Below are positions 1 through 64,000 of a stretch of 64,000 bases of DNA, piece after piece. The stretch spans positions 25,718-89,717 of the forward strand of contig DASVQM010000072.1 of assembly GCA_036389095.1 (NCBI GenBank), in the 5' to 3' direction. This stretch comes from Pyrinomonadaceae bacterium (GTDB lineage Bacteria; Acidobacteriota; Blastocatellia; Pyrinomonadales; Pyrinomonadaceae). The notes beneath the pieces are model-generated. The model ran no database searches. It saw only the letters and a program-made list of their open reading frames with translations, and had not been told where the DNA came from. Numbering within the stretch: position 1 is the stretch's first letter; the number at the start of each line of letters is the position of its first letter. The position numbers and the translations under genes were made by a program.

Positions 1-159
1 GTCGTCGGCGTTGAAGAGGGTGCATTTGATCATGACACTGCGGCGGCCAGGGCGATAGCGAAACTTGGTGAAGAAGGGTGGGAGATGATGAACTGCCTGT
101 CAAATCAGGCAGCGTCGGGGCTATCCACTTCAAGCGGCGTAAACAGTAGAAGAGGCTAG
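1..159 (+). CDS. 3' end of an ORF entering from upstream (hypothetical; ...AKLGEEGWEMM... tail, DUF4177-like is only a guess)
   Basis: Frame 1 is open from base 1 to TAG at 157-159. Only 52 codons are visible. Confidence 0.2.
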   Translation, partial: VVGVEEGAFDHDTAAARAIAKLGEEGWEMMNCLSNQAASGLSTSSGVNSRRG

Positions 160-214
160 CTCGGCAGATAAAAGCGAGCATAGAAAAGTTGTCCAACCTG
201 AGGGTGAGACACTT

Positions 215-769
215 ATGAGTCTTAAAGAATCCATCATTACCGAAATCAAACAGGAGACGGCCACCACCAGGCGATTGATAGAACGAGTGCCCGAGGCCTC
301 CTTTCAATGGCAGCCCCATAAGAAATCCATGACGCTTGTGCGCTTAGCCTCGCACATTCCCGAACTAATCGGCTGGGTTAAAACCATTGTCGCGCAGTCC
401 GAGTGGGACTTCGGAAGTGACCATTACATACCACCCGCCACTACTACGGCATCGGAGCTTCTAAAGTTGTTCGATGATAACGTAAGCACAGCTCTTGGTC
501 TTCTCGAAAATCAGACGGACGAAAGTCTTGTCGCCCGCTGGCGGCTGAAAAACGGTGAAACAATTCTCCTGAACCTGCCGCGCGCGGCGGCTCTACGCAC
601 GGTCGTGATGAACCATGTCATACACCACCGCGGCCAGTTGTCCGTCTATCTGCGGCTGCTCGACGTGCCGCTTCAGGAGTTGGCCCAAGCTGAGAACATG
701 GCCCTGGCTACCAAGGAAGAAGGCCTTAAGCACGTTATCTGGTCAACGCTCGAAGACACGCGCCGGTGA
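215..769 (+). CDS. DinB/YfiT-like family protein with a replaced (chimeric) C-terminal tail
   Basis: ORF 215-769. The first ~150 aa show the DinB-family pattern (ASFQWQPHKKSMTL, HHRGQLSVYLRLLDVP). The last ~32 aa read like an NmrA-family internal segment (EEGLKHVIWSTLED). Confidence 0.7.
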   Translation: MSLKESIITEIKQETATTRRLIERVPEASFQWQPHKKSMTLVRLASHIPELIGWVKTIVAQSEWDFGSDHYIPPATTTASELLKLFDDNVSTALGLLENQTDESLVARWRLKNGETILLNLPRAAALRTVVMNHVIHHRGQLSVYLRLLDVPLQELAQAENMALATKEEGLKHVIWSTLEDTRR

Positions 770-961
770 GCGCCACTTGAAGATGAGCGGATGCCCACGC
801 TCATGGGCAAATACAAGGAGCCGCACTTCGACGCCAAGGGCGAAGCCAATCACCTGTTCACCGACTCGGGCGTGCCGAACACTTTCCTGCTGACTTCGTT
901 TTATCGGGATAACTTCATCTATTTCGGCATGGGTCCGAAGAGGGGCGGGGACGGAAAACTC
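671..961 (+). pseudogene. NmrA-like (NAD(P)-binding) gene fragment, fused in frame to dinB and interrupted by an in-frame TGA at 767-769
   Basis: ...KEEGLKHVIWSTLEDTRR*APLEDERMPTLMGKYKEPHFDAKGEANHLF...NTFLLTSFYRDNFIYF resembles the middle of NmrA-family proteins. It has no N-terminal Rossmann part and no proper C-terminus. Confidence 0.5.
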
Positions 962-969
962 GGAGCGCG

Positions 970-1243
970 CAGACCGGCGGCGGCGTCCGCCACGATACGG
1001 CTGACTAGCTGCTCCGTGCCGGTGAATCCTTCGGCGTTGTAGCGCAGCAGGATGGCCGATTCATCGCTGACCAGCCGGTCGCCAGCCGTCTTGAGGATGG
1101 AGGTCTTGCCGTAGGCGACGCGGGCCCACCAGAAAGAGCTTGCCACCTTCACGCATGGTGCGCATAACGGCCCGTACCTCATCCTGCCTGTCTACCAGTT
1201 CTTCCGCTCCTAATTCCCGGCCGAATTCGAATGGATTCTTCAT
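970..1243 (-). pseudogene. N-terminal fragment of an AAA/ATPase_2-type ATP-binding protein, frameshifted and truncated
   Basis: MKNPFEFGRELGAEELVDRQDEVRAVMRTMREGGKLFLVGPRR (frame of ORF 1061-1294) continues as YGKTSILKTAGDRLV...RIVADAAAGL in the frame of ORF 919-1182. The Walker A motif is split by a frameshift near 1120. Only ~90 aa are present. Confidence 0.55.
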
Positions 1244-1257
1244 ATAATCACACTTAC

Positions 1258-1294
1258 TTGCCCTTGCAATTTTGTATAAAAATTGCAAGGGCAA
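1258..1294. promoter_or_regulatory. 16-bp-arm palindrome TTGCCCTTGCAATTTT-gtata-AAAATTGCAAGGGCAA upstream of the ATPase fragment (operator or hairpin)
   Basis: Perfect inverted repeat read directly from the sequence, flanked by a second TTACTTGC/GCAAGTAA pair. Confidence 0.4.
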
Positions 1295-1559
1295 AAATGC
1301 AAGTAAAAACGGTCAAGCCGAAGCGCCTCTGAGTCGGCCGGCAAGGTATTGATCAGCCGAGATACATCCAAGCCCTATCCACCTCCGATACCTTCAAAAA
1401 TAGTCCCGCAGACGATCTGTTTTGCCACCTCATTACGCGTTAAAGGATAGAGGTGGAACTGGCAATATCGCCTCAAGAGGCTGGCATAGAGTCGGCTCCC
1501 CCGCCCCGTGGGGCCGTGGTCGTGGGCCAGAGGGGCGACGCGCCATTGAGGAAGAGGGG

Positions 1560-2693
1560 ATGAAAGAAGGTTCTAAATTAACGCGCCGTCAGGTACTCGC
1601 AGGCATGGCTGCCACGGCGCTCTGCGGGGTCGCACAGGGCGCAGTCATCGAGGAGGCCGAAGGGTTAAAAGGGCGGGCCACCGGCGGCGATGAAAGGCCC
1701 GGACCCGTGAGGGCGGACGCGGCGAGGTTTGGCATCATGAAAAATCAGCAGAAAGAAGATCACAGAGGAGCCCGGACGATCATCGGCAAACTTTCGGGGA
1801 AGAAGATCACCATACCAGATGTCAATGTCCCGCCGATGCCTGCTCTGGCTCCTCCGGGCGTCATTCACAACGGCAGGAAAGCCGAGAACTTCGGCGAGAT
1901 CGACTCGTCAAGGGGATACCCCGATGTGAGAAGTTTCAGTAGAAAGTTCGGGCTGGTAATTCCGGCTACGAATACCAGCATGGAGCATGAACTCTGGGGG
2001 ATCATCTTCAAAAACCAGGGGCCGGACGGCTTAAGAGGGGTTGGCCTTCACACCGCCAATGTCATCACGCCGAAGCCGAAGCTGGAAACCGAAGCCGATC
2101 TGCTGGAGTACAAGAAACAGTTCCTGGGCGGGCTCAAGGCGGCGGTGGATGCGGCCTCGCTGGCGCAGCCGCAATACATGATCATGGGCATGAGCCTGGA
2201 ACACATTATCGGGGGCATCGAAGAGATAAGGGCGCCCGTAGTGGAAATTGAGACTTACTCGGGTCTGGCCTGGGCCACCTGGCATGATGCCATTCAAGCG
2301 GCGCTGGGGAAGTACGGGGCGAAGAGGATCGGGATTCTGACCCCCTTCGATAAGAAAGGGAACGAGTCCGCTGCGCGTATGTTCGAGGAGTTGGGTTTCG
2401 ACGTGGTTTCAAGCGTCGGATTCTCCTGCGCCAACGCGCTTCACATCGCGCACGTCCCGGACTGGGCCAAGGAAAAGGCCATCCTGGAATTGTTGGCGAC
2501 CGGTGAGAATAAACTGGATGCGATCGTTCAGTGTGGAACGAACATGAGCTTGATAAATGTGACGGAGAAATTGGAGCCTGTGATTGGGATTCCGATCCTG
2601 GGGATCAACGCGGTGACTTTCTGGTACGCGCTTCGGGAGAACGGGTTTGAAGGAGTTCTGGCGGGTGCGGGAAGATTGCTGCGAGAGTTCTGA
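1560..2693 (+). CDS. Asp/Glu racemase / maleate isomerase / arylmalonate decarboxylase-family protein with a Tat-type signal peptide
   Basis: ATG 1560 is preferred (MKEGSKLTRRQVLAGMAATALCG is twin-arginine like). The body has LVIPATNTSMEHELW and QCGTNMS motifs typical of this fold. The ORF-track start at 1422 adds an implausible Gly/Arg leader. Confidence 0.55.
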   Translation: MKEGSKLTRRQVLAGMAATALCGVAQGAVIEEAEGLKGRATGGDERPGPVRADAARFGIMKNQQKEDHRGARTIIGKLSGKKITIPDVNVPPMPALAPPGVIHNGRKAENFGEIDSSRGYPDVRSFSRKFGLVIPATNTSMEHELWGIIFKNQGPDGLRGVGLHTANVITPKPKLETEADLLEYKKQFLGGLKAAVDAASLAQPQYMIMGMSLEHIIGGIEEIRAPVVEIETYSGLAWATWHDAIQAALGKYGAKRIGILTPFDKKGNESAARMFEELGFDVVSSVGFSCANALHIAHVPDWAKEKAILELLATGENKLDAIVQCGTNMSLINVTEKLEPVIGIPILGINAVTFWYALRENGFEGVLAGAGRLLREF

Positions 2694-2890
2694 TCAGGCC
2701 GCGGGGCGGCATAACATCGGCGAGCGGTGGACGCGCGATATAGTCACTTTTTCAGTATGGGGTTCTCGATAGTGGAAGTTCGGCCCCCTCCACTTTTTGA
2801 TAACCACCGCTTCAGGCGTTTGGACTATTGTCAGATGATGGCCTCGCTGGGAAAACGTCAAGCCTGACTTTGTTTCAAACTAGTGCTGAA

Positions 2891-3617
2891 TTATTTCCAT
2901 CTCCGCTTAGCCTGCCCTCTCTGCCTGGCCAGACGCGACAGCTTCTTCCAACGCTTCTTTTCCGTAAGTTGGGCGTTGATGTCCTGCTTGCGCGCAACAT
3001 GCTGCAATTCCTTCTGTAGCTTCTCGTAGCTCTCATACCTGGCGGCTTCAATCGTCCCCGCTGCCAGTGACTCTTGAATAGCACACCCGGGTTCGTCCCG
3101 GTGCCGGCAATCGCTGAAGCGGCAATTACGAACCAAAGCTTCGATGTCATCGAATGCGTGTTGAAGACTCTCACTTCCATCCCAGAGGTGCAACTCACGC
3201 ATCCCGGGCGTGTCGAGCACGAGTCCTCCATGTGGCAGGAGAATCAACTCGCGATAGGTTGTCGTGCGCTGGCCTCTCCCATCGTGAGCGCGGATCTCAC
3301 GTACCTTTTGCACGTCGCGTCCGAGCAGGTGATTTATCAGAGTTGATTTCCCGACCCCGGACGAGCCCAGTAGGGCCACGGTCTGCCCGTGTCGGAAATA
3401 TGGCGCAAGCTCGTCCAACCCGTCCTGGCTAACTACGCTGACGATATGGACTGGCACATCCACAGCCACGGTTTGAATCTCCGCGAGCCTCTCTTCAACC
3501 TCTCCGCATAGGTCTGCCCTACTGAGGACGATGACGGGGCTGGCCCCGCTTTCCCAGGCTACAATCAAATAGCGCTCAATCCGACGCACGTCGAAGTCCA
3601 GTGAGGGGGCTTCCTGA
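2891..3617 (-). pseudogene. rsgA: ribosome small-subunit-dependent GTPase RsgA, 5'-truncated (OB-fold domain missing)
   Basis: DRYL-type segment IERYLIVAWESGASPVIVLSRADL, P-loop LLGSSGVGKSTLINHL, RTTTYRELILL, and the C-terminal zinc motif CRFSDCRHRDEPGCA. Homology stops at ...PSLDFDV next to the 3601-3634 palindrome, and no OB-fold is encoded upstream. Confidence 0.8.
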
Positions 3618-3634
3618 TCAGGAAGCCCCCTCAC
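3601..3634. repeat. perfect 34-bp palindrome GTGAGGGGGCTTCCTGA|TCAGGAAGCCCCCTCAC at the rsgA truncation point
   Basis: The sequence equals its own reverse complement. One arm is rsgA coding sequence (..QEAPSL..) and the other is its inverted copy. Confidence 0.9.
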
Positions 3635-3636
3635 TC

Positions 3637-3704
3637 CAGTTACCAACTTTATTGTTGAGCTACCGACTTTATTGTCTAGTTACCAACTTTATTGTCATCA
3701 CACA
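3637..3704 (-). mobile_element. remnant of a Tn7-family transposon end: TGTG tip plus three abutting 20-bp TnsB-type binding-site repeats
   Basis: The minus strand from 3704 reads TGTGTGAT-GACAATAAAGTTGGTAACTA-GACAATAAAGTCGGTAGCTC-AACAATAAAGTTGGTAACTG. This closely resembles Tn7 ends as I recall them (TGTGGGCG-GACAAAATAGTTGGGAACT / GACAATAAAGTCTTAAACT). Confidence 0.7.
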
Positions 3705-3714
3705 TTTTGCGCGA

Positions 3715-3726
3715 CAGGGTCTCAGT
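3715..3726. repeat. left copy of the direct repeat CAGGGTCTCAGT (carries a displaced copy of the pilC stop codon, TCA at 3722-3724)
   Basis: An identical 12-mer lies at 26823-26834. Both copies sit at the AT-rich/GC-rich transitions. Confidence 0.75.
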
Positions 3727-3728
3727 CC

Positions 3729-3774
3729 TGATGGGTAATCATATTTTTCCGGGTGGGTTATCCTTATTTTTCCG
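3729..3774 (+). repeat. left-end array: two tandem 23-bp units (putative transposase binding sites)
   Basis: TGATGGGTAATCATATTTTTCCG and GGTGGGTTATCCTTATTTTTCCG match at 16/23. They match the reverse complement of the right-end units at 14-16/23, ungapped and in phase. Confidence 0.65.
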
Positions 3775-3913
3775 CTTTGGCGGGATCCCCGGACATTTAT
3801 AGATTTCCACCTATTTCCATAGATGGATAAACCATTTTTAACATAGCATACTGGCAATGATTTACAAAGAAATTTTTGTGGTTTTATATAACCCGAAACT
3901 TAGCCGTGTGGAA

Positions 3914-4415
3914 TCACACGTTAGACTTCGCTTCCCCGACTTTTAGATCACGTAATAATCGATCAAATGAACGCTGGTAATGATCATAATCTTTCCATTG
4001 AGTAAAGTCCCCTATGTGGCGCGTCCTACGAATAAACGCAGGCCAGCCTGAATCAATCTCCATCACTGCATCATCAAGCCGGATTGGATACAGTACTATC
4101 CGCTCGCTACTTCGCTCTCTTTCGAATGCAGTTTCCGCCTCCTTTTCTACCCAACTGCTTGCAATTGAGTTTTCCGAAAGAACTAACAACAGCCAAGTGG
4201 GAGATTCCTGAGTTGCCTTTAGGCTCCCATTTGGCAAGTTTGTGTCTGTGGTAGCGCTTACCTCCGATGTAGTAGAGGTGGATTGGGCTGCGATCTCGTT
4301 GGAGGGATGTTCTGTATGTTTTTCTATACTCATCGAATGAAAGCGAAAGTTCGTATTTGAATACTTCCACGGGTTTAAGCGTAGCCATTAATGATAAGTA
4401 GAATAAGATAACCAT
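3914..4415 (-). pseudogene. degenerate TIR-like domain gene (frameshifted, central part replaced by a Ser/Thr-rich stretch)
   Basis: The C-terminal half WLLLVLSENSIASSWVEKEAETAFERE...IVLYPIRLDD is typical of TIR betaC-alphaC-betaD. A betaA-like KYELSLSFDE lies in another frame starting at ATG 4415, which abuts the upstream stop codon. The two frames switch near 4335. Confidence 0.4.
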
Positions 4416-5120
4416 TCATTTGCTTGATTTCTGTGCAATAGAAGTTATTTTTGAGAAAAGTTTATATTGGGTTGAAAAGCCATTCCCTTCTGCGCTCGTC
4501 CATCGCAACTCCGGATGGTGCGCCAAGTATTCTTCATAACTTTTCCGCTCCTGCATCACTTTCTTTCTTTCTTTTGCTGTCATCTCCTCCGTCAGAATCT
4601 TTTCACAGAGGACGGGCATCAGAACGCACAGCGGGTCTCCGTATTGAAAAGTGATGGTTTCTTTTGGGCGAGGACAAGTGAAAACAAGAAATAAAGGTTT
4701 TGGATACCACCATGTTTCTACTAAACCATTAACCAAATGTGCCTTAGATTGATATTCTGCCGGAAGCGATTGTGTGTAAATTCCTATTCCCGGTTCAGTT
4801 CTTATGAGGTAGTTTGTTGCCAGACCGAAATGTCTCAATGAAAACATCGAAACAATGCTCTTATCGGCTCGCTGACCTATCATGCTTTTTATGCTGAATT
4901 CCGGAATATCATTTTTTCGTCCGGTGATGGTGAGATGAACTCGATGAGGGAACAGCATCAACAGCCCGTAAGATTGCGCATCGATCCAAGGTTTGCAATG
5001 AATCGGTAGCGCCGGTGGCTTCGGCAATTTCGCAAGCCGTCGCTCGCCCTCAGAAATTTGAGGTTTAATAGGCATCAGCTGAGGGGCAGCCTCGTCAAGC
5101 TTAATGTATTTTATTTTCAT
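4416..5120 (-). CDS. hypothetical protein (234 aa; CKPWIDAQSYG motif, possibly DUF6065-like from memory)
   Basis: Clean ORF tightly packed between the neighbouring genes (4-nt gap upstream, its stop abuts the next ATG). Confidence 0.6.
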   Translation of the reverse strand: MKIKYIKLDEAAPQLMPIKPQISEGERRLAKLPKPPALPIHCKPWIDAQSYGLLMLFPHRVHLTITGRKNDIPEFSIKSMIGQRADKSIVSMFSLRHFGLATNYLIRTEPGIGIYTQSLPAEYQSKAHLVNGLVETWWYPKPLFLVFTCPRPKETITFQYGDPLCVLMPVLCEKILTEEMTAKERKKVMQERKSYEEYLAHHPELRWTSAEGNGFSTQYKLFSKITSIAQKSSK

Positions 5121-5124
5121 GACA

Positions 5125-6081
5125 CTAAGCTTTAGTAGCTACTGCAAGAGTCTGGTAGCAGGTGAATGTGGAAAAATTTTGTTGCAACTCGTCCACCGCC
5201 GGCTTAACGTCCGGCCAATTGCTGTTCCCGTAGTCATGAAATGCTACGATTCCACCTTTGACAAGTTTTGGAAACCAAGCATGAAAATCACCCACGATGC
5301 CATCATAAGAATGGTCGGCATCAATAAAGAGCATGCTGATTTTGCTTTTATACTTATCTGCCGCTTGCACTGTGTCTTGAACCAATACCTTCACTTGCCG
5401 CGAGAGTTTGGCCTTTTTAAGATTCTTTTTGAATCGTGGGAGGGATGTAGGAATAGTTCGGGCAAGCTCCGGTGGAAAAGAACCTGCTGCGATATGTTGA
5501 TGCCATTCGTGGTCGTCAACGGCCAACACTCGATTTTTATTCTTGCTCTTGAGCGTGCCTAATGCCAGAGCAATGGTTGACCCGCCGAACATGCTGCCAA
5601 GCTCGCAGATCGGTTCCTTAAAGTTGTTCTCTCTAGCCAGCAAGTAGAGGATTAGACATTCAAGCTCTAGCAGTCCGAGATCATCCACATTGATGGTATC
5701 GCGCAGTTGCATTATCTCTTCTAGTGTTAGTCTTATCTTCCTGCCGTTTAGAGCATATCCTGTGCTGAGAAGCATGCCCGGTTCAATAAGCCTGCGTAAA
5801 ATTTCACACTGGACGGTTTGCTCGTTGCTCTTATTTGATAGTTTAGCTCGCGCCCCCGCGCCAAATTGAGTTAGCAAGCGGAAAGCGTCGTCGCTAAGCA
5901 ACAGACCATAATTGGCCGGCGCATCAGCCCTGAAGTGAACAAACCAATCGGTATTAGTTCTTTTGATTCTTATGTCTCGTGAGAGGATTAACGCAGACCT
6001 TAAGCTTCGGTCGATGTCTATAGGCTTGTCCATCATAATATTTAGGTAGCTGTACTCAACCGCTAATAAAGGTGGCTGCAT
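5125..6081 (-). CDS. class I SAM-dependent methyltransferase (Methyltransf_24-like C-terminal domain) with a ~150-aa N-terminal extension
   Basis: ELGSMFGGSTIALALG (motif I-like) and LFIDADHSYDGIVGDFHAWFPKLVKGGIVAFHDY. The N-terminal part (WFVHF...LLLSDDAFRLLTQF...ILRRLIEPGMLL) faintly resembles a PqqD-type small domain. Confidence 0.65.
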   Translation of the reverse strand: MQPPLLAVEYSYLNIMMDKPIDIDRSLRSALILSRDIRIKRTNTDWFVHFRADAPANYGLLLSDDAFRLLTQFGAGARAKLSNKSNEQTVQCEILRRLIEPGMLLSTGYALNGRKIRLTLEEIMQLRDTINVDDLGLLELECLILYLLARENNFKEPICELGSMFGGSTIALALGTLKSKNKNRVLAVDDHEWHQHIAAGSFPPELARTIPTSLPRFKKNLKKAKLSRQVKVLVQDTVQAADKYKSKISMLFIDADHSYDGIVGDFHAWFPKLVKGGIVAFHDYGNSNWPDVKPAVDELQQNFSTFTCYQTLAVATKA

Positions 6082-6199
6082 CGCCTGAGCCCGACGATGG
6101 GATAATTCACGCAGTCGTAATGAACTTACTTACTGGATAGTCATGCAGAGAGAAGCGGGCTGCCGCTACAGCCCGCTTCTTGAATTAAGCTGCTCCGGT

Positions 6200-6547
6200 T
6201 TACTTGCCCTTGGATGGATGTCTATAGACTATGATCAGGGCAAGCTTTTCATCGGGGAAGACAAATAGAGCTTTACAGGTCGGGCCAGCAACAGAAGACG
6301 GCACATCAGTGTTCACCACAGTCGTTTGAATTCTATAGTCCTCTTTAATGAGCCCTTCTCGGAGTAGATGCGTCTTCGGGTCGGCGAGGAATTTCAGAGA
6401 TTCCGCCGCAGTCATCTCAGTGAAATACTGCGTCCATGTTTCTTCGCGCAGTTCTTTTATGTGTTGGCTGACATTCGTCCACCTGCTTTTCCTTGTCGCT
6501 TTCTTCGCTGCTTTTTTGGCAGGTTTACTTGATTTACGAGTTACCAT
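6200..6547 (-). CDS. small basic protein (Lys/Ala-rich N-terminus KSSKPAKKAAKKATRKSR), function unknown
   Basis: ATG 6547 has AGGAGA about 6 nt upstream. The ORF-track start at 6577 is 10 codons longer. Confidence 0.5.
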   Translation of the reverse strand: MVTRKSSKPAKKAAKKATRKSRWTNVSQHIKELREETWTQYFTEMTAAESLKFLADPKTHLLREGLIKEDYRIQTTVVNTDVPSSVAGPTCKALFVFPDEKLALIIVYRHPSKGK

Positions 6548-6989
6548 GAGGTTTCTCCTTTCGGATTGTGAGATCAATAGGAAGTAGCAACTCCGGATGG
6601 GAAGTCGCCATTTTACAGAAACTGCGATTCATAAGGCAGAGGCAATTTATCCGCAGAAGGTTAGGTTGTCAATACTTATGAAAATGATGCACTTTGTAGG
6701 ATTAAAACAAAAACCTACAGCATACTGATATAACTTATCCTCAAGAACAGATTCTTGGGCAAGCCCCTGCTTCTTCAATGATAGAATCTAGGGATTGACA
6801 TTCTCCTGTTATAGGAATACCTTGCCGCACATCAAGGGTTTTCTCACGTTGACAAGGGCTTACCGTTTTGAGACTTGCTTTACATGACTTACAAGATAGA
6901 GCGGGTGTAAAATGTATCCCGGAACTGCTCGACAAGCTGTTCTTATTTGACTTTTGATAGACCATAGGAAGTCCCCCCACCCTAATAGT

Positions 6990-9302
6990 ATGAAGGGTTC
7001 AGCTACATTTTCTGAAGATCAAGGCTTATCTGCTGAAGTCCTGTCTAAGCTTCAATCTCTAGTTAATTTAATCAGGGGGGAGTGCGCTATAAATGATCTG
7101 TCCGGCCTCATTATGGAGCATCTCATAGATTTATTTAGTCCCGACATTTCCTGTTTTTATATCAGAGACTACAGTACGCAGGACTATCTCAGGGCAGCCG
7201 AATATCCTAATACCTTTTGGCAAAGACAAGACATTCAAGAGAGATTCGATAAAAGACCTAATACGGGCGGAGCGATTGGAAAAGCCATAAGAGAAAAGAC
7301 GGTGGTCTTTATCCAAGACCCTGCGGAAGCCGAATTAAGGGGGGAATATGTTCCTTTTGATCCAGATATAGAAAACGAAATAGTGGTCCCAATTTTAGCT
7401 CAGAGAAGCTTTAGCACTGAGGAAAGTGTTTTTGCTTTGATTATACTGAGTAGGCGGTCCGGAAGAGAGTTTACTCCCGAAGAGCGTCAACTTATTAACA
7501 TTGTTAGTAGTATTATAAATACTATTTATAATAGTTGCTTAGCTAAAGAAGCTAAAGAAAAACGAATTCGGTTCCTTGCGAGTATTACTGAATTACAAAA
7601 TCTCGATTTTGACGTTCTGTTCCAAAACTTCCTTGTCGCCTTATCAGATCTGGTGCATTCGAGATTTACTTCACTCTGGTTATACAACGAGCTAGATGAC
7701 ACGCTCGTTATTAGGTCTTTCTATCCATCAATGCTCAGTGACAAAGAGGTGAGTTTTGAATCTTTTGATAATAGGGTCTTGAAATGCTCCGAGTGCCTGA
7801 GCGGCGAAGTCATTAATTCTAAACAACCCAAAGTTTTCACTCTTATAGATTCAAGCGACAAGTTTAGCAATCCATCGTTCGCTGAAAGGCATGGAATTGA
7901 ATGGTTTATTTCAGTACCAATTCTCGATAAGGATAAAAAGCCTCTAGGCGTAGTCAATATTAGTCCTATTGGCGATGCTCAAGAATTCGGTGAGGCCGCT
8001 CTGGAAACTCTTCTTAGTTATATTTCGCCTATATCGAATGCTATCCGGCTTACATCATTGCTCTTTGAAGAAGATCTACTTTTTTCCTATGACGTTTTTT
8101 TCAAAATAATGCTCGAATTTCGGGATGAACAAGAAAGTTGGGATAAGCTGGCAAGGCTTGTTAGAGATCGAATGAAGTGCGCCGGATGCTCCATCTTTTT
8201 AGCGGAGGCTGATGGTCAGCTACATCTTAAAGGAACAACTGGTTTGATAGGGAATCCCTCATATAAAAAGGTTGTCTATGAACCCGGCAAAGGTCTAACG
8301 GGCACTGCTTTTATAAAAGACACCCCTCTTATCTATTACTCAGAAGCCAATGAGCAATACTTTGGTATACATATTAGTAAGTTCAGAGAATTTACTCCCG
8401 GTAGAAGTAAATCCATTATCTTCGTGCAAATCTTGAATAGAGAAGATCACCCTATCGGAGTGATTCGATGTAATAACAAAGAAGAGACGCCTTCTAGGCA
8501 TATTGGCCGATTTACCAATGAAGACGTTTTTCAGCTACAAAAGATCGCGAAAGTAATTTCGAGCGTGCATTCAAAAATTTCGTGGATTAAGGAAAGAGAG
8601 AAGGAGAGGAATAGTCGCGCAAATAGCCTACACCATGAACTCTTATCTCCTCTAGAAGGTATAACTCAGCATATTGAGTGGCTGGAGTACCACTTTGATA
8701 TTTGGAGATCACAAGATGAGTGGGACAAAGATCGAGTGCTTCTAAAGCTAAAGGACATGAAGCAAAACAGTAAGTTGATCGATGTGGTTGTAACCTCCTT
8801 GGGTCGGTTCGATGAGATACGTTTGAAATTGCGTGATATAAATCTCTCTCATTTTCTCGAAACGTGCAAGGGGTTCATACTCAACGAAGCTAACCGCAAG
8901 GACATTAAAATTAACATCGATCCAATGTATGTGAGAAAGGTTAGAGGCGATGAGACTCAACTCATGAGGGTCTTCTATAATCTTCTAAGGAACGCTGTAA
9001 AGTACTCAGATCCAAAAGAGCCTCATAAATTCATTAAAATTTCTATCACCTCAAATGAGCGAGATCATTTCGTTCTTTCTTTCTCAGATAATGGAATTGG
9101 CATCATTGCAGGCGAGGAAGAAAAAATCTTCCAGATCTATGAGAGAGGATCCAATGCCGCTCAGTACTTCCCCGAAGGAACAGGACTTGGATTGGCGTAT
9201 TGTAGAAGCATAATGGAGAAGCACGGGGGACGAATCACGATAGATCCTAAAAGCTCGTCTAAACCGACGGTTTTTCATCTCAGGTTCCCAAAACTTATGT
9301 GA
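6990..9302 (+). CDS. multi-GAF sensor histidine kinase
   Basis: H-box SLHHELLSPLEGI, N box NLLRNAVKYS, G boxes DNGIGI and GTGLGLAYCRSIMEKHGGRI. The ~550-aa N-terminal region contains GAF-like repeats and no clear TM segment. Confidence 0.8.
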   Translation: MKGSATFSEDQGLSAEVLSKLQSLVNLIRGECAINDLSGLIMEHLIDLFSPDISCFYIRDYSTQDYLRAAEYPNTFWQRQDIQERFDKRPNTGGAIGKAIREKTVVFIQDPAEAELRGEYVPFDPDIENEIVVPILAQRSFSTEESVFALIILSRRSGREFTPEERQLINIVSSIINTIYNSCLAKEAKEKRIRFLASITELQNLDFDVLFQNFLVALSDLVHSRFTSLWLYNELDDTLVIRSFYPSMLSDKEVSFESFDNRVLKCSECLSGEVINSKQPKVFTLIDSSDKFSNPSFAERHGIEWFISVPILDKDKKPLGVVNISPIGDAQEFGEAALETLLSYISPISNAIRLTSLLFEEDLLFSYDVFFKIMLEFRDEQESWDKLARLVRDRMKCAGCSIFLAEADGQLHLKGTTGLIGNPSYKKVVYEPGKGLTGTAFIKDTPLIYYSEANEQYFGIHISKFREFTPGRSKSIIFVQILNREDHPIGVIRCNNKEETPSRHIGRFTNEDVFQLQKIAKVISSVHSKISWIKEREKERNSRANSLHHELLSPLEGITQHIEWLEYHFDIWRSQDEWDKDRVLLKLKDMKQNSKLIDVVVTSLGRFDEIRLKLRDINLSHFLETCKGFILNEANRKDIKINIDPMYVRKVRGDETQLMRVFYNLLRNAVKYSDPKEPHKFIKISITSNERDHFVLSFSDNGIGIIAGEEEKIFQIYERGSNAAQYFPEGTGLGLAYCRSIMEKHGGRITIDPKSSSKPTVFHLRFPKLM

Positions 9303-9309
9303 GGGTGAC

Positions 9310-9717
9310 ATGAAAACAGTTCTTTACGTCGATGATGAAGCAGATACCGAAAAAATGTCTTCGAAGTTTGAGTTAATGAAGGCTGAAGGAATTACGGTCA
9401 TTCCCGCCACAAGAATTAAAATGGCACTCGATGAACTTGAAATGCGACGTGCCTCCATTGATTTGGTAATACTCGACATCATTATGCCCCCGGAAGATTA
9501 TTATAGTTTGGAAGATACGGAGGGGGGGACAACAACAGGGCTTAAACTACTAGAAGAGATTAGGCGAAAGTACTCGGACCTCCCAATCATAATAGTAAGT
9601 GTTCGAAGATCGCCGGGGGTACAGAAGTTTGAGGCGATGTATAATGTTGCTGATTTCCTAGAAAAACCGGTTTCGGCTTTTACTTTGGCTGCTGCAATTA
9701 AGAGGATTACTAATTAG
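9310..9717 (+). CDS. stand-alone response-regulator receiver domain protein
   Basis: VLYVDDEAD, the phospho-acceptor context LVILDIIMP, and PIIIVSV...K. There is no output domain. It starts 8 nt after the kinase stop. Confidence 0.8.
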   Translation: MKTVLYVDDEADTEKMSSKFELMKAEGITVIPATRIKMALDELEMRRASIDLVILDIIMPPEDYYSLEDTEGGTTTGLKLLEEIRRKYSDLPIIIVSVRRSPGVQKFEAMYNVADFLEKPVSAFTLAAAIKRITN

Positions 9718-9865
9718 GTGATAAAACATATATATCATATTCTTTGAAGGTCCGTCCGGCAACGAAACTGCTAATCTTTCAAATTATACGTAGCGCGATG
9801 ATCTAAAATAAGTTTTGATGCTCGTTTAATTCAATTCAGCGTCTAGCTCCTTACCGGCTACTCGT

Positions 9866-10300
9866 ATGGAACATTTAATCTCCCTTATTCGCTACCTAAT
9901 GGAGTATTACTCTGTCCCCGTCATTGGGCTGACTTATATACTCATAAAAATTTTAGTCAAATTTTATATCTATAAAGCCATTGAACACGAGTTCGACTTT
10001 TGGGATGTTCTTGCATGGTTCAGTCTAGATATTATGCTGCTCTCTTTATCTGTTTGTGTTGCCTTAGATGTTCCTTCACAGAAATGGAACCTTAAACCTA
10101 TAGCGTCTTACTTCTTCTATATTATTTTCGTTGTCTTTTGCATCACTAATGGTTTCTGTTACCTTTACTTTACAAAAAGGAGAGACCAACTTGAAAAGAT
10201 TCCTCCGATCAAGGACTTGAAATTGGCCTCCCTTCTGAGTGTTAGTTGGGCTATAGGGTTTTATTGGTTTTGGGGAATTTTTGACGCTCTGAAACAGTAA
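9866..10300 (+). CDS. integral membrane protein (about 4 TM helices), unknown function
   Basis: The hydrophobic segment pattern runs throughout the ORF. Confidence 0.5.
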   Translation: MEHLISLIRYLMEYYSVPVIGLTYILIKILVKFYIYKAIEHEFDFWDVLAWFSLDIMLLSLSVCVALDVPSQKWNLKPIASYFFYIIFVVFCITNGFCYLYFTKRRDQLEKIPPIKDLKLASLLSVSWAIGFYWFWGIFDALKQ

Positions 10301-10315
10301 TTCGGAATTTGGGAA

Positions 10316-10969
10316 ATGGATGATTCATTCAAAATTCTAAAGAAGCTATTTCTCGAACACTACATAGAATTAGTAGTGTTGGCGATAAGTTGGATCTTTA
10401 TTTATTACATTCTTAAGTGCTTAGATCTTCTTGCCCGAAAAATCTTGCTCAGATTACCTTTTTATTTGGAAATTCGGTTGAGGAGAATAATGATTGGGGC
10501 GAGCGCTCAACGTAATAAAATGGTAGCCGGGAAAATGTTAAGCGCAGAGAAGAGATTGCAACTATTCTTGGAAATCGAAAGGCTTCACATCTCTATCGAT
10601 GAAAAGATCTCAAAGATTAAGAGCGGACAACATTGGGTGACGAAAATACTACGACCAGAAAGTATCGAAGATGAATTACAAGAGATAAAAACTAAAGATT
10701 GGGCACTACTGGAGTCCGATTATGCTCTTTGTGAAGCTATTTCCACCAGTGATTTTAGCGCAAGAGGGCTTCGACATTTTATTGGAAACCCTCGGCCTCA
10801 ACCTGCTGAAAAATACGGTCTGCTCATACATAGCGTAAGATTCGGCCCGGAATATACACAGGTGTTAGCCCGGTATTTTATCGATAATGTTTATAAGTTA
10901 GATCAATTAAGGGCATTAAGAAGCCTTGCCTCTCAAAGTAAACAGGAAACCAGTGAGATACATAAATAG
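10316..10969 (+). CDS. hypothetical protein with one N-terminal TM helix
   Basis: ORF starting 16 nt after the previous gene. It has the segment IELVVLAISWIFIYYIL followed by a soluble charged domain. Confidence 0.5.
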   Translation: MDDSFKILKKLFLEHYIELVVLAISWIFIYYILKCLDLLARKILLRLPFYLEIRLRRIMIGASAQRNKMVAGKMLSAEKRLQLFLEIERLHISIDEKISKIKSGQHWVTKILRPESIEDELQEIKTKDWALLESDYALCEAISTSDFSARGLRHFIGNPRPQPAEKYGLLIHSVRFGPEYTQVLARYFIDNVYKLDQLRALRSLASQSKQETSEIHK

Positions 10970-11332
10970 CTCTGACTGAAAGTCTTTACTCTGTTTAATC
11001 ATCTGTCGGATATAGCTTCAATTCCGGTATTCCCGCCGGACATCTCTGAGGTCATAACTAGAAATAAGCTTTCCCTGAGAGCCACTCCTCACAAATGAAT
11101 TTTCCCGTGCGCGTGCCGAAAATGAACACGTTATCCAAGGTACCCATCCCAACCGTCTCGCTGATTAAATCCAGCCACAACATTGCACTTGTAGTGGTTC
11201 ACAAGAGAGGTACCCAACACAAGCCGCCAACATCCATCAGGACAAACCTGACGCCGCCTAGCCGCACCCATCTGAATTGGTCATCCATCTCTAAATCACT
11301 CATTGCTTGAACATCGCCTTTATCGAAGACCT

Positions 11333-13405
11333 TTACATCGCCCACCATGAAATCTCGACCTGTTCAAGAGCAGCGGTCGCGAAATTCCGCACCCTTTCAT
11401 TTGGATCATCTTTGCTGCGTCTGCAAAGCAATTCTCTTATCTTTTCAACGCCGGCGAAGCCGCAAGCCCATAATGCTGCTTCGCGCACTGCCGGATTATT
11501 ATCCTCAACCGCCACCTGTCGCAGGCACTTATTGCCTTCTACACACTGGAGAAAAGCAAGGCAAGCCACGGCTGTTAAACGCGCTTCATAATTCCTTAGC
11601 TCCAGAGCAGGGAAGATGAACCGCGTATCCCGGAGCCAGCCGAGTTGACTGTCAGCCAGCATGGCCTGCAAACAGCATTCATGTCCGCCCCACTTCTTCG
11701 CCGCGTACAGCAGCGCGTCAGTCCGGTCGAACAGGAATTCGGCAGCTAAATGCGGATCTTTTGCAAATCTATTCTGATAGTTGGGATTCGGAATGCGGCG
11801 GATCTCGCCGTATAAAAGCCTGATAAGCTGGTTAGGATCAGTAATATCTTGTGCCAGCGGGTAAAACGGCATTATCACTGGCAGAAGCTCTTCGGCTGTC
11901 CACGCCGCAACGTCTTTTGATACTTCCGATGGAAGATCAAGACCTTTTGATTCTCGCGAGCTAAGCCATTCACGCGTTCTATTGAGGATTCCTTCAACCC
12001 GATCACGAAGCTCCTCCGCATCCCGCCGAGTTGCCGCATCGCCGTACTCACCATTAAGAAGTTGGTCAAGCCCTTGCAATGCATCTTGCGCATCTGCCGC
12101 GATCATTATCGCTCTGCCGATTGCGACTGATGGCAACGCGCAGCCTTCGAGGGCGCATAATTGCTCCTCGGCATTGGCCTCCAGCCAGCGGGATTCAATC
12201 TGGTGCAGACACACAAAGGCGTGGGCATCTCTTACCCCATCAGCGGAATGGTAATAGTATGCGTCGCCATTCACCCTACCCACTTGGTAGACCCGTTGGA
12301 GGACACGCTCATGCCGAGTGCCGTCCCCTCCGTCAATCAGTTCCTTAGAAGCATCCGAGATGATTTGAAAAAGGCTGGATGAGCCGACAGGGTGAAGTGT
12401 ATCGTCCATCTTTATCTCGCTTGATACATCTCTTTGCGTAACCGGCCTGCCGAGCCGCTCGACTGCGCGACGGACGGCTTCACCAATGCGCTCCGCATCA
12501 TTGGCATAAGCATCAATGATGTCGAGCACTTCATCAGGCACATCGCACGGTGCCCAAAGCGACGCATTTTGCCCCGGCCTCTTAATCTTGCGTATCGCCG
12601 CAGCATCGGTTTGGGAAAGCTGGATCATCGCATTGACGAGCAGTTTAGGATTCTTCAAGTTTTCGTGTGGTTGTGGGTCGGAGAGGAGCCGAGTGCGGAC
12701 TTCACCTGTTGAGATGGGTCTAGGCAGGCGATTTTCGGCAGCAGCTTGCCTCAAGTTCTCATTCCACAACTCTCTAAAGGCGTACAGAACTTGATCCAGC
12801 CATGTCAGCGCCTCCGTGGGCATATACTGAGTTGAGTCAAGATCGGAAGGAAGGTATAAATTAGTGCCCTGATTGTCTTTGCGCAGAGGATTGCCTACGA
12901 CTTTTAACTCGCCGGTATCTTTGAGGCTAAGCACGTCATGAGTAATTTCCGCCTCGGACAAGTCAAGTGTTTCCGGGTGTTCGGCTACATACTTCAACAC
13001 GTCATTAACGCGCACGGCACGGTTTAGCAGTGCCACCGTGTCCCTTACTAATTCAAGCACTCGCTGCCTTCGCGACATCTTCGTAGGAAGGTCTCTCGAC
13101 TCCGGGGCGAGAGCATTTACGGAGCCGTAGTAGCGGTTTGCGCCTATTCTACCGGGCGAGAACACAACCTTCCTTACACAGAGCTGATTTAGAACGCTGG
13201 CGACAGTTTGGCTTAAATTCTTGCTGTAGGCCTTTTTAATCCGCTCAATATCTTTCTCCGAAAGAGACAGCGCGGCGATTACTTCGCTGACAGTCGCAAC
13301 TCTAGAGTAAGCGATGTTAGCCACCTCAAGCGCCCGGAGCACGAGCTTGTGCTCGGCTTTAAGCCTTTGGTCAGATTTAGTTGATAGTCTTCTTATCTTC
13401 TCCAT
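11333..13405 (-). CDS. 690-aa transposon-encoded protein: about four winged-helix-like modules plus C-terminal HEAT-like repeats (candidate target selector; not TniQ/TnsD-like by eye)
   Basis: It is the third gene of the tnsB-tnsC operon, 8 nt after the tnsC stop. Repeated HTH-plus-wing-like modules each end in an aromatic hairpin (..GANRYYG, ..GTNLYLP, ..NASLWAP, ..GDAYYYH). The C-terminus has NPAVREAALWACG and DPNERVRNFATAAL, which are HEAT/PBS-lyase-like. No N-terminal Cys/His zinc motif is present. Confidence 0.6.
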   Translation of the reverse strand: MEKIRRLSTKSDQRLKAEHKLVLRALEVANIAYSRVATVSEVIAALSLSEKDIERIKKAYSKNLSQTVASVLNQLCVRKVVFSPGRIGANRYYGSVNALAPESRDLPTKMSRRQRVLELVRDTVALLNRAVRVNDVLKYVAEHPETLDLSEAEITHDVLSLKDTGELKVVGNPLRKDNQGTNLYLPSDLDSTQYMPTEALTWLDQVLYAFRELWNENLRQAAAENRLPRPISTGEVRTRLLSDPQPHENLKNPKLLVNAMIQLSQTDAAAIRKIKRPGQNASLWAPCDVPDEVLDIIDAYANDAERIGEAVRRAVERLGRPVTQRDVSSEIKMDDTLHPVGSSSLFQIISDASKELIDGGDGTRHERVLQRVYQVGRVNGDAYYYHSADGVRDAHAFVCLHQIESRWLEANAEEQLCALEGCALPSVAIGRAIMIAADAQDALQGLDQLLNGEYGDAATRRDAEELRDRVEGILNRTREWLSSRESKGLDLPSEVSKDVAAWTAEELLPVIMPFYPLAQDITDPNQLIRLLYGEIRRIPNPNYQNRFAKDPHLAAEFLFDRTDALLYAAKKWGGHECCLQAMLADSQLGWLRDTRFIFPALELRNYEARLTAVACLAFLQCVEGNKCLRQVAVEDNNPAVREAALWACGFAGVEKIRELLCRRSKDDPNERVRNFATAALEQVEISWWAM

Positions 13406-13413
13406 CTTTCCCT

Positions 13414-14409
13414 CTACTTCTTGTCGCTTGATCCCTTGTCGGACTGCTTCGGATCGCCCTGCTTCTTCTCGTTATGTAACACCTTCTTGTAAGGGCTATA
13501 AGGCTTAGCGGAGTCCCTGAGAGCCTGCATCATGCTCTCGCTAGTCCTCATATATATGGCGCGCAAGAACTCCGCAGTGATCTCACCCTTGGCGTGACTT
13601 AGCCTGTAATCCAACAGTTGGACGAAAGGAGCGATCAGGCCGGGTAAGCCTGAGCACAGTTCATGGATAACTTCCACCTGTTCGCGGTGCCCCTTCTTCT
13701 TGGCGTCCAGAATGGCAAAATACGGGTGTAATTTCGTCAGCAGCGTCCACGTCGCATCAATGTCGTATTGGTCAAAGTAGCACCACTCGTGGATGCGATT
13801 GTGAATTTGCGGGTACTTGATTATCGTGTGAGGCAGATCGTCCATCCCGACGAACACTAGGGTCAGAGTCCACCCTTCGTTTTCGGCGGTGTCGCGGACA
13901 AGATTCATTCCGCGAATCGCGTCCGCCGACAAGCCGCCAGCCTCATCAACGATAATCAACTGGATTCGTTTACGGCGTAGCCCATGGACGAGTTGTGCGG
14001 CGAGCACCTCCGGCGGGTTGCGGATATAGAAACCTTCGTCCATTTGAACGCCGAGGGCAGCTTGATAGAGGCTCCTGATGCCCTTCTTGATCTCATTGCC
14101 GGAACCTTTCACGACCGCGCCGACCTCATAGTGAATCGCCCGGAATGTATCGGGATTGTCCTCATCGAATACCTCGTTGAGATGGTTAGCCATGTAACGC
14201 CCCGTCGTAGTTTTACCGATCCTGCTTCGCCCGTACCAGACGACCAGAGCGCCGCAAGAGTGAACAGAGAGCGTGCGATTGATCATCTCTTTCATCATAG
14301 GCGTAAGGACGATGTCCTTGAGGTCCTTCGGCTTGGCCCTCGGTATTCTGATCCCATCAGCCGTGATGATCGCCCGCTCGGTGTTAATTAAGGTACCCAT
14401 CTTCCCCAC
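13414..14409 (-). CDS. tnsC: AAA+ ATPase of the TnsC/TniB transposition-regulator family
   Basis: Walker A GRSRIGKTT and Walker B LIIVDEAGGL. Its size (331 aa) and its position directly downstream of, and overlapping, the DDE transposase gene also fit. Confidence 0.75.
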   Translation of the reverse strand: MGKMGTLINTERAIITADGIRIPRAKPKDLKDIVLTPMMKEMINRTLSVHSCGALVVWYGRSRIGKTTTGRYMANHLNEVFDEDNPDTFRAIHYEVGAVVKGSGNEIKKGIRSLYQAALGVQMDEGFYIRNPPEVLAAQLVHGLRRKRIQLIIVDEAGGLSADAIRGMNLVRDTAENEGWTLTLVFVGMDDLPHTIIKYPQIHNRIHEWCYFDQYDIDATWTLLTKLHPYFAILDAKKKGHREQVEVIHELCSGLPGLIAPFVQLLDYRLSHAKGEITAEFLRAIYMRTSESMMQALRDSAKPYSPYKKVLHNEKKQGDPKQSDKGSSDKK

Positions 14410-16087
14410 CGTCCTGTCGCTTGAACTCTTCCATTAACCTCTGAATTTCTGCCGCTTTATCCTCCTCTAATGTCTCCATCAGGAATTCCGATTCTTTGCT
14501 TGCCTGCGCCTCTTCGACCCGCCATGCTTCCTCACGCTCGATGCGTTCGGCCTGCTTACGGTCGTTCTCATATACCTCGCGCATATATTCCTTGGTGCGC
14601 TGGATAAGGCCGCGTCGGAACTCGCTGCGCGTGCGCTTGATGTCCACGATGGTGTAGCGCGGGTTTTCGGCCAGCATGTCGAACGCTTCACACAGGAATT
14701 CGCCCGTAGCCGCGCAATAAATCAATACCGAATCCATATCTTCCGGGTTGTAGCGAAGGCAGACCTTGCGCTTCCAATGGTAAGCGAGTTCCGGCGACCA
14801 AAATCTGTGCCTGACGCCGTCAAGCTTGAATTTGATCCCCGTATTCAGCACCGTGCATTCCTTGTCGTACTTGAGAATCAGGAGATTGAGATCGTCCTCG
14901 CTGGCAGGCAGTCGCAGTCGCTTTGTGCTTTCCCAAAACTTTAGCGGCTCGCGTCCCGTCTCGGAGTGCTCGCGCCGGTGATAATCCTTATCAATCCAGC
15001 GGGCTATCTCCTTATCAAGCTGCCGAAGGGTGTAAAACTCGTGAACGCGCTTGAGGGCGGCTTCTTCGGTCACGCCGACGGCGTCCATGTGCCCCGGCAA
15101 AATGCGCAGGCAGCCGGAATCTATGGTTCTGAACATGATCTCGATTTTGCCCTTGGAGTCCGGATGTCTCGGAGGGTCAGGCTCAGGGTTACAGCGTAAA
15201 CCTCTTAGCGTTGCGGCAATCGCGTAGGAGATAAAATCACTTCCCCGGTCGGATTCGAATCGCGTCGGAATACCGCAAAGGATACTGTCCTCTTTCGGAA
15301 GGATGGCGCGGCGGAAGGTGAGTGCGATTACCCAAGAGTCAGGGTATTTGGTCGAGACGACATACGCCATGACGGCGCGGGAGTGTGAGTCAAGTAGGAG
15401 CGTGATATATACTCGGAATGGCCTCCACTCGCCATTGATCTTGACCCTCACCCAAATCTTCAGTGGGCTGTGATCTCCCTGCCAGAGTTCATTCGCGTAA
15501 GTTGAGTTCTCGTAGCGGGTGACCGGTCGTGCCTGTTTGTCCCACTCGCGGATCCCGACTTTACCGTTGCGGGCCAGTTTCAAGCTTTCATCGAGATGAG
15601 CTAGATACTTTTTGACCGAGCTTTCGCATGGTTCAGCGATTTTGCGTTCCCGGCACTCTTCGCAGACCTTCTTCCAGATAGCCCTCGGCCCTGCCGCCTC
15701 GCGAGCGAAGTACCAAGCGAGTGTGATTTTCTTTACCTCGAAGGTGAACACCTTCGCTTCGTATTCCCGACCCCACCGCTTGTCGAGCAAGGCCGGAAAC
15801 CCGCCTTCCTTGAACCTCTTGTATAGATTGCGAGCAGTACGTTCCGTGCGTGAAATCCCAAGGCGTTTGATCGCTTCGCGCGCCCGTACATCGCGATCCA
15901 TCAAATTCACCAGCCCGCAATTCTCAGCATAGATCTGCAACTGCTTATCGCCGAGTTCATCCAGCCTTATCGCTTTGGCGCGAGTTTTATCGTTCGGTTG
16001 ATGGATTACTTCCTGCTCTGTTTGATCCGAAGCTAGTGATTTGGCTTCACGCTTCTTTTTAGTTTTAGGTCTGTTACGCCTTGTCAT
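14384..16087 (-). CDS. tnsB: DDE (rve/Mu-type) transposase of the TnsB/TniA family
   Basis: Catalytic triad contexts are WQGDHSPL, ESDRGSDF and KGKIEIMFRT. It has N-terminal HTH regions and a Mu-transposase-like C-terminal part. ATG 16087 with GGAGGTG upstream is preferred over the ORF-track start at 16261, whose extra 58 aa look non-coding. Confidence 0.8.
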   Translation of the reverse strand: MTRRNRPKTKKKREAKSLASDQTEQEVIHQPNDKTRAKAIRLDELGDKQLQIYAENCGLVNLMDRDVRAREAIKRLGISRTERTARNLYKRFKEGGFPALLDKRWGREYEAKVFTFEVKKITLAWYFAREAAGPRAIWKKVCEECRERKIAEPCESSVKKYLAHLDESLKLARNGKVGIREWDKQARPVTRYENSTYANELWQGDHSPLKIWVRVKINGEWRPFRVYITLLLDSHSRAVMAYVVSTKYPDSWVIALTFRRAILPKEDSILCGIPTRFESDRGSDFISYAIAATLRGLRCNPEPDPPRHPDSKGKIEIMFRTIDSGCLRILPGHMDAVGVTEEAALKRVHEFYTLRQLDKEIARWIDKDYHRREHSETGREPLKFWESTKRLRLPASEDDLNLLILKYDKECTVLNTGIKFKLDGVRHRFWSPELAYHWKRKVCLRYNPEDMDSVLIYCAATGEFLCEAFDMLAENPRYTIVDIKRTRSEFRRGLIQRTKEYMREVYENDRKQAERIEREEAWRVEEAQASKESEFLMETLEEDKAAEIQRLMEEFKRQDGGEDGYLN

Positions 16088-16589
16088 ATCGTAGTCCACA
16101 CCTCCTATGCGAAAACTTTTGGCGATTACCTTGTGCTGATGCCAAGCGGTTGGACTCAAGCCAACAGATTCAGCCTTAAGGCTACAGCTTTGTGTTATAA
16201 ATAAAACAATATGCAATAGATAAAACACTTTGGGCATAAGAGTCCTAAAGTTCGAATACATCTCCTCAACTACCTCCTATCACCGTGCTGACTGTCGAGA
16301 GAAAATTTGCTTGTGAGTGTCGGTTCCTATGGATAGGACTACGGCGATGGCGGGAGACTTACTTAATGATCGGTATTTACTTTCCCTCACTGCCTGACCT
16401 CCTCGCGATTTCTCTCAAACCGCTAACAGTCCCTATTAGGGTCACGGGAACGTACCCTGTCAATGTGTTTTTTTATCGGTATAAACTTACACAAAAAAGA
16501 GCTATGAATTCGCTGTGTTGAGTATGGTTTTAAGACTCGAATTCTCAAATTGACAGTCCAACCGCGATTTACTTGAAGCACAACACTGC

Positions 16590-17237
16590 TTAACCATCCT
16601 TGAGTTCAGGTCCATCCAGATAGTTCAACCGGCGGTAGATCTTTCTTACAAGCTCGACGTCACGAATGCAGTAGTCGGCAATCTCTTGGTGACGGCCCGC
16701 GAGGAAAAGATCGTAAACGGTGCTGCCATCAATCCCATTTTTCTTTGAACTCTCCAGTCCTAAAACTTTAGCCACGTCGTCTAGCTTGATGCGATGTCTC
16801 CAGTGACAGAATTCCCACATCACGTCGAAAACGGGATGCGAACGGAACCGGGCGAAGCACACTTTGAAGCTCGGCTTAATTTGTTTGATCACACTGCGAG
16901 TGCAGATAAACGGGAGATCGAAATCCAATAGGTTGAAACCGATCAGGAGATCGCGACGAGGGTTAAATTCTTTGACTAGCTTCCAGAAGGACCGGAGTGT
17001 CCTAGCCTCGTCAAGATGAAACTCCTTTGTGTTCCGGCTGCGCCCGATTACGCCGCGAAGAGTGATTTCATCATCTTCCTCGACGATCAGGCCGATGCAT
17101 AAGAGCCTGCCGTATGCGCCGTTTAAGGATAATTTGCGGAACTCCTCTGCGTCGGATTGCGACGCACAGTTTTTTATTAGGGGATCGTCGTTATCCGGAG
17201 GGATAGTTTCGACATCGAGGTAGATTTTCTTAAACAT
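16590..17237 (-). CDS. predicted 3'-5' exonuclease related to the PolB exonuclease domain (DEDD/RNase H-like fold)
   Basis: Exo I YLDVET, Exo II FNLLDFDLPF, Exo III YCIRDVELV. Confidence 0.7.
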   Translation of the reverse strand: MFKKIYLDVETIPPDNDDPLIKNCASQSDAEEFRKLSLNGAYGRLLCIGLIVEEDDEITLRGVIGRSRNTKEFHLDEARTLRSFWKLVKEFNPRRDLLIGFNLLDFDLPFICTRSVIKQIKPSFKVCFARFRSHPVFDVMWEFCHWRHRIKLDDVAKVLGLESSKKNGIDGSTVYDLFLAGRHQEIADYCIRDVELVRKIYRRLNYLDGPELKDG

Positions 17238-17428
17238 CTGGACACCTCGACCATTGCTGAGTAGACTTGCTCGGTTTAGCTGCGGATTAACTTTGTTTTA
17301 TACATTGTATGTTGTCGCGTCTATGAAAAGAGGGCGCGCAGCTTAACCTATCTTAGGTTGAATTGCAACAGTTTTTTTAACCTATTTTGGCTTGAGTCGG
17401 AAAGAGGTCGGATTCTCCCGAAATCCTG

Positions 17429-17653
17429 ATGAAATCAGACTTGAGTGGCAAATACGAACAGTTTCAACGCTTGTTGATTCAAGCTAGAGAAGATGCCGGA
17501 TTGTCTCAGCAGGATGTGGCCGACCGTTTGGGCCGCCATCAGACCTACGTGTCTAAATGCGAACGTGGGGAGCGACGCATGGATCTGATTGAATTTCTTG
17601 AGATTGCACGGGCTGTTGGGTTCGACCCGCACAAATTCATAAAAAAGCTTTAG
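17429..17653 (+). CDS. XRE/Cro-CI family helix-turn-helix transcriptional regulator (74 aa)
   Basis: LSQQDVADRLGRHQTYVSKCERGERRMDLIEFLEIARAV. Confidence 0.8.
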   Translation: MKSDLSGKYEQFQRLLIQAREDAGLSQQDVADRLGRHQTYVSKCERGERRMDLIEFLEIARAVGFDPHKFIKKL

Positions 17654-17708
17654 GACATGGTGCTTCATTCATCGGTGGAGGTTCCCGCTGCCGAATTTGC
17701 TTAAATAG

Positions 17709-17747
17709 TAAGAGCGCCGTAGCGGGAGGTTACGGCGCTCTTATTTG
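17709..17747 (+). terminator. intrinsic terminator-like hairpin downstream of the 74-aa XRE gene
   Basis: TAAGAGCGCCGTA-gcgggaggt-TACGGCGCTCTTA followed by TTTG. Confidence 0.55.
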
Positions 17748-17936
17748 CACGGTCCTTTATCTCCGTAAGAAAGGGCCGTGCCCCGCCACGCCCCCCCACC
17801 TATAGCGCGTGGCGGCTCGCGGCACTGTCTGCTCCCCCGCGCAGATGTGCCTGCGAGAGGCAGGCTTCACAGGGTAGGCTTTCTCAATCAAGAGGCTCTA
17901 ATTTTTAAGAGTGGAACAACCATTGGTGCCTTCTAG

Positions 17937-18752
17937 CTACTGTATATAGACAAGTCGCCATCCGTTATCGTAACGCTGAAAATACGCGATAGCTTTTCTA
18001 ATAGCGGTATTTATTTCTGACGTGTCAGCCAAGGGCGTTCGTTGAAGCAAACCAATTGGCTGCTTAAGCCCTTGCTGGAGCTTCGGCGGGAGGCTCTTGT
18101 ATGCCGCGCTGGTCGGATCGAATGCCTCCCCAACAGAAGTAGGTATGGCGCGCCAAGTAAATTCCGCTTGTGCCCCCCCGTTTTGAGTTTTGATAATCCC
18201 GGTTACTTCAATCACTCGTTTCGTGAAGAGTGGGATGGTCCGCCCATCGCTTCCTGCTTCTTTTTTTCCCTTCTCGGTAAGATTGACTCGAATAAGGAAC
18301 TTCCACGGCGCTAGGCTGTCTTTGCCTAGTGGGGTGCGTGCAGTTGAGCCGTCGGGCCTCTCTACTTTGAATTCCGGCGCTTTAATGGTTTTTGGCTTTT
18401 GGATGACCTGAGCCGTGATTTCAATCAGGCCCATGTGTTGAAGGATCGCCAACGCAGGGTGGTTACCAAGAAATGCCTCTACAGCGCGTGGCTGCGCTAC
18501 GGACTCATCCTCGTCATCTGATTGAGCGGGGACGGAGACATTCTCGTATTCATCCTTCAATGCTACTGCTGCCGGTTCCTTAAACTCTTTAGCTTGGCTA
18601 ATTAAATTTGAAGCGCGTGAGCGTGTCAGGTCTTGTGATTGAGCACAATTCGATGTTAGCAGAATGAGAGCAAAAGTAGCTAAAACAACACTGGTTGGTT
18701 GATGAGGCTGACAGCTTTTGATTACGGTCATAAATGGTAAGGACATAATCAA
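17937..18752 (-). CDS. secreted or lipoprotein-like hypothetical protein (271 aa)
   Basis: N-terminal hydrophobic signal (VVLATFALILLTSNCAQS). No recognisable catalytic motif. Confidence 0.55.
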   Translation of the reverse strand: MIMSLPFMTVIKSCQPHQPTSVVLATFALILLTSNCAQSQDLTRSRASNLISQAKEFKEPAAVALKDEYENVSVPAQSDDEDESVAQPRAVEAFLGNHPALAILQHMGLIEITAQVIQKPKTIKAPEFKVERPDGSTARTPLGKDSLAPWKFLIRVNLTEKGKKEAGSDGRTIPLFTKRVIEVTGIIKTQNGGAQAEFTWRAIPTSVGEAFDPTSAAYKSLPPKLQQGLKQPIGLLQRTPLADTSEINTAIRKAIAYFQRYDNGWRLVYIQ

Positions 18753-18990
18753 TCTCCTAGCGGCATGTGATTTGGTGCGATAAGTAATACTGACTTTAAG
18801 TTAATCGTCTATTGTTGGCTCATTTTTGTAGCGGCATCCACCACACTTTGGTATAAAGTGTTGCAATCCTCTTTGAAGAGAACGTGCAGCACCTTATGCG
18901 CTTGGCGGCTCGACTAAATCGCCCCGGATGATGTGCGTCGCTGTGAAGCCTTTAATCGAGCTTCCGGCGATTCAACACTTTCTCAACGGG

Positions 18991-19040
18991 CTAAATACAA
19001 CTGTATTTAGCAGCCATATATTAAATACAGTTGTATTTAG
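18991..19040. promoter_or_regulatory. two 20-bp palindromic operator-like sites spaced 30 bp apart, upstream of the 111-aa XRE gene
   Basis: CTAAATACAACTGTATTTAG (18991-19010) and TTAAATACAGTTGTATTTAG (19021-19040). Confidence 0.6.
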
Positions 19041-19091
19041 ATGCAAGGGCGGCTGGAAGATTTTTAATCCATCAGGAGGAAAGCTTTCCTG

Positions 19092-19427
19092 ATGAGACGA
19101 ACTTCCAGACAGCGTCCGGCTCGACTTGCCGAGAAACTTTTGTATATCCGCGCCACGCTAGGTCTTTCACAGAATGAGATGATCCGACGGTTGGGATTTG
19201 AAAATGAACTCACACAAGGCCATATTTCAGCTTATGAAAGGCAGAAGGAGAATCGCATACCACCGCCCGGCATTTTGCTAGCCTACGCGCGCGCGATCTC
19301 GACCACAGGTGGAGGCGAGTTTCTGGAAGCTTTGATTGATGATGAAATGGAATTACCTAATTTGTTTCCAGCTAGTCCTAGTAAAGTTATTAAGACTAAA
19401 CATCCTGCTGGAACTAAAAAATGTTAA
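19092..19427 (+). CDS. XRE-family helix-turn-helix regulator (111 aa)
   Basis: LGLSQNEMIRRLGFENELTQGHISAYERQKENRIPPPGILLAYARAI. Confidence 0.75.
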   Translation: MRRTSRQRPARLAEKLLYIRATLGLSQNEMIRRLGFENELTQGHISAYERQKENRIPPPGILLAYARAISTTGGGEFLEALIDDEMELPNLFPASPSKVIKTKHPAGTKKC

Positions 19428-19837
19428 TTACGCGATGATCGCTTTATTAAATATTGCTTGAAGTTTGTCAGAGCTTACAGCGGTATTCATTCGGATGCGA
19501 CCCGAAGCGATTAACCATCTTCTGCCTTCGCCAGCAGCGGATTTGGAACGGGAAACTAGCCGGAGGTCGCATGCGAGTTAATCCCGCTATAAAGCTTGTT
19601 TTGTTAGCTGAATACTAGCAATGTTTGCATGGGAGGCATAATACTTACTTTTGAGATATGTGGCTCTTTGAATAAAGGCTTCTGGTAAGACTCAATCTCT
19701 CTCGCGAGAGTAGACATCTAACGCTTGAATTAACCCGCGCCGAGTATAAAGCATTCAAGCCAAAAGGAAGACAACGATGAAAGGAATGCTGTTGAGCGGT
19801 CGGGTTGAATGAGTTGTTATGCTTCGCGTTCGAGGAA

Positions 19838-20467
19838 TCATATCCACCCTCGTGTGTATTTCGCGTAATTATATTCATCAATAAGCTTGAGAAGTGTCTT
19901 ACCCATTGCTTTAGGATTTAGACTAGATTGTAGCCTTTCTGCCATGTCTTTCGACTTCCTGAAGAATACAAGATACTTCTCCGCAGGATTAGAAGAATAC
20001 GCACATCCATAAGCCTGCGCAATTTTATAGTCCCACAGAGGAAAGAAATCTGGAGCGAGCAGATGTAATGCTTTCGCCACTGCTACCGGACTCTTTTGAC
20101 CTTTCTTCTTTCCATCATTGATTCGGAGGGCATTGAGAAAATGCTGAAACAGATGCTCAATTGCTTTGTCATCGGCAGAGGTGTAATTCGAGATGCTTGA
20201 GTTGCGGTACTTGTCGAGTAAAGGAAGGTTCTTCGATATACAATCTTCAAGCTTATCGAAATCAAAGATGCCATACCTGTAGAACGCATGATTCCAAGTT
20301 AGCAATAACACGCCCAAACTATCTGCGATTTCAGCAGACTTTCCCCAGAAATGGTCAACGAGGAAAGTTGCTGTTCTATACATGGAATCTCGCTTCTCAC
20401 GCTTTTGAAAAGCAAGATACCCTTTCTTGAAGTCCACAGAAATTGGAGTGCTCATCGTTTTATTCAT
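19838..20467 (-). CDS. hypothetical protein downstream of res (about 210 aa)
   Basis: Coding-looking ORF. ATG 20467 (MNKTMSTP...) is preferred over the longer track start at 20614, which adds a Cys/Arg-rich leader. No motif recognised. Confidence 0.45.
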   Translation of the reverse strand: MNKTMSTPISVDFKKGYLAFQKREKRDSMYRTATFLVDHFWGKSAEIADSLGVLLLTWNHAFYRYGIFDFDKLEDCISKNLPLLDKYRNSSISNYTSADDKAIEHLFQHFLNALRINDGKKKGQKSPVAVAKALHLLAPDFFPLWDYKIAQAYGCAYSSNPAEKYLVFFRKSKDMAERLQSSLNPKAMGKTLLKLIDEYNYAKYTRGWI

Positions 20468-20661
20468 CCACCATGAAAATCCCGAAGAAGCATAACGCCG
20501 GGGATGAGCCGCCCCGCGCGAGCAGCATCCAACATAACCGGAGAAGAGAGCATATTCACTGCCTTCAACTAATGAGGGGATTCGACGAACGATGTCCGCT
20601 AAACGGGGCCGCACTGTATAGCATTAATACTATCAAGGAAATGCTCCTCTAAAATCCGATC

Positions 20662-23199
20662 TTAACCATTCTCTGCTAGCAGTATGTCTAATTCCGACTG
20701 GTAACTTTCTATTCGCCCTTCACGCAAATACTGAAAGTATGTGATGAAATTAGACGGCGTTAAAAAATTGAATTTATACCTTAATGAACTGCCTGCTTCT
20801 TCCAAATGTTTATTGACACGCTGGAAGTGAGCGAGCGCGTACTCATTCTTCTTTCTGTTTTCCTCAGAAGGCTCTGTAAGCTCTTCGTTGCCTTTTACTT
20901 CCAAGACAAGGATTAAGTTATCAGCTTTAATGAAGAAATCAGGACTAAACATTCCACGCTTTGGGTGTTCACCTTTCTTCCAAGAGTATGCGATTTCATA
21001 AAATCGTGAGGCGGTTGATTTGATCCAAGCAGAAAAATGCGGCATATTCGCCGGCTCAAGTAGCATTTTGATGAAACGCCTTTCAGGATCTGAGTCCGCA
21101 ATCACTCCACTCAGAGGCGTCTTAAAGTCATACTGGTTAAGAACGCGCATGCGCTTAAACCCGCTGTCTTCTTCAGCGATCTCGTCAAAGAATTCTATTT
21201 GTTCGTCTTTCAAGTAATTACGGGTCTGTTCGGTATAGAAGAAGTACTTATCGCGCCGTAGATCAGCTGCACTAACGCTACCAGACTGCCGCTGGAGCGT
21301 CGGCACCTCAACAAAACGGTTTTCAATGGGCGTATAACGGACATTCTCAGAAGTCCTGCGCCTCAAAGTACCGAGCGACTGAAGGAATTTCTGTTTAACT
21401 TTATCTGTCGCTGCCGACATCTTTCGCCGGCTTAGTGATTCTTTAACGATTTGTTCCAAGCGTTCGACCGGAAACTGCTTGGTATAGGATGCGCTAAACG
21501 CGCCTTCCGAATCGGCTAGATCTTCTTCGGCCTCTTCCAGACGACGGTACATCTCAGCGGCGATCTCGCGCGGACTGTAGGTTCTGTGCTGTACTCTAGT
21601 TTGCCAACTGTAGCGATCACCAGTTAGAGCGCGCTCAAACTCGACATTGACATCTTCGGCATCGACGTCGGCGGCCAGTTCTATATAACCTTTAGAAAAG
21701 AACTTGTATTCGCCTTCCATAGGTTTTTTCACCGAAGTCGGCTCAAGAGTGTAATCTATGTTGTGTAAAACGAAGTGGTATGGCGAGTCTTCGATGACGC
21801 GCACTGAGAGTCTTTTTTCGATTTCGAGGATGTCGTTAACCAAATGCCTGATCCGAGGTGCCCATGCGTCATGGTTGAAAACTACCACTTCAGGTTGAGG
21901 GCCGTTCCAACTATCAGGCACGCGCAAGCCTCGTCCCAACACTTGAGCAATTAACAGCTTGCTATTGAAGGCGCGTTCCTCATGCGGCACAATCTGAAAG
22001 ACGCGTTTTACATCCCAACCCTCGTTAAGCATTGATACGGAGACGATCCACTCCACGTTGTTATTAGCACTATCTAGGAGCGGTAGTTTGTTAACATCTG
22101 GAGCATTGTTATAAACCGTCAGCACGCGCTCGTCGGCTGTCTCAGGATCGATCATTTCTTTCTCAATCAAGAAAGCTTTCAATTCCTCAGCAACGTCTTT
22201 GCAGCGAGTGATTTTCTGCGTGATGATGAGTGTTAATGGAGTAATGTTGCGCTGTCTCAGCTTGCGCTTGAACTCCTCGTGACGGTTATGAATCAACTGC
22301 CATTTTTCTTCCGTCGGGTCGCCGCCTGTTTGCGGCATCTCGGCTATGTAATCCACCCTTTTGACATACCGCTCTTCCATCGCCTGCCGAAGGGAATAAC
22401 GGTAGATCACATCGGCGAAGTATTCGTCCTCCACATAACAAGTTCCGGAGACGCCTAGAACGTAATAGAAGCCGTAGTTGGGATCTACTAAGAATTCTTT
22501 CCACTTCTTGACTTGAGTGGCGGGGCCATTGGAAACGTGGTGAGCTTCGTCATTAAGTATGACGGTTCGAGCGCCCCTGCCCAAAAGGCTGTCCCGAATA
22601 GAGGAGCCGACATGCTCTAAGACCGCATGATAGTTTTCAACGCAAATGCTGCCCTCCGTGATAAACGAGTTAGCATTGATGATGCGCGGTGATGAGAGCT
22701 TTGTATCGGCTGGCAACAGGTCACGTAGGCCGGCGTCTCCCGCTAACCTTTCGAACTTATCCATTAGGCCGTACTCGATAGTCGTGGAGGGGACTAACAC
22801 GAGCACACGGTCGACTACACCTTCGGCTAAAAGGATCGCAGCGATGCCGTAAAGAACATAGCTTTTGCCAGTGCCGGTAGCGAGATCGAGTGAAGCGGAG
22901 AGTTGATTAGGCAACTGTAGGTGGCGCTGCATCCCATCCCACGAACCATAACGATGCTCAAGGACCGAGTTCTGTTCGTAATTAGCCTTAGCAAGGTCTC
23001 TAAGATTTTTATATTCGCCGCCGAGTAAATATCGGAGGGCCGTGCGGATGGCATCTTTCTGATACTCACGGTCGCCGCAAAGCTCATCTATGAAGGCTTC
23101 ATAGCGGCTCTCATCCCAACGGGTTCTATCTACTGCGGTTCCAACTTTAAGAGTTAGATCTTCGTTGCGGAAGCGTTGACGGTCAGGGCTGCTTGGCAT
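20662..23199 (-). CDS. res: type III restriction-modification system restriction subunit (Res; SF2 helicase plus PD-(D/E)xK nuclease)
   Basis: Helicase motif I LATGTGKSYV and motif II LNDEAHHV. The C-terminal nuclease motif is SPDFFIK...LVLEVKG. It starts 8 nt after the mod stop. Confidence 0.85.
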   Translation of the reverse strand: MPSSPDRQRFRNEDLTLKVGTAVDRTRWDESRYEAFIDELCGDREYQKDAIRTALRYLLGGEYKNLRDLAKANYEQNSVLEHRYGSWDGMQRHLQLPNQLSASLDLATGTGKSYVLYGIAAILLAEGVVDRVLVLVPSTTIEYGLMDKFERLAGDAGLRDLLPADTKLSSPRIINANSFITEGSICVENYHAVLEHVGSSIRDSLLGRGARTVILNDEAHHVSNGPATQVKKWKEFLVDPNYGFYYVLGVSGTCYVEDEYFADVIYRYSLRQAMEERYVKRVDYIAEMPQTGGDPTEEKWQLIHNRHEEFKRKLRQRNITPLTLIITQKITRCKDVAEELKAFLIEKEMIDPETADERVLTVYNNAPDVNKLPLLDSANNNVEWIVSVSMLNEGWDVKRVFQIVPHEERAFNSKLLIAQVLGRGLRVPDSWNGPQPEVVVFNHDAWAPRIRHLVNDILEIEKRLSVRVIEDSPYHFVLHNIDYTLEPTSVKKPMEGEYKFFSKGYIELAADVDAEDVNVEFERALTGDRYSWQTRVQHRTYSPREIAAEMYRRLEEAEEDLADSEGAFSASYTKQFPVERLEQIVKESLSRRKMSAATDKVKQKFLQSLGTLRRRTSENVRYTPIENRFVEVPTLQRQSGSVSAADLRRDKYFFYTEQTRNYLKDEQIEFFDEIAEEDSGFKRMRVLNQYDFKTPLSGVIADSDPERRFIKMLLEPANMPHFSAWIKSTASRFYEIAYSWKKGEHPKRGMFSPDFFIKADNLILVLEVKGNEELTEPSEENRKKNEYALAHFQRVNKHLEEAGSSLRYKFNFLTPSNFITYFQYLREGRIESYQSELDILLAENG

Positions 23200-23206
23200 G
23201 AACCTT

Positions 23207-25279
23207 TTATACTACCTCAACTTCTTCAATAACTTGCTTATCACTCACAAGACTAAACTTTTCGCGAGGAATAACTTCCCGCGCTTCGTTGCCGTGAATG
23301 TCTATAAAGACAGCCATCAGTTTTTCACCTATAGCCTCAGCGGGGAAATGCGCTTCCCAATTCTGATCTTCAAGCTGGCTGGCAAAGTAAACGGCGTCAT
23401 GATTGAAAACATCTCCCTCGTAACTGTAGTCAAGCATGAGCATTGAAAGTGTTTCCAACCCCCCGTAAGTATCCTCACCTTTCAGACGAGCATAACTCTG
23501 AAACTTTTTGACTTTAATGAAAGCTCCTTCGAACAATTGGCCCTTCCTCGACCTCGTCCCGATGGACCACTCCACTTTAGGTGGTCTAATGAAATCAAAC
23601 CCATGGGAATCTACGATCTGGTTGATGCTACGCTCGTCGTTAGGCTGCTGAAGCGCAGTGAATTTGCGGCTGTGCAGTTCATTAATGAATGAGTAGGGGA
23701 TGCGCAGAGCGTAGTAGCGCACGCCATCGAGGTCAATGTAGTCCTGCTGGAAATCGAAAACGCCACGCGGGGCGATGATGTAAAACTTACGCCCGATCTT
23801 ATCGCCCACAGCGGCGTGGATGCTTTGCACGGTCTCCTCATCGACGCGCCTATTCGGATTTTCCAGATGGTTGAATACCAGTACGCTTGCCCCTTTGAGT
23901 TTCCCATCAAGCTTCAACCCGCCGACGATGTGTTGTTCCTCCCTACAGCCGAACAGTTGCAGCGCAAAGAAGCGCCACTCCGACCACTGGAGATGCTTGA
24001 GCGTTGAGAAGTCATACAGGCCGGCGTTATAGAGAATAAATGGCTTGTGCGCAATAGGCGTCCCCTTATTGCCGATCTCCTTGCGGAGCGTAAGCATGCG
24101 CTTCTGCATGGTATAAATTGCCAACTTCCCGGAGTCGATGCCGATCCAGCGGCGACCGAGCTTTTCAGCTACAGCGAGGGCGGTTCCGGAACCGGCGAAG
24201 GCGTCAAGCACAATATCCCCTTCATTAGAGGAAGTTCGGACGACTCGCTCTAGGAGTTCTTCCGCGTTCTCCGTCGGGTATCTTGCGCTGAGGACATACC
24301 CACGCAGGTCAGTCCAATCACTATCTACTACGGAGTCCTCTGTCTGAAGGAACTCCGGTAGACCCTTAACTCGATTTCCATGTATATCCGTATAGCTGGT
24401 TTTTTCATTTATGCGTATTCGACCCTGACGCTCCATAATGTCAATGTTGCTCTGCGTATATTTCCAATGCTGAGTTCGAGGCGGGTAGAGTAGCCGACCG
24501 AGAATAACGCGCTCAGGAGGGTTTCGCAGACCGGACGATACCATGTGATGCCATTCGGGATCCTTCTCCTGACCACAGAATGAGCAGAGCCGAGACCTCT
24601 TTTGTTCATTAAATAGCGGCTTGCCTGAGCGACTATAGAAGAACAGACAGTCTGTCGAGACGTTGAATTTATTAAGACCGCTCAGTTGTCTCTTGAAACG
24701 ATTGATGACGATTTCATTTTGAAAGTTTTCGAGGCCGAACACTTCATCCATGATGACCTTGATGTAGTGCCCAAAGTGATAATCAAGACGGACGTAAATA
24801 CTCCCGTTGCTAGCCAGTAGTTCGCGCATCAGGACGAGCCGTTTGCGCAAGAATTCCATGAAGCGGGCACCTTGTATCTTGGCAGTGTAGGCGAACTCAC
24901 CATCGCGCGGACCATACTGATCACCTGTGCCGAATGGAGGATCAATATAGATTAGCCGGACGCCGGGCGTGCCATCAGAGTTACACAACGTCCCCTCAGC
25001 CTTTAGTTCTATCAGTTTTTTAATAACCTGTAAGTTGTCACCAAAAATTAGTTTGTTGTGCCAGCCATCGCCATTATTACCAAATGTGCGAACCGGCTGA
25101 AGAGGAACGGCCATAGTGTTAGCCAAAATATCCTCTTTCCACTGCTTACCATGGTAAAGCAGTTCGTACTCCTGCCGCTCAGGCGGAAAAAGCAGTTGCT
25201 GGTAATCTGGAGGCAGATCTTCACCCGTTTGGAGCAATTTAATTATGTGTAACCGCTGCTGATCAGTTAATTGTGCCAT
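23207..25279 (-). CDS. mod: type III R-M DNA methyltransferase (Mod; beta-class N6A/N4C MTase)
   Basis: Motif IV IYIDPPFGTG precedes motif I VLDAFAGSGTALAVAEKLGRRWIGID. ATG 25279 (MAQLTDQQ) is preferred over the track start at 25318. Confidence 0.85.
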   Translation of the reverse strand: MAQLTDQQRLHIIKLLQTGEDLPPDYQQLLFPPERQEYELLYHGKQWKEDILANTMAVPLQPVRTFGNNGDGWHNKLIFGDNLQVIKKLIELKAEGTLCNSDGTPGVRLIYIDPPFGTGDQYGPRDGEFAYTAKIQGARFMEFLRKRLVLMRELLASNGSIYVRLDYHFGHYIKVIMDEVFGLENFQNEIVINRFKRQLSGLNKFNVSTDCLFFYSRSGKPLFNEQKRSRLCSFCGQEKDPEWHHMVSSGLRNPPERVILGRLLYPPRTQHWKYTQSNIDIMERQGRIRINEKTSYTDIHGNRVKGLPEFLQTEDSVVDSDWTDLRGYVLSARYPTENAEELLERVVRTSSNEGDIVLDAFAGSGTALAVAEKLGRRWIGIDSGKLAIYTMQKRMLTLRKEIGNKGTPIAHKPFILYNAGLYDFSTLKHLQWSEWRFFALQLFGCREEQHIVGGLKLDGKLKGASVLVFNHLENPNRRVDEETVQSIHAAVGDKIGRKFYIIAPRGVFDFQQDYIDLDGVRYYALRIPYSFINELHSRKFTALQQPNDERSINQIVDSHGFDFIRPPKVEWSIGTRSRKGQLFEGAFIKVKKFQSYARLKGEDTYGGLETLSMLMLDYSYEGDVFNHDAVYFASQLEDQNWEAHFPAEAIGEKLMAVFIDIHGNEAREVIPREKFSLVSDKQVIEEVEVV

Positions 25280-25290
25280 GATTAATTCAG

Positions 25291-26034
25291 TTATAAGGAT
25301 GCTGCCCAATCCTGCCATGGCAGGAACTGATAGTTTGTCGGGAAAGTTCCTTGATGCATTTGTCTTGCGGTCTTCAGGTCTAAGGGAATAGCGAATACAT
25401 TCGCATCGGTCAGGATTCGTGGACTGTCCCTGCTTTCCACATTCATGAACACAAGCTGTAAATCGAACCCTTCTAATTCGGCGACCTGAGCCAGCAAACT
25501 AAATTGGTGCGCCCCTCTTGCAGCCGCGCGTTTTTCGATGAACTTACGCACGAGAGTTCTGGCGGTCGCCTCAGTTTTCATCGGGATAAAGAAGGTAGAA
25601 GTCTCAAGACCCTTATATTGGTTTTCACTGACTTTCCACGCATAGTCTATGTCGGTAGTATTGAATCTCTGATTAGTCTTGCTTGTAATATAATCGTAAG
25701 TAGAAAAGAATTTAGGGTCTATAACCATGGCTCCCGGAGGGTCAGGCCATGCCTCGTTTTTTAGCGATTCTACCTCCCGCTCTTCACTAAGGTAATTGAT
25801 GAAATATTCTGGAAGCTGACCCTGCTGAAAGAAAGGTTTGTTTATAGTTTGATTTGTGCTGTCCTTACTATTGACTTCGAAAGAGAGCCAAAGTGGCTTC
25901 ATAGGATTAGTCCGATACCAGATCACCGGCCAGCAAACATTTGAGCTTCCATACCGGTCAGTAAGTAGTTGAATAAGTTCCGCACATTTAACCGTAGTCA
26001 TCGCCGGATAGGTGGGTCCCGGTTGCCGTGACAT
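25291..26034 (-). CDS. hypothetical protein (247 aa), first gene of the mod-res transcription unit
   Basis: Its stop lies 11 nt upstream of the preferred mod start. No recognisable motif. Confidence 0.5.
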   Translation of the reverse strand: MSRQPGPTYPAMTTVKCAELIQLLTDRYGSSNVCWPVIWYRTNPMKPLWLSFEVNSKDSTNQTINKPFFQQGQLPEYFINYLSEEREVESLKNEAWPDPPGAMVIDPKFFSTYDYITSKTNQRFNTTDIDYAWKVSENQYKGLETSTFFIPMKTEATARTLVRKFIEKRAAARGAHQFSLLAQVAELEGFDLQLVFMNVESRDSPRILTDANVFAIPLDLKTARQMHQGTFPTNYQFLPWQDWAASL

Positions 26035-26146
26035 GAGTTATCAATCCTTTCTTTGACTAACCAAACGCCCCCGTTCATCATCTTCCGCTCTGATGGCGAA
26101 CGATCAGCAGCAAAAGCAATGTCATATTTAACTTGCTCTTGATAAC

Positions 26147-26234
26147 AAAATGAAACGCACTTGTCAAAGAAATGAAACACACCGGGCGAAAGAAATGAAA
26201 CGCACTTGCTGAAAGAAATGGAACATACTTGGCT
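26147..26234. repeat. four contiguous 22-23-bp direct repeats (consensus AAAGAAATGRAACRCACTTG), with a fifth copy at 26349-26365
   Basis: The ATGAAAC/ATGGAAC cores start at 26150, 26172, 26195, 26218 and 26352, all in the same orientation. Confidence 0.85.
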
Positions 26235-26508
26235 AAGTAGAGCAAAAAGGGATTTGAGCAGCCGGACAAGATTATCTGGCTGCTTATGATTGATCGGAAG
26301 TAGAGTACTCATCTTAATTCTGCTCCCATAGTTACAAAGAGATAGATGGAAATGGAACGCACTTTATTAAAGGGCAGTGAACTGAACTTCATTAGTAGAT
26401 TTGGAGTGAGCCAAACCATCTACCTTGTTTGGTTACCTGATCTGCGCCATTACATGTCTTTAGTTATGATTAAACTTAACATTTCAGAATACTTACTCCC
26501 AGTTTTCG

Positions 26509-26530
26509 GTAGAATGGTTGTTGCTGTGTA
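26509..26530. repeat. 22-bp direct repeat GTAGAATGGTTGTTGCTGTGTA, copy 1 (copy 2 at 26610-26631)
   Basis: Exact 22-mer present twice, 101 bp apart. Confidence 0.85.
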
Positions 26531-26716
26531 TGCCCTATGATTTACCCTTTCCCGTCTTGTAAACACTTCTTTCTTTTGAGCTTAAAGCTATTGCGCCTGA
26601 TCTGGCTTAGTAGAATGGTTGTTGCTGTGTACGACCCTTCAAAGCACAGATAACAGTCTGATTGGCCTTTGTCTGATTCGGAATAGACTGATCCATCAAA
26701 TTCCACTTAAACAATT

Positions 26717-26756
26717 GACGCCCGTAAATCCTTAGTTCTTAAGGAGTACGGGCGTC
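26717..26756 (-). terminator. strong compound hairpin just inside the right-end repeats (possible terminator for read-through from pilC)
   Basis: GACGCCCGTA-aa-TCCTTA-gttct-TAAGGA-g-TACGGGCGTC. On the minus strand it is followed by CAATTGTTTAAG. Confidence 0.45.
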
Positions 26757-26824
26757 GGTAAATTACCAATACCTGAAACGGAAAAGTATCAGTAACCGAA
26801 ACGGTAAATTAACTTTACCTCGCA
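26756..26824 (-). repeat. right-end array: three tandem 23-bp units (putative transposase binding sites) ending in the CA tip
   Basis: CGGTAAATTACCAATACCTGAAA, CGGAAAAGTATCAGTAACCGAAA and CGGTAAATTAACTTTACCTCGCA are pairwise 17/23 identical. Confidence 0.7.
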
Positions 26825-26834
26825 GGGTCTCAGT
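26823..26834. repeat. right copy of the direct repeat CAGGGTCTCAGT, overlapping the pilC stop codon
   Basis: Identical to 3715-3726. Confidence 0.75.
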
Positions 26835-28059
26835 GGCCCTGCGACAGCTTGCCGATGAGGGTGAAGAGCGGCAGGTACATGGCGATCACGATGGAGCCGA
26901 TGGTGACGCCGAGGAAGCCTATCAGGATGGGCTCGATGAGGGTCAGGAGATTGGCGATGGCCGCATCAACCTCTTGCTCGTAGAAGTCTGCGATCTTGCC
27001 GAGCATGGCGTCCAAGGCTCCGGTCTGTTCGCCGATGCCGATCATCTGCGCCACCATGCTCGGGAAGACTTCAGTCGCCTTTAACGGATCAACGAAGCTT
27101 TCACCGCGCTCGACCCCGGCGCGTACTTTCATGATCGCCTGTTCGATGACGACGTTGCCGGCGGTGCGCGCCGTGATGTCCAAGGATTGCAGGATGGGCA
27201 CGCCGGAGGAGAGCAGGGTCGCCAGCGTGCGCGAGAAGCGCGCGACCGCTATCTTGCGCATGATGCCGCCGAAGATGGGGAGCTTCAAGATGATCGTATC
27301 GAGGATGCGACGCCCGCCCGGCGTCTTGTAGTAGTAGCGCAGGGCGACGACGATTCCGATCAGGGCGACGAGAATGGAGAGACCGCCCCACCCGGCGAGG
27401 AATTCGCTGACGCCGACGACGATGCGCGTCGGCAGGGGCAGCAATTCCCCGGGGCCAAGCAGTCCAAGGAAGATGTTCTGAAACTGCGGGATGACGACCA
27501 CCATGATGACGGCTATCGCGCCTATCGCCATCAGGATCACCGCCGCCGGATAGATGAGGGCCGACATGATGTCGCGCTTGAGCTTGACGATCTTTTCGAT
27601 GAAGGTCGAGAGACGCTGCAAGATGAGGTCGAGAATACCTCCGGTCTCGCCAGCCTCGACCATGTTCGTGTAGAGCTGATCGAAGACTTTCGGATGACGC
27701 GCCATCGCCGCCGCCAGCGTCGAGCCTTCTTCGACATCCTGGCGCACCTGCATCAGGACTTGCTGGAAGTGTTTGTTATCCTGCTGTTGGCCCAGGATGT
27801 CCAAACATTGCACGAGCGGGAGACCGGCATCAATCATCACAGAGAACTGGCGCGTGAAGATGGAGAGGGCTTTGGCCTTGACCTTCTTGCGCCCGCCGAT
27901 CTTTGGAATCCCGACCTCGCGTCCCTTCTCTTTGACGGAGGTCAGCGTGACCTGCTCGCGGCGAAGGATCTGGCGCAAAGCTTCACGATTGTCTGCGACG
28001 CGCTCGCCGACCACGATCTCGTTGAGTCGGTTGCGGCCTTTGAAGACGTAAGTGGGCAT
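26830..28059 (-). CDS. pilC: type IV pilus assembly platform protein PilC (GspF family)
   Basis: 409 aa with the duplicated T2SSF domain pattern, three TM regions, and pilB/pilT neighbours. Confidence 0.9.
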   Translation of the reverse strand: MPTYVFKGRNRLNEIVVGERVADNREALRQILRREQVTLTSVKEKGREVGIPKIGGRKKVKAKALSIFTRQFSVMIDAGLPLVQCLDILGQQQDNKHFQQVLMQVRQDVEEGSTLAAAMARHPKVFDQLYTNMVEAGETGGILDLILQRLSTFIEKIVKLKRDIMSALIYPAAVILMAIGAIAVIMVVVIPQFQNIFLGLLGPGELLPLPTRIVVGVSEFLAGWGGLSILVALIGIVVALRYYYKTPGGRRILDTIILKLPIFGGIMRKIAVARFSRTLATLLSSGVPILQSLDITARTAGNVVIEQAIMKVRAGVERGESFVDPLKATEVFPSMVAQMIGIGEQTGALDAMLGKIADFYEQEVDAAIANLLTLIEPILIGFLGVTIGSIVIAMYLPLFTLIGKLSQGH

Positions 28060-28077
28060 ATCTGAAAACTCCTAAGA

Positions 28078-28152
28078 ACAGTGACGAGTGACGAGTGACG
28101 AGTTAGAGGACAGGCTTTTAAGTTTTCACTTGCCACTCGGCACTCGTCACAG
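28078..28152. repeat. heptamer-based hairpin element: (GTGACGA)3 ... imperfect (TCGTCAC)n arm
   Basis: CAGTGACGAGTGACGAGTGACGAGTT...TTCACTTGCCACTCGGCACTCGTCAC, lying between pilT and pilC. Confidence 0.8.
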
Positions 28153-28155
28153 CTT

Positions 28156-29355
28156 TTATCTGACGCCCGGGCGGACGCCGACTGGGCGTCCCTGCGCGTA
28201 AGGGCTCGGATGCGCGCCGGGCTTGCCGGGAGCGGCTGAAGAACCGTTGCCGGTGTTGAGGCCCGAACCGCGTTCGATGAGGTCTTTCAGCTCATCCGTA
28301 TTCGACGAACGCTGCATCGCCACGTCCATCGTGATCAGGCGCTTGTGATAGAGCGAGGCGAGCGCCTGGTTGAAGGTCTGCATGCCGTACTTGTCCTGGC
28401 CCGTCTGCATCATGGAGTAAAGCTGGTGGACCTTGTCTTCGCGGATCAGATTCCTGATGGCCGAGTTCGGGACGAGAATCTCAAGCGCCATCGCGCGGCC
28501 CTGTCCATCGGCGCGCGGCAAAAGCGCCTGGCACATGATGCCTTCGAGGACGAGCGAGAGCTGCGCCCTGATCTGCGCCTGCTGGTCTGACGGGAAGACA
28601 TCGATAATGCGATTGATGGTCGAGGCGGCGGAGTTCGTGTGAAGCGTGGCGAAGGTCAAGTGGCCCGTCTCCGCTATGCGCAGGGCGGACTCTATGGTCT
28701 CAAGATCACGCATCTCGCCGACGAGCACGACATCGGGGTCTTGGCGCAAAGCCGTGCGTAAGGCTTCGGCAAATCCCTTGGTGTCGGCGTTGACCTCGCG
28801 CTGGTTGACGAGGCAGTTCTTGTGGTTGTGCAGAAATTCGATGGGGTCTTCGATGGTCAGGATGTGCTCGTGGCGATCAGTGTTGATCTTGTCTATCATC
28901 GCGGCGAGCGTCGTTGATTTGCCCGAGCCGGTGGGCCCAGTGACGAGGATGAGACCGCGCGGCTTGTCGCAGAGCTGTTTGACGATGGGCGGCAGGCCCA
29001 GCTTTTCAAAGGGCTTGATCTCGTAGGGGATGGCGCGAAAGACAGCGCCGACCGCGCCGCGCTGGTTAAAGATGTTGGCGCGGAAACGAGAGAGGCCCTT
29101 GACGCCGAAAGAGAAATCCAGTTCCAGACTCTCTTCAAAGCGATGCTTCTGCGCGTCTGTGAGCACAGAGTAGGCCAGCTGTTTGGTGTCGGCGGAAGAG
29201 AGCGGGCGGTAACCTTCTAAGGGGCGCAGGTGACCATCAACGCGAACCTGCGGCGGCGTGTTGGTCGTAATGTGAAGGTCTGAGCCGCCAAGTTCGGCGA
29301 GCTTTTTCAGTAGCTCGGAGAGCGTGATCTGCGGAGCAGCTTCATTCGTCATCAT
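28156..29355 (-). CDS. pilT: twitching-motility ATPase PilT (with a Gly/Pro-rich C-terminal tail)
   Basis: Walker A GPTGSGKST, EDPIEF, and the Asp/His boxes LVGEMRD and GHLTFATLHT. The start is MMTNEAAPQITLSELL. Confidence 0.9.
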   Translation of the reverse strand: MMTNEAAPQITLSELLKKLAELGGSDLHITTNTPPQVRVDGHLRPLEGYRPLSSADTKQLAYSVLTDAQKHRFEESLELDFSFGVKGLSRFRANIFNQRGAVGAVFRAIPYEIKPFEKLGLPPIVKQLCDKPRGLILVTGPTGSGKSTTLAAMIDKINTDRHEHILTIEDPIEFLHNHKNCLVNQREVNADTKGFAEALRTALRQDPDVVLVGEMRDLETIESALRIAETGHLTFATLHTNSAASTINRIIDVFPSDQQAQIRAQLSLVLEGIMCQALLPRADGQGRAMALEILVPNSAIRNLIREDKVHQLYSMMQTGQDKYGMQTFNQALASLYHKRLITMDVAMQRSSNTDELKDLIERGSGLNTGNGSSAAPGKPGAHPSPYAQGRPVGVRPGVR

Positions 29356-29442
29356 GAATTTTATTTTTCTCCGGGGATTCTCCGGCGCGGCGCGCAAGCA
29401 GCGAAGCGCTTGCGCGCCGCGTCCGGGATGAGTGAAGGGGCT

Positions 29443-30279
29443 TTAGCGGCGTTGCGCCGACCTGCTATCGGTCTGGCGGTTGGACGTACCGAGCGTCGCA
29501 ATCACACGTTCGGCTTCCACGGCCATGCGGTCGGAAAACTCTACCGGCGCGTTCGATACGATGTTGTAGATGCGGCCTTCCGACTCCGTGAAGTAGAAAG
29601 TCCAGGACTGCTGGGGCGTGCGAGCGTCGCTCGGCGGAGCCGTCTGGGCCAGGACGATGTAGACGCGGCGTCCGTTGATCTCGCGCTCGAAGTCATTGAC
29701 GACCCATCCGCCCGCCGCGAGCATTCTGTCTATCACCGTGCGCCGCAGCGTAGCGAACGGCACGCCGCTTAAAGCACGGCGCTGTGACGAGGCCGTCCCG
29801 CCAGCACCATTGCTTGAAGCGTTGGCGACGACGGAGACTGCCACCTGGCCCACAGTCCTGCCATCCGGCGTATTGAGACGGACTCCCGTCCCGATGGTCG
29901 TGGGCCCAGGACGGCTGCTATGCTCTGTCGCAATGACGGGCGTGGACTGCCCGCGCGAATCATTGCCGAGCCAGGTCGTGGAGGACAAAGCATCGGTCGA
30001 GGACGAAGTTGCGCTCGAAGACTGCCTGTCGGCATTGCCCTGTCGCAAGCCCGCGAGCGCTCGCTTGCGCTCAAGGGCTGCGCGGCGACGGCGCTGGCGT
30101 GCACGATAACGACGCCACCAGGCGCGCGAGTGACGACGAAGACTTCTCTTTTTACTCGCCGCCGCTGACTCTTCCGTGTGCGCCGAGGAGCTGACATAAG
30201 GCAGCATCGCGGCCAGGGAGAAAAGCATTAAAAAAGATAAAGCGACGACGCGCAGGACTCTTCCCCATCTCTTCATCAT
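29443..30279 (-). CDS. secreted hypothetical protein with an extremely Arg-rich segment, embedded in the pilus operon
   Basis: Signal-like N-terminus, then RRHSRAWWRRYRARQRRRRAALERKR. Its start overlaps the pilB stop (ATGA-type). Confidence 0.6.
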   Translation of the reverse strand: MMKRWGRVLRVVALSFLMLFSLAAMLPYVSSSAHTEESAAASKKRSLRRHSRAWWRRYRARQRRRRAALERKRALAGLRQGNADRQSSSATSSSTDALSSTTWLGNDSRGQSTPVIATEHSSRPGPTTIGTGVRLNTPDGRTVGQVAVSVVANASSNGAGGTASSQRRALSGVPFATLRRTVIDRMLAAGGWVVNDFEREINGRRVYIVLAQTAPPSDARTPQQSWTFYFTESEGRIYNIVSNAPVEFSDRMAVEAERVIATLGTSNRQTDSRSAQRR

Positions 30280-32099
30280 GCCACCGTCTCCCGAACCACC
30301 TCTTCAACGGTCGTGATGCCGCCGCGAATCTTATGAATACCGGATTCGCGCAATGTAATCATTCCGTCTTCGATGGCCCTCTTACGCAGTTCCAAAGCCG
30401 AAGCGCCGATCAGGATCAGTTCCCTGATCTCGTCTGTCACTTCCATCACTTCATAGAGACCGACGCGGCCCTTGTAGCCAGTGCCGTTGCAGGTCTGGCA
30501 GCCACGCCCCTTGTAGGTCTTGATCTGGCGCGCTTCGTCAGCCGAAAACCCGACTTCGATGAGAGCTTCGGGCGGCATCTGGTGCTCTTTCTTGCAGTCT
30601 TTGCAGACGCGGCGTATGAGCCGCTGCGCCTGTATGAGATTAACGCTCGTGGCCACTAGGAAAGGCTCTATGCCCATGTTCATCAGACGCGAGATGGTGG
30701 AGGGCGCGTCGTTGGTGTGAAGAGTTGAAAGGACGAGGTGGCCCGTGAGGGCGGCCTTGATGGCGATCTCGGCGGTCTCGAAGTCACGAATCTCGCCGAC
30801 GAGGATGATGTTCGGGTCTTGTCGCAGGAAGGAGCGCAGGGCGGCGGCGAAGTTCAATCCGATCTGCTCTTTCATCTGCACCTGATTGACGCCCGCGAGG
30901 TTGAACTCGACCGGATCTTCAGCCGTCATGATGTTGGTCTCGGTCGTGTTCAAGGATTGCAGCGCAGAGTAGAGCGTGTTGGTCTTGCCGGAGCCGGTCG
31001 GCCCCGTCACCAGCACCATGCCGTAGGGGCGCGAGATGTTGCGCTGGAATTTCTCCAAAGACTGCGGCTCGAATCCGAGCTTCGTCATGTCCAGCATCAG
31101 ATTCTCTTTATCCAGGAGACGGAGCACGACCTTTTCGCCGAAGAGCGTCGGCAGCGTCGAGACGCGAAAATCCAGCTCGCGCGAGCGCGCGTCAACCTTG
31201 ACCTTGATCTTGATGCGACCGTCCTGCGGCAGACGCTTTTCCGAGATGTCCAGCTTCGACATGATCTTGAGGCGCGAGATCAGCGCGTCGCGCATCTTTA
31301 AGGGCGGGTGCATCACGTCGTAAAGCACGCCGTCAATGCGAAAGCGTATGCGCAGCTCTTTCTCATAAGGCTCGATGTGAATGTCTGAGGCACCGCGACG
31401 CAGCGCGTCCACCAGAAGGACGTTGACCAGACGCACGACGGGCGCGTCCTCGCTCATGCGCGTCAGGCTTGAGAGGTCAATCTCCTCGTTATCTTCTATG
31501 ACCTCAAGGTTTTCGGCAGCCTCGCTGTCGAAGTCCAGGCTGTCCAGCGAGACCAGATCGGCGTGCGTGATGCCGCCCGTATGACCGTTGCCATTGCCGT
31601 TACCGTTCGAGCCCTTGACGCTCAGGCCGTCAACGATCATGTCAGCGCCGACTGTCGCCAGCTCTATCTCGCGTGAGACATCGTAATACTTGGCGATGGC
31701 CTCGTGAACGCTCGCCTCGGAGACGACGACGGGCTCTATGTTCAAGCCCGTCATAAACTTAATGTCGTCCATCGCAAAGACGTTGGTCGGATCCACCATC
31801 GCCAGCGTGAGCGTCGCCCCGACTCTTGAGAGCGGCAGGACAGAATACTTCTGCGCCACGTCCTGCGGGATCAGGCGAATCACAGGGTCTTCAATGTCAA
31901 ACAGCTCCAGGTTGACCGACGGCACTCCGTACTGGCGCGAGAGCACGGCTGTGATCATGTCGTCGGAGACGAGCCCGAGCTTGACCAGGTTATAGCCCAG
32001 ACGCCCGCCATGCTCGCGCTGGTAGTCCAACGCCTCACGCAACTGTTGCGGGCTCAAGAGATTTTCGCGGACGAGAATTTCCCCTAATTTGGCTGACAT
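30276..32099 (-). CDS. pilB: type IV pilus assembly ATPase PilB (GspE family)
   Basis: N-terminal GSPII_E_N-like domain, Walker A GPTGSGKTNT, and the tetra-Cys motif CKDCK...CQTCNGTGYKGR. Confidence 0.9.
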   Translation of the reverse strand: MSAKLGEILVRENLLSPQQLREALDYQREHGGRLGYNLVKLGLVSDDMITAVLSRQYGVPSVNLELFDIEDPVIRLIPQDVAQKYSVLPLSRVGATLTLAMVDPTNVFAMDDIKFMTGLNIEPVVVSEASVHEAIAKYYDVSREIELATVGADMIVDGLSVKGSNGNGNGNGHTGGITHADLVSLDSLDFDSEAAENLEVIEDNEEIDLSSLTRMSEDAPVVRLVNVLLVDALRRGASDIHIEPYEKELRIRFRIDGVLYDVMHPPLKMRDALISRLKIMSKLDISEKRLPQDGRIKIKVKVDARSRELDFRVSTLPTLFGEKVVLRLLDKENLMLDMTKLGFEPQSLEKFQRNISRPYGMVLVTGPTGSGKTNTLYSALQSLNTTETNIMTAEDPVEFNLAGVNQVQMKEQIGLNFAAALRSFLRQDPNIILVGEIRDFETAEIAIKAALTGHLVLSTLHTNDAPSTISRLMNMGIEPFLVATSVNLIQAQRLIRRVCKDCKKEHQMPPEALIEVGFSADEARQIKTYKGRGCQTCNGTGYKGRVGLYEVMEVTDEIRELILIGASALELRKRAIEDGMITLRESGIHKIRGGITTVEEVVRETVA

Positions 32100-32303
32100 C
32101 TTTTAAGATTTTCCAACTTTTGCGAAGCGCTTCCCGATAAGGATGGCGACGGAAGATTGTGGGCGGAGGTGGCTGCAACGGTGGCCGCTTAAACGCACGC
32201 ATCTAAATGGACAAACGGTGCTCAACACCGTTGCACAACGAATAGTACCGTTTTAACGAGATATGTGTCAAGCTGATTATTCGAGAGGGCAATTTGACGT
32301 GAG

Positions 32304-32343
32304 AAGGCCGCGATTGCCGGGTTAACCTGACAATCGCGGCCTT
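32304..32343. terminator. 13-bp-stem hairpin downstream of the TPR gene
   Basis: AAGGCCGCGATTG-(14 nt)-CAATCGCGGCCTT. It has no clear U-tract. Confidence 0.4.
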
Positions 32344-32371
32344 GAAAAGTTAAAAGGAACGCTGTTGTGGC

Positions 32372-33703
32372 CTAATTACCGCGCCTGCGACGAGCCGGAG
32401 TTCTCTCGGGCTTGATGTTCTGCTGATTCTTGACCTCTTCGAGCACGGCCTTGGCGTCGGCCTTGAGCGGATTGGTATCCGGGGCGTTGTCCACAAACCG
32501 CTGTAGATAATTGGCGGCTTCCTGGAACTTGGCCTTGTCGTTTGACGCGTAGGCCAGGTTGTAGAGCGCCAGCCCTGCGCCCATCAACGCATCCACGTTG
32601 TCCGGGTTCGCGTCAAGAATTTTCCGATACTCTGCGAGAGCCTTGTCGGTCGCACCGGCGTCCAGGAGCATCTTGGCAAGGTCGTTCTGGCCTTTGAGCT
32701 TCTTGGCCGGGTCTGTTTCGGCCTCTATGTAATCGTTGAAGGCCAGGAGACCGGCATCGGCCTGCGACTGTTCGACCTTGGAGACAAACAACTGCATTGT
32801 TTTGGCTCTCACGTCGAAGGCGGCCAGCCTGTTCTGCTTGTACTGGGCCGCAGCCGTCGGGTCTGTGGGAACAGCCTTCTTCTTCACGAGGTCAATCGCT
32901 TTAGCTGAAGCCTCTGCCGCCTCGCGCCAGTCCTGCTGGGCCGATTTTATCCCGGCATCCCTGGCCGCGTCGTCGCCCTTGATCTTGACGGCGTTGTTGT
33001 AGCGTTCAGCGCCGCGCAAGCGTAGCGCTTCGGCCAGGCCGACCCAGAGGGCGTCCTGCTCAGGATCGGCGGCGAGGCCCTCTTTAAAGTTCGTGACGGC
33101 TTCATCCCAGCGCTTAGCGCCGAGCGCTTCCTGGCCGGCCTTGAAAGTCCGCCCGAGGATAGCGTTAACATTCTGGTTCTGTGTGTTTTGCGCTGTGACC
33201 TCGGCGTTCTTCCGCTCCATCTCCTCACGCTTGGCGCGCTCTTCCTTGGTTTCAGTCCGGGCAGGACGCCCCGCAGCCGCGCCGCCGCTACCAGCGCCGC
33301 CACCGCCTCCGCTGCCCATGGCCTTCACCTCTGCCTGCGTTAATCGTTTGCCGTCGCCGCCGGGGCGGAGTTGAAGCTCAAAATCTATATCCTGACCCAC
33401 CTTGACATTGGGGATGGCATCGGGGCTGGCGTTCGCAGCGCTGGCCGCGATGACATAGGTTCCGCCGAGCGGGAGTCCGGCAAATCTGAAGATGCCTTTC
33501 TTATCAGTCTTCGTCTCGTATTTGCCTGAGATGTCTATACGGAACACATCCACGATGGCCCCTTCGACGGGAGTTTTTGTACCGTCAGCCTGCGTCATGA
33601 CAACGTGGCCGCGCAATGGTCCAATCTGTGCGGAGGCTAGACGGCTGCCCGTGAGCAGCATAGCCACGGCGGCTAGATAGATGAAATAATTTTTACGACG
33701 CAT
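32372..33703 (-). CDS. secreted CarboxypepD_reg-like domain plus TPR-repeat protein
   Basis: ATG 33703 has GGAGGA upstream. It has a signal peptide, a beta-sandwich-like N-terminal domain (GAIVDVFRIDISGKYETKTDKKGIFRFAGLP) and TPR-like helices. Confidence 0.65.
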   Translation of the reverse strand: MRRKNYFIYLAAVAMLLTGSRLASAQIGPLRGHVVMTQADGTKTPVEGAIVDVFRIDISGKYETKTDKKGIFRFAGLPLGGTYVIAASAANASPDAIPNVKVGQDIDFELQLRPGGDGKRLTQAEVKAMGSGGGGGAGSGGAAAGRPARTETKEERAKREEMERKNAEVTAQNTQNQNVNAILGRTFKAGQEALGAKRWDEAVTNFKEGLAADPEQDALWVGLAEALRLRGAERYNNAVKIKGDDAARDAGIKSAQQDWREAAEASAKAIDLVKKKAVPTDPTAAAQYKQNRLAAFDVRAKTMQLFVSKVEQSQADAGLLAFNDYIEAETDPAKKLKGQNDLAKMLLDAGATDKALAEYRKILDANPDNVDALMGAGLALYNLAYASNDKAKFQEAANYLQRFVDNAPDTNPLKADAKAVLEEVKNQQNIKPERTPARRRRGN

Positions 33704-33837
33704 TCGAGGTTCCTCCAAAGAGTTTACAAGCCTTGAATCATAGCGGAAGGCTTGAATAAGATGCTGCGACAAATGGACGGGTTGTCATTTAATACCTGAA
33801 CAGAGGCCCGTCCGTCAACATCCGAGCGCCCCCTCCA

Positions 33838-34563
33838 TCATTCATAGGGGATCGGGTCTGTGACGCCGGCTTCATGAAAGGCTCGCAGCCGCAGCGCACA
33901 TGAATCGCAGCGCCCGCATGCACGCTCCGACGATTGATAGCATGACCATGTGAGCTGAAGCGGAGCATTCAGCTCAAGACCGCGAGCGATGATCTCAGAT
34001 TTGCGCAGGGCGATGACGGGCGTCACGATCTCGATATTGGTCTCGGGGCGCGTTCCCCTTTTGATCACCTGCTCGAAGGCGTCATAGAACTCTGGCCGAC
34101 AGTCCGGGTAGCCGGAAGAATCCTCTGCCACCGCACCGATATAGATGCGCTGTGCGCCGCAGGTCTCCGCCCAGCTCGTCGCAATCGAGAGCAGGTGAGC
34201 ATTACGAAAAGGGACGTAGCTCGTCGGTATCTCGCGCGACGAGAGATCGGCTTCGGCCACAGGGATGCCGCCGTCGGTCAGCGATGAGCCGCCGATGCGC
34301 GCCAGGTATTCAACAGAGACGGCGAGGCGCTTCGTCACCCCGTAATAGTCTGCAAGCTCTTCATAGGCGCGGCGCTCACGCGCTTCTGTGCGCTGTCCGT
34401 AAGAGACATGCAGGAAGGCCAGCTCGTCGTTCTCTTCGCGCGCGATGGCGGCGCAAACGCAGGAGTCCATCCCGCCTGAGACGAGACAAACAGCGAGCCG
34501 CGCTCTCTCTATTGTCTCCTCCAACTCCGCCTGAGCGTAAGCTCTGTCGTCATGTCCACCCAT
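33838..34563 (-). CDS. queC: 7-cyano-7-deazaguanine synthase QueC
   Basis: SGGMDS PP-loop and the C-terminal Cys cluster [10 protein letters not shown] 34563 overlaps the queE stop (GTGATG). Confidence 0.85.
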
Positions 34564-35207
34564 CACACGCCGCGCGCCTCCGGCCCCCATATCTGCTTGT
34601 GCATCTGCAACTGCATGCGTACATCCATCCCGCTCGCACTGATCCAGTCGGCCATCTCTTGTAGATCAACCGCGCCCCAGACGGGAGAGATGAGGACGGC
34701 CCGTGACCGCCGCTCAAGGTCGTAGCGTGCCACGACATCGCGCGCATACTCCCAGTCGGCGCGGTTTGCGACGACGAACTTGACCTCGTCCTTTTCCGCG
34801 CGCAGGCGTTCCAGATTGGGCCAATGATTGCGCTCCTCCTCGCCCGACGCGGGACATTTGACATCGAGTATGAGAGCGGCGCGCTCGTCGACCTTTTCCG
34901 TCGAGACGTATCCGCCCGTCTCGATCAAGACCTCGTATCCTTCGTCGCAGAGGCGCTCTATGAGCTTGAAGGCTTCGCGCTGGGCCAACGGCTCACCGCC
35001 CGTCACTTCCACCAGTTGACAACCCATCGCGCGCACCTCTGCCATGACCGCTTCCAGTGTCATGTGCTCGCCGCCCGTGAACGTATACTCGCTGTCACAC
35101 CAGGTACAGCGCATCGGGCAGCCCGTCAGGCGCACGAACGTGCAGGGGCGTCCCATGTGCGTTGACTCTCCCTGAATCGAGCGAAAGATTTCAGTGATAC
35201 GAAGCAT
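34563..35207 (-). CDS. queE: 7-carboxy-7-deazaguanine synthase QueE (radical SAM)
   Basis: [15 protein letters not shown] and the CxxxCxxC-type motif [11 protein letters not shown]. Confidence 0.85.
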
Positions 35208-35486
35208 AACTTCCAAGTGCTGAGGGCGGAGAGATGAATAAGAAGAGAGAATCACTTTTAAGTTCATCCCTCATCTCTGCGGCCCTCGTCCCTGTTCTTT
35301 CATCCGCCGGAATTATCTCACGCGCGAGCGGCGTGTCAAAGCATATGGGGCGCTGAGGCTCGCGCCGTAGCAGCCGGAAGGGCTCACGAGACATCCAAGA
35401 GGGGAAACCCCTGCCGACGCGCGCCGCAAGCGCACGAGTTCGTGATAGCATAGAGAGCGATCAAGCGGTTTTTTAAGAGAACCCCC

Positions 35487-36446
35487 GTGAGCCGGACGAC
35501 CGCACAACTAGAGGAGTTGATTAACGCAGGCACGCGGCGCTTGATTGCGCGCGCCACGGATGCGCGCTCGCTCGGCGTCGAGCTGCTTGCCGGGCGCGTG
35601 CGCGCGACGCTCGACAAATATCTTTTCGCGGGTGGGGCGGAGCCTTCGGACGAGGCCATCAACCAGTTTATGGACGCTCTTCATGCCGACGATCTCTGTT
35701 TGATAGTCGCTTGCGAGCGAGGGGATGAGGGGGCTTGGAGCGAGTTGGTGGAAAGATTCGGAGTGAGTGTGCGTTCGGCTGCGCGCAGCGCCTGCTCCAA
35801 TGAAGAGATGGCCGAAGACCTGGCCCAATCCATCTGGGCCGAGTTGTATGGCTTGCGCGCGCGCGAAGCGGGACGCCCTTCCGGCAAGATAGCTTACTAC
35901 TCGGGTCGCGGGTCTCTGGGCGGCTGGCTGCGCGCCGTCGTCGGTCAGCTCGCCGTTGACCAGCATCGCAAAACTTCGCGCCTGGTGCAGACCGAAGAGG
36001 ACGCGGATTTCGATCGTCTCGCGCAGGACGCGCACAGCACGGTGGAAGGCTCAGGGATGACGGCTGCGCCGCTCGACCCTGAACAGGCGCTCTCGGAAGG
36101 ACGCGCCGCTCGTGATCTGGAAGCGGCGCTCGCGCGTGCGATTGAAGGGCTCGAAGCGGAAGATCGCCTGCTCGTCAAGCTCTACTATTTCGACGGGCTG
36201 AGATTACGTGAAGCGGGCGCAGTGCTGGGCGTTCATGAGGCGACGGCGAGCCGACGCCTCGCGCGCGTGCACACGGAGATACGCCAGAGAGTCGAAGCGA
36301 TTCTGACCAGAGAGCATGGCTGGACGCGCGAAGAGACTGCGCGCTCGCTCTCGGAAGTCGCCTCTCATCTGGACACGGACGTGCAGCTCATGCTGACGAT
36401 GGAGAAAGGCTCAGGGGAGACGCTGGAAACCAGACGCGATGAATAG
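35487..36446 (+). CDS. sigma-70 family (ECF-like) RNA polymerase sigma factor with a long N-terminal extension
   Basis: Region 2-like LAQSIWAELY and region 4 HTH LRLREAGAVLGVHEATASRRLAR. It has a GTG start. Confidence 0.7.
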   Translation: MSRTTAQLEELINAGTRRLIARATDARSLGVELLAGRVRATLDKYLFAGGAEPSDEAINQFMDALHADDLCLIVACERGDEGAWSELVERFGVSVRSAARSACSNEEMAEDLAQSIWAELYGLRAREAGRPSGKIAYYSGRGSLGGWLRAVVGQLAVDQHRKTSRLVQTEEDADFDRLAQDAHSTVEGSGMTAAPLDPEQALSEGRAARDLEAALARAIEGLEAEDRLLVKLYYFDGLRLREAGAVLGVHEATASRRLARVHTEIRQRVEAILTREHGWTREETARSLSEVASHLDTDVQLMLTMEKGSGETLETRRDE

Positions 36447-36551
36447 CCCGGCGGAAAATGTTTCAGCCCCGGAGGACGCACGCAAGCGTGAAGCGATTTG
36501 AGCGTTCTATAGACGGTCGCGCATAAGGCTTGCGCTAACAGGGCTCGTTCG

Positions 36552-37859
36552 ATGAAGTCTGATTCAAACACAGAGATGGATTTGCTGCTCCGTCGTCACG
36601 CGCGGCGCAACGTCACCTTTGCGTCCGGCGCGGGCGAAGCTGGTGCAGACAGGACTGAGACGACGAGCGTAGGGCCGCACATGGATGCGGACGAGATGAA
36701 TGCTTACGCGGAAGGCCTGGTTCCGGCGGAGACGCGCACGCGTTACGTTGAGCACCTGGCGGGCTGCGACCGTTGTCGAGCAATCGTCACCGATCTGGCG
36801 CTCGCGGCAAATGTCCCAGTCAGAGATGAGGAGCAGGTCGCGCAAACGCCGGTCACGCCGCGTAGCTCCTGGCGCGAATGGCTTGCCGCTCTCTTCGCTC
36901 CGCCCTTGATACGTTACGGCGCTGCGGCGCTCGCCCTGGTATGCGTCGCCGGAGTTGTCTTTCTGGCGCTGCGTCAACAGAAAACGCCCGGCCAGCAGGA
37001 AGCGCCCACACTCGTCGCGCAGAATAAAGAGAGCGACCCATCGCGCGCCTCGGCAGTTAAGCCTGACGCGACGCAGACGCCCGTCACAGAGGCTTCGCCC
37101 GCCGTTGTGCCCGGCGCTGAGCCCGCTCAGGCGAAGGAGAGCACGGCGAATCAGGCGGGTACGATTGCCAGCAGCCAGAATGAGAATAAAGCCGAACAAG
37201 CTAATGCGCCGCAGAATTTCGGGACGACGAGAAGTGATGCTCCTGTCGAGGCTCCGGCTGCGCCTCGTCCTTCGAGCGAGGTAGCGCCACAGCGGTCTGC
37301 GAGTGAGCCGCGCGACATGGACACTATGGCTCGAACCGCTCCGGCTGCGCCGCCTCCGCTTGCGGCCTCTCCCGGCGGCTCCGCAGGCGGAGCCCCAGAG
37401 CAGACGGCAGCGGACAGGCAGAGCCGGAATCGCACGAACAACGGCGTGACCAGAGATGAACGTGCGCCGCAATCCGGCGCGATGAGCAACACCGCTACAG
37501 TCAAAGAGACCGAAGAGGTCGTGACGCTCGGCAGGCAGTCCGCTCCGGCAACCGAAGCGCGTCGCAAATCTGCGCGCAGAGGAGAGGCGATGCGCGAGGG
37601 CGCTGATTCCAACAGCCGACCCAGCGCGGGCGCGAGGGCGAGCGAGACGCGCAGCGTCGGCGGGCGACAGTTCAGAAGAGAGGGCGGCGCGTGGATTGAC
37701 ACGGCTTATAGTCAGGGACGTGCGACCGTCAACGTGTCGCGTGGCTCGGAGCAGTATCGCGCGCTCGTCGCAGACGAACCCGGCCTTCGCTCCATCGCCG
37801 AGCAGCTCGGAGGCGAGTTGATAGTAGTCTGGAAAGGCAGGGCCTATCGCATTCATTGA
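36552..37859 (+). CDS. anti-sigma factor (zf-HC2) with one TM helix and a Pro/Ala-rich periplasmic region
   Basis: HLAGCDRCRAIV motif and the TM segment AAALALVCVAGVVFLAL. It lies directly downstream of the sigma factor gene. Confidence 0.7.
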   Translation: MKSDSNTEMDLLLRRHARRNVTFASGAGEAGADRTETTSVGPHMDADEMNAYAEGLVPAETRTRYVEHLAGCDRCRAIVTDLALAANVPVRDEEQVAQTPVTPRSSWREWLAALFAPPLIRYGAAALALVCVAGVVFLALRQQKTPGQQEAPTLVAQNKESDPSRASAVKPDATQTPVTEASPAVVPGAEPAQAKESTANQAGTIASSQNENKAEQANAPQNFGTTRSDAPVEAPAAPRPSSEVAPQRSASEPRDMDTMARTAPAAPPPLAASPGGSAGGAPEQTAADRQSRNRTNNGVTRDERAPQSGAMSNTATVKETEEVVTLGRQSAPATEARRKSARRGEAMREGADSNSRPSAGARASETRSVGGRQFRREGGAWIDTAYSQGRATVNVSRGSEQYRALVADEPGLRSIAEQLGGELIVVWKGRAYRIH

Positions 37860-38023
37860 GCGCTTTGGACTGAAACCCCCGGCGCTTCTCTCATACACCC
37901 TCTTTTTATCCTGCCGCAGCCCTTTTGAGATTGATTCCGTGCACCGCTTCACGTTAACTTAAAGGCGTTCCCTAACACACAGGTCTTCCGCCGATCCCGT
38001 CCTGGAAGGAGTTCAGACTGTTT

Positions 38024-39499
38024 ATGTCAAGCATACTCTTGGCCGTTCGCACGCGCCTCGTCGCCGTCCTTATCTTCACGCTCTCCGCGACGCTCGTCGC
38101 TTGGCCCAACACCAGTGCACGCGCGCAGAACTCTCAACAAAGAGGCGCGACCCAGCGTCGAAGAGGGAGAGCGCCACTTCCGGCACGCAGCAGCAGCAGC
38201 GGCGTGCGCCGCCCGGAGATTGCGCGCATCCTTTCCGCGATAGACGCGCGAAACATTGAGCGCACGATACGCAAGCTCGTCTCGTTCGGGACGCGCAATA
38301 CGCTCTCGGCCCAGGACAACCCTGCGCGCGGCATCGGCGCGGCGCGCGACTGGCTCTTCGAGGAGTATCAAAGGATAGCGGCGCAGACCAACGGGCGCAT
38401 GAAGGTCGAGAAGCAGTCTTATCTACAGGAGGCCATGCCGCCGCCGCAGGGCCGCGTCCCTCAGCCGACCGTCATCACCAACGTCGTCGCCACGCTCAGA
38501 GGCACACAGCCCGCCTCCGAAGGCCGACTATACGTCGTCAGCGGTCATTACGATTCGATGTGTACGAGCCCGACCGATGCCGTGTGCGATGCGCCGGGCG
38601 CAAACGATGACGCGTCGGGCACGGCGGCCGTGCTTGAGATGGCGCGGGCGATGTCTAAGTACGAGTTCGATGCGACGCTGGTTTTCATGGCCGTGGCGGG
38701 CGAAGAACAGAGCCTGCTCGGCTCGACCTATTTCGCGGAGCAGGCGAAACAGAAGGGCTGGAATATCGCGGCGATGTTCACCAATGACATCGTCGGCAAT
38801 ACGCTCGGCGGCAACGGCGTGCGTGATCGTCAAACTGTGCGCGTCTTTTCCGAAGGCGTGCCGTCGAACGAGACGGAGCCGGAAGCGCGTACGCGCCGCA
38901 GCGTCGGCGGCGAGAATGATTCCGCCTCGCGCCAGCTCGCTCGCTTTATCAAAGAGGTCGGCTCGCTCTACATGCCGGGCTTCAAGGTGATGATGGTTTA
39001 CCGGCGCGACCGCTACCTGCGCGGCGGCGATCACATTCCCTTCCTTGAGCGCGGCTACCCGGCTGTGCGTTTCACGGAGCCTAACGAAGAGTATCGTCAC
39101 CAGCACCAGAACGTGCGCGTCGAGAACGGAGTCCAGTACGGCGACCTGCCGCAGTTCGTTGATTTCGCTTACGTCGCGCAGGTGGCGCGCATCAATGCCG
39201 CCTCTCTCGCCTCTCTCGCTCTAGCGCCCGCCGCGCCCAAGGATGTCGGCATCCTGACCACGCGCCTGACCAACGACACGGACTTAAAGTGGGAGGCCAA
39301 TACAGAGCCGGACTTGGCCGGTTACGAGGTGGTCTGGCGCGAGACGACCGAGCCCACCTGGACAGGGGCGCGCATGGTCGGAAACCTGACGACCTACACC
39401 ATGCCGGGCATGTCCAAGGACAACTATTTTTTCGGCGTCCGCGCAGTGGATAGGGACGGCAATCGCAGCCCCGTGAGCTATCCCAGGCCCGTACGCTAA
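38024..39499 (+). CDS. M28-family aminopeptidase with a C-terminal FN3-like domain
   Basis: GHYDS, GANDDASGTA and AGEEQSLLGS metal-ligand contexts. The C-terminus has DLAGYEVVWRET...FGVRAVDRDGNRSP. Confidence 0.8.
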   Translation: MSSILLAVRTRLVAVLIFTLSATLVAWPNTSARAQNSQQRGATQRRRGRAPLPARSSSSGVRRPEIARILSAIDARNIERTIRKLVSFGTRNTLSAQDNPARGIGAARDWLFEEYQRIAAQTNGRMKVEKQSYLQEAMPPPQGRVPQPTVITNVVATLRGTQPASEGRLYVVSGHYDSMCTSPTDAVCDAPGANDDASGTAAVLEMARAMSKYEFDATLVFMAVAGEEQSLLGSTYFAEQAKQKGWNIAAMFTNDIVGNTLGGNGVRDRQTVRVFSEGVPSNETEPEARTRRSVGGENDSASRQLARFIKEVGSLYMPGFKVMMVYRRDRYLRGGDHIPFLERGYPAVRFTEPNEEYRHQHQNVRVENGVQYGDLPQFVDFAYVAQVARINAASLASLALAPAAPKDVGILTTRLTNDTDLKWEANTEPDLAGYEVVWRETTEPTWTGARMVGNLTTYTMPGMSKDNYFFGVRAVDRDGNRSPVSYPRPVR

Positions 39500-39680
39500 A
39501 GCTCAGGGCAAATATTTTCGGTGGGCGCGGCCACTTCAAGACGAAGCGCCGCGCCCCGAAGTTTTTTTCTCAAACCCTTTGCCCGGCCCGCGCGTCTAAG
39601 TTATGGCACAGACGAGCGTAGGGATTTCACGGCCTCGCCCCCGAAGCTGCTTAAGCTATCAACATCCAAATGGTGCTGTT

Positions 39681-41807
39681 ATGAAGCCTTTTAAAAGCGA
39701 ATTTCGTTCATTTACTCTGGCGGTGCGCTGCGCGGTGGCGCTGCTCTCGATGCTCGCGGTCGTTTCCGGCACGTTTGTCGTCGGAGCGAGCACAGGGCAA
39801 CAGAAGCAACGACTGGGTGAAGATCAACGTATCCTGCACGTCCTCAATCGCCTGGGGTTCGGCGCGCGCCCCGGTGATGTGGAGCGTGTGCGCGCCATGG
39901 GGCTGGAGAATTACATTCGCCAGCAGCTTGAGCCGGAGAAGATCGCGGACGCGACGGCGGAAGCTAAAGTGCGCGACCTGCGGACGCTCTCGCTCTCGAC
40001 CGCCGAGCTGTATGCGAAGTACCCGCAGCCGGGACAGCTCCTGCGACAGCTTGAGCGAAGGGGCGAGCTTCCGCCGGAGCTGGCGGCGCTGCGCGACAGC
40101 CGCGTCAAGGGCAAGGATGGGGCGGCGACCTCTGCGGCTGCTGCCACCGCCGCTGCTGCGCCAGCCAGAGCTGACGGCGCGCAGGCGGGTATGATGGCCG
40201 GGCCGGAGAGAGCCGCGCAGCCCGCAGCGGGCGAAGCGGCACGGCCCGAAGATAATCAGGAGAATCGCAGGCTCATACGCGATTACATGTTGAGGAACGG
40301 ACTGCAACTGCCGCAGCGCATCGTGGCCGAGTTGCAGGCTTCGCGCATCCTGAGAGCCGTCTACAGCGAGCGGCAGTTGCAGGAAGTGATGGTTGATTTC
40401 TGGACTAACCACTTCAACGTCTTCGCCGGCAAGGGCGCTGATCGCTGGCTGCTGGTCTCCTACGACCGCGACACGATTCGCCCGCACACGATGGGGAAAT
40501 TCCAGGAGCTGTTAGTGGCGACGGCGCAGAGCCCAGCCATGCTCTTCTACCTCGACAATTATCAGAGCGTGAGCCCGAATGCGCCTCGACGCGGCGCTCG
40601 CCAGGGCGGACGGCGCGACCTCATCCCGGATCAGATGATGCGCGGCGGCGCTCGCCCTCGTCGCCAGGATGTGAATCCCAACGCGGGAGGAGAGCAGCGT
40701 CGGCCCGGCGCAACAGATCAGAATATGGCGCAGCGCCCGCAACCGCAGGCCGCCCAGCAGCAGCCGCGGCGGCGGCGCGGCATCAACGAGAATTACGCGC
40801 GGGAGCTGATGGAGCTGCACACGCTCGGCGTTGACGGCGGCTATACGCAGAAGGACGTGCAGGAGGTTGCGCGCTGCTTCACGGGTTGGACGATTATTAA
40901 CCCTCGCGGCTATCGCGGCGATGGCGGGATGGCGGGCGAGGCCGGGACGTTCTCTTTCAACGCGCGCCAGCACGACGACGGCGAGAAGACTGTGCTCGGC
41001 CACAAGATTCCTGCGGGCGGCGGGATGAAGGACGGGCTCATGGTGCTAGACATCCTCGCGCATCATCCCTCGACGGCGAAGTTCATCGCAACCAAGCTCG
41101 CGCGCCGTTTCGTGATGGACGAACCGACGCCTCAACTGGTCGAGCGCACGGCGGCTGCTTTCACGCGCAGCAACGGCGATATACGCGAGACGTTGCGCGC
41201 GCTGTTCGCTTCGCCGGAGTTCAATTCGCCCGCGAGCTACCGCGCCAAGATCAAGACGCCTTTCGAGCTGGCGGTCAGCGCCGTGCGTACGCTCGGCGGC
41301 GAGACCAACGGCGGGCCTTCGATTCACCAGTGGATAAGCAGGATGGGCGAGCCGCTCTACGGTTATCAAGCGCCGACGGGCTACCCCGAAAGGGCTGAGA
41401 ACTGGGTCAACACGGGCGCGCTTCTTGAGCGCTTGAACTTCGGGCTGGCGCTGGCGAGCAATCGCATTCCGGGCACACGCGTTGACCTCTCTCGTTTCAC
41501 AGGCGCGACGACGAGCCCCGCCGAGACGCCGAAGATAATGGAACGCTTCCTGGACGTGATCGTGCAGGGAGACATCTCGCCGCAGACGAAGGCAACGCTC
41601 CTGAAGCAACTGAGCGAGCCTGCGCCAGCGGCGGCAGCTTCCGGCGCTGCCGAGATGAACAGCGTCTCTGACGCCGCAGCCACGGGACGCGGGCGCAGAC
41701 GCGAGCAGCGAGAGCTGGCGCGCGCCAATATGGGAAGCATCAGCAACCCGGAGATAGTTAAAGTGGTCGGCCTGATTTTAGGCTCGCCAGAGTTTCAAAG
41801 GCAGTGA
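39681..41807 (+). CDS. DUF1800 family protein
   Basis: HVLNRLGFGARPGD, FWTNHFNV and ELHTLGVDGGYTQKDV are typical of DUF1800, and it is paired with DUF1501. Confidence 0.8.
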   Translation: MKPFKSEFRSFTLAVRCAVALLSMLAVVSGTFVVGASTGQQKQRLGEDQRILHVLNRLGFGARPGDVERVRAMGLENYIRQQLEPEKIADATAEAKVRDLRTLSLSTAELYAKYPQPGQLLRQLERRGELPPELAALRDSRVKGKDGAATSAAAATAAAAPARADGAQAGMMAGPERAAQPAAGEAARPEDNQENRRLIRDYMLRNGLQLPQRIVAELQASRILRAVYSERQLQEVMVDFWTNHFNVFAGKGADRWLLVSYDRDTIRPHTMGKFQELLVATAQSPAMLFYLDNYQSVSPNAPRRGARQGGRRDLIPDQMMRGGARPRRQDVNPNAGGEQRRPGATDQNMAQRPQPQAAQQQPRRRRGINENYARELMELHTLGVDGGYTQKDVQEVARCFTGWTIINPRGYRGDGGMAGEAGTFSFNARQHDDGEKTVLGHKIPAGGGMKDGLMVLDILAHHPSTAKFIATKLARRFVMDEPTPQLVERTAAAFTRSNGDIRETLRALFASPEFNSPASYRAKIKTPFELAVSAVRTLGGETNGGPSIHQWISRMGEPLYGYQAPTGYPERAENWVNTGALLERLNFGLALASNRIPGTRVDLSRFTGATTSPAETPKIMERFLDVIVQGDISPQTKATLLKQLSEPAPAAAASGAAEMNSVSDAAATGRGRRREQRELARANMGSISNPEIVKVVGLILGSPEFQRQ

Positions 41808-41884
41808 CGAGTAAAGAGATGAGTAACGAGTGATGAGCTGAAGCCTTTTTCTTTCTCGTCACTCGTCACTTGTCCCTCGTCACT
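41804..41884. repeat. heptamer-based hairpin element (GTGACGA family), overlapping the DUF1800 stop codon
   Basis: GTGACGAGTAAAGAGATGAGTAACGAGTGATGAG...TCTCGTCACTCGTCACTTGTCCCTCGTCAC. Confidence 0.8.
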
Positions 41885-41904
41885 GTTTTGAGAGGTGTGG
41901 AGTG

Positions 41905-43185
41905 ATGGGTATCAATCGAAGATTTTTCCTGAAGTCGGGCGGCATCGCGCTCGCCAGTCTGGGGCTCGCGCAGGCAGCACCATCTTTTCTTGAGCGTGTC
42001 GTGCTCGCGCAGGGGGGCAGCCGCCAGGCGGGCGCTCGTCGCAAGACGCTGATCACGATCTTTCAGCGCGGCGCGGTGGATGGGCTCAACATGGTCGTGC
42101 CGCACGGCGAGCGTGCCTATTACGAGATGCGCCCGGCGCTCGCCATCGCCAGGCCGTCGCGCGGCACGACGACGAGTGATGAGGCGATTGACCTCGACGG
42201 ATTCTTCGGCCTGCATCCGGTGCTCGCGCCCTTCAAGCCTCTATGGGATGCGAAGCGACTGGTGATTGTCGAGGCCGTCGGCTCGCCCGACAGCACTCGC
42301 TCGCACTTCGACGCGCAGGATTACATGGAGTCCGGCACGCCCGGGAGAAAGGCAACAGAAGACGGCTGGCTCAATCGCCTCTTGCAGTCGCAGCCGCGCT
42401 CAGGTGCGTCGCCTTTTCGCGCCGTCTCGATGACGCAGAACATGCCGCGCGCTTTGCAGGGTCGCGCTCCGGCGCTCGCCATCAGCAACCTGGCGGACTT
42501 CACCGTGCGCGCCGGACAGTATTCGGCGAGCGTGCAGGGTGGCTTTGAGGCCATCTACGATCAGGGCGTGGCGGATGTGCTGCGCGGGACGGGCAAGGAG
42601 ACCTTCGAGGCCGTCAACTTTTTGAAGAGGGTCAACCCGTCGCAGTACAAACCGGAAAACGGCGCGCAGTACCCGCGCGGGCAGTTCGGCAATTCCCTGC
42701 TACAGATCGCGCAGTTGATCAAGGCGGAGGTCGGGCTCGAAGTCGCCTTCACGGACGTGGGCGGCTGGGACACGCACGTTAACCAGGGCAACGCGCGCGG
42801 ACAACTCGCGCTGCGTTTGCAGGAGTTCGGCGCGGGCATCGCGGCGCTTGCACGCGACCTGGGCCAACGCATGGACGATGTGTTGATTCTGACGATGTCT
42901 GAGTTTGGGCGTACCGTCCGCGAGAACGGCAATCGCGGCACAGACCACGGCCACGCCAACGCGATGTTTGTGATCGGCAACAGCGTGAGAGGTGGACGCG
43001 TCTACGGCGATTGGCCGGGCCTCAGGAACGATCAGCTATACGAGGGCCGCGACCTGGCTTTGACCACGGACTTCCGCGATGTTTTCGGCGAATTGGCCCG
43101 TAAGCATCTGGGCAACTCCAACCTTCCGGCGGTCTTTCCGGGCTATGCTTCAAGCGAGGCGAAGTTTCGCGGCCTGCTGGGCTAA
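41905..43185 (+). CDS. DUF1501 family (sulfatase-like) protein with a Tat signal
   Basis: MGINRRFFLKSGGIALASLGLAQA, plus SEFGRT...NGNRGTDHGH. Confidence 0.8.
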   Translation: MGINRRFFLKSGGIALASLGLAQAAPSFLERVVLAQGGSRQAGARRKTLITIFQRGAVDGLNMVVPHGERAYYEMRPALAIARPSRGTTTSDEAIDLDGFFGLHPVLAPFKPLWDAKRLVIVEAVGSPDSTRSHFDAQDYMESGTPGRKATEDGWLNRLLQSQPRSGASPFRAVSMTQNMPRALQGRAPALAISNLADFTVRAGQYSASVQGGFEAIYDQGVADVLRGTGKETFEAVNFLKRVNPSQYKPENGAQYPRGQFGNSLLQIAQLIKAEVGLEVAFTDVGGWDTHVNQGNARGQLALRLQEFGAGIAALARDLGQRMDDVLILTMSEFGRTVRENGNRGTDHGHANAMFVIGNSVRGGRVYGDWPGLRNDQLYEGRDLALTTDFRDVFGELARKHLGNSNLPAVFPGYASSEAKFRGLLG

Positions 43186-43210
43186 CAGCAAAATTTCCAT
43201 CAAGTGAAAT

Positions 43211-43258
43211 AGAGAGGGCCGTCGTTTTAAGATTAAACGATGGCCCTCTCTGTTTTTC
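43211..43258 (+). terminator. rho-independent terminator after the DUF1501 gene
   Basis: AGAGAGGGCCGTCGTTT-taagatt-AAACGATGGCCCTCTCT followed by GTTTTTCTT. Confidence 0.75.
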
Positions 43259-43388
43259 TTCTCTCTCTAAAGCAAGCTGCCGAGCGCAATGCGTTGGCCC
43301 GCACGATGGCTCGCAGTGTTGAAGTGAGCCATCGGGTAAAACATCCCGGCGGCCAATGCCTGCGCCATAGTTCCAGAGCGCGCCCGCC

Positions 43389-43661
43389 TTAGCTTTGCGG
43401 GCAAAATCCATCCATCGCCTGCACGAACAACTTAATGACATCCTTCCACTTCTTGGGAATAAACGGAGTGCCGGCGACAAGCAGCAGGATGGGTCTGACC
43501 ACTCCGTATATCTCACAGACGTTGACATTGGGCGCGGCCATCGCCTGGGGGCCTCTAGTGCCACGGGTCGTGCCGCGCTTCGCCGCCGCCTTGAGGGCTG
43601 AGAGGTCAGCGTTATTGACGAGCTTGTCTACTTGTTCAAAGGACTGCATTGGGGTTGACAT
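43389..43661 (-). CDS. small hypothetical protein (90 aa)
   Basis: The only plausible ORF in this gap. No motif recognised. Confidence 0.3.
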   Translation of the reverse strand: MSTPMQSFEQVDKLVNNADLSALKAAAKRGTTRGTRGPQAMAAPNVNVCEIYGVVRPILLLVAGTPFIPKKWKDVIKLFVQAMDGFCPQS

Positions 43662-43935
43662 CTGAGTTCCTCCGTAGGGTGTGTTATGAGAGTTTTGATT
43701 TTATGGGCCCACCGGAAAGCAAGCCCTGATCAACGACATCTGTCTCAAACGGGCCGAGGAAGAAAAGCTCTCGCCCGCCGGAGCGCGAGCAGTAAGCCGT
43801 CGTGAAGAACAGGCACGACTTTATGCCCGGGCGGGTTTAGCAGTCAAGAATTTTTTTAGTCTCGATCCGCCTCCATCGTCTCTGGCGCGTATGCGAAAGA
43901 TCAAGAGCCCTACGATTCACGCTCTGATGCTCCTT

Positions 43936-44607
43936 TTACCACCTGACCCGCCCGAAGCGATTGATGAAATAGAGCATCGCCGTGGCGATGAGCGAGACGA
44001 TGACGGCGAGCATGAAGGCTTCGTTATCGCGCCCGGCCTGCGCGGCGTCGTAGATGGCGACTGATGCCGTCTGCGTTTTGCCGGGGATGTTTCCGGCGAT
44101 CATGATCGTGACGCCGAAATCGCCCAGCGCGCGGGCGAAGGCGAGCGCCGTCGCCGCCAGCACGCCGCGCCAGGCGAGCGGCAGAGTGACGCGAAAGAAG
44201 ATACGCCGACCGCTCAGGCCGAGAGTGCGCGCCGCCGCTTCCAACTGCGTATCAACGCTCTCGAAAGCGACCCGCAGGCTCTTGGTGACGAGCGGCAGGG
44301 CGTGAATGGTTGCGGCGATGACGGCTGCCGTGACGGTGAAGGTCAGGCGAATGCCGAAGCGTTGATAGAGAAAGCCGCCGAAGAAAGAGCGCGTGCCGAG
44401 GAGCACAAGCAGGTAGTAGCCGAGCACTGTCGGCGGCAGCACGAGCGGCAGCGTCACCAGCGCATCCAAAAGGTCGCGTCCGGGAAAACGCTTGCGCGCC
44501 AGCAGCCAGGCGAGCGCCGACCCGGCGACGAGAGCGATCAAAGTGGCCACGCTCGCCACGGCGAATGAAAGCCTGATGGGGAACCAATCAATCTCGCTTC
44601 CACTCAT
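43936..44607 (-). CDS. modB: molybdate ABC transporter permease ModB (CysT/ModB family)
   Basis: 223 aa, five or six TM helices, and an EAA-loop-like LEAAARTLG...FFRVTLP. Confidence 0.75.
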   Translation of the reverse strand: MSGSEIDWFPIRLSFAVASVATLIALVAGSALAWLLARKRFPGRDLLDALVTLPLVLPPTVLGYYLLVLLGTRSFFGGFLYQRFGIRLTFTVTAAVIAATIHALPLVTKSLRVAFESVDTQLEAAARTLGLSGRRIFFRVTLPLAWRGVLAATALAFARALGDFGVTIMIAGNIPGKTQTASVAIYDAAQAGRDNEAFMLAVIVSLIATAMLYFINRFGRVRW

Positions 44608-44613
44608 AAGGCA

Positions 44614-44732
44614 AATTTAACAGTGAGGGACAGAGATGGTCAGGATAAAGACAGAAAGCAGGATGAAAGATAAAAGCAGTGCTTGCTGAATTGCTCATCG
44701 CTCTTTCTTTATCCTGTCCATCCCTGTTAATT
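44614..44732. repeat. 118-bp MITE/REP-like element with imperfect terminal inverted repeats (copy 1)
   Basis: AATTTAACAGTGAGGGACAG...TTATCCTGTCCATCCCTGTTAATT. The 25-mer TTATCCTGTCCATCCCTGTTAATTC is identical to 61718-61742. Confidence 0.8.
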
Positions 44733-44740
44733 CCTTTCCG

Positions 44741-45526
44741 CTACTTCACGATGGCTATGACGCGCAGGGGGCCGCCGCTTCCGCCCTTGATCTTCATGGG
44801 AAGCGCGACGAGGTAAAAGCCTTTCGCCGGTAGTTGATCCAGATTGGCCAGGTTCTCGAAGGCCGGGACGTTCTTCTCGAACAGTATTCTATGGCTCTCG
44901 AACATGGTTGACTGGCCGTAATCTATGCTCGCCGTGTCGAGCCCGACGGCCTTGATTGAGCGGCTGGCCGTGAGCCAGCGGGCGGCTTCCGGGTGAAGCC
45001 CTGGGAAATGCAGCTTGGCGACAGCGCCCGCCCCGCGCTCGGTCGTTCCCAGGTAGCCCTGGCGGTCCGGCCAGCGCCGCCCGTATCCTGTTCGCAGCAG
45101 CACAATCGCGCCGCGCGGGATGGGCCCATTCTTTTTCTCCCAAGCCTGTAGGTCGTCCGTCGTTATCCTGTAATCGGGATTCGCCTCGCATTGCCGCGTC
45201 GCGTCAACGACGATGCCTGCGCCCATCAACTGCTCAAGCGGGATCTGGTCGACCGTCTGACGGCCCGCAGCGAAATGGATGGGCGCATCTATGTGCGTGC
45301 CGCCGTGCTCTGCTGTGCAGAATTTGTTGGCCGCATAGTAATAGCCTTTATCGGTCACGCCCTCGTGCTCTTTTTCGAGGCGGAAGCCCTCTTCCGTGGG
45401 CCAGTAAATAGTCTCGGCATCGAAGGAGTGTGTGAGATCAACCATGCGCCCTGTGGGAAAATCGGATTTCTCACCGAGCGAGAGAATCAACAGCGTCGAG
45501 AAAAGCAGCGCGCACAACCACCTCAT
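44741..45526 (-). CDS. putative cyclase / kynurenine formamidase-family metal hydrolase (secreted)
   Basis: EHGGTHIDAPIHF motif. ATG 45526 has GAGGAGGA upstream. Confidence 0.75.
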   Translation of the reverse strand: MRWLCALLFSTLLILSLGEKSDFPTGRMVDLTHSFDAETIYWPTEEGFRLEKEHEGVTDKGYYYAANKFCTAEHGGTHIDAPIHFAAGRQTVDQIPLEQLMGAGIVVDATRQCEANPDYRITTDDLQAWEKKNGPIPRGAIVLLRTGYGRRWPDRQGYLGTTERGAGAVAKLHFPGLHPEAARWLTASRSIKAVGLDTASIDYGQSTMFESHRILFEKNVPAFENLANLDQLPAKGFYLVALPMKIKGGSGGPLRVIAIVK

Positions 45527-45690
45527 GAGAAATCCTCCTCGCATCTTGAGCGATATTCAAGCCACACGCTTCGGCGCATGTCTTATATCATTTTCCCGGC
45601 TGGTCTTTCCAAGAGCTAATCCTTATCATGCTCTGGCTCAGTCAAAAATCGGGAGAAGCGCGCGGCGGCTCTCTCGCAGCACAAGTGGAT

Positions 45691-47196
45691 ATGAAATCGA
45701 ATATGATCAAAAGCCTATCTCTCTTGATCTCCCCTCAACGTGTCTCAACCAAGCTCGCTCTCGTCATCGCTCTCACGCTCTTCTGTGCTCTATCTACAGC
45801 GGCTCAGCCGCGATCGGAGGAGACGCCAAAGCCGACGCCGACGCCCGTCTCTTACCCGCCGCAATTGATGGAGGAGATGCGGCAGCTTCAACAGGCTGCG
45901 CTGCAAAGCGATTACGCTTATCGCCAGGTGGCGCACCTGAGCAACAACATCGGGCCGCGTCTGAGCGGCTCGACGCAGGCGCAGAAGGCTGTCGAGTACG
46001 TGGCCGAAGAGCTGCGCCGCCTGGGGCTCGAAGTCAGGCTTCAGAAATTGATGGTCCCGCACTGGGTACGAGGCGAAGAGACGGCGGCCCTCGTTGGGTA
46101 TCCGGGCCAGGCTCCCGACAGCGTGCAGAAGATCGTGTTGACGACCTTGGGCGGCAGCGTCGCCACGCCCGCCGCAGGGCTCACGGCGGAGGTTGTCGTC
46201 GTCAACAGCTTTCAGGAGCTTGCGGCGCTCGGGCGCGAGCGGGTGGCCGGTAAGATCGTGCTCTTCAACGTGCGATTCGATCAGCAGATGGCCGCGCAGG
46301 GGTTCGGCGGGCAGGCTTACGTTCAGGCCATAGACTATCGCAGCAAAGGGCCGAGCGCCGCCGCGCGCCTGGGAGCGGTGGCCTCGCTCATTCGCTCTAT
46401 CGGAGGGGCGGAATACCGCCTGCCGCATACGGGGCAGACCAGGTACGCAGAGGATGCGCCGAAGATTCCCGCCGCCGCCGTCGCGGCTGAAGATGCCGAC
46501 CTGATGGCGTACCTCACGGCTCAGGGGAGAGTGCGTATGCGTCTGACGCTTCTGCCGCGACAACTGCCGGATGCCGTCAGCTACAACGTCATCGCAGACC
46601 TTAAGGGAAGCGTCCATCCCGAACAGGTCGTCATCGTCTCGGGCCACCTGGACTCCTGGGATTTGGGGACGGGCGCGCTCGACGACGCGGCGGGTGTGGC
46701 CGTCGCCATGCAGGCGGCACAGCTCGTCAAGCAGCTACGGCTTCGACCTGCGCGAACCATTCGCGTCATCGCCTGGATGAACGAAGAGAACGGGACGGTG
46801 GGCGCCAAGACCTACGCGAAAGATTACGCGGCTGAGATGGCCAACCATTTCGCCGCCATCGAGAGCGACCTCGGGGCCGGGCATCCCATAGGCTTCAGCG
46901 TCAAGGCCAGGCCCGAAGCCCTGCCGCTGCTCGTTCCCATCTCGACCGTCCTTCAAAGCTCCGGGGCCGGGCTCGTGCAAACGACGACCGGGGCGGGAAC
47001 GGACATAGAGCCGATGGCGGAGGCGGGCGTCCCGACCTTCGCCCCTTGGCAGGATTCGAGAACCTATTTCCACTACCATCACACCGCCGCCGATACGCTC
47101 GACAAGGTCGTGCCGCGCGAGCTGGCCGAGAACGCTGCGGTGATGGCCGTACTCGCCTACGCGCTGGCGAATCTGCCCGAACCTCTTCCCAGATGA
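45691..47196 (+). CDS. M28-family peptidase with a PA domain (secreted)
   Basis: Signal peptide after ATG 45691. SGHLDSWD, GALDDAAGVA and WMNEENG metal-ligand contexts. Confidence 0.8.
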   Translation: MKSNMIKSLSLLISPQRVSTKLALVIALTLFCALSTAAQPRSEETPKPTPTPVSYPPQLMEEMRQLQQAALQSDYAYRQVAHLSNNIGPRLSGSTQAQKAVEYVAEELRRLGLEVRLQKLMVPHWVRGEETAALVGYPGQAPDSVQKIVLTTLGGSVATPAAGLTAEVVVVNSFQELAALGRERVAGKIVLFNVRFDQQMAAQGFGGQAYVQAIDYRSKGPSAAARLGAVASLIRSIGGAEYRLPHTGQTRYAEDAPKIPAAAVAAEDADLMAYLTAQGRVRMRLTLLPRQLPDAVSYNVIADLKGSVHPEQVVIVSGHLDSWDLGTGALDDAAGVAVAMQAAQLVKQLRLRPARTIRVIAWMNEENGTVGAKTYAKDYAAEMANHFAAIESDLGAGHPIGFSVKARPEALPLLVPISTVLQSSGAGLVQTTTGAGTDIEPMAEAGVPTFAPWQDSRTYFHYHHTAADTLDKVVPRELAENAAVMAVLAYALANLPEPLPR

Positions 47197-47256
47197 GACG
47201 GAGCACGCGAAGCGAGATCGAGTCCCCTGCACCTTTGCCGACGGATAGAGACGCAG

Positions 47257-48723
47257 ATGAAGAAAATACTTCTATTGCTCATCGTATGCCTGGCGGTGCT
47301 GGTCTCGGTGTTGTTGGTCAAGACCTTTCGCTTCACCTCGAAGCAGGTGGAGGTCGAGAGCGTTGAAGCTCCAGCCATTGACAAGGAGGGCGTGGCCGGG
47401 CGATTGGCCCAATCGCTTCGCTTTCAAACGGTCTCGTCTCAGGACGGGAATCAATTCAGGGGCGAAGAGTTCCTCGGCCTTCACAAGTTTCTTGAGCAGA
47501 GCTTCCCGAGGGTGCACTCGACGCTGAGCCGGGAAGTGGTGGGCGATTACAGCCTGCTCTATACGTGGAAGGGCTCGGAAGGCGGCAAGCCCATCCTGCT
47601 CATGTCTCACCAGGACGTTGTGCCCGTCGAGCCGGGAACGGAGAGCAACTGGGCGCAGCCCCCCTTTGAAGGGCGCATCGGCGACGGGTATATCTGGGGC
47701 AGGGGTGCGCTCGACGATAAGGTCGGCGTGCTCGGGATACTCGAAGCCGTCGAGCTGCTTCTCGGTGAAGGCTTCCAGCCGAAGCGAACCATCTACCTGG
47801 CCTTCGGCCATGATGAAGAGGCGGGCGGCAGGAACGGGGCGGGCAAGATCGCCGCTCTCCTGCAAGGGCGGGGCGTGAACCTGGATTATATTCTTGACGA
47901 AGGCAGCGCCATCACGGATGGAATCATACCGGGAGTCTCGAAGCCCGTCGCACTCATAGGCATCGCCGAGAAAGGCATCCTCAGCGTCGAGTTGATCGTT
48001 GAAAGCGAAGGCGGCCATTCCTCCACGCCTCCGCCGCAGACAGCCATCGGCATCCTCAGCAGGGCCGTCAGCAGGCTTGAGGAGAACCAGATGCCCACGA
48101 GCCTCAACGGTGTCGCGGGCCAGATGTTCCAGTACGTCGGGCCGGAGATGTCTTTCGGCAGGAGGATGGCCTTCGCCAACCTCTGGCTCTTTCGACCGCT
48201 GGTGGAGCGCCTGCTGGCAGCCTCTCCGCCCACCAATGCCGCGACGCGCACGACCACCGCCGCGACCATCATAGAGGGCGGCGTCAAAGAGAACGTGCTG
48301 CCGAGCAAAGCCAGGGCCATCGTCAACTTTCGCATACTTCCGGGCGACAGCGTCGAGAGCGTTTTAGGTCACGTCAGCCGGACGATCAACGATGCGCGAG
48401 TAAAAGTCGGCAGGTACGGCGAGAACGCCAATGAGCCCTCGGCTGTCTCGAATACAGATTCGCCCGGCTATCGCGCGCTGCAACAAACTATCCGCCAGCT
48501 CTTTCAGGGCGCGGTCGTCGCGCCCTCGCAGGTCATAGGGGCGACCGATTCCAGGCACTATGCCGGATTGAGCAGTAGCATTTACCGTTTCGTTCCCATG
48601 ACAGTGGGCCCTGAAGACTTGAAGAGGATTCACGGCACGAACGAGAGAATTTCCGTCGAGAGCTACGCGCAATGCATCAGGTTCTATCGTCAACTGATCG
48701 TGAATTCCGCTCGTTCGCTCTGA
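47257..48723 (+). CDS. M20-family metallopeptidase (carboxypeptidase/PM20D1-like) with an N-terminal TM anchor
   Basis: LMSHQDVVP, GRGALDDK, GHDEE and HGTNERI motifs. Confidence 0.8.
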   Translation: MKKILLLLIVCLAVLVSVLLVKTFRFTSKQVEVESVEAPAIDKEGVAGRLAQSLRFQTVSSQDGNQFRGEEFLGLHKFLEQSFPRVHSTLSREVVGDYSLLYTWKGSEGGKPILLMSHQDVVPVEPGTESNWAQPPFEGRIGDGYIWGRGALDDKVGVLGILEAVELLLGEGFQPKRTIYLAFGHDEEAGGRNGAGKIAALLQGRGVNLDYILDEGSAITDGIIPGVSKPVALIGIAEKGILSVELIVESEGGHSSTPPPQTAIGILSRAVSRLEENQMPTSLNGVAGQMFQYVGPEMSFGRRMAFANLWLFRPLVERLLAASPPTNAATRTTTAATIIEGGVKENVLPSKARAIVNFRILPGDSVESVLGHVSRTINDARVKVGRYGENANEPSAVSNTDSPGYRALQQTIRQLFQGAVVAPSQVIGATDSRHYAGLSSSIYRFVPMTVGPEDLKRIHGTNERISVESYAQCIRFYRQLIVNSARSL

Positions 48724-48834
48724 ACGAAATCATGCAGTCAGTCGCGCCAAAGGTCTCGGGCGGGTTCTTTGCTGAGTAAGACCCGCCCGAGACTTTAGGC
48801 CATACTGACTTTGCTTTTCTCAGAGGAGATTACG

Positions 48835-50037
48835 ATGGACTTCAGCATCTCGCCGGAAATGGAGGAGACGCGCGGGCGCGTCAGGGCTTTCATGGACGAG
48901 TATGTCTACGCTCATGAAAGCCTCGTCGTGGAGGACGAAGGCTTGCCCTTGGAACTTGAGCGCGAGCTTCAGGGGAAAGTCAAGGCGCAAGGGTTATGGG
49001 CCCCTAACCTGCCGCGTGAGCTGGGAGGCATGGGGATAGGCGTGATGGGCCAGGCTTTCTTGAACGAGATCATAGGCCGCTCCGTCATCGCGCCGCGCCT
49101 CTTCGGTTCGGATGCGCCCGATGCCGGGAACGCCGAGCTGCTGCATCTGGCCGCCACGCCCGCGCAGAAAGAGAGATACCTGCGCCCCTTGGCCGCGGGC
49201 GACGTACGTTCCTGCTTTGCCATGACCGAGCCCGAGGTCTCCGGCTCAGACCCTACCATGCTGCGCACGCGCGCCGTACGTGACAAAGACGAGTGGGTCA
49301 TCAACGGACACAAGTGGTTTATCTCAGGCGCGATTGGCTCCACCTTCTCCATCGTGATGGCCGTCACAGACCCCTCAGCCGACCCGCACCATCGCGCCAG
49401 CATGATTCTCGTTCCGACGGACACGCCCGGCTTTCGCATCCTTCGCGCCGTGCCCGTGATGGGCGGCGGAAGCGTCGGCGGTCACTGCGAGATCATGTTT
49501 GAGGATTGCCGCGTGCCCGCAGAGAACTTGCTGGGCGAAGCGGGCCAGGGCTTCGCGCTGGCCCAGGCCAGGCTGGGCCCGGGACGGATTCAACACTGCA
49601 TGCGCTGGCTCGGCGCGGCCCAGCGTAGTTTCGAGCTGATGTGTCAACGCGCTCTCGCGCGCCGCTCCTTCGGCGAGCCGCTCGCGGACAAACAGACCGT
49701 GCAAAACTGGATCGCGGATTCCGCCGCCGAGATCAACGCGGCGCGATTGATGACGCTGCACGCAGCCTGGAAGATGGACAGGGGCGAGGACGCGCGCGTG
49801 GAGATTTCGCTCATCAAGTTCTACGGGGCGCGTGTCCTGCATGACGTGATAGATCGCGCCATACAGGTGCACGGCGCGCTCGGCTATTCAAGGGACACGC
49901 CGCTCGAAATGTTCTATCGCAACGCACGCGCCGCGCGTATCTACGACGGGCCGGACGAAGTTCATCGCATGGTCGTCGCGCGTCGCATACTGCAAGGGTT
50001 CAAACGCGAAGCGCCCGAGTCTTCGATGACGGATTGA
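48835..50037 (+). CDS. acyl-CoA dehydrogenase family protein
   Basis: CFAMTEPEVSGSDP, and the C-terminal IYDGPDEVHR. GAGGAG lies upstream of ATG 48835. Confidence 0.85.
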   Translation: MDFSISPEMEETRGRVRAFMDEYVYAHESLVVEDEGLPLELERELQGKVKAQGLWAPNLPRELGGMGIGVMGQAFLNEIIGRSVIAPRLFGSDAPDAGNAELLHLAATPAQKERYLRPLAAGDVRSCFAMTEPEVSGSDPTMLRTRAVRDKDEWVINGHKWFISGAIGSTFSIVMAVTDPSADPHHRASMILVPTDTPGFRILRAVPVMGGGSVGGHCEIMFEDCRVPAENLLGEAGQGFALAQARLGPGRIQHCMRWLGAAQRSFELMCQRALARRSFGEPLADKQTVQNWIADSAAEINAARLMTLHAAWKMDRGEDARVEISLIKFYGARVLHDVIDRAIQVHGALGYSRDTPLEMFYRNARAARIYDGPDEVHRMVVARRILQGFKREAPESSMTD

Positions 50038-50043
50038 AGCGAG

Positions 50044-51156
50044 ATGAGCTTGGAAGATAAAGCCCGCGCAGAGAGTGGCGACACGGCACAGGTCAGGCCC
50101 GGCGAAGAGTTGGACGTGTCGGCCATCGCCGCTTACGTGCGCGAGCATTCAAAGCTGCTCGCGCAGCAGAGCGCGCACGCAAGCGAAGACGAGATTACCG
50201 TCGAGCAGTTTCGCAATGGCCGTTCTAACCTGACTTACATGATTCGCTTCGGCGGGCGGGAGGAGTTCGTTCTGCGCCGCCCGCCTTTCGGGCCGGTCGC
50301 GCCGACGGCTCACGACATGCCGCGCGAATACAGGTTGTTGACGGCCATTCATCCCTTCTTTCCCCTCGCGCCGCGCCCGCTGCTGCTCTGTGAAGACCCG
50401 TCCGTCATCGGCGCTCCCTTCTACCTGATGGAGAGACGGCGCGGCCTAGTCATCGGCGACCGCTTGCCCGCAGAGATAGGCGAAGACTTGCAACTGCGCC
50501 GCCGCGTCAGCTGTGCGATGATAGACACGCTCGCCGCCTTGCATAGCGTAGACATCTATTCGTCCGGCATCGTCAATATCGGTAAGCCCGAGGGGTTCGT
50601 CACACGCCAGGTCAAGGGCTGGACGGAGCGCTGGCGGCGCTCGCAAACGAGTGAAGTGCCGGAGATGGAAGAGGTCACAAACTGGCTCGCAGAGCGTATC
50701 CCGGCTGAGGCGGCGCGGGGCGCGGCCACCATCGTGCATAACGACTTCAAGCTCGATAACGTCATGCTGGACGCAGGCGACCCAGGGCGAGTCATCGCCG
50801 TGCTCGACTGGGAGATGAGCAGCGTCGGCGATCCGCTCTTAGACCTGGGCGTCTTCCTCTGCTACTGGTCTGAGCAGAGTGATTCCGAGACGCGACGCGG
50901 CCTGAGCGCCGTGACAGCCGCTCCCGGCTGGATGACCCGCCGCGAGCTTATCGAGCGATACGGCGCGCAGACGGGCCGCGATCTTTCCGGCATCGCCTTC
51001 TATGAAACATTCGCTCTCTTCAAGGTTGCGGTCGTCGTCCAGCAGATTTATTTCAGATACGTGCGCGGCCAGACCAAGGACGAACGCTTCAAGGATTATG
51101 ATCGCTATGTCGCGGGCCTGGCGCGAACCGCCCTTGAGTTGGCCCAACATCTTTAG
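50044..51156 (+). CDS. phosphotransferase (APH/ACAD10-associated kinase-like) family protein
   Basis: [13 protein letters not shown] catalytic loop and [16 protein letters not shown]. It is adjacent to the ACAD gene. Confidence 0.8.
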
Positions 51157-51200
51157 AACCCCTATCGCTTTGAGCATCGCTCGCAACATGGCCCCGACAT

Positions 51201-51965
51201 ATGAGCCAGCGCTTTCGCCCGACGATTCTTCGCTTCGACTCGCTCGCTTCGACCAATACGGAGGCGGCGCGACAGGCACGGCGCGGCGCGGCGGAAGGAT
51301 TGTGCATCGTGGCGCGCGAGCAGACGGCTGGGCGTGGCAGGCAAGAGCGGGTCTGGATTTCGCCGCCGGGCGCGGGCCTCTATTGCAGTATAGTGCTGCG
51401 CCCGCGTCTTGAGCCGAGCGCCTGGCCGCTCCTGACGCTCGCGGCTGCCCTCGCCACGCACGACGCGCTGCTTGCGGTCTACGCCCTCTCGACCGACATC
51501 AAGTGGCCCAACGACATCTACGCGCGCGAGCGCAAGCTCTGCGGGATTCTGGCCGAGGCGGTCGAATCAGAGCGCGGACGCGCCTGCGTCTTAGGAATCG
51601 GCATCAACCTGGACGACAGCGCATTTCCGGCTGAGCTGAAGGATGCTGCGACCTCCATCGCCGCCTTGACCGGGAGCGCTGCTGATGCCGAAACTCTGCT
51701 CACAGCCCTGCTGCGCTCCTTAGCCAATCGCTACGAAACGCTTCAGGGCGCGGACGGCAAAGCCCTGACGCTGAGAGACTGGGCCGCGCGCTCATCTTAC
51801 GCGCAAGGGCGCGAGGTGCGCGTCACGCTCGCAGGCGAGAGCTTCGACGGCACGACGCGCGGCCTTGAACCCGACGGCTCTTTGCGTGTAGAAACAGATG
51901 GAGAAATCAGAATCATTCGCGCCGGAGATGTCACAACTCTAAGAAGGATGAAGGATGAAGGATGA
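51201..51965 (+). CDS. birA: biotin--[acetyl-CoA-carboxylase] ligase BirA (no HTH domain)
   Basis: AREQTAGRGRQERVW, KWPNDI and KLCGILAE motifs. Confidence 0.85.
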   Translation: MSQRFRPTILRFDSLASTNTEAARQARRGAAEGLCIVAREQTAGRGRQERVWISPPGAGLYCSIVLRPRLEPSAWPLLTLAAALATHDALLAVYALSTDIKWPNDIYARERKLCGILAEAVESERGRACVLGIGINLDDSAFPAELKDAATSIAALTGSAADAETLLTALLRSLANRYETLQGADGKALTLRDWAARSSYAQGREVRVTLAGESFDGTTRGLEPDGSLRVETDGEIRIIRAGDVTTLRRMKDEG

Positions 51966-52038
51966 AGGATGAAAAGGGTTGAAGGGTTGAATCACTTGAG
52001 CCGTGATTCAATCATTTCATCCTTCATCCTTCATCCTT
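51943..52038. repeat. heptamer-based hairpin element: (GGATGAA)4 ... (TTCATCC)3, overlapping the birA stop
   Basis: GAAGGATGAAGGATGAAGGATGAAGGATGAAAAGGG...TTTCATCCTTCATCCTTCATCCTT. Confidence 0.85.
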
Positions 52039-52048
52039 GCTCACGGGT

Positions 52049-52831
52049 ATGCTGCTAGTCATTGACGTGGGAAATACGAATACTTCGCTGGGCGTGTATG
52101 ACGGCGAGAGGCTGGTGGCGGACTGGCGTTTGACGACGGAGCGGGCGCGGACGGTGGACGAGTACGGCGTGCACGCGCGCAACCTGTTCGCGCTGGCCGG
52201 AATAGATTTTCAGGCGATCACGGCGGTCGCCGTCGCTTCGGTCGTCCCGCCCCTGAATTACACTCTCAAGCGTATGTCTGAAGTCTACTTCGACCGGACG
52301 CCGCTCTTCATAGACCACACGGTCGAGACGGGCTTGAAGATTCTCTACCAGCCGCCCGGCGATGTCGGCGCTGATCGCATCGTGGATGCGGTCGCCGCGA
52401 TTCACAAGTACGGTGCGCCGTGCATCATCGTTGATTTCGGGACGGCGACGACCTTCGACGCCATCAATGAGCGCGGCGAATACCTGGGCGGCGTCATCAC
52501 TCCGGGCATCACCATCTCTTCGGACGCGCTCTTTGCGCGCACGGCCCGTCTTCCACGCGTCGAGATCAAGCGTCCGAGTTCAGTGATCGGCACATCAACC
52601 ATCGGCTCTATGCAATCCGGCCTCTATTACGGCTATGCCGGGCTCGTGGATGGAATCCTGAGAAGGATGATCGAAGAGCTTGGCGGCTCGCCCCGTGTTA
52701 TCGCTACGGGCGGGCTCGCGCCGCTCATCGCCACCGGCTCCGAGCTGATCGAAACCATTGACGACACCATCACCCTGGAAGGCTTGCGCTTGATCTACGA
52801 ACGCACAAAGACAGTGACAAGTGACGAGTGA
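52049..52831 (+). CDS. coaX: type III pantothenate kinase CoaX
   Basis: MLLVIDVGNTNT, GADRIV, VDFGTATTFD and ATGGLA motifs. Confidence 0.9.
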   Translation: MLLVIDVGNTNTSLGVYDGERLVADWRLTTERARTVDEYGVHARNLFALAGIDFQAITAVAVASVVPPLNYTLKRMSEVYFDRTPLFIDHTVETGLKILYQPPGDVGADRIVDAVAAIHKYGAPCIIVDFGTATTFDAINERGEYLGGVITPGITISSDALFARTARLPRVEIKRPSSVIGTSTIGSMQSGLYYGYAGLVDGILRRMIEELGGSPRVIATGGLAPLIATGSELIETIDDTITLEGLRLIYERTKTVTSDE

Positions 52832-52885
52832 CGAGTTAAAAACTAGAAGCTCTTGTCCAGGCTTGTCACTCGCCACTTGTCACTC
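52814..52885. repeat. heptamer-based hairpin element (GTGACGA family), overlapping the coaX stop
   Basis: GTGACAAGTGACGAGTGACGAGT...CTTGTCACTCGCCACTTGTCACTC. Confidence 0.8.
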
Positions 52886-52899
52886 TCGACTGCCTTCTT

Positions 52900-53637
52900 A
52901 TGAACTACTTTAATTACTTTACCGAGATCGAGGAGACTTTCGTTCGGCGGCGCGGCAAGCACCTGCTGCTCGGGACGATGGACTGGGCTTTGATGGCGAC
53001 GTGGAAAGAGATGGGCGTGCCGCTGCATGTGGTCTTGAACGGCATCGAGCGGGCCTTCGATTCCTACGAGGCGAAGCCGCGCAAGCGCAGTGTCAAGACA
53101 CTGATGTACTGCCAGGAGGAGGTCGAGGCGCAGTACGGCGAATGGCTCGAATCACAACTCGGCGCTCAGGGCGATGGCAAGAACGGCGACCATGCGTTCA
53201 GTGAAGCTTACGTCGAAGAGGAGCAGCTGCCATTTCCGCGTGCCACTATACTTGAGCACATGGCGCGCGCGCGCGCGGCTCTGACTGAAATCTGCGAGGA
53301 GCGAAAGACGAGCCGTGACGATGGATTGTGCGATGCGCTCGGGCGAGCAATCGCGCGGCTCGTCGAGTTGGAAAAGGATTTCAAGAAGGCCGCTCGCCCC
53401 CGCGCCGAGAAGCTGGAAGAATCGCTTGCGAGCCTGGAAAAGATGCTGGACGAAGCGCTCGGCGCGTCCGTCCCGGCCTCCGAGATGGCGGCGGCGCGGG
53501 CAGAGACCGAAGCCCAACTGCAACCCTACCGCGCTCGTATGGAGCAGGCCACCTATGAGCAGACCTTCGGCAATCTGCTGCTCAAGCGCCTGCGCGATCA
53601 ATACGGCATGCCGCGTCTGAGTTTGTTCTATCTTTAA
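52900..53637 (+). CDS. conserved-looking hypothetical protein (245 aa)
   Basis: Clean ORF with good coding appearance. No motif recognised. Confidence 0.55.
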   Translation: MNYFNYFTEIEETFVRRRGKHLLLGTMDWALMATWKEMGVPLHVVLNGIERAFDSYEAKPRKRSVKTLMYCQEEVEAQYGEWLESQLGAQGDGKNGDHAFSEAYVEEEQLPFPRATILEHMARARAALTEICEERKTSRDDGLCDALGRAIARLVELEKDFKKAARPRAEKLEESLASLEKMLDEALGASVPASEMAAARAETEAQLQPYRARMEQATYEQTFGNLLLKRLRDQYGMPRLSLFYL

Positions 53638-53645
53638 GGTTCAAC

Positions 53646-54881
53646 ATGAAAAGGCGAAGAGGCACGAAGGCGGCGGCGCGCACGCGAGCGCCGCGCGCGC
53701 AGACGCAGGACGCGACCGTTGAAGTCTTGATCGAGCGCATCCTTCCGGGCGGCGCTGGCCTGGCGCACGCCGGAGGACGCACGATCTTTGTCGGACTGGC
53801 CGCGCCCGGCGACCGCCTGCGCGTGCGCATCAATCAGACTCGTGGCAAAGCCGCCTTCGCCTCGATCATGGAGGTGATAGAGCCTTCGCCCCATCGTGCT
53901 GAGCCGCCGTGCCCTTACTTCGGGCGCTGCGGCGGCTGCGACTTTCAGCAGTTGAGCTATGAGGCACAGCTCGACGCCAAGGTCTCTATCATACGCGACT
54001 GCCTGCGTCGCATCGCGCGCCTTGAGCCCCCGGCTGAGATTCCGATCACGGCATCTCCAAGCGTCTGGCATTACCGCTCACGCGCGCAGTGGCAATTCGA
54101 CCCTCAGCACGCACGCCTGGGCTATTTCGAGCGCGGCTCGCACAGCGTCTGTGATGTCTCGCAATGTCCAGTCCTCGTCCCTGAATTGCAGGATGCACTA
54201 ACCCGCCTGCGCCAGCGAGCGCGGGAAGGCACGCTGCCCCGAGCGACGGAGTTCCAGGCGGTCGCGGGAGACGAAGGCGCATCGCTCTCGCCGCCCGTCG
54301 GCCCAACCGAGTCGCGCTGGGTGAGCCGTACAATCGGAGCAGGGCGCTATCGCTTTAGCGCCGACGGCTTCTTTCAAATCAATCATGAATTGCTGCCATC
54401 GCTGATCGAAGCCGCGCTCGGCGACGCGCAAGGCGAGAGCGCCATAGACCTTTACTGCGGCGTCGGCCTCTTCACGCTGCCGCTCGCGCGCAGGTTCGCA
54501 CGCGTCGTCGGCGTCGAATCCAACGAGGCTGCCGTCAGCGATGCGCGTAGCAACCTGCGAGCGGCACAACTCTCCAACGCCGCCTTCGAGGTCGCAAAGG
54601 TCTCAGAATGGTTGAAGGCCGCCGCTCACGAAAAAGGGCCCGTCGATCTTATCCTGCTCGACCCGCCGCGTGCGGGCGCGGAAGAAGATGCCATCAGCAG
54701 CATCGCTGCACTTCGCCCTGGACGCATCTCCTACGTCTCCTGCGACCCCGCAACGCTCGCCCGCGACCTCAAACATTTAATCGAGCACGCATACCGGCTT
54801 GACTCCATCGCCGCATTTGATATGTTCCCTCAGACTCATCATGTGGAGACGGTCGCGCATCTCTCATGCGAAGTGACGTAG
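53646..54881 (+). CDS. rlmD: 23S rRNA (uracil-5)-methyltransferase, RlmD/RumA family (TRAM domain + 4Fe-4S + SAM MTase)
   Basis: Cys cluster CPYFGRCGGCDFQ...C, FFQIN, DLYCGVGLF and LDPPRAG motifs. Confidence 0.75.
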   Translation: MKRRRGTKAAARTRAPRAQTQDATVEVLIERILPGGAGLAHAGGRTIFVGLAAPGDRLRVRINQTRGKAAFASIMEVIEPSPHRAEPPCPYFGRCGGCDFQQLSYEAQLDAKVSIIRDCLRRIARLEPPAEIPITASPSVWHYRSRAQWQFDPQHARLGYFERGSHSVCDVSQCPVLVPELQDALTRLRQRAREGTLPRATEFQAVAGDEGASLSPPVGPTESRWVSRTIGAGRYRFSADGFFQINHELLPSLIEAALGDAQGESAIDLYCGVGLFTLPLARRFARVVGVESNEAAVSDARSNLRAAQLSNAAFEVAKVSEWLKAAAHEKGPVDLILLDPPRAGAEEDAISSIAALRPGRISYVSCDPATLARDLKHLIEHAYRLDSIAAFDMFPQTHHVETVAHLSCEVT

Positions 54882-54973
54882 CGCTAGACCTGATGGCGGT
54901 GAATCGCCGTCGAGTGTATATGGTTAACGGCTCGTTCGCTGGACGAGTCGCAGACAGGATGAAAGGGTTGGAT

Positions 54974-55201
54974 ATGAAACGCCTTGTTAGAATGATTTTG
55001 CTTGTGACAATGGCATCGGCGTGCCTGATGCCGGGAATGGCGCAGAGCGCCGGGGGGGCGTCCGCCTCTTCGGACAGGCAGACGCAGAAGAGGCAGGCCG
55101 AGCGTGATCGCAAGGAGGAAGCACGCAGGCGCAAAGAGGAGGAGAAGAGAGCGCTGCAACAGGCCGGAGTCAGGTGCTCGCGGCTTAACGCGAGGCATTG
55201 A
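54974..55201 (+). CDS. small secreted Lys/Arg/Glu-rich protein (75 aa)
   Basis: Signal peptide MKRLVRMILLVTMASACLMPGMAQ followed by a charged tail. Confidence 0.35.
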   Translation: MKRLVRMILLVTMASACLMPGMAQSAGGASASSDRQTQKRQAERDRKEEARRRKEEEKRALQQAGVRCSRLNARH

Positions 55202-55326
55202 AGGGCGGGTTTGAGGCAAGAGTCTTTGACGGCGAGCTTGTGCGCGGCTATAGACTCGCCGTGAAGGGTTCGCATGAGCGCCGCCGCCGGGCAGGCTCGG
55301 CGCGTCGGGTTCGCAGTGCCGGTGTT

Positions 55327-55737
55327 ATGGAATACTCAAGAGAAGCGGAACGCGTCGAGATAGATACGGCCATCTATATCCTTTGGGGGACGGACGAGTC
55401 TCTGCGCGGGGGAAAGATCACAAGCCTGAGCACCAAAGGGTGTTTCGTGCAAACGAGGTCGGAGGCGACGCCGGGCCAGTTGATCTCCATACGCATCCGC
55501 CTGCCGACGGAGCGTTGGATGCTGATCGAAGGTCAGGTCAAGCATGTGCTCAGGCGCGTGGGCTTCGGCGTCCAGTTTGCGGAACTGCCCGAAGGCGATG
55601 CCGGTATGCTCGGACTGCTGGTGGAATTTTACCGCGACGACGCGCAGATAGTCTCCGGCCTGCTCTGTGACGACGACGCGGCGAGCAAGAATATCGAACG
55701 CATCAAAGGCGGCAGGGTGCTCGTTGGGCCCATCTAA
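55327..55737 (+). CDS. PilZ domain protein
   Basis: ATG 55327. RVEIDTAIYI...GGKITSLSTKGCFVQT fits the PilZ beta-barrel pattern. Confidence 0.55.
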   Translation: MEYSREAERVEIDTAIYILWGTDESLRGGKITSLSTKGCFVQTRSEATPGQLISIRIRLPTERWMLIEGQVKHVLRRVGFGVQFAELPEGDAGMLGLLVEFYRDDAQIVSGLLCDDDAASKNIERIKGGRVLVGPI

Positions 55738-55885
55738 GCCTCTGCCTGTCCGGTTCCCTTCCGGCCCATATCTCTTCCCCGCACATTCACCGATACCGTC
55801 AAGCTCATCTCTCGCTCTATTTCAGACCGGGACATTAGCAACGCCTCGCGGGCTGACATCCTGCTTCAAGAGGGGAGCCAGGGTT

Positions 55886-56635
55886 TCAGGTGATAGTCTG
55901 CCCCCGGCTGGCGGCGCAGGTGCGTGCTCTGTGCGCGCTTCGCCAGCGCCATAGCGTCAGGGCCCAGGAGACAGCCATATAGTAGATGGGAAATCCGAGC
56001 GAGATGAGCAGCGGCAGTCTAGAACCATCGTGCCAGCGCCAGAGGATAAGCAGTAGAAGCACAGTCCAGACCACGCCGAGCGCGATGGTTAAGAGGCTGA
56101 ATGGGCCGCGCTGCGAGGGATACAGGTATCTTGAGGGGATGAAGGTCAGAAGGGCCAGCAGGATGATGAGCGAGAGCGAGAGCCCGGAAGGCAGGCGCAG
56201 CATGTATAAATAGAAGGCTATGATATTCCAGTACGAGGGGAAGCCCAGGAAGAAGCCGTCATCGGTCTTGGCGTTGACCTGCGAGAAGCCGTAGGCGCTG
56301 GCGAGGAGCGGTAAGAGCAGCCACCATTGCTCGCCGCCTTGCAGAATCCCCGCCCGCCACACGAGCAACAGCGGAAGCGTCGTGTACGTATGAAAGTCAA
56401 CGAGATCATCGAGCTTCCGGCCATCGAAGCCCGGAACAACCTCCTTGACGCGGGCCCGCCGCGCCAGCCACCCGTCCGTAGAGTCAATGAAAGTGGCCGT
56501 CAACATGAGCGCGAAGGCGAGGCGAAACGACTCGTCACCGCCGCGCACGATGAGGACGGCCATCCCCGCAGCCGCCACCAACCCTGAAGCCGTGTAGAGG
56601 TGCACGCACCAGGCCAGGAATTTTTGCAGTTTCAT
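55886..56635 (-). CDS. pcs: CDP-alcohol phosphatidyltransferase, phosphatidylcholine synthase (Pcs)-like
   Basis: DSTDGWLARRARVKEVVPGFDGRKLDDLVDF matches the Pcs-type DxxDGxxAR...GxxLDxxxD motif. It is a polytopic membrane protein. Confidence 0.6.
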   Translation of the reverse strand: MKLQKFLAWCVHLYTASGLVAAAGMAVLIVRGGDESFRLAFALMLTATFIDSTDGWLARRARVKEVVPGFDGRKLDDLVDFHTYTTLPLLLVWRAGILQGGEQWWLLLPLLASAYGFSQVNAKTDDGFFLGFPSYWNIIAFYLYMLRLPSGLSLSLIILLALLTFIPSRYLYPSQRGPFSLLTIALGVVWTVLLLLILWRWHDGSRLPLLISLGFPIYYMAVSWALTLWRWRSAHRARTCAASRGQTIT

Positions 56636-57125
56636 TTCGCCCCGGCTCTCTTAATTCGTCCGAACCTATATTCTCATGTTTGCCGCGCGGCCCAGATGGG
56701 TGAAGTCTTCTCCGCTGACCCGCAGCCTCGCGCCAACATAGCATTTCGGAGGATGGAATTGTATTCCCACCGGGCAGGAATTTTCCGGTTTGAGTTGAGC
56801 CGGTTTTCGTTAATCTACAGTGGTCATACCGGGTTGCCAGTAAAAAGAGAGGGCGTGCGAGGGAGGGGCCGCGTCGCGCAGCCAATCGGGAGCGGCTGTA
56901 AATGAGGAGCGGCCTTCGCCGCGGGGCCATTGTTATAGAAACGTGTCTGGCCGAGCCCGCTTTGTGAGGCTCTCTTATTTATAGTAAATTGTAGGCGCAG
57001 TCATTCAGCTCCTGTTTTTTAATTCTCCTCTTTTGATAAGCGGCCCCGAAGCCTGTCTTTATCTTTTGTGCTGCGACAAAGGGTGAAGGGAAAGGCGTCA
57101 TGTACCACATGGGCCAACGGACTCA

Positions 57126-57935
57126 ATGCTAAAACGGCTCTATCGGAAAGCAGTGCCCGTTCACCTGAGACGGGCGATAAGACATTGGGCGTTGAATGGA
57201 GGAGACTTCAGTGTCACTTACGAATTGAGCTCCGGGTGGCCGCAAGAAGAGGTCTCTTCCTGGCTTTCGCCGCCGGTCACGGCACGCTTCAAAGGGGGGT
57301 TGGAGACATTCGATTTCAAGCTCGCGCAGCAATCGCCGGAGGCCGCCTTGAAGTCTCCGGTGGTGCTGGATAATCTCTCTCTACTACATCAGACCGGACT
57401 GGCGGAGGCATCGCTTCTGGATTACGGGTGCGGCAACGGGCTCTATCGTTTGATTCTCGGTCATGACCCGGCGACGGCCCGCTGGCGATATGCGGGCGCG
57501 GATATTAATAGCGAAGTGATCGACTGGTGTCGTTCGGTGCACACGGGTACGCGCTTCGAAGTTATGAAAGAGGGCGAGCCTTCGCCTTTCCGCGAGAGAG
57601 AATTCGAAGTGGTGCTGGCGAGCGGTGTGATTCAATGTGTTCGGGATTACCTCGCCACGCTTTCCGAGCTGCGCCGCATTAGCGGGAGCTATCTGTCGGT
57701 CAGCCGTCTTCCCGTCTGGAAGCATAACCCGACACGGACGGTCCTCCAGCTTGTTTCCCACTCCTGGGGTCATGAAAGCCATTTCATTCATGTCTTCAAT
57801 CGAGAGGAGGTCGAAGAGCTTTTCAAGAGCCTGGGGTTTTCCATAGCTTATCGTGACTACGGAAGCGAGACCTTCTTTGTGCAGGGTGTGCAGGAGCCGG
57901 TGATTCATAACCAGTATCTTCTGAAAAGGATTTGA
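57126..57935 (+). CDS. class I SAM-dependent methyltransferase
   Basis: LLDYGCGNGLY motif I. Confidence 0.65.
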   Translation: MLKRLYRKAVPVHLRRAIRHWALNGGDFSVTYELSSGWPQEEVSSWLSPPVTARFKGGLETFDFKLAQQSPEAALKSPVVLDNLSLLHQTGLAEASLLDYGCGNGLYRLILGHDPATARWRYAGADINSEVIDWCRSVHTGTRFEVMKEGEPSPFREREFEVVLASGVIQCVRDYLATLSELRRISGSYLSVSRLPVWKHNPTRTVLQLVSHSWGHESHFIHVFNREEVEELFKSLGFSIAYRDYGSETFFVQGVQEPVIHNQYLLKRI

Positions 57936-57950
57936 GAGAGTGGGCCCACG

Positions 57951-59285
57951 ATGCTGATCGGCATCTTTCCAGATTTGAACTGTCTGAGCGGCGGCGTCTA
58001 CCAGTACGGCCTGACCATGCTTCATGCTCTGCATGGCCTGAGAAGCGCGGGCGAGGACGAGTTTCTGATCTTCGCTAATCAGGACAGGAGCCATCCGAGC
58101 GTCGCGGCCCTCAGCCGACAGGGCTGGACGGTCAAGCCCGTGCAGCCGCCTTCGCTACCGAAGCGCGCGCTCGCCTCACTGGGCCAGGCGATAGGGGAAG
58201 AAAGCCTTCGCGGGGCGACGGCCTGGCTGCGTGGTCAGACGCGCGGCGTGCTGGGACTCGGCAGAGAGCGGCTGCCCGACCCGGACAACGTGCGCTTCCG
58301 CCCCGAGGCCGGACAGTGGTTTCGTGATTGCGGCGCGGAGCTGATGCTCTACCCTTCGGCGAGCCCCTTATGCTTCGAGACGCAACTGCCCTTTGTCGTC
58401 GCCATACATGATCTACAGCACAGGCTTCAGCCCGAGTTCCCGGAAATTTCCGCCGACGGCGAATGGCAGCGGCGAGAGTATCTGTTTCGTAACGCCGCGC
58501 GACATGCGACGCTGATCCTGACGGATTCGGAAGTGGGCAGAGAGGATATTCTGAACATCTACGGGGAATACGGCATTGAGCCGAGCCGCGTCAAAGTGCT
58601 GCCGTTTCTCCCGGCCCCTTACCTCGGAGCCGCGACTGCCGAGATTGGGCCCACGCAGGTGCACGCCGCTTATCGCCTGCCCGAGCGATACTTCTTCTAC
58701 CCGGCGCAGTTCTGGCCCCATAAAAATCATGCGCGCATCGTTCGCGCGCTCAAGTTGATAAAAGAAGCGCACGGCGTCGAGGTGTCTGTCGTCTTTTGCG
58801 GTTCGCGCACGGAACCGATTCGGGAGCGAACCTTCCGCGAGGTGATGTCTCTGGCCCATGAGCTTCAGATCGAGCGACAGGTACGCTATCTTGGTTACGT
58901 GCCGGACGCGGATATGGCCGGCCTTTATATGGCCGCCGTCGCCCTGGTGATGCCGACCTTCTTTGGGCCCACGAATATCCCGGTGCTCGAAGCTTGGGCC
59001 CTGAATTGTCCCGTCTTGACCTCTGACCTGAGAGGCATTCGAGAGCAGGCGGGAGATGCCGCCGTCCTGGTCGACCCGCGCTCGGTCGAAGCCATCGCCG
59101 ACGCCCTCCATCGCCTCTGGATGGATGAGACGCTGCGATGCGAGCTGATCCATCGCGGCCAGCAACGCCTGGCAAGCTACAGCGATGCGGATTATAGTTC
59201 TCGTCTGAGGGAGATTATCGCGGAGGCAAAGTCTCTGCTCGGTCAGGAGAAAGGGAGGGTCGCCTCGCGGGCGCGTTCTGTTTAG
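57951..59285 (+). CDS. glycosyltransferase family 1 (GT4-type)
   Basis: C-terminal GT-B pattern ...PTFFGPTNIPVLEAWALNCPVLTSDLRGIREQ. Confidence 0.75.
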   Translation: MLIGIFPDLNCLSGGVYQYGLTMLHALHGLRSAGEDEFLIFANQDRSHPSVAALSRQGWTVKPVQPPSLPKRALASLGQAIGEESLRGATAWLRGQTRGVLGLGRERLPDPDNVRFRPEAGQWFRDCGAELMLYPSASPLCFETQLPFVVAIHDLQHRLQPEFPEISADGEWQRREYLFRNAARHATLILTDSEVGREDILNIYGEYGIEPSRVKVLPFLPAPYLGAATAEIGPTQVHAAYRLPERYFFYPAQFWPHKNHARIVRALKLIKEAHGVEVSVVFCGSRTEPIRERTFREVMSLAHELQIERQVRYLGYVPDADMAGLYMAAVALVMPTFFGPTNIPVLEAWALNCPVLTSDLRGIREQAGDAAVLVDPRSVEAIADALHRLWMDETLRCELIHRGQQRLASYSDADYSSRLREIIAEAKSLLGQEKGRVASRARSV

Positions 59286-59297
59286 CAAAGCACATTT

Positions 59298-59699
59298 ATG
59301 GAAAAAATCGAGTACATCAGATGGAACGGAGAGCTGCTGGCCTGCATCATCAGAGCCGAGGCGAGCTTCGAGCGGACGAGCTTTATGACCTCGCCGGAAT
59401 ACAATTTTCAGGTGGGCTTCGTCGTCCATCCAGCCTGCTCCGAGATCGCGCCCCACGATCATTCATCAATCGAGCATCGCGTCACACAAATATTTGAAGT
59501 CCTGCTTATCAGAAAAGGGCGATGCGAGGTGGACATCTATAACCTCGACCGGGAACACGTCGCCACGCGCGAGCTGCGCGAGGGAGACCTGCTCTTCATC
59601 ACCGAAGGCGGGCATGGTTTCCGCATGCTGGAAGATACGGTTTTTCTTGAGATCAAGCAGGGCCCCTACACGGGCACAGATCAGAAGAAGCTGTACTGA
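59298..59699 (+). CDS. cupin-fold protein (WbuC-like)
   Basis: 133 aa with HDHSSIEH...E...G...GGHGF spacing, in a sugar-modification context. Confidence 0.5.
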   Translation: MEKIEYIRWNGELLACIIRAEASFERTSFMTSPEYNFQVGFVVHPACSEIAPHDHSSIEHRVTQIFEVLLIRKGRCEVDIYNLDREHVATRELREGDLLFITEGGHGFRMLEDTVFLEIKQGPYTGTDQKKLY

Positions 59700-59703
59700 G
59701 CAG

Positions 59704-60837
59704 ATGATACCCGTCAACGAACCTTTGCTGAACGGACGCGAGCTTGAGTACGTCTCGGAATGCGTCCGCACCGGATGGGTCTCCTCGGCAGGAAAGTTCA
59801 TCGAAGAGTTCGAGGGGCGTTGGGCGGCCTACTGCGGGCGTCGTTACGGCGTTGCCGTGAGCAGCGGCACGGCGGCGCTGCAATTATCGGTCGCCTGCAT
59901 CGGCCTTGAGCCCGGCGATGAAGTCATCATCCCGAGCTTTACGATCATCTCCTGCGCGCTCGCCGTCATCTACAACGAGTGCGTGCCCGTGCTCGTTGAT
60001 GCCGACCCCTCAACGTGGTGCATGGATGTCTCTCGCGTCGAGGAGAAGATCGGCCCGCGCACGCGCGCCATCATGCCCGTTCATATTTACGGGCATCCCG
60101 TTGACATGGATGCTTTGCAGGAGCTGGCGGACAGGCATGGGCTCCTGCTGATAGAGGACGCGGCGGAAGCGCAAGGGTCTGAATACCTGACGGGGCGCGC
60201 GACCGAGAGGGCCCATTGGCGACGCTGCGGCAGCTTCGGCGCGCTTTCGGCTTTCAGCTTTTATGCCAACAAGCCCATCACCACGGGCGAGGGCGGCATG
60301 ATACTGACCGACGACGCGCGGCTTGCCGAGCGTGCTCGCTCGCTCCGCAACCTGGCTTTCCAGGCCGAGCGCCGTTTCTATCACGAAGAGCTGGGCGCAA
60401 ATTTCCGACTGACAAATATGCAGGCCGCGCTCGGGGTCGCACAGGTCGAGCGCATAGGCGAGATCGTCGCGCGCAAGCGATTGATCGGTCATGAGTATAC
60501 GCGGCGGCTCAGTGACATAGAGCATTTGTCTCTTCCGGCTGAAGAGGCCTGGGCGCGCAGTATCTATTGGATGTACGGAATCGTGCTCGGTGAAGAAAGG
60601 GAGATGGACGCCGCGCAGTTTGCCGATAAGCTGAAAGCGCTCGGCATCGAGACGCGACCTTTCTTTCTGGGGATGCACGAACAGCCCGCCTTTCATAAGC
60701 GTGCTCTTTTTCCGGATGAGCATTACCCTGTCACGGAAAGGCTCGCCCGGCGCGGCCTCTACCTGCCTTCGGGGCTCGCCCTGACCGAAGACCAGATGGC
60801 CCGAGTTTGCGACGCCGTTCATGTGGTGCTTCCATGA
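59704..60837 (+). CDS. DegT/DnrJ/EryC1/StrS-family sugar aminotransferase
   Basis: MIPVNEPLLNGRELEYV start, and SFYANKPITTGEGGM containing the PLP lysine. Confidence 0.85.
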   Translation: MIPVNEPLLNGRELEYVSECVRTGWVSSAGKFIEEFEGRWAAYCGRRYGVAVSSGTAALQLSVACIGLEPGDEVIIPSFTIISCALAVIYNECVPVLVDADPSTWCMDVSRVEEKIGPRTRAIMPVHIYGHPVDMDALQELADRHGLLLIEDAAEAQGSEYLTGRATERAHWRRCGSFGALSAFSFYANKPITTGEGGMILTDDARLAERARSLRNLAFQAERRFYHEELGANFRLTNMQAALGVAQVERIGEIVARKRLIGHEYTRRLSDIEHLSLPAEEAWARSIYWMYGIVLGEEREMDAAQFADKLKALGIETRPFFLGMHEQPAFHKRALFPDEHYPVTERLARRGLYLPSGLALTEDQMARVCDAVHVVLP

Positions 60838-61604
60838 CAGAGGTCTTCAAAGACAACTACTCAGACACCTACGATCTCATCTACGGCGAGAAGGATTACG
60901 AGGGCGAATGCGCGCTCGTCGAACGCCTCTTTCAAGTCTACGGCGACCGCCAGGTTCGCACTATCCTGGACCTGGGGTGCGGCACGGGCGCGCACGCTCA
61001 CCTTCTGGGCCAACGCGGTTTCAAAGTAACGGGCGTAGACCGTTCGGAGAGTATGCTGGCCCATGCCCGCAAAAAAGCGCACACATTCATTGACGGCGAG
61101 GTCAGCTTTCAAGCGGGCGACGTGCGCTCCCTCAGGCTTGAGCAGCGATTCGATGCCGTCTTGATGATGTTCGCCGTGCTGGGCTATCAAACGGGCAATG
61201 AAGATGTGCTCGCCGCGCTGGAAACCGCTCGCGGGCATCTCGCGGCGGGAGGTCTGTTTCTGTTCGACGCCTGGTATGGGCCCGCCGTGCTTGCCGAGCG
61301 GCCATCCGAGCGAATCAAGGTGATTGCGACTGAGACCGGGCAGGTTTTGCGCGCCGCCCGAGGCGAGCTTGATACCAGGCGGCATCTCTGCAACGTGCGC
61401 TATCACTTATGGCGGCTCGAAGAGGGCCGGTCAATCGAGCACACGGAAGAGCTGCACCGGATGCGCTACTTTTTCCCTCTAGAGCTGGAGTTTTTTCTGC
61501 GCTGCGCAGGCTTCACCATGCTCCGGCTCGGGGCCTTTCCGGCATTCGACCGCGACCCGGGCGAGACGACCTGGAATGTCCTGTGTGTGGCAAAGGCCGT
61601 CTGA
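60834..61604 (+). CDS. class I SAM-dependent methyltransferase
   Basis: ILDLGCGTGAHAHLL motif I. Its ATG overlaps the preceding stop (ATGA). Confidence 0.75.
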   Translation: MTEVFKDNYSDTYDLIYGEKDYEGECALVERLFQVYGDRQVRTILDLGCGTGAHAHLLGQRGFKVTGVDRSESMLAHARKKAHTFIDGEVSFQAGDVRSLRLEQRFDAVLMMFAVLGYQTGNEDVLAALETARGHLAAGGLFLFDAWYGPAVLAERPSERIKVIATETGQVLRAARGELDTRRHLCNVRYHLWRLEEGRSIEHTEELHRMRYFFPLELEFFLRCAGFTMLRLGAFPAFDRDPGETTWNVLCVAKAV

Positions 61605-61623
61605 GAGTCGTTTCAAAAGCAGG

Positions 61624-61741
61624 AATTAACAGCGATGGACAGAGATTCTCAGGATGAAGAAAAAGCAAAGTTAGATTCATGCTGTCATGCTTTCAACTTT
61701 CATCCTGCTGTTAGTTCTTATCCTGTCCATCCCTGTTAATT
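61624..61741. repeat. 118-bp MITE/REP-like element (copy 2)
   Basis: AATTAACAGCGATGGACAG...TTATCCTGTCCATCCCTGTTAATT. It shares the arms with 44614-44732. Confidence 0.8.
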
Positions 61742-61762
61742 CTCTTTTCTAACCGCTCTTGA

Positions 61763-62680
61763 TCAAGGGATGATTCGTTGCAGCAAGCGGTAAGGATAGG
61801 AAGCGCCCGCCCTCATCTCCGGCAGATATATGTTCTCGAAGATCAGTTTGTCCGCCTCCCTGTCGCTGAACATATAGGGCGGATGGCGCAGCGGGAACTC
61901 CATGCTGCCCGTCGCAATGTTGGCGAGCACGCTGTCGGCGGAGCGCGTGTGAGTCGCATCGTCTCCGCATCCTAGATTTGAGATCAGGTTCATAGCAGCG
62001 GTTGCGGCCAGACCGTGCTGGGCCCAGATGGCGAAGATCCACTGGTAATCCCAGGCGTCAATCTTTTCTCCGCCCTCGTAAACCCAATCGAAAATGTTGC
62101 GCCAATACTTGACCGCCCTCGCGTCTACTAAAATGTCCGTGAGCCAGGAGGTCTCGCGCAGCATGGGCCAAAGCTTGAGTTCCATATCCAGGTATTGCCA
62201 GGCGCGACGCCACGTCGCCCATCCCCAGCCGCCCGCGATGTAATGAAAGAAGTAGCTGTAGGGCATGCGCTTGCGTCCAAGCAGGTAGTTGTCACCGCAA
62301 ACCGTCATGACGCGTTCGTCAGTCCGGTATTTCAGGAGCAGCTCTTCGCAAAATCGGAAGAAGGTCGGCTCGGGCAGGCAGTCATCTTCAAGGATGATCG
62401 CCTGCTCCACCTGATCGAAGGCCCAGCTCATCCCTGTCACTATGCGCCGCCTGCAACCCATGTTCTCATCCGAATAATTCTTCAGAACCTGGCAGTCCCA
62501 GTCCACCCCTTCAATGAGAGCCCTCGACGCCGCGCACTTTTCCGCTTCGCCCGCGTGGCCGGGCCTTGGGCCATCGGCGACCACCAGCAGTTGACTCGGC
62601 TGCGCTCTCCTGATGCGGGCGAAGACCCGTTCGGCCACGTCCGGGCGATTGAAGATAATGAAGACTACGGGAGCGTTCAT
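61763..62680 (-). CDS. glycosyltransferase (GT2/GNT-I-like, HlpA-like family)
   Basis: VVFIIFNRPD...LLVVADGPR...ILEDDC pattern. Confidence 0.55.
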   Translation of the reverse strand: MNAPVVFIIFNRPDVAERVFARIRRAQPSQLLVVADGPRPGHAGEAEKCAASRALIEGVDWDCQVLKNYSDENMGCRRRIVTGMSWAFDQVEQAIILEDDCLPEPTFFRFCEELLLKYRTDERVMTVCGDNYLLGRKRMPYSYFFHYIAGGWGWATWRRAWQYLDMELKLWPMLRETSWLTDILVDARAVKYWRNIFDWVYEGGEKIDAWDYQWIFAIWAQHGLAATAAMNLISNLGCGDDATHTRSADSVLANIATGSMEFPLRHPPYMFSDREADKLIFENIYLPEMRAGASYPYRLLQRIIP

Positions 62681-62931
62681 CTTGAAATAATAATAGCCGG
62701 TAGAGGACTAAAGGACATAACCGCCCGGACAGAATTAGAAAAGAATGGTTTGATCTTTGACTGCTGAAGCAGCCCGCGCCGAGAGAGTAGTATCAAGACC
62801 GCGGTCTTATAAGCCGCAGCGCCCGCGCCCATCCAGCTTTCGTGCCTTGCGCTTCTGGATGTAAATTGTGTCCGGCGCGGGTGCGGCGCATGCTGAGCGT
62901 TGGGCCCATGCGTCGCACCGGAGGAGATGGA

Positions 62932-63192
62932 ATGACCGGCGAATTTAAGAATGCTGTTACCCGAACGATTGCTGATTTCCTGAGAGAGATAGGCATCGAG
63001 GTCATCCCTGTAAGCATAAGCGCTAAGAGTTTCCTTCCTGGCATTGTGGTTGAGAGATTAACGATCAGGACAGGATCGCGCCCGCTCATTCGACAGAGCA
63101 GCCTCTTGAGCGATTCTTTCATCCTCATGCGGAGCGCCTGCCGCCCGGCTTTTCGCGTCGCCCGCTTCGAGAGCGCGAATGCGAGCGCATAA
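62932..63192 (+). CDS. small hypothetical protein (86 aa)
   Basis: MTGEFKNAVTRTIADFLREIGIEV... looks like the N-terminus of a conserved hypothetical family. It is possibly truncated. Confidence 0.25.
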   Translation: MTGEFKNAVTRTIADFLREIGIEVIPVSISAKSFLPGIVVERLTIRTGSRPLIRQSSLLSDSFILMRSACRPAFRVARFESANASA

Positions 63193-63296
63193 AAAAGGCG
63201 CTCACCTCACGCGACTGGTGGTAATATGCAGCATCCCTGGCGGGCGCGACCCGTCATATGCGTGTCATCAGACTTGAACAGACTGGTTGACAGATA

Positions 63297-64000
63297 ATGC
63301 CTCAAGCGGTTTCCACCCGACCGCCTCTGTCTCCTCACCCGCTGGCGCTTCTGGCTCTCACCTTCGCCGCCGGTATCTTCGCCGTGCGCCTCTACGTCTT
63401 AACGCTCCGCTTCGCTCTAGCCTGCTGCGCTATCTGTTTGGCGCTCGCGCTTCTCTCCTACATCAGGCGACGCTCTGGATGGGCGACGCTCTTTGTCGCG
63501 CTCTCATTCTTCGGCGCGGGAGCGATGCTCGCGTGCCTGGAAAAGCGCAGCGTTGCGGCGCATCGCGTCGAACGGTTGTTAGAGGACGGCAGTATCGCTT
63601 CGGGCGAGCCCATGGAGATAGAGGGCACGATGGAGAGCGCGCCAGAGCCCGCGCCTGAAAGTCTCTATCTCACGCTGCGGGTCGAAAAGATCAGGCTCAG
63701 GGAGCGAGAGCGTGAGGCTTCCGGGAGAGTCCGGCTCGTGGCCGCCGTGACGAACGAGGTGACGCGCGCCGAATATGAAGCGCTCGAATTGCGCTACGGC
63801 GCGCGGCTGCGAGTCATGACCATCCTCAATCGCACAGAGAGCTTTCGCAACCCGGGCGTCTCTTCCCTGACGGAGTATCTGGAACAACGCTCACTGGACG
63901 CGACGGGCTCGATCAAAAGCCCGCTCCTGATCGAGAGACTGGACGACGAGCCAGTCGTGCTGCCGCTCTACTGGCTTTACGAGTGGCGTCAACGTCTGCT
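63297..64000 (+). CDS. comEC: ComEC/Rec2-family competence protein, N-terminal part (runs off the window)
   Basis: The frame from ATG 63297 stays open to the window end. It has TM helices followed by a DUF4131-like segment (RVRLVAAV...YGARLRVMTILNRTESFRNPG). It is absent from the ORF track because no stop is present. Confidence 0.65.
   Translation, partial: MPQAVSTRPPLSPHPLALLALTFAAGIFAVRLYVLTLRFALACCAICLALALLSYIRRRSGWATLFVALSFFGAGAMLACLEKRSVAAHRVERLLEDGSIASGEPMEIEGTMESAPEPAPESLYLTLRVEKIRLREREREASGRVRLVAAVTNEVTRAEYEALELRYGARLRVMTILNRTESFRNPGVSSLTEYLEQRSLDATGSIKSPLLIERLDDEPVVLPLYWLYEWRQRL

Follow-up and report, generated by a model that had tools for sequence, protein, structure and literature searches.

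Remnant of a Tn7-type right end downstream of pilC in Pyrinomonadaceae, at a candidate recurrent landing site

The pilC locus, the displaced remnant and the intervening island

The stretch of DNA analysed here (the window, 64 kb from a Pyrinomonadaceae MAG of the phylum Acidobacteriota) carries pilC on its minus strand. A short array of repeats, followed by a palindrome and a fragment of rsgA, is separated from the 3′ end of pilC by a low-GC island. The features of the locus, from right to left, are as follows.

26830–28059, minus strand: pilC, type IV pilus platform protein of 409 aa, whose 3′ end marks the proposed landing site
26823–26834, minus strand: right copy of a 12-bp direct repeat, which holds the functional pilC stop codon (26830–26832)
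3727–26822, minus strand: 23.1-kb low-GC island with CCTG..CAGG termini and 23-bp terminal repeats (GGTWA..TTTWCCG)
3715–3726, minus strand: left copy of the 12-bp direct repeat, ACTGAGACCCTG, with a displaced pilC stop codon; the two copies flank the island
3705–3721, minus strand: original pilC-downstream spacer of 17 nt, GACCCTGTCGCGCAAAA on the minus strand (17 nt in L037, 19 nt in L005)
3697–3704, minus strand: 8-bp terminal tip of a Tn7-type right end, TGTGTGAT, with the tip at 3704; the body would extend toward lower coordinates
3677–3696, minus strand: predicted TnsB-type binding-site repeat 1, GACAATAAAGTTGGTAACTA, sharing 15–16 of 19 positions with Tn7R/Tn7L sites
3657–3676, minus strand: predicted TnsB-type binding-site repeat 2, GACAATAAAGTCGGTAGCTC, from the repeat search and comparison with Tn7 sites
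3637–3656, minus strand: predicted TnsB-type binding-site repeat 3, AACAATAAAGTTGGTAACTG; likeness to the L005 end ceases at 3637
3600–3635: perfect palindrome of 36 bp (arms 18+18, zero spacer) that separates the rsgA fragment from the end remnant, one base from repeat 3
2891–3598, minus strand: 5′-truncated rsgA without ~125 N-terminal residues; its alignment with homologues of 358 aa begins near residue 126

From 3704 to 3637 on the minus strand, the array consists of an 8-bp tip and three abutting 20-bp repeats, exactly as the original prediction had described it. The three repeats are the only copies in the window (19-mer search with up to 3 mismatches; 0 expected from 100 shuffles), and no further copy occurs in the 10 kb to its left, on which grounds a host intergenic repeat was rejected. 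Two sigma-70-like matches lie inside the repeats and point inward, a number that barely exceeds the shuffle expectation of 0.9. Only one end of the lost element survives in the window. No tRNA or known RNA was found at the landing site.

Ten nucleotides separate the tip from the left copy of the direct repeat. This copy carries a displaced pilC stop codon (TGA at 3722–3724 on the minus strand), and removal of 3727–26822 in silico leaves the tip 17 nt past the pilC stop codon; both observations reproduce the geometry that had been predicted. A candidate copy of the target-site duplication made by the lost element is CAAAA (3705–3709), the last 5 nt of the spacer. On the other side of the stop codon, conservation over the final 75 nt of pilC amounts to 92% in a set of 9 genomes. 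In glmS, TnsD reads a coding target that is likewise conserved (PMC2918618). The conserved 3′ end of pilC would be compatible with recognition by a TnsD-like selector.

The stump meets the palindrome and the rsgA fragment after 68 bp, and an adjacent, inward-reading tnsA-tnsB-tnsC is absent. A tblastn search with TnsA–E of Tn7 and of the Acidithiobacillus caldus element detected no tns homology to the left of the stump, in the window or in the 10 kb beyond it, and the 13.4 kb to the left contain no left-end sites. The 10 kb left of the window are occupied by ordinary genes (P450, histidine kinase, antiporter and DinB). A body or left end located further to the left was rejected, as neither tns homology nor sites occur in the 10 kb beyond the window, and the claim that the body has mostly been deleted stands. 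Judged by its sequence, the stump is a remnant, an immobile fossil without evident present-day function.

The palindrome measures 36 bp rather than the 34 bp first given. It is the sole long palindrome in the window, with a hairpin energy of −19.9 kcal/mol (z = −7). Three origins were considered for it and set aside. Native rsgA sequence is unsupported, since native rsgA homology begins at 3598 when the 358-aa homologues and their DNA are compared; an intrinsic terminator would require a T tail, which is missing; and a repeat family does not fit a single copy in the window and none in viral contigs.

The rsgA fragment had been recognized as truncated, and indeed its homology to the 358-aa proteins begins only near residue 126, and its match to family models only near position 135 of 347. 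It is also displaced, as the full-length rsgA in MAG BP_21 lies in a different context on another contig. An annotated ORF of 251 aa (2891–3646, minus strand) starts with a TTG at 3646 inside repeat 3 and runs through the palindrome into the rsgA fragment. Its product corresponds to RsgA without the OB-fold domain, and the sigma-70-like matches in the repeats share its direction. A truncated GTPase might be expressed from this ORF.

The island is bounded by a direct repeat of 8–12 bp that overlaps the pilC stop codon. Its mobility module encodes an RNase H-like exonuclease, an rve/Mu-C transposase, an AAA_22 ATPase and a HEAT-repeat protein of ~690 aa, and its cargo includes a type III restriction-modification system and a TIR protein. 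The transposase is 28–32% identical to Tn552/Tn5053-type enzymes, and the island shares with these elements the order of an rve plus Mu-C transposase followed by an AAA ATPase, as well as multiple terminal repeats. It differs from them in having a HEAT-repeat protein of 660–720 aa in the place of TniQ, CCTG termini, and a direct repeat of 8–12 bp rather than 5–7 bp. No TniQ or resolvase Pfam match was found among the scanned island ORFs; the HEAT protein sits at the target-selector position. The transposase-ATPase-HEAT module is conserved in relatives L040–L042, and no pilC was found within 10 kb of island-transposase homologues (the L036 and L041 sequences do not overlap).

A reading of the stump as a part of the island was rejected: the tip points toward the island, which ends in CCTG termini of its own and whose 23-bp repeat is a different one. 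The island lies between pilC and the intact 17-nt spacer; thus, its insertion was most likely later than that of the Tn7-type element. In relatives, CCTG-type ends are found at +32 (L010) and +95 (L037) from pilC, and this variation makes targeting of pilC by the island less certain. The original prediction had two elements landing within 17 bp of the same gene end. This is borne out for the stump; the island is not a canonical Tn7 element and its targeting of pilC is less clear.

Several repeats occur near the pilC-proximal end of the island. Five copies of a 22–24-nt repeat (GAAATGAAACGCACTTG...) are located just inside this end, at 26147–26372, where they overlap and precede a 104-aa ORF, followed by a 247-aa ORF of uncharacterised product. 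These putative sites look like regulator- or iteron-type binding sites. Two 27-nt direct repeats (26509–26535 and 26610–26636), 93% identical and 101 nt apart, are present in non-coding sequence in the same region.

Tn7-family identity of the remnant

Both Tn7 ends used for comparison were taken from plasmid R721, and the Tn7R reference sequence is found at 100% identity in at least 60 plasmid records. Each repeat of the stump matches 14–16 of the 19 positions of the genuine Tn7 TnsB-binding sites of R721. Over the terminal 28 nt, the stump agrees with Tn7L at 21 positions and with Tn7R at 20, where about 22 had been estimated for Tn7L. The alignment with Tn7 ends that had been proposed as a check gave a global score of 17 against Tn7R, compared to a maximum of 13 in 2000 shuffles.

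Tn7R contains four abutting sites with a 20-bp period, while Tn7L contains three dispersed sites. The repeats of the stump start straight after the tip, in direct orientation and with exact 20-bp spacing, and their register is that of the Tn7R sites. Since the sites abut at a 20-bp period as in Tn7R, and those of Tn7L are dispersed, the stump has the architecture of a right end, and not of the Tn7L end to which it had been likened.

The tip TGTGTGAT aligns with the TGTGGGCG tip of Tn7R and Tn7L and with the tips in L005, L037, L003 and A. caldus; the terminal 5′-TGT inside the 8-bp segment is present in the stump and aligned with the tips of Tn7 and six other ends. The stump as a whole aligns in register with Tn7R and with A. 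caldus, Salmonella and Bacillus plasmid ends, each having TGT, five bases and three 20-bp sites. A sensitive search of annotated plasmids identified an end on the megaplasmid of A. caldus SM-1 (NC_015851.1) that is ~80% identical over 56 nt and in register. This end lies directly upstream of tnsA, ~45 nt ahead of tnsA-tnsB-tnsC-tnsD-tnsE. The A. caldus element is complete and plasmid-borne; the copy in the window has been reduced to a stump, on a chromosome of another phylum.

On the basis of the agreement with TnsB sites and the common register with Tn7R and the tns-adjacent A. caldus end, the predicted Tn7-family assignment is upheld, and we consider the identification of 3637–3704 as the right-end terminus of a transposon of the prototypic Tn7 clade to be secure. 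The stump shares with prototypic Tn7 the TGT tip, the 8-nt terminal segment and the abutting TnsB sites of 20-bp period, with 14–16 of 19 positions in common per site. As in Tn7, the right end is turned toward the 3′ end of a conserved gene, which it follows at a short fixed distance: 17–19 nt for pilC, and 25 nt for glmS in L003, where the end family is the same. Unlike Tn7, the stump adjoins pilC, not glmS, and has kept three sites, compared to four in Tn7R; tns genes and a left end are missing from the window, and no 5-bp duplication can be demonstrated there.

Transposon ends downstream of pilC in related genomes

Genomes, one per species, were scanned with a degenerate pattern consisting of the tip and two intact sites, which gave 5 matches. 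The same kind of scan gave 3 matches in metagenomes, all at glmS in gammaproteobacteria, and 0 in viral sequences. The pilC neighbourhoods of relatives were found by means of the PilC protein, which is 89–97% identical in close relatives. The upstream gene order (queE/queC, pilB, pilT, pilC) is conserved, and each close relative has different genes past pilC.

The end type of the stump is found at pilC in three genomes only: the window, L005 (Acidobacteriota MAG BP_21) and L037. Positions 1337–1405 of L005 are 92.8% identical to 3705–3637 of the window (blastn), and this end is located at +19 from the stop codon of the pilC orthologue, in the same orientation. In L037, the end is located at +17, again in the orientation of the window stump. 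The distance is fixed and the orientation is single: +17 (window, island removed), +17 (L037) and +19 (L005), with the right end facing pilC. The 68-bp ends of these genomes are 88–93% identical, compared to 53–67% for the third codon positions of pilC and 35–53% for the 17–19-nt spacers, which favours independent insertions. Selection acting on the ends themselves is another possible cause of their higher conservation.

The copy in L037 has two ends. Its left end, at 19744–19892, contains three spaced sites as in Tn7L, so that the element spans 8.6 kb (11248–19892). The flanking pentamers differ (ATCTG and ACTGA), with no matching 5-bp duplication. The element carries no transposition genes and encodes a TIR-NACHT protein, an 889-aa HEAT protein and two uncharacterised proteins. 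A CCTG-type end is nested ~10 nt past its third right-end site.

A different end, consisting of TGTGGAAG followed by repeats of ~20 nt, is found at +20 in L013 and +19 in L016. In L010, a 10-nt stump of a TGTGGAAG-type tip at +22 is followed by a CCTG-type end like that of the window island. Close relatives with 96–97% identical PilC lack the end type of the stump and have the other type at the same place. The spacers of L037 and L016 are alike (CCCCTTGGAGGGATCTG and CCCCTTGAGGGGATGTGTG), and the end families are different. The search for the TGTGGAAG-type end in annotated plasmids gave no match. In the more distant P0031 species, the site is empty, with pilC, a terminator and an NHL gene followed by pilS-pilR-pilA.

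Further structures were seen in these regions. The TGTGGAAG-type end of L016 belongs to a gene-less, two-ended mini element of 659 bp (11250–11908) that lies 19 nt after pilC and has perfect 22-bp terminal inverted repeats (TGTGGAAGAAAAATAATTAGCG). A TGTGGAAG-type end also occurs in L037 near 19930, as TGTAGAAAAAAAATAATTAGCG. Right after pilC in L036 (11235–11300), there are three units of ~21–24 nt, GTCGGATTCG[A/T]A..CTTGCCG, one of which is found at the same place in L010; these units may represent a fourth kind of transposon end. The 10 kb past pilC in L010, L036 and L037 encode NACHT-FGE-sulfatase, YukD-ThiF-JAB, kinase/ORC-Cdc6-like, Mrr-type, HerA-like and TIR-NACHT proteins.

No tns genes were found within 10 kb downstream of pilC at 17 loci in eight genomes, so that the tns-bearing elements sought at this position, and with them an autonomous copy, were not encountered there; none lie within 6.6 kb past the end in L005 or in the 8.6-kb element of L037.

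With the stump type at +17 and +19, the TGTGGAAG type at +19 to +22 and an empty site elsewhere, the recurrent use of the pilC 3′ end that had been predicted agrees with the data, and comparative geometry supports repeated landing of Tn7-type elements at this gene end. The variable sequences past pilC are rich in defence-like genes and point to a hotspot. On balance, we lean towards a broader interpretation, in which the pilC 3′ end would be an undescribed attTn7-like site in Pyrinomonadaceae that has received independent arrivals of at least two end families of Tn7 architecture (the GACAATAAAGT and TGTGGAAG types), with the CCTG type as a third nearby. It would then form a layered, defence-rich hotspot, and the GACAATAAAGT-type family would have undergone a switch of selector from glmS to pilC.

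History of the locus and relation to known systems

We consider it likely that a right end of the Tn7 clade was inserted 17 nt past pilC, that the body was lost, and that the island was inserted later. By analogy with Tn7, a selector of the TnsD/TniQ type would have bound the conserved last codons of pilC and recruited TnsC and TnsAB. Cut-and-paste transposition by TnsAB would then have set the element 17 nt past the pilC stop codon with its right end toward pilC, in keeping with a short, constant distance and a single orientation. As no autonomous copy with tnsABC and a selector was found at pilC, we infer the part played by a selector from this analogy. A rearrangement would have removed everything inboard of the third site, leaving a junction made of the 36-bp palindrome and the displaced, 5′-truncated rsgA. 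The 23.1-kb Tn552/Tn5053-like transposon would have entered later, between pilC and the remnant, pushing the latter 23 kb away. The three predicted TnsB sites of the stump could still provide target immunity against its own family, and a later arrival with different ends would fit such immunity. An immobile mini-element with intact TnsB sites confers target immunity, and 70 bp of Tn7R serve as the right end in mini-elements (PMC11014353).

Other histories of the stump are less probable. The 68 bp could be a retained functional module, serving in immunity, as a promoter or as a replacement for the pilC terminator, or one terminus of an element that is non-autonomous, is mobilised in trans and has its left end beyond the examined sequence. 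Their length is close to that of Tn7R in mini-Tn7, immobile mini-elements confer immunity (PMC11014353), and mini elements of 170 bp in gammaproteobacteria bear such ends. The inward-reading sigma-70-like matches and the annotated ORF that begins in repeat 3 and continues into the rsgA fragment are also in line with this explanation. However, the 13.4 kb to the left contain no left-end sites, there is no terminator-like T tail, and the promoter matches number 2 against 0.9 expected from shuffles; a retained module or mobilised end is therefore unlikely. Somewhat less likely still is a single ancient insertion after pilC, inherited vertically in Pyrinomonadaceae and decayed in a lineage-specific manner, without recurrent targeting by the end family of the stump. 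All three genomes retain ~68–78 bp without adjoining tns genes, a similarity that partly reflects the search, since the pattern of two intact sites under-samples degraded copies, and the end positions differ by 2 nt only. This history is difficult to reconcile with ends that are far more similar than the spacers and the third positions of pilC, with another end type at the same place in relatives whose PilC is 96–97% identical, and with the similar spacers of L037 and L016 that carry different end families.

An assembly chimera at the junction of remnant, palindrome and rsgA, with the transposon intact elsewhere, would account for a perfect palindrome with zero spacer, which is unusual and can arise at misjoins, and for a rsgA fragment away from the native rsgA locus. 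We regard it as very improbable, given that the junction is identical in two assemblies (a 255.9-kb JGI contig and a 97-kb ENA MEGAHIT contig, L020), which were possibly built from the same reads. A host intergenic repeat or chance likeness with no link to transposons could draw on the AT-rich simplicity of the core, AATAAAGT, and on nothing beyond it. Three copies were found against 0 expected, the array is in register with ends that adjoin tnsA, and the same TGT-tipped array occurs at glmS in other phyla; this reading is already effectively refuted.

The kind of element is well known; the host phylum, the landing site and the layered hotspot are new. No co-occurrence of pilC with Tn7-like attachment sites was found in the literature searched, and pilC is absent from those parts of the text and supplements of two large Tn7 surveys that were searched. 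It is also absent from the att sites given in a recent review (glmS, comM, yhiN, parE, tRNA genes and plasmid res sites). Within these sources, the earlier statement that pilC was not known as such a site is correct. The value of Tn7-type elements, in nature and as tools, is that they insert at a single site that is safe and can be predicted. With every att site that is added, a further selector protein able to recognise DNA is implied, and a pilC hotspot would be a convenient starting point for cargo mining in soil Acidobacteriota, which have been little studied.

The accumulation of multiple or decayed elements at an att site is shared with Tn6022/AbaR and other Tn7-like islands of Acinetobacter. 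In the Acinetobacter islands, remnants of an ancestral insertion are still found past nrdB, and immunity of the target is tied to TnsB sites (PMC11014353). The pilC site differs in host phylum, att gene and end sequences, and in the layering of at least two to three unrelated end families.

The closest counterparts at glmS are mini elements of ~170 bp in Denitrificimonas caeni and Pseudomonas MAGs (L003 and L006), whose tip and first two sites (TGTGGCATGACAATAAAGTCGGTAACTTGACAATAAAGTTGGTAACT) are 87–92% identical to the stump. They differ from it in being two-ended and at the classical glmS site, a location that implies a target selector other than the one that would have placed the Acidobacteriota copies at pilC. 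If this is true, the GACAATAAAGT-type family, found at glmS in gammaproteobacteria, has a version with its selector switched to pilC. The Denitrificimonas element (L003, 1885–2087) is located 25 nt past glmS and is accompanied by a partial additional end, and that of the Pseudomonas MAG (L006, 6046–6235) is inserted in tnsA of a different Tn7-like element at glmS.

Follow-up and report, generated by a model that had tools for sequence, protein, structure and literature searches.

Organization of the locus

The window, by which we mean the whole 64,000-nucleotide stretch of Pyrinomonadaceae bacterium DNA analysed here (GCA_036389095.1 DASVQM010000072.1:25718-89717), contains an island of about 23 kb adjoining the 3' end of pilC. 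All results on this element are computational. The features of the locus, in window coordinates, are:

3600..3718, - strand: older occupant of the site, with a perfect hairpin (3600-3635), three 20-bp ACAATAAAGTYGGTARCT repeats in array (3638-3695; TGT tip, 3702) and, at 3703-3718, the relic of a CCTG tip together with a spacer
3719..3726: left copy of the putative 8-bp target duplication, GTCTCAGT (ACTGAGAC in pilC orientation)
3727-26826: pilC-site element, ~23 kb, tips CCTG...CAGG
3727..3809, + strand: left end, a CCTG tip and three putative TnsB-site-like units (3729-3751, TGATGGGTAATCATATTTTTCCG; 3752-3774, GGTGGGTTATCCTTATTTTTCCG; a third, weaker one at 3787-3809)
3914..10969: cargo block with genes for a TIR-domain protein, a DUF6065 protein, a SAM methyltransferase, a GAF histidine kinase and a response regulator, and unknown genes
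11333..13405, - strand: X, 690 aa, third gene of the operon
13414..14409, - strand: tnsC, AAA+ regulator
14384..16261, - strand: tnsB, DDE transposase
16590..17237, - strand: PolB-exonuclease-like 3'-5' exonuclease (DNA_pol_B_exo2 / RNase_H_2)
17429..17653, + strand: gene for an XRE-type HTH protein, transcribed divergently from that of the exonuclease
20662..25318, - strand: type III restriction-modification cargo (Res 20662-23199, Mod 23207-25318)
26718..26755, - strand: strong hairpin, adjoining the third right-end unit on its inner side
26756..26826, - strand: right end on the pilC side, a CCTG tip (- strand) followed by three contiguous 23-bp units (26756-26778, 26779-26801, 26802-26824)
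26827..26834: right copy of the putative 8-bp duplication, containing the pilC stop (26830-26832)
26830..28059, - strand: pilC (T2SSF, E 8e-68), whose 3' end is the attachment site

The tnsB-tnsC-X core

The tnsB-tnsC-X trio, with all three frames full length in the window, occurs in all 24 of the 24 family loci and comprises the only genes conserved across them. The TnsB/TnsC-type core recognized in the initial annotation is supported by profile searches: TnsB contains rve (1.1e-8) and Mu-transpos_C (6.1e-8) domains, both above the Pfam cutoff, and TnsC an AAA_22 domain (8e-9, above cutoff) along with a TniB match that falls below the cutoff (E 5e-4; 20.0 vs 22.4 bits). The catalytic residues D255, D330 and E366 of TnsB are invariant in 28 homologues. 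In TnsC, the residues of the Walker A (G60/G65/K66) and Walker B (D155/E156) motifs are likewise invariant. The best solved relative of TnsB is that of ShCAST (7svw, E 5e-22, residues 125-585), with a weak match to Tn7 TnsB (E 0.0086). A PDB search with the single TnsC sequence returned no match, and the TnsC family profile matched ShCAST TnsC (7m99) with E 2.2e-6. By these comparisons TnsB and TnsC are closest to the proteins of the type V-K CAST systems.

The initial annotation had also reported no TnsA, TniQ, resolvase or integrase, and HMM searches of the island ORFs agree: there is no TnsA match in any ORF of at least 100 aa (Pfam/NCBIfam), nor one conserved in the 24 loci; no ORF matches TniQ/TnsD in Pfam or NCBIfam; the element ORFs contain no resolvase domain in these databases; and no ORF of at least 100 aa encodes a tyrosine or serine recombinase. 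Cas12k was not found, all large ORFs falling in other families, and for a CRISPR array or tracrRNA there was neither an Rfam match at gathering score nor a spaced-repeat array. The operon does lie mid-element, 10.7 kb from the pilC-side end; this position had been considered unusual, but the distance ranges from 2.9 kb to ~45 kb across the family, for which a mid-element location is normal.

Terminal repeats, tips and composition

The two left and three right 23-bp units noted earlier all recur in our analysis at the same positions. The left units are identical to the reverse-complemented right units at 13-16/23 positions, in phase, and their similarity exceeds the shuffled background: a degenerate unit pattern finds 7 matches in the 64 kb vs 1.13 expected, a number reached in 0/100 shuffles. 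When the five units are turned into a weight matrix, only they score >24 bits, the next best site in 64 kb reaching 14.4, and there are no further unit-like sites inside the island. The three right units are contiguous and the three left units are spaced at 23 and 35 bp, i.e. the element has multi-repeat asymmetric ends; left-end spacings are about the same in L101 (22/35), which has a ...GAGG tip, and similar in L164 (23 and 34 bp).

The termini themselves probably require correction. The family-wide tips are CCTN...NAGG with a variable fourth base (CCTG, CCTT, CCTA, CCTC; left tips GAGG), other than in one subfamily with CTAC...GTAG tips. The TG...CA tips proposed before lie 2 nt inside these and are not kept across the family. 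If the tips are taken as CCTG...CAGG at 3727 and 26826, the start of the element would be 3 nt past the pilC stop, not 5 nt as first reported.

A GC plot is in line with the AT-rich island described at the outset, with 38-55% GC in the island vs 55-57% in the left and 59-66% in the right flank (~60% overall in the flanks). The right-end hairpin (fold z = -4.1) is without a clear U-tract and fails a simple terminator scan; relatives have a hairpin followed by a T-run at the same place, and the window hairpin likely replaces the displaced pilC terminator. The identical element was found in two independent assemblies.

The pilC attachment site

A transposon with multi-repeat ends beside the pilC stop had been proposed from the window, and other genomes show the same end architecture at the same site. 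The pilC stop (TCA at 26830-26832, - strand) follows an invariant 3' coding end (…MYLPLFTLIGKLSQGH*). In ten pilC loci of relatives, a CCTN tip with repeat units lies 2-4 nt past this stop in one orientation only (+2 in two loci, +3 in seven and +4 in one), and a hairpin follows the tip and units in nine of the ten, the exception being L007. Where tnsB and pilC share a contig (the window, L010/L016, L013/L018, L164/L165 and L106), they are co-oriented. The pilC 3' end is a recurrent attachment site rather than the scene of a one-off insertion. Empty sites are common among relatives, about 70 of which (81-89% PilC identity) show nothing but the native spacer and terminator past pilC. An exact search of JGI metagenomes for the predicted empty site gave no match. 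The closest island-free relative, L167, still has a solo right-end relic at the site.

The target-site duplication

A 12-mer, CAGGGTCTCAGT, occurs at 3715-3726 and 26823-26834. The initial estimate that such a repeat at both borders would arise by chance with a probability of roughly 1e-3 or less agrees with the shuffles: a common 12-mer between two 60-nt junction windows appeared in 4 of 20,000 shuffles. Its reading as a 10-12-bp duplication, however, probably does not hold. ACTGAGAC is present at both window junctions; of the 12-mer, the remaining four bases belong on the right side to the element itself (CAGG) and on the left to an earlier relic at the site, of which they form the CCTG tip. 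We accordingly read the window duplication as 8 bp overlapping the pilC stop, a length that is probable rather than fixed, as the sequence alone fits 8 up to 12 bp. The second element, of L164/L165, has at the same site an exact 8-bp duplication, CACTAAGC, the junctions being ..GGC/CACTAAGC/CCTTGAGGGG in L165 and ..CCGAGG/CACTAAGC/GTCAGG in L164. The check proposed earlier, to look for homologous operons bounded by the same units and to record their flanking duplications, turned up the same end design at pilC and the 8-bp duplication of L164/L165. That it is not the 5 bp of Tn7, Tn5053 and Mu was correctly noted: no 5-bp duplication fits with either TG/CA or CCTG/CAGG tips. Besides the window, an exact end-to-end duplication was seen in only one 51.8-kb element, which may be tandem. 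Left flanks starting with the pilC stop are present in L118 (CACTAAAC), L111 (ACTAAAC) and L101 (GCCACTAA), the last fitting 8 bp only if the right junction is directly at the stop.

Integrase islands typically have direct repeats of 8-12 bp that overlap a conserved gene at its 3' end, and the islands of L165 and L074 contain longer pseudo-copies (26-33 nt) of the end of pilC. One could therefore see here a recombinase-integrated genomic island, with the 12-bp repeat as att core and the 23-bp units as arm-type sites. We regard this as highly improbable: against it stand the above-noted lack of a tyrosine or serine recombinase in any ORF of at least 100 aa, the restriction of conserved genes to tnsB-tnsC-X, ends that are inverted 3+3 arrays with a Tn7-style asymmetry and vary with the element subfamily, and a repeat that varies from host to host, with a length of exactly 8 bp in L164/L165.

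Relics and older occupants of the site

The left side of the window element abuts an older occupant of the same site; L079 and L101 also have its array of three 20-bp ACAATAAAGTYGGTARCT repeats 3' of the pilC stop. Right-end relics, solo or stacked, are present in L007, L010, L074, L107 and L167, and relatives with 97% PilC identity are unlike in the flank past the island. Together with the pilC pseudo-copies inside islands and the patchy internal GC (38% to 55%), these could mark the region downstream of pilC as a hot spot in which relics and cargo accumulate by homology-facilitated illegitimate recombination, the window island being decayed or composite and immobile. This appears quite unlikely for the window, given that both ends are intact and cognate with no extra unit-like sites between them, that the duplication is clean, that tnsB, tnsC and X are full length with conserved catalytic residues, and that the identical element is found in two independent assemblies.

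As a separate observation, right-end relics with a hairpin, a terminator in most relatives, persist after loss of the element. This suggests that selection keeps pilC terminated, and perhaps that the relics give immunity against re-invasion.

Protein X as a candidate target selector

X is modelled with confidence (AF2 pLDDT 87.4) as a protein of four winged-helix domains followed by HEAT repeats at the C-terminus. Its top Foldseek matches are RNA polymerase III RPC62 and TFIIIC tauB, followed by alphaRep HEAT proteins; HEAT_2 is the sole Pfam match of note, NCBIfam gave no matches, and neither model nor profile matched a TniQ or TnsD chain. We infer that X is the target selector of the pilC site, because insertion at +2 to +4 in one orientation needs a sequence reader, and there is no other conserved candidate. 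Outside the pilC clade, the X of L107 is 36% identical, and the right end of that element lies 26 nt past the mglA stop, a link of selector clade to target that is drawn from a single mglA case (n = 1).

A real transposon in which X plays another part, such as regulator, immunity or anti-defence factor, or scaffold, with targeting left to TnsB/TnsC, the HTH protein or a host factor, is conceivable: X has no detectable TniQ homology, HEAT repeats usually serve protein-protein contacts, some loci have an XRE HTH gene close to the operon, and the clade-target link has n = 1. However, X occupies the TniQ slot in 24/24 loci, as opposed to 6 with the HTH gene and 11 with the exonuclease; its four tandem winged-helix domains, comparable to those of RPC62 and TFIIIC tauB, suit a long DNA site; and the specificity of position and orientation demands a reader that no other conserved protein offers. 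We thus hold a non-selector role of X to be unlikely.

A proposed mechanism and relationship to known systems

We consider it likely that window 3727-26826 is an intact site-specific Tn7-like transposon, for which we propose a mechanism with three proteins: TnsB, the DDE enzyme, would bind three ~23-bp sites per end (contiguous at the right, spaced by 23 and 35 bp at the left); X, taking the place of TniQ/TnsD, would bind the invariant pilC 3' coding end (…MYLPLFTLIGKLSQGH*); and TnsC, the AAA+ component, would bridge TnsB and the target-bound X. Strand transfer would occur 2-4 nt past the stop with the right end always toward pilC and leave an 8-bp duplication across the stop codon, the right-end hairpin substituting for the displaced terminator. 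The tns operon would be flanked on either side by cargo (type III R-M, the TIR protein, the two-component system and others). In this scheme, we presume from the comparative evidence that X binds DNA and contacts TnsC and that the element transposes; present-day activity, whether replicative or not, is likewise surmised.

The family, hosted by soil Pyrinomonadaceae (Acidobacteriota), is undescribed; its apparent novelties are the attachment site, the non-TniQ selector candidate and the 8-bp duplication. To our knowledge, no characterised TnsB system has such a duplication or CCT...AGG tips, and the characterised Tn7-like selectors are TniQ/TnsD, TnsE, TnsF or CRISPR effectors. Four known systems bear comparison. 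Type V-K CAST elements share the closest solved relatives of TnsB (7svw) and TnsC (7m99), the lack of TnsA, the tnsB-tnsC-selector gene order, multiple TnsB sites per end and unidirectional insertion beside a recognised site. However, they possess Cas12k, a CRISPR array, tracrRNA and TniQ, all lacking in the window element; find the target by guide RNA, where we propose a protein; and make a 5-bp duplication, in contrast to 8 bp with CCT...AGG tips. Tn7 (TnsABC+D, attTn7 by glmS) likewise inserts in a single orientation, a set distance away from the 3' end of a conserved gene that is left intact, with contiguous right-end and spaced left-end sites, defence-rich cargo and several elements stacked at one attachment site. 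It differs in having TnsA, TnsD/TniQ and TnsE, in inserting ~25 bp downstream of the stop, which the duplication of the window element overlaps, and in its 5-bp duplication, versus 8 bp. The Tn5053/Tn402 elements (TniA, TniB, TniQ, TniR) resemble the window element in their TnsA-less three-gene module of DDE and AAA+ proteins, with the weak TniB match; they have TniQ, the TniR resolvase and a res site, which it lacks, and target plasmid res sites with a 5-bp duplication rather than a chromosomal gene end with 8 bp. Finally, Tn6022-like elements provide a precedent for a Tn7-like core with an unrelated protein as selector: TnsF, an inactivated tyrosine recombinase, targets comM in elements that keep TnsA (Faure et al. 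2023, PMC10293859), whereas the candidate here is a winged-helix/HEAT protein at pilC. That study makes no mention of HEAT, pil, exonuclease or Acidobacteria. A 5-bp duplication has been called indicative of Tn7-like transposition (bioRxiv 10.1101/2025.07.27.667033).

Taken jointly, these features might define a branch of the Tn7-like elements that does without TniQ; we advance this synthesis tentatively, judging the case for it a little weaker than the case against. Here X, with its winged-helix and HEAT modules, would plug into a V-K-type TnsB/TnsC core and read the 3' end of a gene, divergent versions redirecting insertion to pilC (main clade) or mglA (L107 clade); an altered transpososome geometry would account for the 8-bp stagger and CCT...AGG tips; and heterologous subfamilies would diversify their end sites and so escape target immunity from right-end relics. 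If true, a protein-only selector of new fold on a compact TnsA-less V-K CAST core would add a further solution to targeting and, with only three proteins, make the TniQ-free recruitment of TnsC directly accessible to study; the 8-bp duplication, if confirmed, would mean that a 5-bp stagger is not obligatory for TnsB-type transpososomes.

Cargo and accessory genes

The element carries defence genes, and the pilC 3' end is a defence-island hot spot in an abundant, poorly studied soil phylum. PADLOC returned no matches on the cargo block at 3914..10969. Between elements with 82-87% identical TnsB the cargo is wholly different, which speaks for mobility. Among the family loci with the exonuclease gene (11/24), it lies upstream or downstream of the trio; the XRE-type HTH gene is found in 6/24.

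A three-gene core in a mobile element

The genes and repeats on which the analysis turns are the following:

16261..14384, minus strand: tnsB, with the Pfam domains rve and Mu-transpos_C
14409..13414, minus strand: tnsC, with AAA_22 and a weak TniB match (Pfam)
third gene after tnsB and tnsC, minus strand: a 690-aa protein (X, the candidate attachment-site selector), whose sole Pfam match of note is HEAT_2 near the C-terminus
ending at 26830, minus strand: pilC (T2SSF, E 8e-68)
3638-3695, left of the element: an array of three 20-bp repeats (ACAATAAAGTYGGTARCT; 3 hits versus 0.06 expected)

Upstream of the tnsB-tnsC-X trio lie a PolB-exonuclease-like gene and a divergent XRE HTH gene. TnsB has about 60 homologues at identities of 39% and above, essentially all of them from metagenomes of Pyrinomonadaceae or Acidobacteriota. 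In 24 of 24 readable loci the three genes adjoin in the order tnsB, tnsC, 690-aa gene; the exonuclease is present in 11 of these and the HTH gene in 6. The TnsB DDE residues D255, D330 and E366 are invariant, as are the Walker A and B residues of TnsC. Elements with TnsB proteins 82-87% identical carry wholly different cargo on both sides, as predicted for a mobile core with variable cargo. Against solved structures TnsB matches ShCAST TnsB (E 5e-22), Tn6677 TnsB (8e-9) and Tn7 TnsB (0.0086), and ShCAST TnsC matches the tnsC family profile (E 2.2e-6): by sequence comparison, the nearest solved relatives of both proteins are those of the type V-K CASTs. No close relative of the TnsB family was found in IMG/VR contigs (best 24% identity).

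The island is AT-rich, as the initial annotation had it, with a GC content of 38-55% as against 59-66% in the right flank and 55-57% in the left. The window comes from a Pyrinomonadaceae (Acidobacteriota) metagenome contig; the JGI contig Ga0334931_000013 (255.9 kb) carries the same pilC and island, and so does an independent ENA assembly. The cargo comprises type III Mod/Res, a TIR protein, DUF6065, a methyltransferase, a GAF histidine kinase with a response regulator, and unknown genes; type III R-M was the only system that PADLOC named. TnsA, TniQ, resolvase and integrase, already reported as not seen, were not found by Pfam or NCBIfam, and neither was Cas12k; Rfam and tRNA scans of window 1-30000 returned no Rfam family and no tRNA.

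The pilC 3' end as attachment site

We read past the pilC stop codon in close relatives and in 80 more loci from metagenomes. About 70 loci (PilC identity 81-89%) have only a spacer and the native terminator. In 10 loci, namely the window and L007, L010, L013, L030, L061, L074, L106, L165 and L167 (L-numbers denote loci from relatives' genomes or metagenomes), the stop codon is followed by a CCTN tip and then by repeat units of about 20-23 bp: most of these have three units and a hairpin, while L007 has two units and no obvious hairpin. The tip is offset from the stop by 2 nt in two loci, 3 nt in seven and 4 nt in one, in one orientation throughout. Because the unit sequences at the occupied sites sort into several subfamilies, these are independent elements and not a single inherited insertion. 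Occupied and empty loci alike show almost no variation in the PilC C-terminus (MYLPLFTLIGKLSQGH) or in the sequence coding for it.

There are five cases of tnsB and pilC on one contig, all co-oriented. The mid-element position of the tns operon had been noted before and considered unusual; the position is as described, but as tnsB lies at distances between 2.9 kb (L106) and about 45 kb (L164/L165, two ends of one element) from the pilC-side end, it is normal for the family.

The predicted empty site TGCGCGACAGGGTCTCAGTGGCCC, searched for as an exact match in JGI metagenome contigs, gave 0 hits, and the closest relative that lacks the island, L167 (97% PilC), shows a solo right-end relic (a right end without an element behind it) and no naive site. 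The genes left of the island are wholly unlike those of the 97%-PilC relatives, and window 1-3700 may therefore be part of an older island. Within this stretch an RsgA-type GTPase ORF (2891-3646) has a profile match beginning only at position 36, its N-terminal part apparently missing.

Ends, tips and target-site duplication

The repeats described in the initial annotation are present in the sequence: two 23-bp left units at 3729-3774, three right units at 26756-26824, and the 12-mer CAGGGTCTCAGT at both 3715 and 26823. The units stand above shuffled background, a degenerate pattern giving 7 hits versus 1.13 expected, a number reached in none of 100 shuffles; a weight matrix built from the five units picks out only those five in the 64 kb scanned. 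Their pairwise identity is 13-17/23. The shared 12-mer is as rare by chance as had been estimated (roughly 1e-3 or lower), arising in 4 of 20,000 shuffles of the two junction windows.

Six loci yielded a left end: the window, L101, L164, L118, L112 and L111. Those of the window and L101 have three units each with spacings of 22-23 and 35 bp, which gives the window a third left unit, at 3787-3809. No ends were found within ±10 kb in the relatives with 87% and 82% TnsB (L003-L006), and no left ends within 10 kb in L016, L018 and L106, whose elements are larger than the range covered; a left-end candidate in L105 was set aside, the match being too weak.

The tips are mostly ...NAGG (left) and CCTN (right), the exceptions being CTAC...GTAG in L111 and L107 and an end in ...AAGGG in L112. 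The TG/CA tips originally proposed do not appear to be the conserved terminus, since the fourth tip base varies across the family, and we rejected them as a family rule. As read from its junctions, the window element is CCTG(3727)...CAGG(26826), bounded in pilC orientation as GGCC/ACTGAGAC/CCTGCGAGG...CCCATCAGG/ACTGAGAC/CCTGTCGCGCAAAA, where CCTGCGAGG and CCCATCAGG open and close the element. The duplication, earlier put at 10-12 bp, is read here as 8 bp, ACTGAGAC, spanning the pilC stop codon: the four extra matching bases of the 12-mer come on one side from the tip of the element itself and on the other from the CCTG that opens an older relic at that position. The unambiguous case is the L164/L165 element (one contig, about 51.8 kb), with ..GGC/CACTAAGC/CCTTGAGGGG and ..CCGAGG/CACTAAGC/GTCAGG, in which the match, CACTAAGC, covers 8 bp and no more, the adjoining bases differing on either side. 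The pilC stop region also opens the left flanks in L118 (CACTAAAC), L111 (ACTAAAC) and L101 (GCCACTAA); the evidence for the 8-bp duplication consists of two full junction pairs plus three junctions read from one side.

A duplication of 5 bp is taken as indicative of Tn7-like transposition (bioRxiv 10.1101/2025.07.27.667033). Every 5-bp placement requires, in both the window and L101, that 3-5 additional bases identical to the flank be counted as part of the left tip, and such bases would be needed in the left tips of several unrelated elements; we therefore rejected it. The 8-bp duplication would be a genuine departure from the 5-bp rule.

The third protein as candidate selector

The AlphaFold2 model of X, built on an alignment of 49 homologues (mean pLDDT 87.4), predicts four successive helix-helix-helix-strand-strand modules (about 17-95, 112-186, 202-286 and 303-385). 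Beyond these come long helices (391-487), then a fifth, small module and, at 561-689, HEAT repeats. Its top Foldseek matches are RNA polymerase III RPC62 (7d58_O, E 5.9e-5), a protein of tandem extended winged-helix domains, and TFIIIC tauB, then designed HEAT proteins, with the low TM-scores that a flexible multidomain chain would give. X matched no TniQ/TnsD chain, by model or by sequence profile. Among 1.84 billion proteins, 218 cluster representatives fall in its family at E ≤ 1e-30; tblastn with X found no match in PLSDB plasmids.

We infer that X is the attachment-site selector, as it occupies the TniQ slot in every locus, has a predicted architecture plausible for binding a long DNA site, and no other conserved gene is a candidate for targeting of this precision. 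It would read the pilC 3' DNA, with ATGTACCTGCCGCTCTTCACCCTSATCGGCAAGCT as the putative binding stretch. The selector of L107 is 36% identical and lies outside the clade holding all pilC-linked elements; the right end there is 26 nt past the mglA stop, with mglB-mglA upstream (region L107 732-1500; mglB-like as called from sequence). From this single case, the mglA end may be a second attachment site, used by a divergent selector clade.

Placement among known families

The element appears to behave like a Tn7-like attachment-site transposon, its sequence being closest to the TnsA-less V-K/Tn5053 branch; these and our other functional statements are drawn from sequence. Of the features that define Tn7-like elements it lacks TniQ, the 5-bp duplication and, it appears, a conserved TG/CA, and the partners that define Tn7 proper, Tn5053 and the V-K CASTs are all missing as well. 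In the absence of TnsA, its transposition would be expected to be replicative, with cointegrates as products. Full-text searches of the literature yielded nothing tying Tn7-like elements to pilC, to a HEAT or winged-helix selector or to an 8-bp duplication. Two large Tn7-like surveys leave pilC, HEAT and exonuclease unmentioned, and one of the two counts only four Acidobacteria hosts.

Relics at the pilC site

The array of three 20-bp repeats, in the displaced sequence left of the element, has a TGT tip at 3702, 17 nt past the duplicated stop; next comes a hairpin at 3600-3635 whose 18-bp stem is perfect. An array of this type, which looks akin to Tn7 right-end sites, also comes after pilC in L079 (at 17 nt) and in L101 (at 14 nt). 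The window's array was considered as the end of an intact canonical Tn7; beside the L101 copy no tns genes were found, IS fragments and host genes following instead, and the array was treated as a relic on that account. The stretch at 3600-3702 looks like a solo right-end relic of a different family using the same pilC site.

Right-end relics, solo or stacked (sometimes two), are common (L007, L010, L074, L107 and L167), and most keep the hairpin; that of L167 (11233-11365) is directly followed by host genes. We speculate that relics are retained because their hairpin became the pilC terminator and, equally speculatively, that their transposase sites confer target immunity or act as immunity decoys.

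The islands of L165 (11491-11516) and L074 (11567-11599) contain, 260-340 nt in, diverged pseudo-copies of the final 26-33 nt of pilC, each followed by another right-end tip (CCTTGAGGG and CCTGAGGGG, respectively). Homology-facilitated illegitimate recombination is one possible origin.

Further repeats and gene arrangements

Several other repeats lie within the element. A perfect 19-nt inverted repeat with a 12-nt spacer (18991-19040), upstream of the HTH gene at 19092-19427, is likely an operator. Four tandem 23-bp repeats (GAAATGAAACGCACTTG...) at 26144-26250, with a fifth copy at 26349-26372, lie upstream of a 247-aa ORF and of the type III Mod-Res operon; unrelated to the end units, they are possible operators. 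Immediately inward of the right end are two 27-bp direct repeats, 93% identical and 101 bp apart (26509-26535 and 26610-26636).

In three family members the selector gene is directly followed by the gene of a second TnsC-like AAA+ protein, a paralogue with 37-44% identity to TnsC (L003 14983-15786; L108 14718-15524; L115 14778-15590); the window has none. Paired, co-oriented tnsB-tnsC-selector modules, 38-51 kb apart on a single contig, occur on DASVTR010000026.1 (L014, L109, L114) and DASVPO010000033.1 (L102, L103), and look like tandem elements sharing one attachment site. On DASVTR010000026.1 both modules are downstream of pilC, and the presumed tandem junction would fall within 90.5-106.9 kb.

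Follow-up and report, generated by a model that had tools for sequence, protein, structure and literature searches.

Described site-specific insertion by Tn7 and other TnsB/TnsC transposons is directed by TniQ/TnsD, either alone or with a partner (Cas effectors, TnsF or TnsP), or else by TnsE (PMC10293859; 10.1101/2024.11.13.623437). TnsD reads DNA with multi-HTH arrays, TnsF has the fold of a dead tyrosine recombinase and acts by way of TniQ, and TnsE, a protein with PriB-like domains, recognises replication structures (PMC10293859). The 'TnsBC' elements encode TnsB and TnsC without TnsA or TniQ and include a type I-E CAST and a cyanobacterial element (in CP000117.1) composed of TnsB and TnsC plus one gene with no known function (Hsieh et al. 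preprint 10.1101/2024.11.13.623437). Their accessory genes decide their lifestyle, and those without TniQ have so far been treated as untargeted or telomere-bound (10.1101/2024.11.13.623437).

The window, i.e. the whole 64,000-nucleotide stretch of Pyrinomonadaceae DNA that was analysed, carries an element with a TnsB/TnsC core inserted at the end of pilC. Its third transposition gene, here called X, directly follows the AAA+ regulator gene, as the TnsD/TniQ gene does in Tn7, Tn5053/Tn402 and the CASTs. On balance we favour reading the element as a TnsA-less, TniQ-less TnsB/TnsC transposon and X as its candidate target selector for the pilC 3' end. The main features are:

3727..26826, transposition genes on the minus strand: whole transposon, 23,100 bp, right end (26826) at pilC and left end at 3727
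11333..13405, minus strand: X, 690-aa ORF with ATG start, candidate target selector
13414..14409, minus strand: TnsC-like AAA+ regulator, 331 aa, Walker A GRSRIGKTT and Walker B LIIVDEAG
14384..16261, minus strand: TnsB-like DDE transposase, 625 aa, Pfam rve and Mu-transpos_C
16590..17237, minus strand: gene of a PolB-type 3'-5' exonuclease, immediately upstream of tnsB, Pfam DNA_pol_B_exo2 (1.3e-16)
26830..28059, minus strand: pilC, T2SSF (PilC/GspF) platform protein of 409 aa (Pfam E 8e-68), its 3' end being the proposed attachment site

Transposition genes and the X family

The TnsC-like protein matched Pfam AAA_22 and, weakly, TniB, as well as the PHROG 'DNA transposition protein' (2.6e-13), and the best PDB match of its family profile was ShCAST TnsC (9.5e-7). 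The TnsB-like protein, whose ORF overlaps the start of tnsC, had ShCAST TnsB as its closest solved structure (5e-22), matched a PHROG transposase (1.8e-59) and was 24% identical to Tn402 TniA and about 30% identical to Tn552-type plasmid transposases. Given both Walker motifs in TnsC and a complete rve domain in TnsB, the machinery is intact as judged from sequence.

ShCAST (type V-K), which supplies the nearest solved homologues of both proteins, also lacks TnsA, but it targets by Cas12k, a guide RNA and TniQ, whereas the window element has no CRISPR component and no TniQ. ShCAST depends on a selector acting through TnsC. Tn552 (transposase p480, ATPase p271 and a resolvase) has the same two-gene core of DDE transposase and ATPase and gave the best TnsB match among 72,556 plasmids; it differs in having no third, X-like gene and in carrying a serine resolvase. 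The window element, which has no TnsA, is TnsBC/Tn5053-like and not a classic Tn7. With the TnsBC elements it shares the same core, a DDE TnsB carrying a Mu domain at its C-terminus and an AAA+ TnsC without TnsA or TniQ, and this shared core makes a replicative, Mu-like mechanism likely by analogy. The described TnsBC elements differ in being telomere-associated or apparently untargeted, with no conserved site-specific protein selector reported (10.1101/2024.11.13.623437).

X belongs to a previously unannotated family of 218 clusters (50% identity, E<=1e-30; roughly 300 members at E<=1e-10), hosted mainly by Acidobacteriota (Pyrinomonadaceae) and also by Gemmatimonadota and Bacteroidota. Wherever upstream sequence was present (28 loci besides the window), homologues of X occurred exclusively in tnsB-tnsC-X modules, and these three genes were the sole set common to the window and the 28 other loci. 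When the ORFs of 25 loci were clustered, TnsC and X were found in all 25 and TnsB in 22, the other three loci being cut by contig ends; the next families were an HTH protein (9 loci), the exonuclease (6/25, a recurrent but not universal accessory) and a tyrosine recombinase (5). Nine further loci, including other phyla and a remote member (profile E 1e-67), contained the same trio. Neither TnsA nor TniQ domains were present in the gene tables of nine related loci, no TnsA domain was found among the scanned ORFs of the window island, and PLSDB (72,556 plasmids) held no X homologue on a plasmid. X founds a family of non-TniQ proteins that always travel with transposase genes and, because the trio alone is shared across loci, it is the only universal accessory protein able to supply specificity. 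A TnsC-X fusion (P0058, 1008 aa) was discarded as evidence of coupling, being identical to an ORF of locus L013 and having a Cys/Arg-rich nonsense linker that identifies it as a frameshift product.

Architecture of the X protein

The first-pass annotation had described a 690-aa product of a third gene packed behind tnsB and tnsC, with about four HTH-plus-wing modules ending in aromatic hairpins, C-terminal HEAT repeats and no N-terminal TniQ zinc motif, and all of these points were borne out. The gene starts 8 nt past the tnsC stop (TAG, then AGGGAAAG, then ATG). In the AlphaFold (AF2) model, with a mean pLDDT of 87, the chain of X folds into four winged-helix (wH) domains and a helical hairpin, with a HEAT array at the C-terminus. 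The wH modules (residues ~17-95, 112-186, 202-286 and 303-385) each have the order H-H-H-hairpin, and the aromatic motifs GANRYYG (88-94), GTNLYLP (180-186), NASLWAP (280-286) and GDAYYYH (379-385) all lie on the last wing strand. The motif aromatics (Y93, Y184, W284 and Y383/Y384) are invariant or nearly so among 55 X homologues, and the modules are mutually related, with hhalign probabilities of 61-90% for four of the six pairs. The sole Pfam match of X was HEAT_2 (PF13646, residues 599-681, E 8.9e-11), and the model has paired helices at 561-681 with matches to alphaRep and HEAT structures.

Foldseek comparison with the PDB returned RPC62, YceH, TFIIIC and HEAT proteins and no TniQ/TnsD chain, and the comparison with viral structures gave nothing meaningful. 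The best structural matches, RPC62 of RNA polymerase III and TFIIIC tauB, also have an array of four extended winged helices with helical elements behind it, but they are eukaryotic transcription factors with 12-13% identity and a low TM-score, and the likeness is an architectural analogy, not family membership. Winged helices also serve as protein-protein modules, for instance in RPC62, the top structural match.

X resembles TnsD in having a multi-HTH array, but it differs from TnsD/TniQ in lacking the TniQ core (PF06527, an N-terminal HTH and a zinc-finger region), the zinc finger and any detectable homology, in its C-terminal HEAT repeats and in the pilC stop as the proposed attachment site of its element. 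No TniQ was found in X at Pfam E<=0.1, NCBIfam gave no TniQ/TnsD match, a PDB profile search returned HEAT/alphaRep alone without a TniQ or TnsD chain, and hhalign of the family (55 sequences) against Tn402 TniQ gave a probability of 0.09%. Residues 1-105 include a single Cys and a single His and show no zinc-binding Cys/His pattern, and among the homologues no Cys or His in the N-terminal half is invariant. Like TnsF of Tn6022 and TnsE of Tn7, which steer insertion in the Tn7 family, X is a non-TniQ protein, but it resembles neither of them by Foldseek or profile searches and has no TniQ partner.

These results bear on the idea that X is a very divergent TniQ/TnsD or, alternatively, cargo linked to the transposase genes by chance. 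X does occupy the tniQ slot of Tn402 (tniA-tniB-tniQ-tniR), and defence islands often include HEAT and HTH proteins; this element has much cargo of the defence type. However, in addition to the negative TniQ searches above, neither PADLOC nor PHROGs gave a match for X among defence or cargo families, and the cargo varied completely between the 25 clustered loci while X was constant. We regard both versions of this idea as extremely improbable. The window element is rich in defence-type cargo.

The distribution of charge over the four modules is uneven. Only wH1 is clearly basic (mean net charge +5.4), the means for wH2-4 being about -0.2, +3 and +2 and the values in the window protein -2, 0 and -4. 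The fact that three of the four wH domains are not basic could be taken to mean that X does not read sequence but acts as a transposition cofactor, essential or regulatory. It might load TnsC or serve as its adaptor, take part in immunity or assembly, or form a link to a host protein bound at the pilC end, and specificity would then come from TnsB, TnsC or a host factor. HEAT repeats and multi-wH arrays (RPC62, TFIIIC) are classic protein-protein scaffolds, and TniQ itself can merely bridge to another DNA binder, namely TnsF in Tn6022 (PMC10293859) or TnsP in PAST elements (10.1101/2024.11.13.623437). A cofactor role is nevertheless rather unlikely, given that wH1 and the wings have conserved Arg and aromatic residues, that no other conserved element-encoded protein could give specificity and that, with elements in three phyla, the host factor must be common to all of them.

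Insertion at the 3' end of pilC

The ends of the element, a low-GC island (0.40-0.53 versus 0.56-0.62 in the flanks), were located by a cross-locus comparison of the region downstream of pilC and then by scans for motifs and their spacing. The features at and around the two ends are:

26756..26826, minus strand: right end, terminal CCTGCGA, reading inward from pilC
26802-26819, 26779-26796 and 26756-26773: three contiguous right-end sites of the type GGTAAAGTTAATTTACCG, spaced by 23 nt
26720..26754, minus strand: terminator-like hairpin just inside the right end, from sequence and hairpin energy
26827..26834: right copy of the direct repeat, GTCTCAGT on the plus strand and ACTGAGAC in pilC orientation, holding the pilC stop (26830-26832)
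3727..3808, plus strand: left end, terminal CCTGATG, with sites at 3734-3751 and 3757-3774
3791-3808: weaker third left site, inferred from the 22-24 and 33-36 nt spacing at other left ends
3719..3726: left copy of the direct repeat, GTCTCAGT
3600..3718, minus strand: relic of the right end of an older element ('A-type'), terminal CCTGTCGCG, with a hairpin terminator at 3600-3635
3636-3695: three A-type repeats of 20 nt, ACAATAAAGTTGGTAACT

In 30 kb the end-site motif matches only five times, three times at one end and, in inverted orientation, twice at the other. Both ends are marked by inverted arrays of three sites of about 18 bp, the third left site being a putative one. The same 3 + 3 layout was present in relatives, with spacings of about 22-23 and 22-23 nt at the right and 33-36 and 22-24 nt at the left. 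Exact-seed repeat search and blastn-short found no terminal inverted repeats, the ends being degenerate, and an apparent terminal repeat pair in L003 was dismissed as a coding coincidence. In L101, whose X is 89% identical to that of the window, the left end is nearly identical to the window's, and the ends agree with the machinery. The right-end hairpin, which has the same layout in L010, L020, L031, L062 and L075, probably now terminates transcription of pilC.

The window is the only place where both junctions of one element are visible, and here the direct repeat is 8 nt; at other loci 7-10 nt separate the left terminus from the next element. A short target-site duplication (5 bp in Tn7, Mu and Tn5053) and TGT...ACA termini are expected of TnsB/TnsC transposons; the window element has an 8-nt repeat and termini that read CCTG...CAGG, and a 5-bp target duplication could not be reconciled with symmetric termini. 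The target duplication of Tn552 is 6-7 bp, not 5, and an 8-bp repeat is therefore less odd in the Tn552 clade.

The element is inserted 3 nt past the pilC stop with its right end proximal. The earlier placement of the element beside the end of pilC was thus correct for the right end, which abuts the stop, but tnsB is 10.5 kb away from this end and there is no TnsA. Right ends lie 3-4 nt past the stop in L010, L031, L062 and L075 as well as in the window, and the related right ends overall lie 0-4 nt past it in one orientation, the exceptions being one at +8 and L020 (Longimicrobiaceae), in which the array is 12 nt past the stop and a C-terminal fragment of X lies 2.2 kb downstream. The L062 end resembles those of L010 and L007, unlike the L031 and L075 ends, and the cargo of L031, L062 and L075 had no useful homology to that of X elements. 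In most X loci the right end was beyond the 10-kb flank (among the other loci L010 alone had one upstream of tnsB within the fetched flank), and adjacency to pilC was deduced from the left junction. At 12 of 13 left junctions (window, L004, L007, L009, L012, L013, L019, L101, L105, L109, L110 and L111) a TAA or TGA follows 2-6 nt past the terminus, for which the chance is about 5% per fixed position; the L005 junction had no clean fit, and in L016 the module is inverted relative to a nearby right-end-type array. The last 90 nt of pilC were compared in 81 loci for conservation of the 3' end. At about 72 of the 80 related pilC loci the site is empty and a plain terminator follows the stop; the insertion is therefore sporadic and acquired. 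Insertion at pilC is site- and orientation-specific, resembling that of Tn7 at glmS, which likewise has a single orientation, its right end being the proximal one, and lies immediately downstream of a conserved gene. In the library searched, no paper was found on pilC as an attachment site of Tn7-like elements, and none linking HEAT repeats to TnsB and TnsC.

Nearly every X element has a relic right-end array behind it. Within 7-10 nt of 8 of the 13 left junctions (window, L004, L009, L013, L019, L101, L109 and L110) there follows an A-type array with terminator, its AATAAAGT core present in three or four copies, and other right-end-like arrays follow three more (L007, L105 and L111). The A-type array, which also follows other X elements, lies directly after the pilC stop in L016 and L080. 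Two other interpretations of the AATAAAGT triple repeat and terminator were rejected: a native pilC 3' region, given the plain terminator at most pilC loci and the lack of synteny of the genes beyond the array, and a MITE-like mini-element, given the absence of inverted copies nearby.

The arrays raise the alternative that X recognises resident end arrays, each a tandem set of three 20-23-bp repeats from a relic right end, and not pilC, new elements then stacking before an older one that had chosen pilC otherwise. Besides their frequency behind left junctions, such an array was found alone at only one or two of the 80 sampled pilC loci, and a protein in which a DNA-binding-like module occurs four times would be suited to a target of tandem repeats. 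However, the 80-locus sample is biased by the tendency of metagenome contigs to break at mobile elements, the array sequences differ widely between loci, and the sequence after the L012 left junction is plain. Furthermore, it is ordinary for an older element at a hot spot to erode until its pilC-proximal end and terminator are all that is left. We therefore consider recognition of arrays very unlikely and retain the pilC 3' end as the candidate target.

Proposed role of X and its significance

The proposal in the first-pass annotation that X is a DNA-binding selector is supported, with no match of X to TniQ/TnsD or to an unrelated cargo family, homologues confined to modules with tnsB and tnsC, and insertion at other than random sites. 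As suggested by the model, X would bind DNA; that it binds pilC and contacts TnsC we infer. In the proposed mechanism the wH array, above all the basic wH1 and the Arg/aromatic wings, would read the conserved last tens of bp of pilC, and the TnsC ATPase would dock on the part of X formed by the helical hairpin and HEAT module (residues 391-690). In turn, TnsC would bring in the TnsB bound at both ends, and the right end would land beside the pilC stop. The full version of this proposal, in which X is a self-sufficient, TniQ-independent and sequence-specific selector with the wH array as reader and the HEAT module as TnsC dock, and in which TnsB, TnsC and X suffice for oriented insertion, has in our judgement slightly less than an even chance of being correct.

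If true, X would be a protein-guided selector of a new class for the TnsB/TnsC family, possibly a reprogrammable one, and the pilC stop codon would be a new attachment site. A compact three-protein system would then be available for studying or engineering protein-guided DNA insertion. X as selector would also add a solution to safe-site targeting that is represented, in soil phyla that have been little studied, by a few hundred clusters tied to a precise site in the chromosome, and X-directed insertion would explain why defence-rich islands gather downstream of pilC in Acidobacteriota.

The third gene of the transposition module

The transposition genes of the window are arranged in the order tnsB-tnsC-X:

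14384-16261, minus strand: TnsB-like ORF (625 aa; Pfam rve and Mu-transpos_C)
13414-14409, minus strand: TnsC-like ORF (331 aa; Pfam AAA_22 and a weak TniB match)
11333-13405, minus strand: X (690 aa, ATG start)

The 331-aa ORF overlaps the end of the 625-aa ORF and retains both the Walker A and Walker B motifs. Its TAG is followed after 8 nt by the start of X, which is preceded by a ribosome-binding-like stretch (AGGGAAAG), and this map agrees with the first-pass annotation, in which X was packed behind tnsB and tnsC at the same distance from the tnsC stop.

The single Pfam match in X was HEAT_2 (residues 599-681, E 8.9e-11); TniQ gave no Pfam match even at E 0.1, and no match was found in NCBIfam, PADLOC or PHROGs. 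An AlphaFold2 model built with 55 homologues as input (mean pLDDT 87) has a C-terminal half of helical repeats, preceded by the following parts:

Residues ~17-95, 112-186, 202-286 and 303-385: winged-helix modules wH1 to wH4
Residues 391-483: long helical hairpin

Each module bears, on its last wing strand, one of the four aromatic motifs with which the first-pass annotation had ended its HTH-plus-wing units, and the aromatic residues of these motifs are invariant or nearly so. The modules were also related to each other in profile-profile comparison (61-90% probability in four of the six pairs). The model and the conserved aromatics thus support the proposed four-module architecture, as the HEAT_2 match and the helical repeats do the proposed HEAT-like C-terminus. 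Foldseek against the PDB returned RPC62 (a four-winged-helix protein), YceH, TFIIIC tauB and HEAT/alphaRep proteins, and no TniQ, TnsD, TnsE or recombinase fold; the X family profile matched nothing beyond HEAT repeats among PDB sequences, and hhalign against TniQ of Tn402 (plasmid R751) gave a probability of 0.09%. Based on these comparisons X is neither TniQ nor TnsD, in agreement with the first-pass annotation.

A word-indexed search yielded 84 X clusters, which came chiefly from Pyrinomonadaceae and other Acidobacteriota and were annotated as "hypothetical protein" or "HEAT repeat", and an exhaustive profile search of 50% identity representatives yielded 218 at E<=1e-30 and 305 at E<=1e-10. 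No X homologue was found on 72,556 plasmids. Among 20 fetched genome loci, including Ferruginibacter (Bacteroidota), Gemmatimonadaceae and Longimicrobiaceae MAGs, the order tnsB-tnsC-X was present wherever there was upstream sequence, and the same trio was found in 9 further look-ups, including that of a remote family member (profile E 1e-67). All ORFs of 25 loci were clustered. TnsC and X were present in 25/25 and TnsB in 22 (the remaining three being cut by contig ends), and only these proteins were universal; the next real families were an HTH protein (9 loci), a PolB-type exonuclease (6) and a tyrosine recombinase (5). No gene table of the X loci contained a TniQ or TnsA domain. The presence of X in every locus, together with the hhalign value and the lack of a PADLOC match, makes it very improbable that X is a divergent TniQ or linked cargo. 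The one apparent TnsC-X fusion (P0058, identical to an ORF in X locus L013) was a frameshift product with a linker of Cys/Arg-rich nonsense and was not counted.

Insertion at the 3' end of pilC

The ends were located by comparing the DNA after the pilC stop in the window, the X loci L010 and L016, and L020, a pilC locus from a Longimicrobiaceae MAG. All four show a terminator hairpin beyond three ~20-23-bp repeats arranged in tandem. In the window the following features were obtained:

3727-26826: element (23.1 kb), coinciding with a low-GC island, with termini CCTGCGA... and ...CATCAGG
26756-26819: three right-end sites
3734-3774: inverted counterparts (two left-end sites)
26827-34 and 3719-26: 8-nt flanking repeat ACTGAGAC, the former copy containing the pilC stop codon

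These five end sites were the sole matches in 30 kb. In pilC orientation, the right terminus (CCCTGCGA) reads as the reverse complement of the codons just before the pilC stop (TCGCAGGG), so that at the junction (26820-26846) an 8-nt inverted repeat encloses the stop codon. Several relatives have left termini ending ...CAGG(GCC), which also resembles the pilC 3' end; the likeness may be coincidence or adaptation.

We examined 80 pilC loci from metagenomes (PilC 81-89% identical to that of the window). In about 72 of them the stop is followed by a plain terminator and usually by a histidine kinase gene downstream; these are empty sites. Three (L031, L062 and L075) have right-end arrays with the CCT terminus 3-4 nt past the stop, and L080 has a different, A-type array at +8. 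Of the X-bearing loci, only the window and L010 show the right junction, in both cases at the pilC stop. Left junctions, sought by a spacing scan for sites 33-36 and 22-24 nt apart, were found in 13 loci, and in 12 of these (window, L004, L007, L009, L012, L013, L019, L101, L105, L109, L110 and L111) TAA or TGA lies 2-6 nt beyond the terminus, often preceded by GGCC-AC/AT, corresponding to the "...G-H-stop" ending of PilC; L005 was the exception. These junctions uphold the fixed position beside the pilC end claimed in the first-pass annotation. Two genomes each carry two X elements, 38-50 kb apart and in the same orientation, and in L007 a gap of 7 nt separates the left end from the right end that follows, so successive insertions pile up at one point. 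Elements whose end sequences differ greatly thus share one site and one orientation of insertion, which calls for a dedicated targeting function, and the last 90 nt of pilC, which are well conserved, are the obvious sequence to read.

It is also conceivable, if unlikely, that X recognises end arrays already in place and not pilC, given that at 8 of the 13 left junctions an A-type relic comes next, made up of a CCT terminus, 20-nt repeats in three or four copies (core AATAAAGT) and a terminator, and at 3 more another right-end-like array does; the left junction of L012, however, has no array at all.

Such a relic follows the left end in the window (3600-3718: terminal CCTGTCGCG, three copies of ACAATAAAGTTGGTAACT and a strong terminator) and adjoins an rsgA GTPase gene (2891-3646, minus strand) seemingly without its N-terminal domain. 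The same array type occurs directly after pilC in L016 and L080 and after seven other X elements. In L016 a right-end-type array of three contiguous sites and a hairpin (3815-4079) faces X from a position 1 kb downstream, so that, unlike in the window, the tnsBC-X module is inverted relative to that end; the element has either been rearranged or belongs to a subfamily with another layout. In L020 (7757-10300) the three-repeat array and terminator after pilC are followed ~2.2 kb further on, in the same orientation, by a 97-aa stretch matching the HEAT-repeat C-terminus of X (43% identity), with neither tnsB nor tnsC present; here an element inserted at the same site in another phylum has probably eroded.

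Accessory genes, repeats and cargo

The cargo (3914-10969 and 19838-26034) is rich in defence and signalling genes, including DUF6065 and methyltransferase genes, and relatives carry NACHT, SIR2, TIR, nSTAND, CHAT and Abi genes. Individual features of the window are:

3914-4333: TIR-domain protein (cargo)
6954-9717: GAF histidine kinase with response regulator (cargo)
20662-23199 and 23207-25318: type III restriction-modification pair, Res and Mod (cargo)
16590-17237, minus strand: PolB-type 3'-5' exonuclease (PF10108, E 1e-16), immediately upstream of tnsB

Exonuclease homologues lie near the module in L002, L003, L017, L019 and L101, and the enzyme could process transposition intermediates of a TnsA-less element. 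A perfect 19-nt inverted repeat (CTAAATACAACTGTATTTA / TAAATACAGTTGTATTTAG, 12 nt apart, 18991-19040) just upstream of a Cro/C1-type HTH gene (19092-19427), homologues of which recur in 9 loci, looks like an operator through which a repressor would control the module. About 460-680 nt inward of the right end, AAATGAAACGCACTTG occurs in five direct copies (26148-26365), of which four are spaced 22-23 nt apart. The copies are unlike the end sites, overlap a 104-aa ORF (25998-26312, minus strand) and could serve as iteron-like sites or bind a regulator. Closer to the right end, a non-coding stretch holds a 27-nt direct repeat (GTAGAATGGTTGTTGCTGTGTAYGMCC, 93% identical, 26509-26535 and 26610-26636, 101 nt apart).

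Directly after X, three loci have a second TnsC-like AAA_22 gene (L005 12055-12903, L006 12064-12966 and L101 12129-12983), with 36-41% identity to the window TnsC in alignment. Tyrosine recombinase genes, absent near the module in the window, were found close to it in L010 (12065-13967), L102 (12141-14073), L103 (6118-7149) and L110 (3579-4556); in L010 and L102 they form a pair with an oppositely oriented, conserved 261-aa ORF. The recombinases may act as cointegrate resolvases.

Candidate role of X

As the sole universal accessory protein, X is by elimination the best candidate for the selector. The mean net charge of wH1 is +5.4 and that of wH2-4 about -0.2, +3 and +2, and the winged helices of the best structural analogue serve largely protein contacts. 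Given these two points, we consider it more probable than not that X is the targeting component, and somewhat less probable that it reads pilC DNA directly. The same points would fit an adaptor or regulator with specificity residing elsewhere, which we regard as the lesser possibility given that no other accessory protein is universal. The selector proposed in the first-pass annotation thus stands as a candidate. With X as selector, its winged-helix array would bind the pilC 3' coding end and its hairpin/HEAT part TnsC, which would place TnsB and the paired ends for joining of the right end just past the stop. Without TnsA the reaction would probably be replicative, and cointegrates would be resolved by tyrosine recombinases in some relatives or by host recombination.

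The closest solved relative of TnsB is ShCAST TnsB (5e-22) and the best PDB match of the TnsC family profile is ShCAST TnsC (9.5e-7); the nearest plasmid transposases are Tn552-type and cyanobacterial Mu-like enzymes (~30% identity), and identity to Tn402 TniA is 24%. From these relationships the element belongs to the TnsA-less branch named "TnsBC elements" in a recent preprint (10.1101/2024.11.13.623437), in which a cyanobacterial TnsB-TnsC element has a third gene of unknown function. The X system is functionally like Tn7 TnsD at glmS, but X resembles TniQ/TnsD by no criterion of sequence or structure and, unlike Tn7, the X elements lack TnsA and the window element has a central transposition module, given that tnsB is 10.5 kb inward of the right end. 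We therefore class the element as TnsBC-type, its candidate selector being new. A survey of Tn7 target selectors (PMC10293859) mentions neither HEAT, winged-helix nor pilC, and full-text literature searches for HEAT repeat with TnsB and TnsC, and for pilC with Tn7-like and attachment site, returned nothing. The feature is real and was correctly described and sensibly interpreted at first pass. Protein-guided site-specific transposition by the TnsB/TnsC family is known; the novelty lies in the attachment site and in the use of an unrelated third protein that is uncharacterised.
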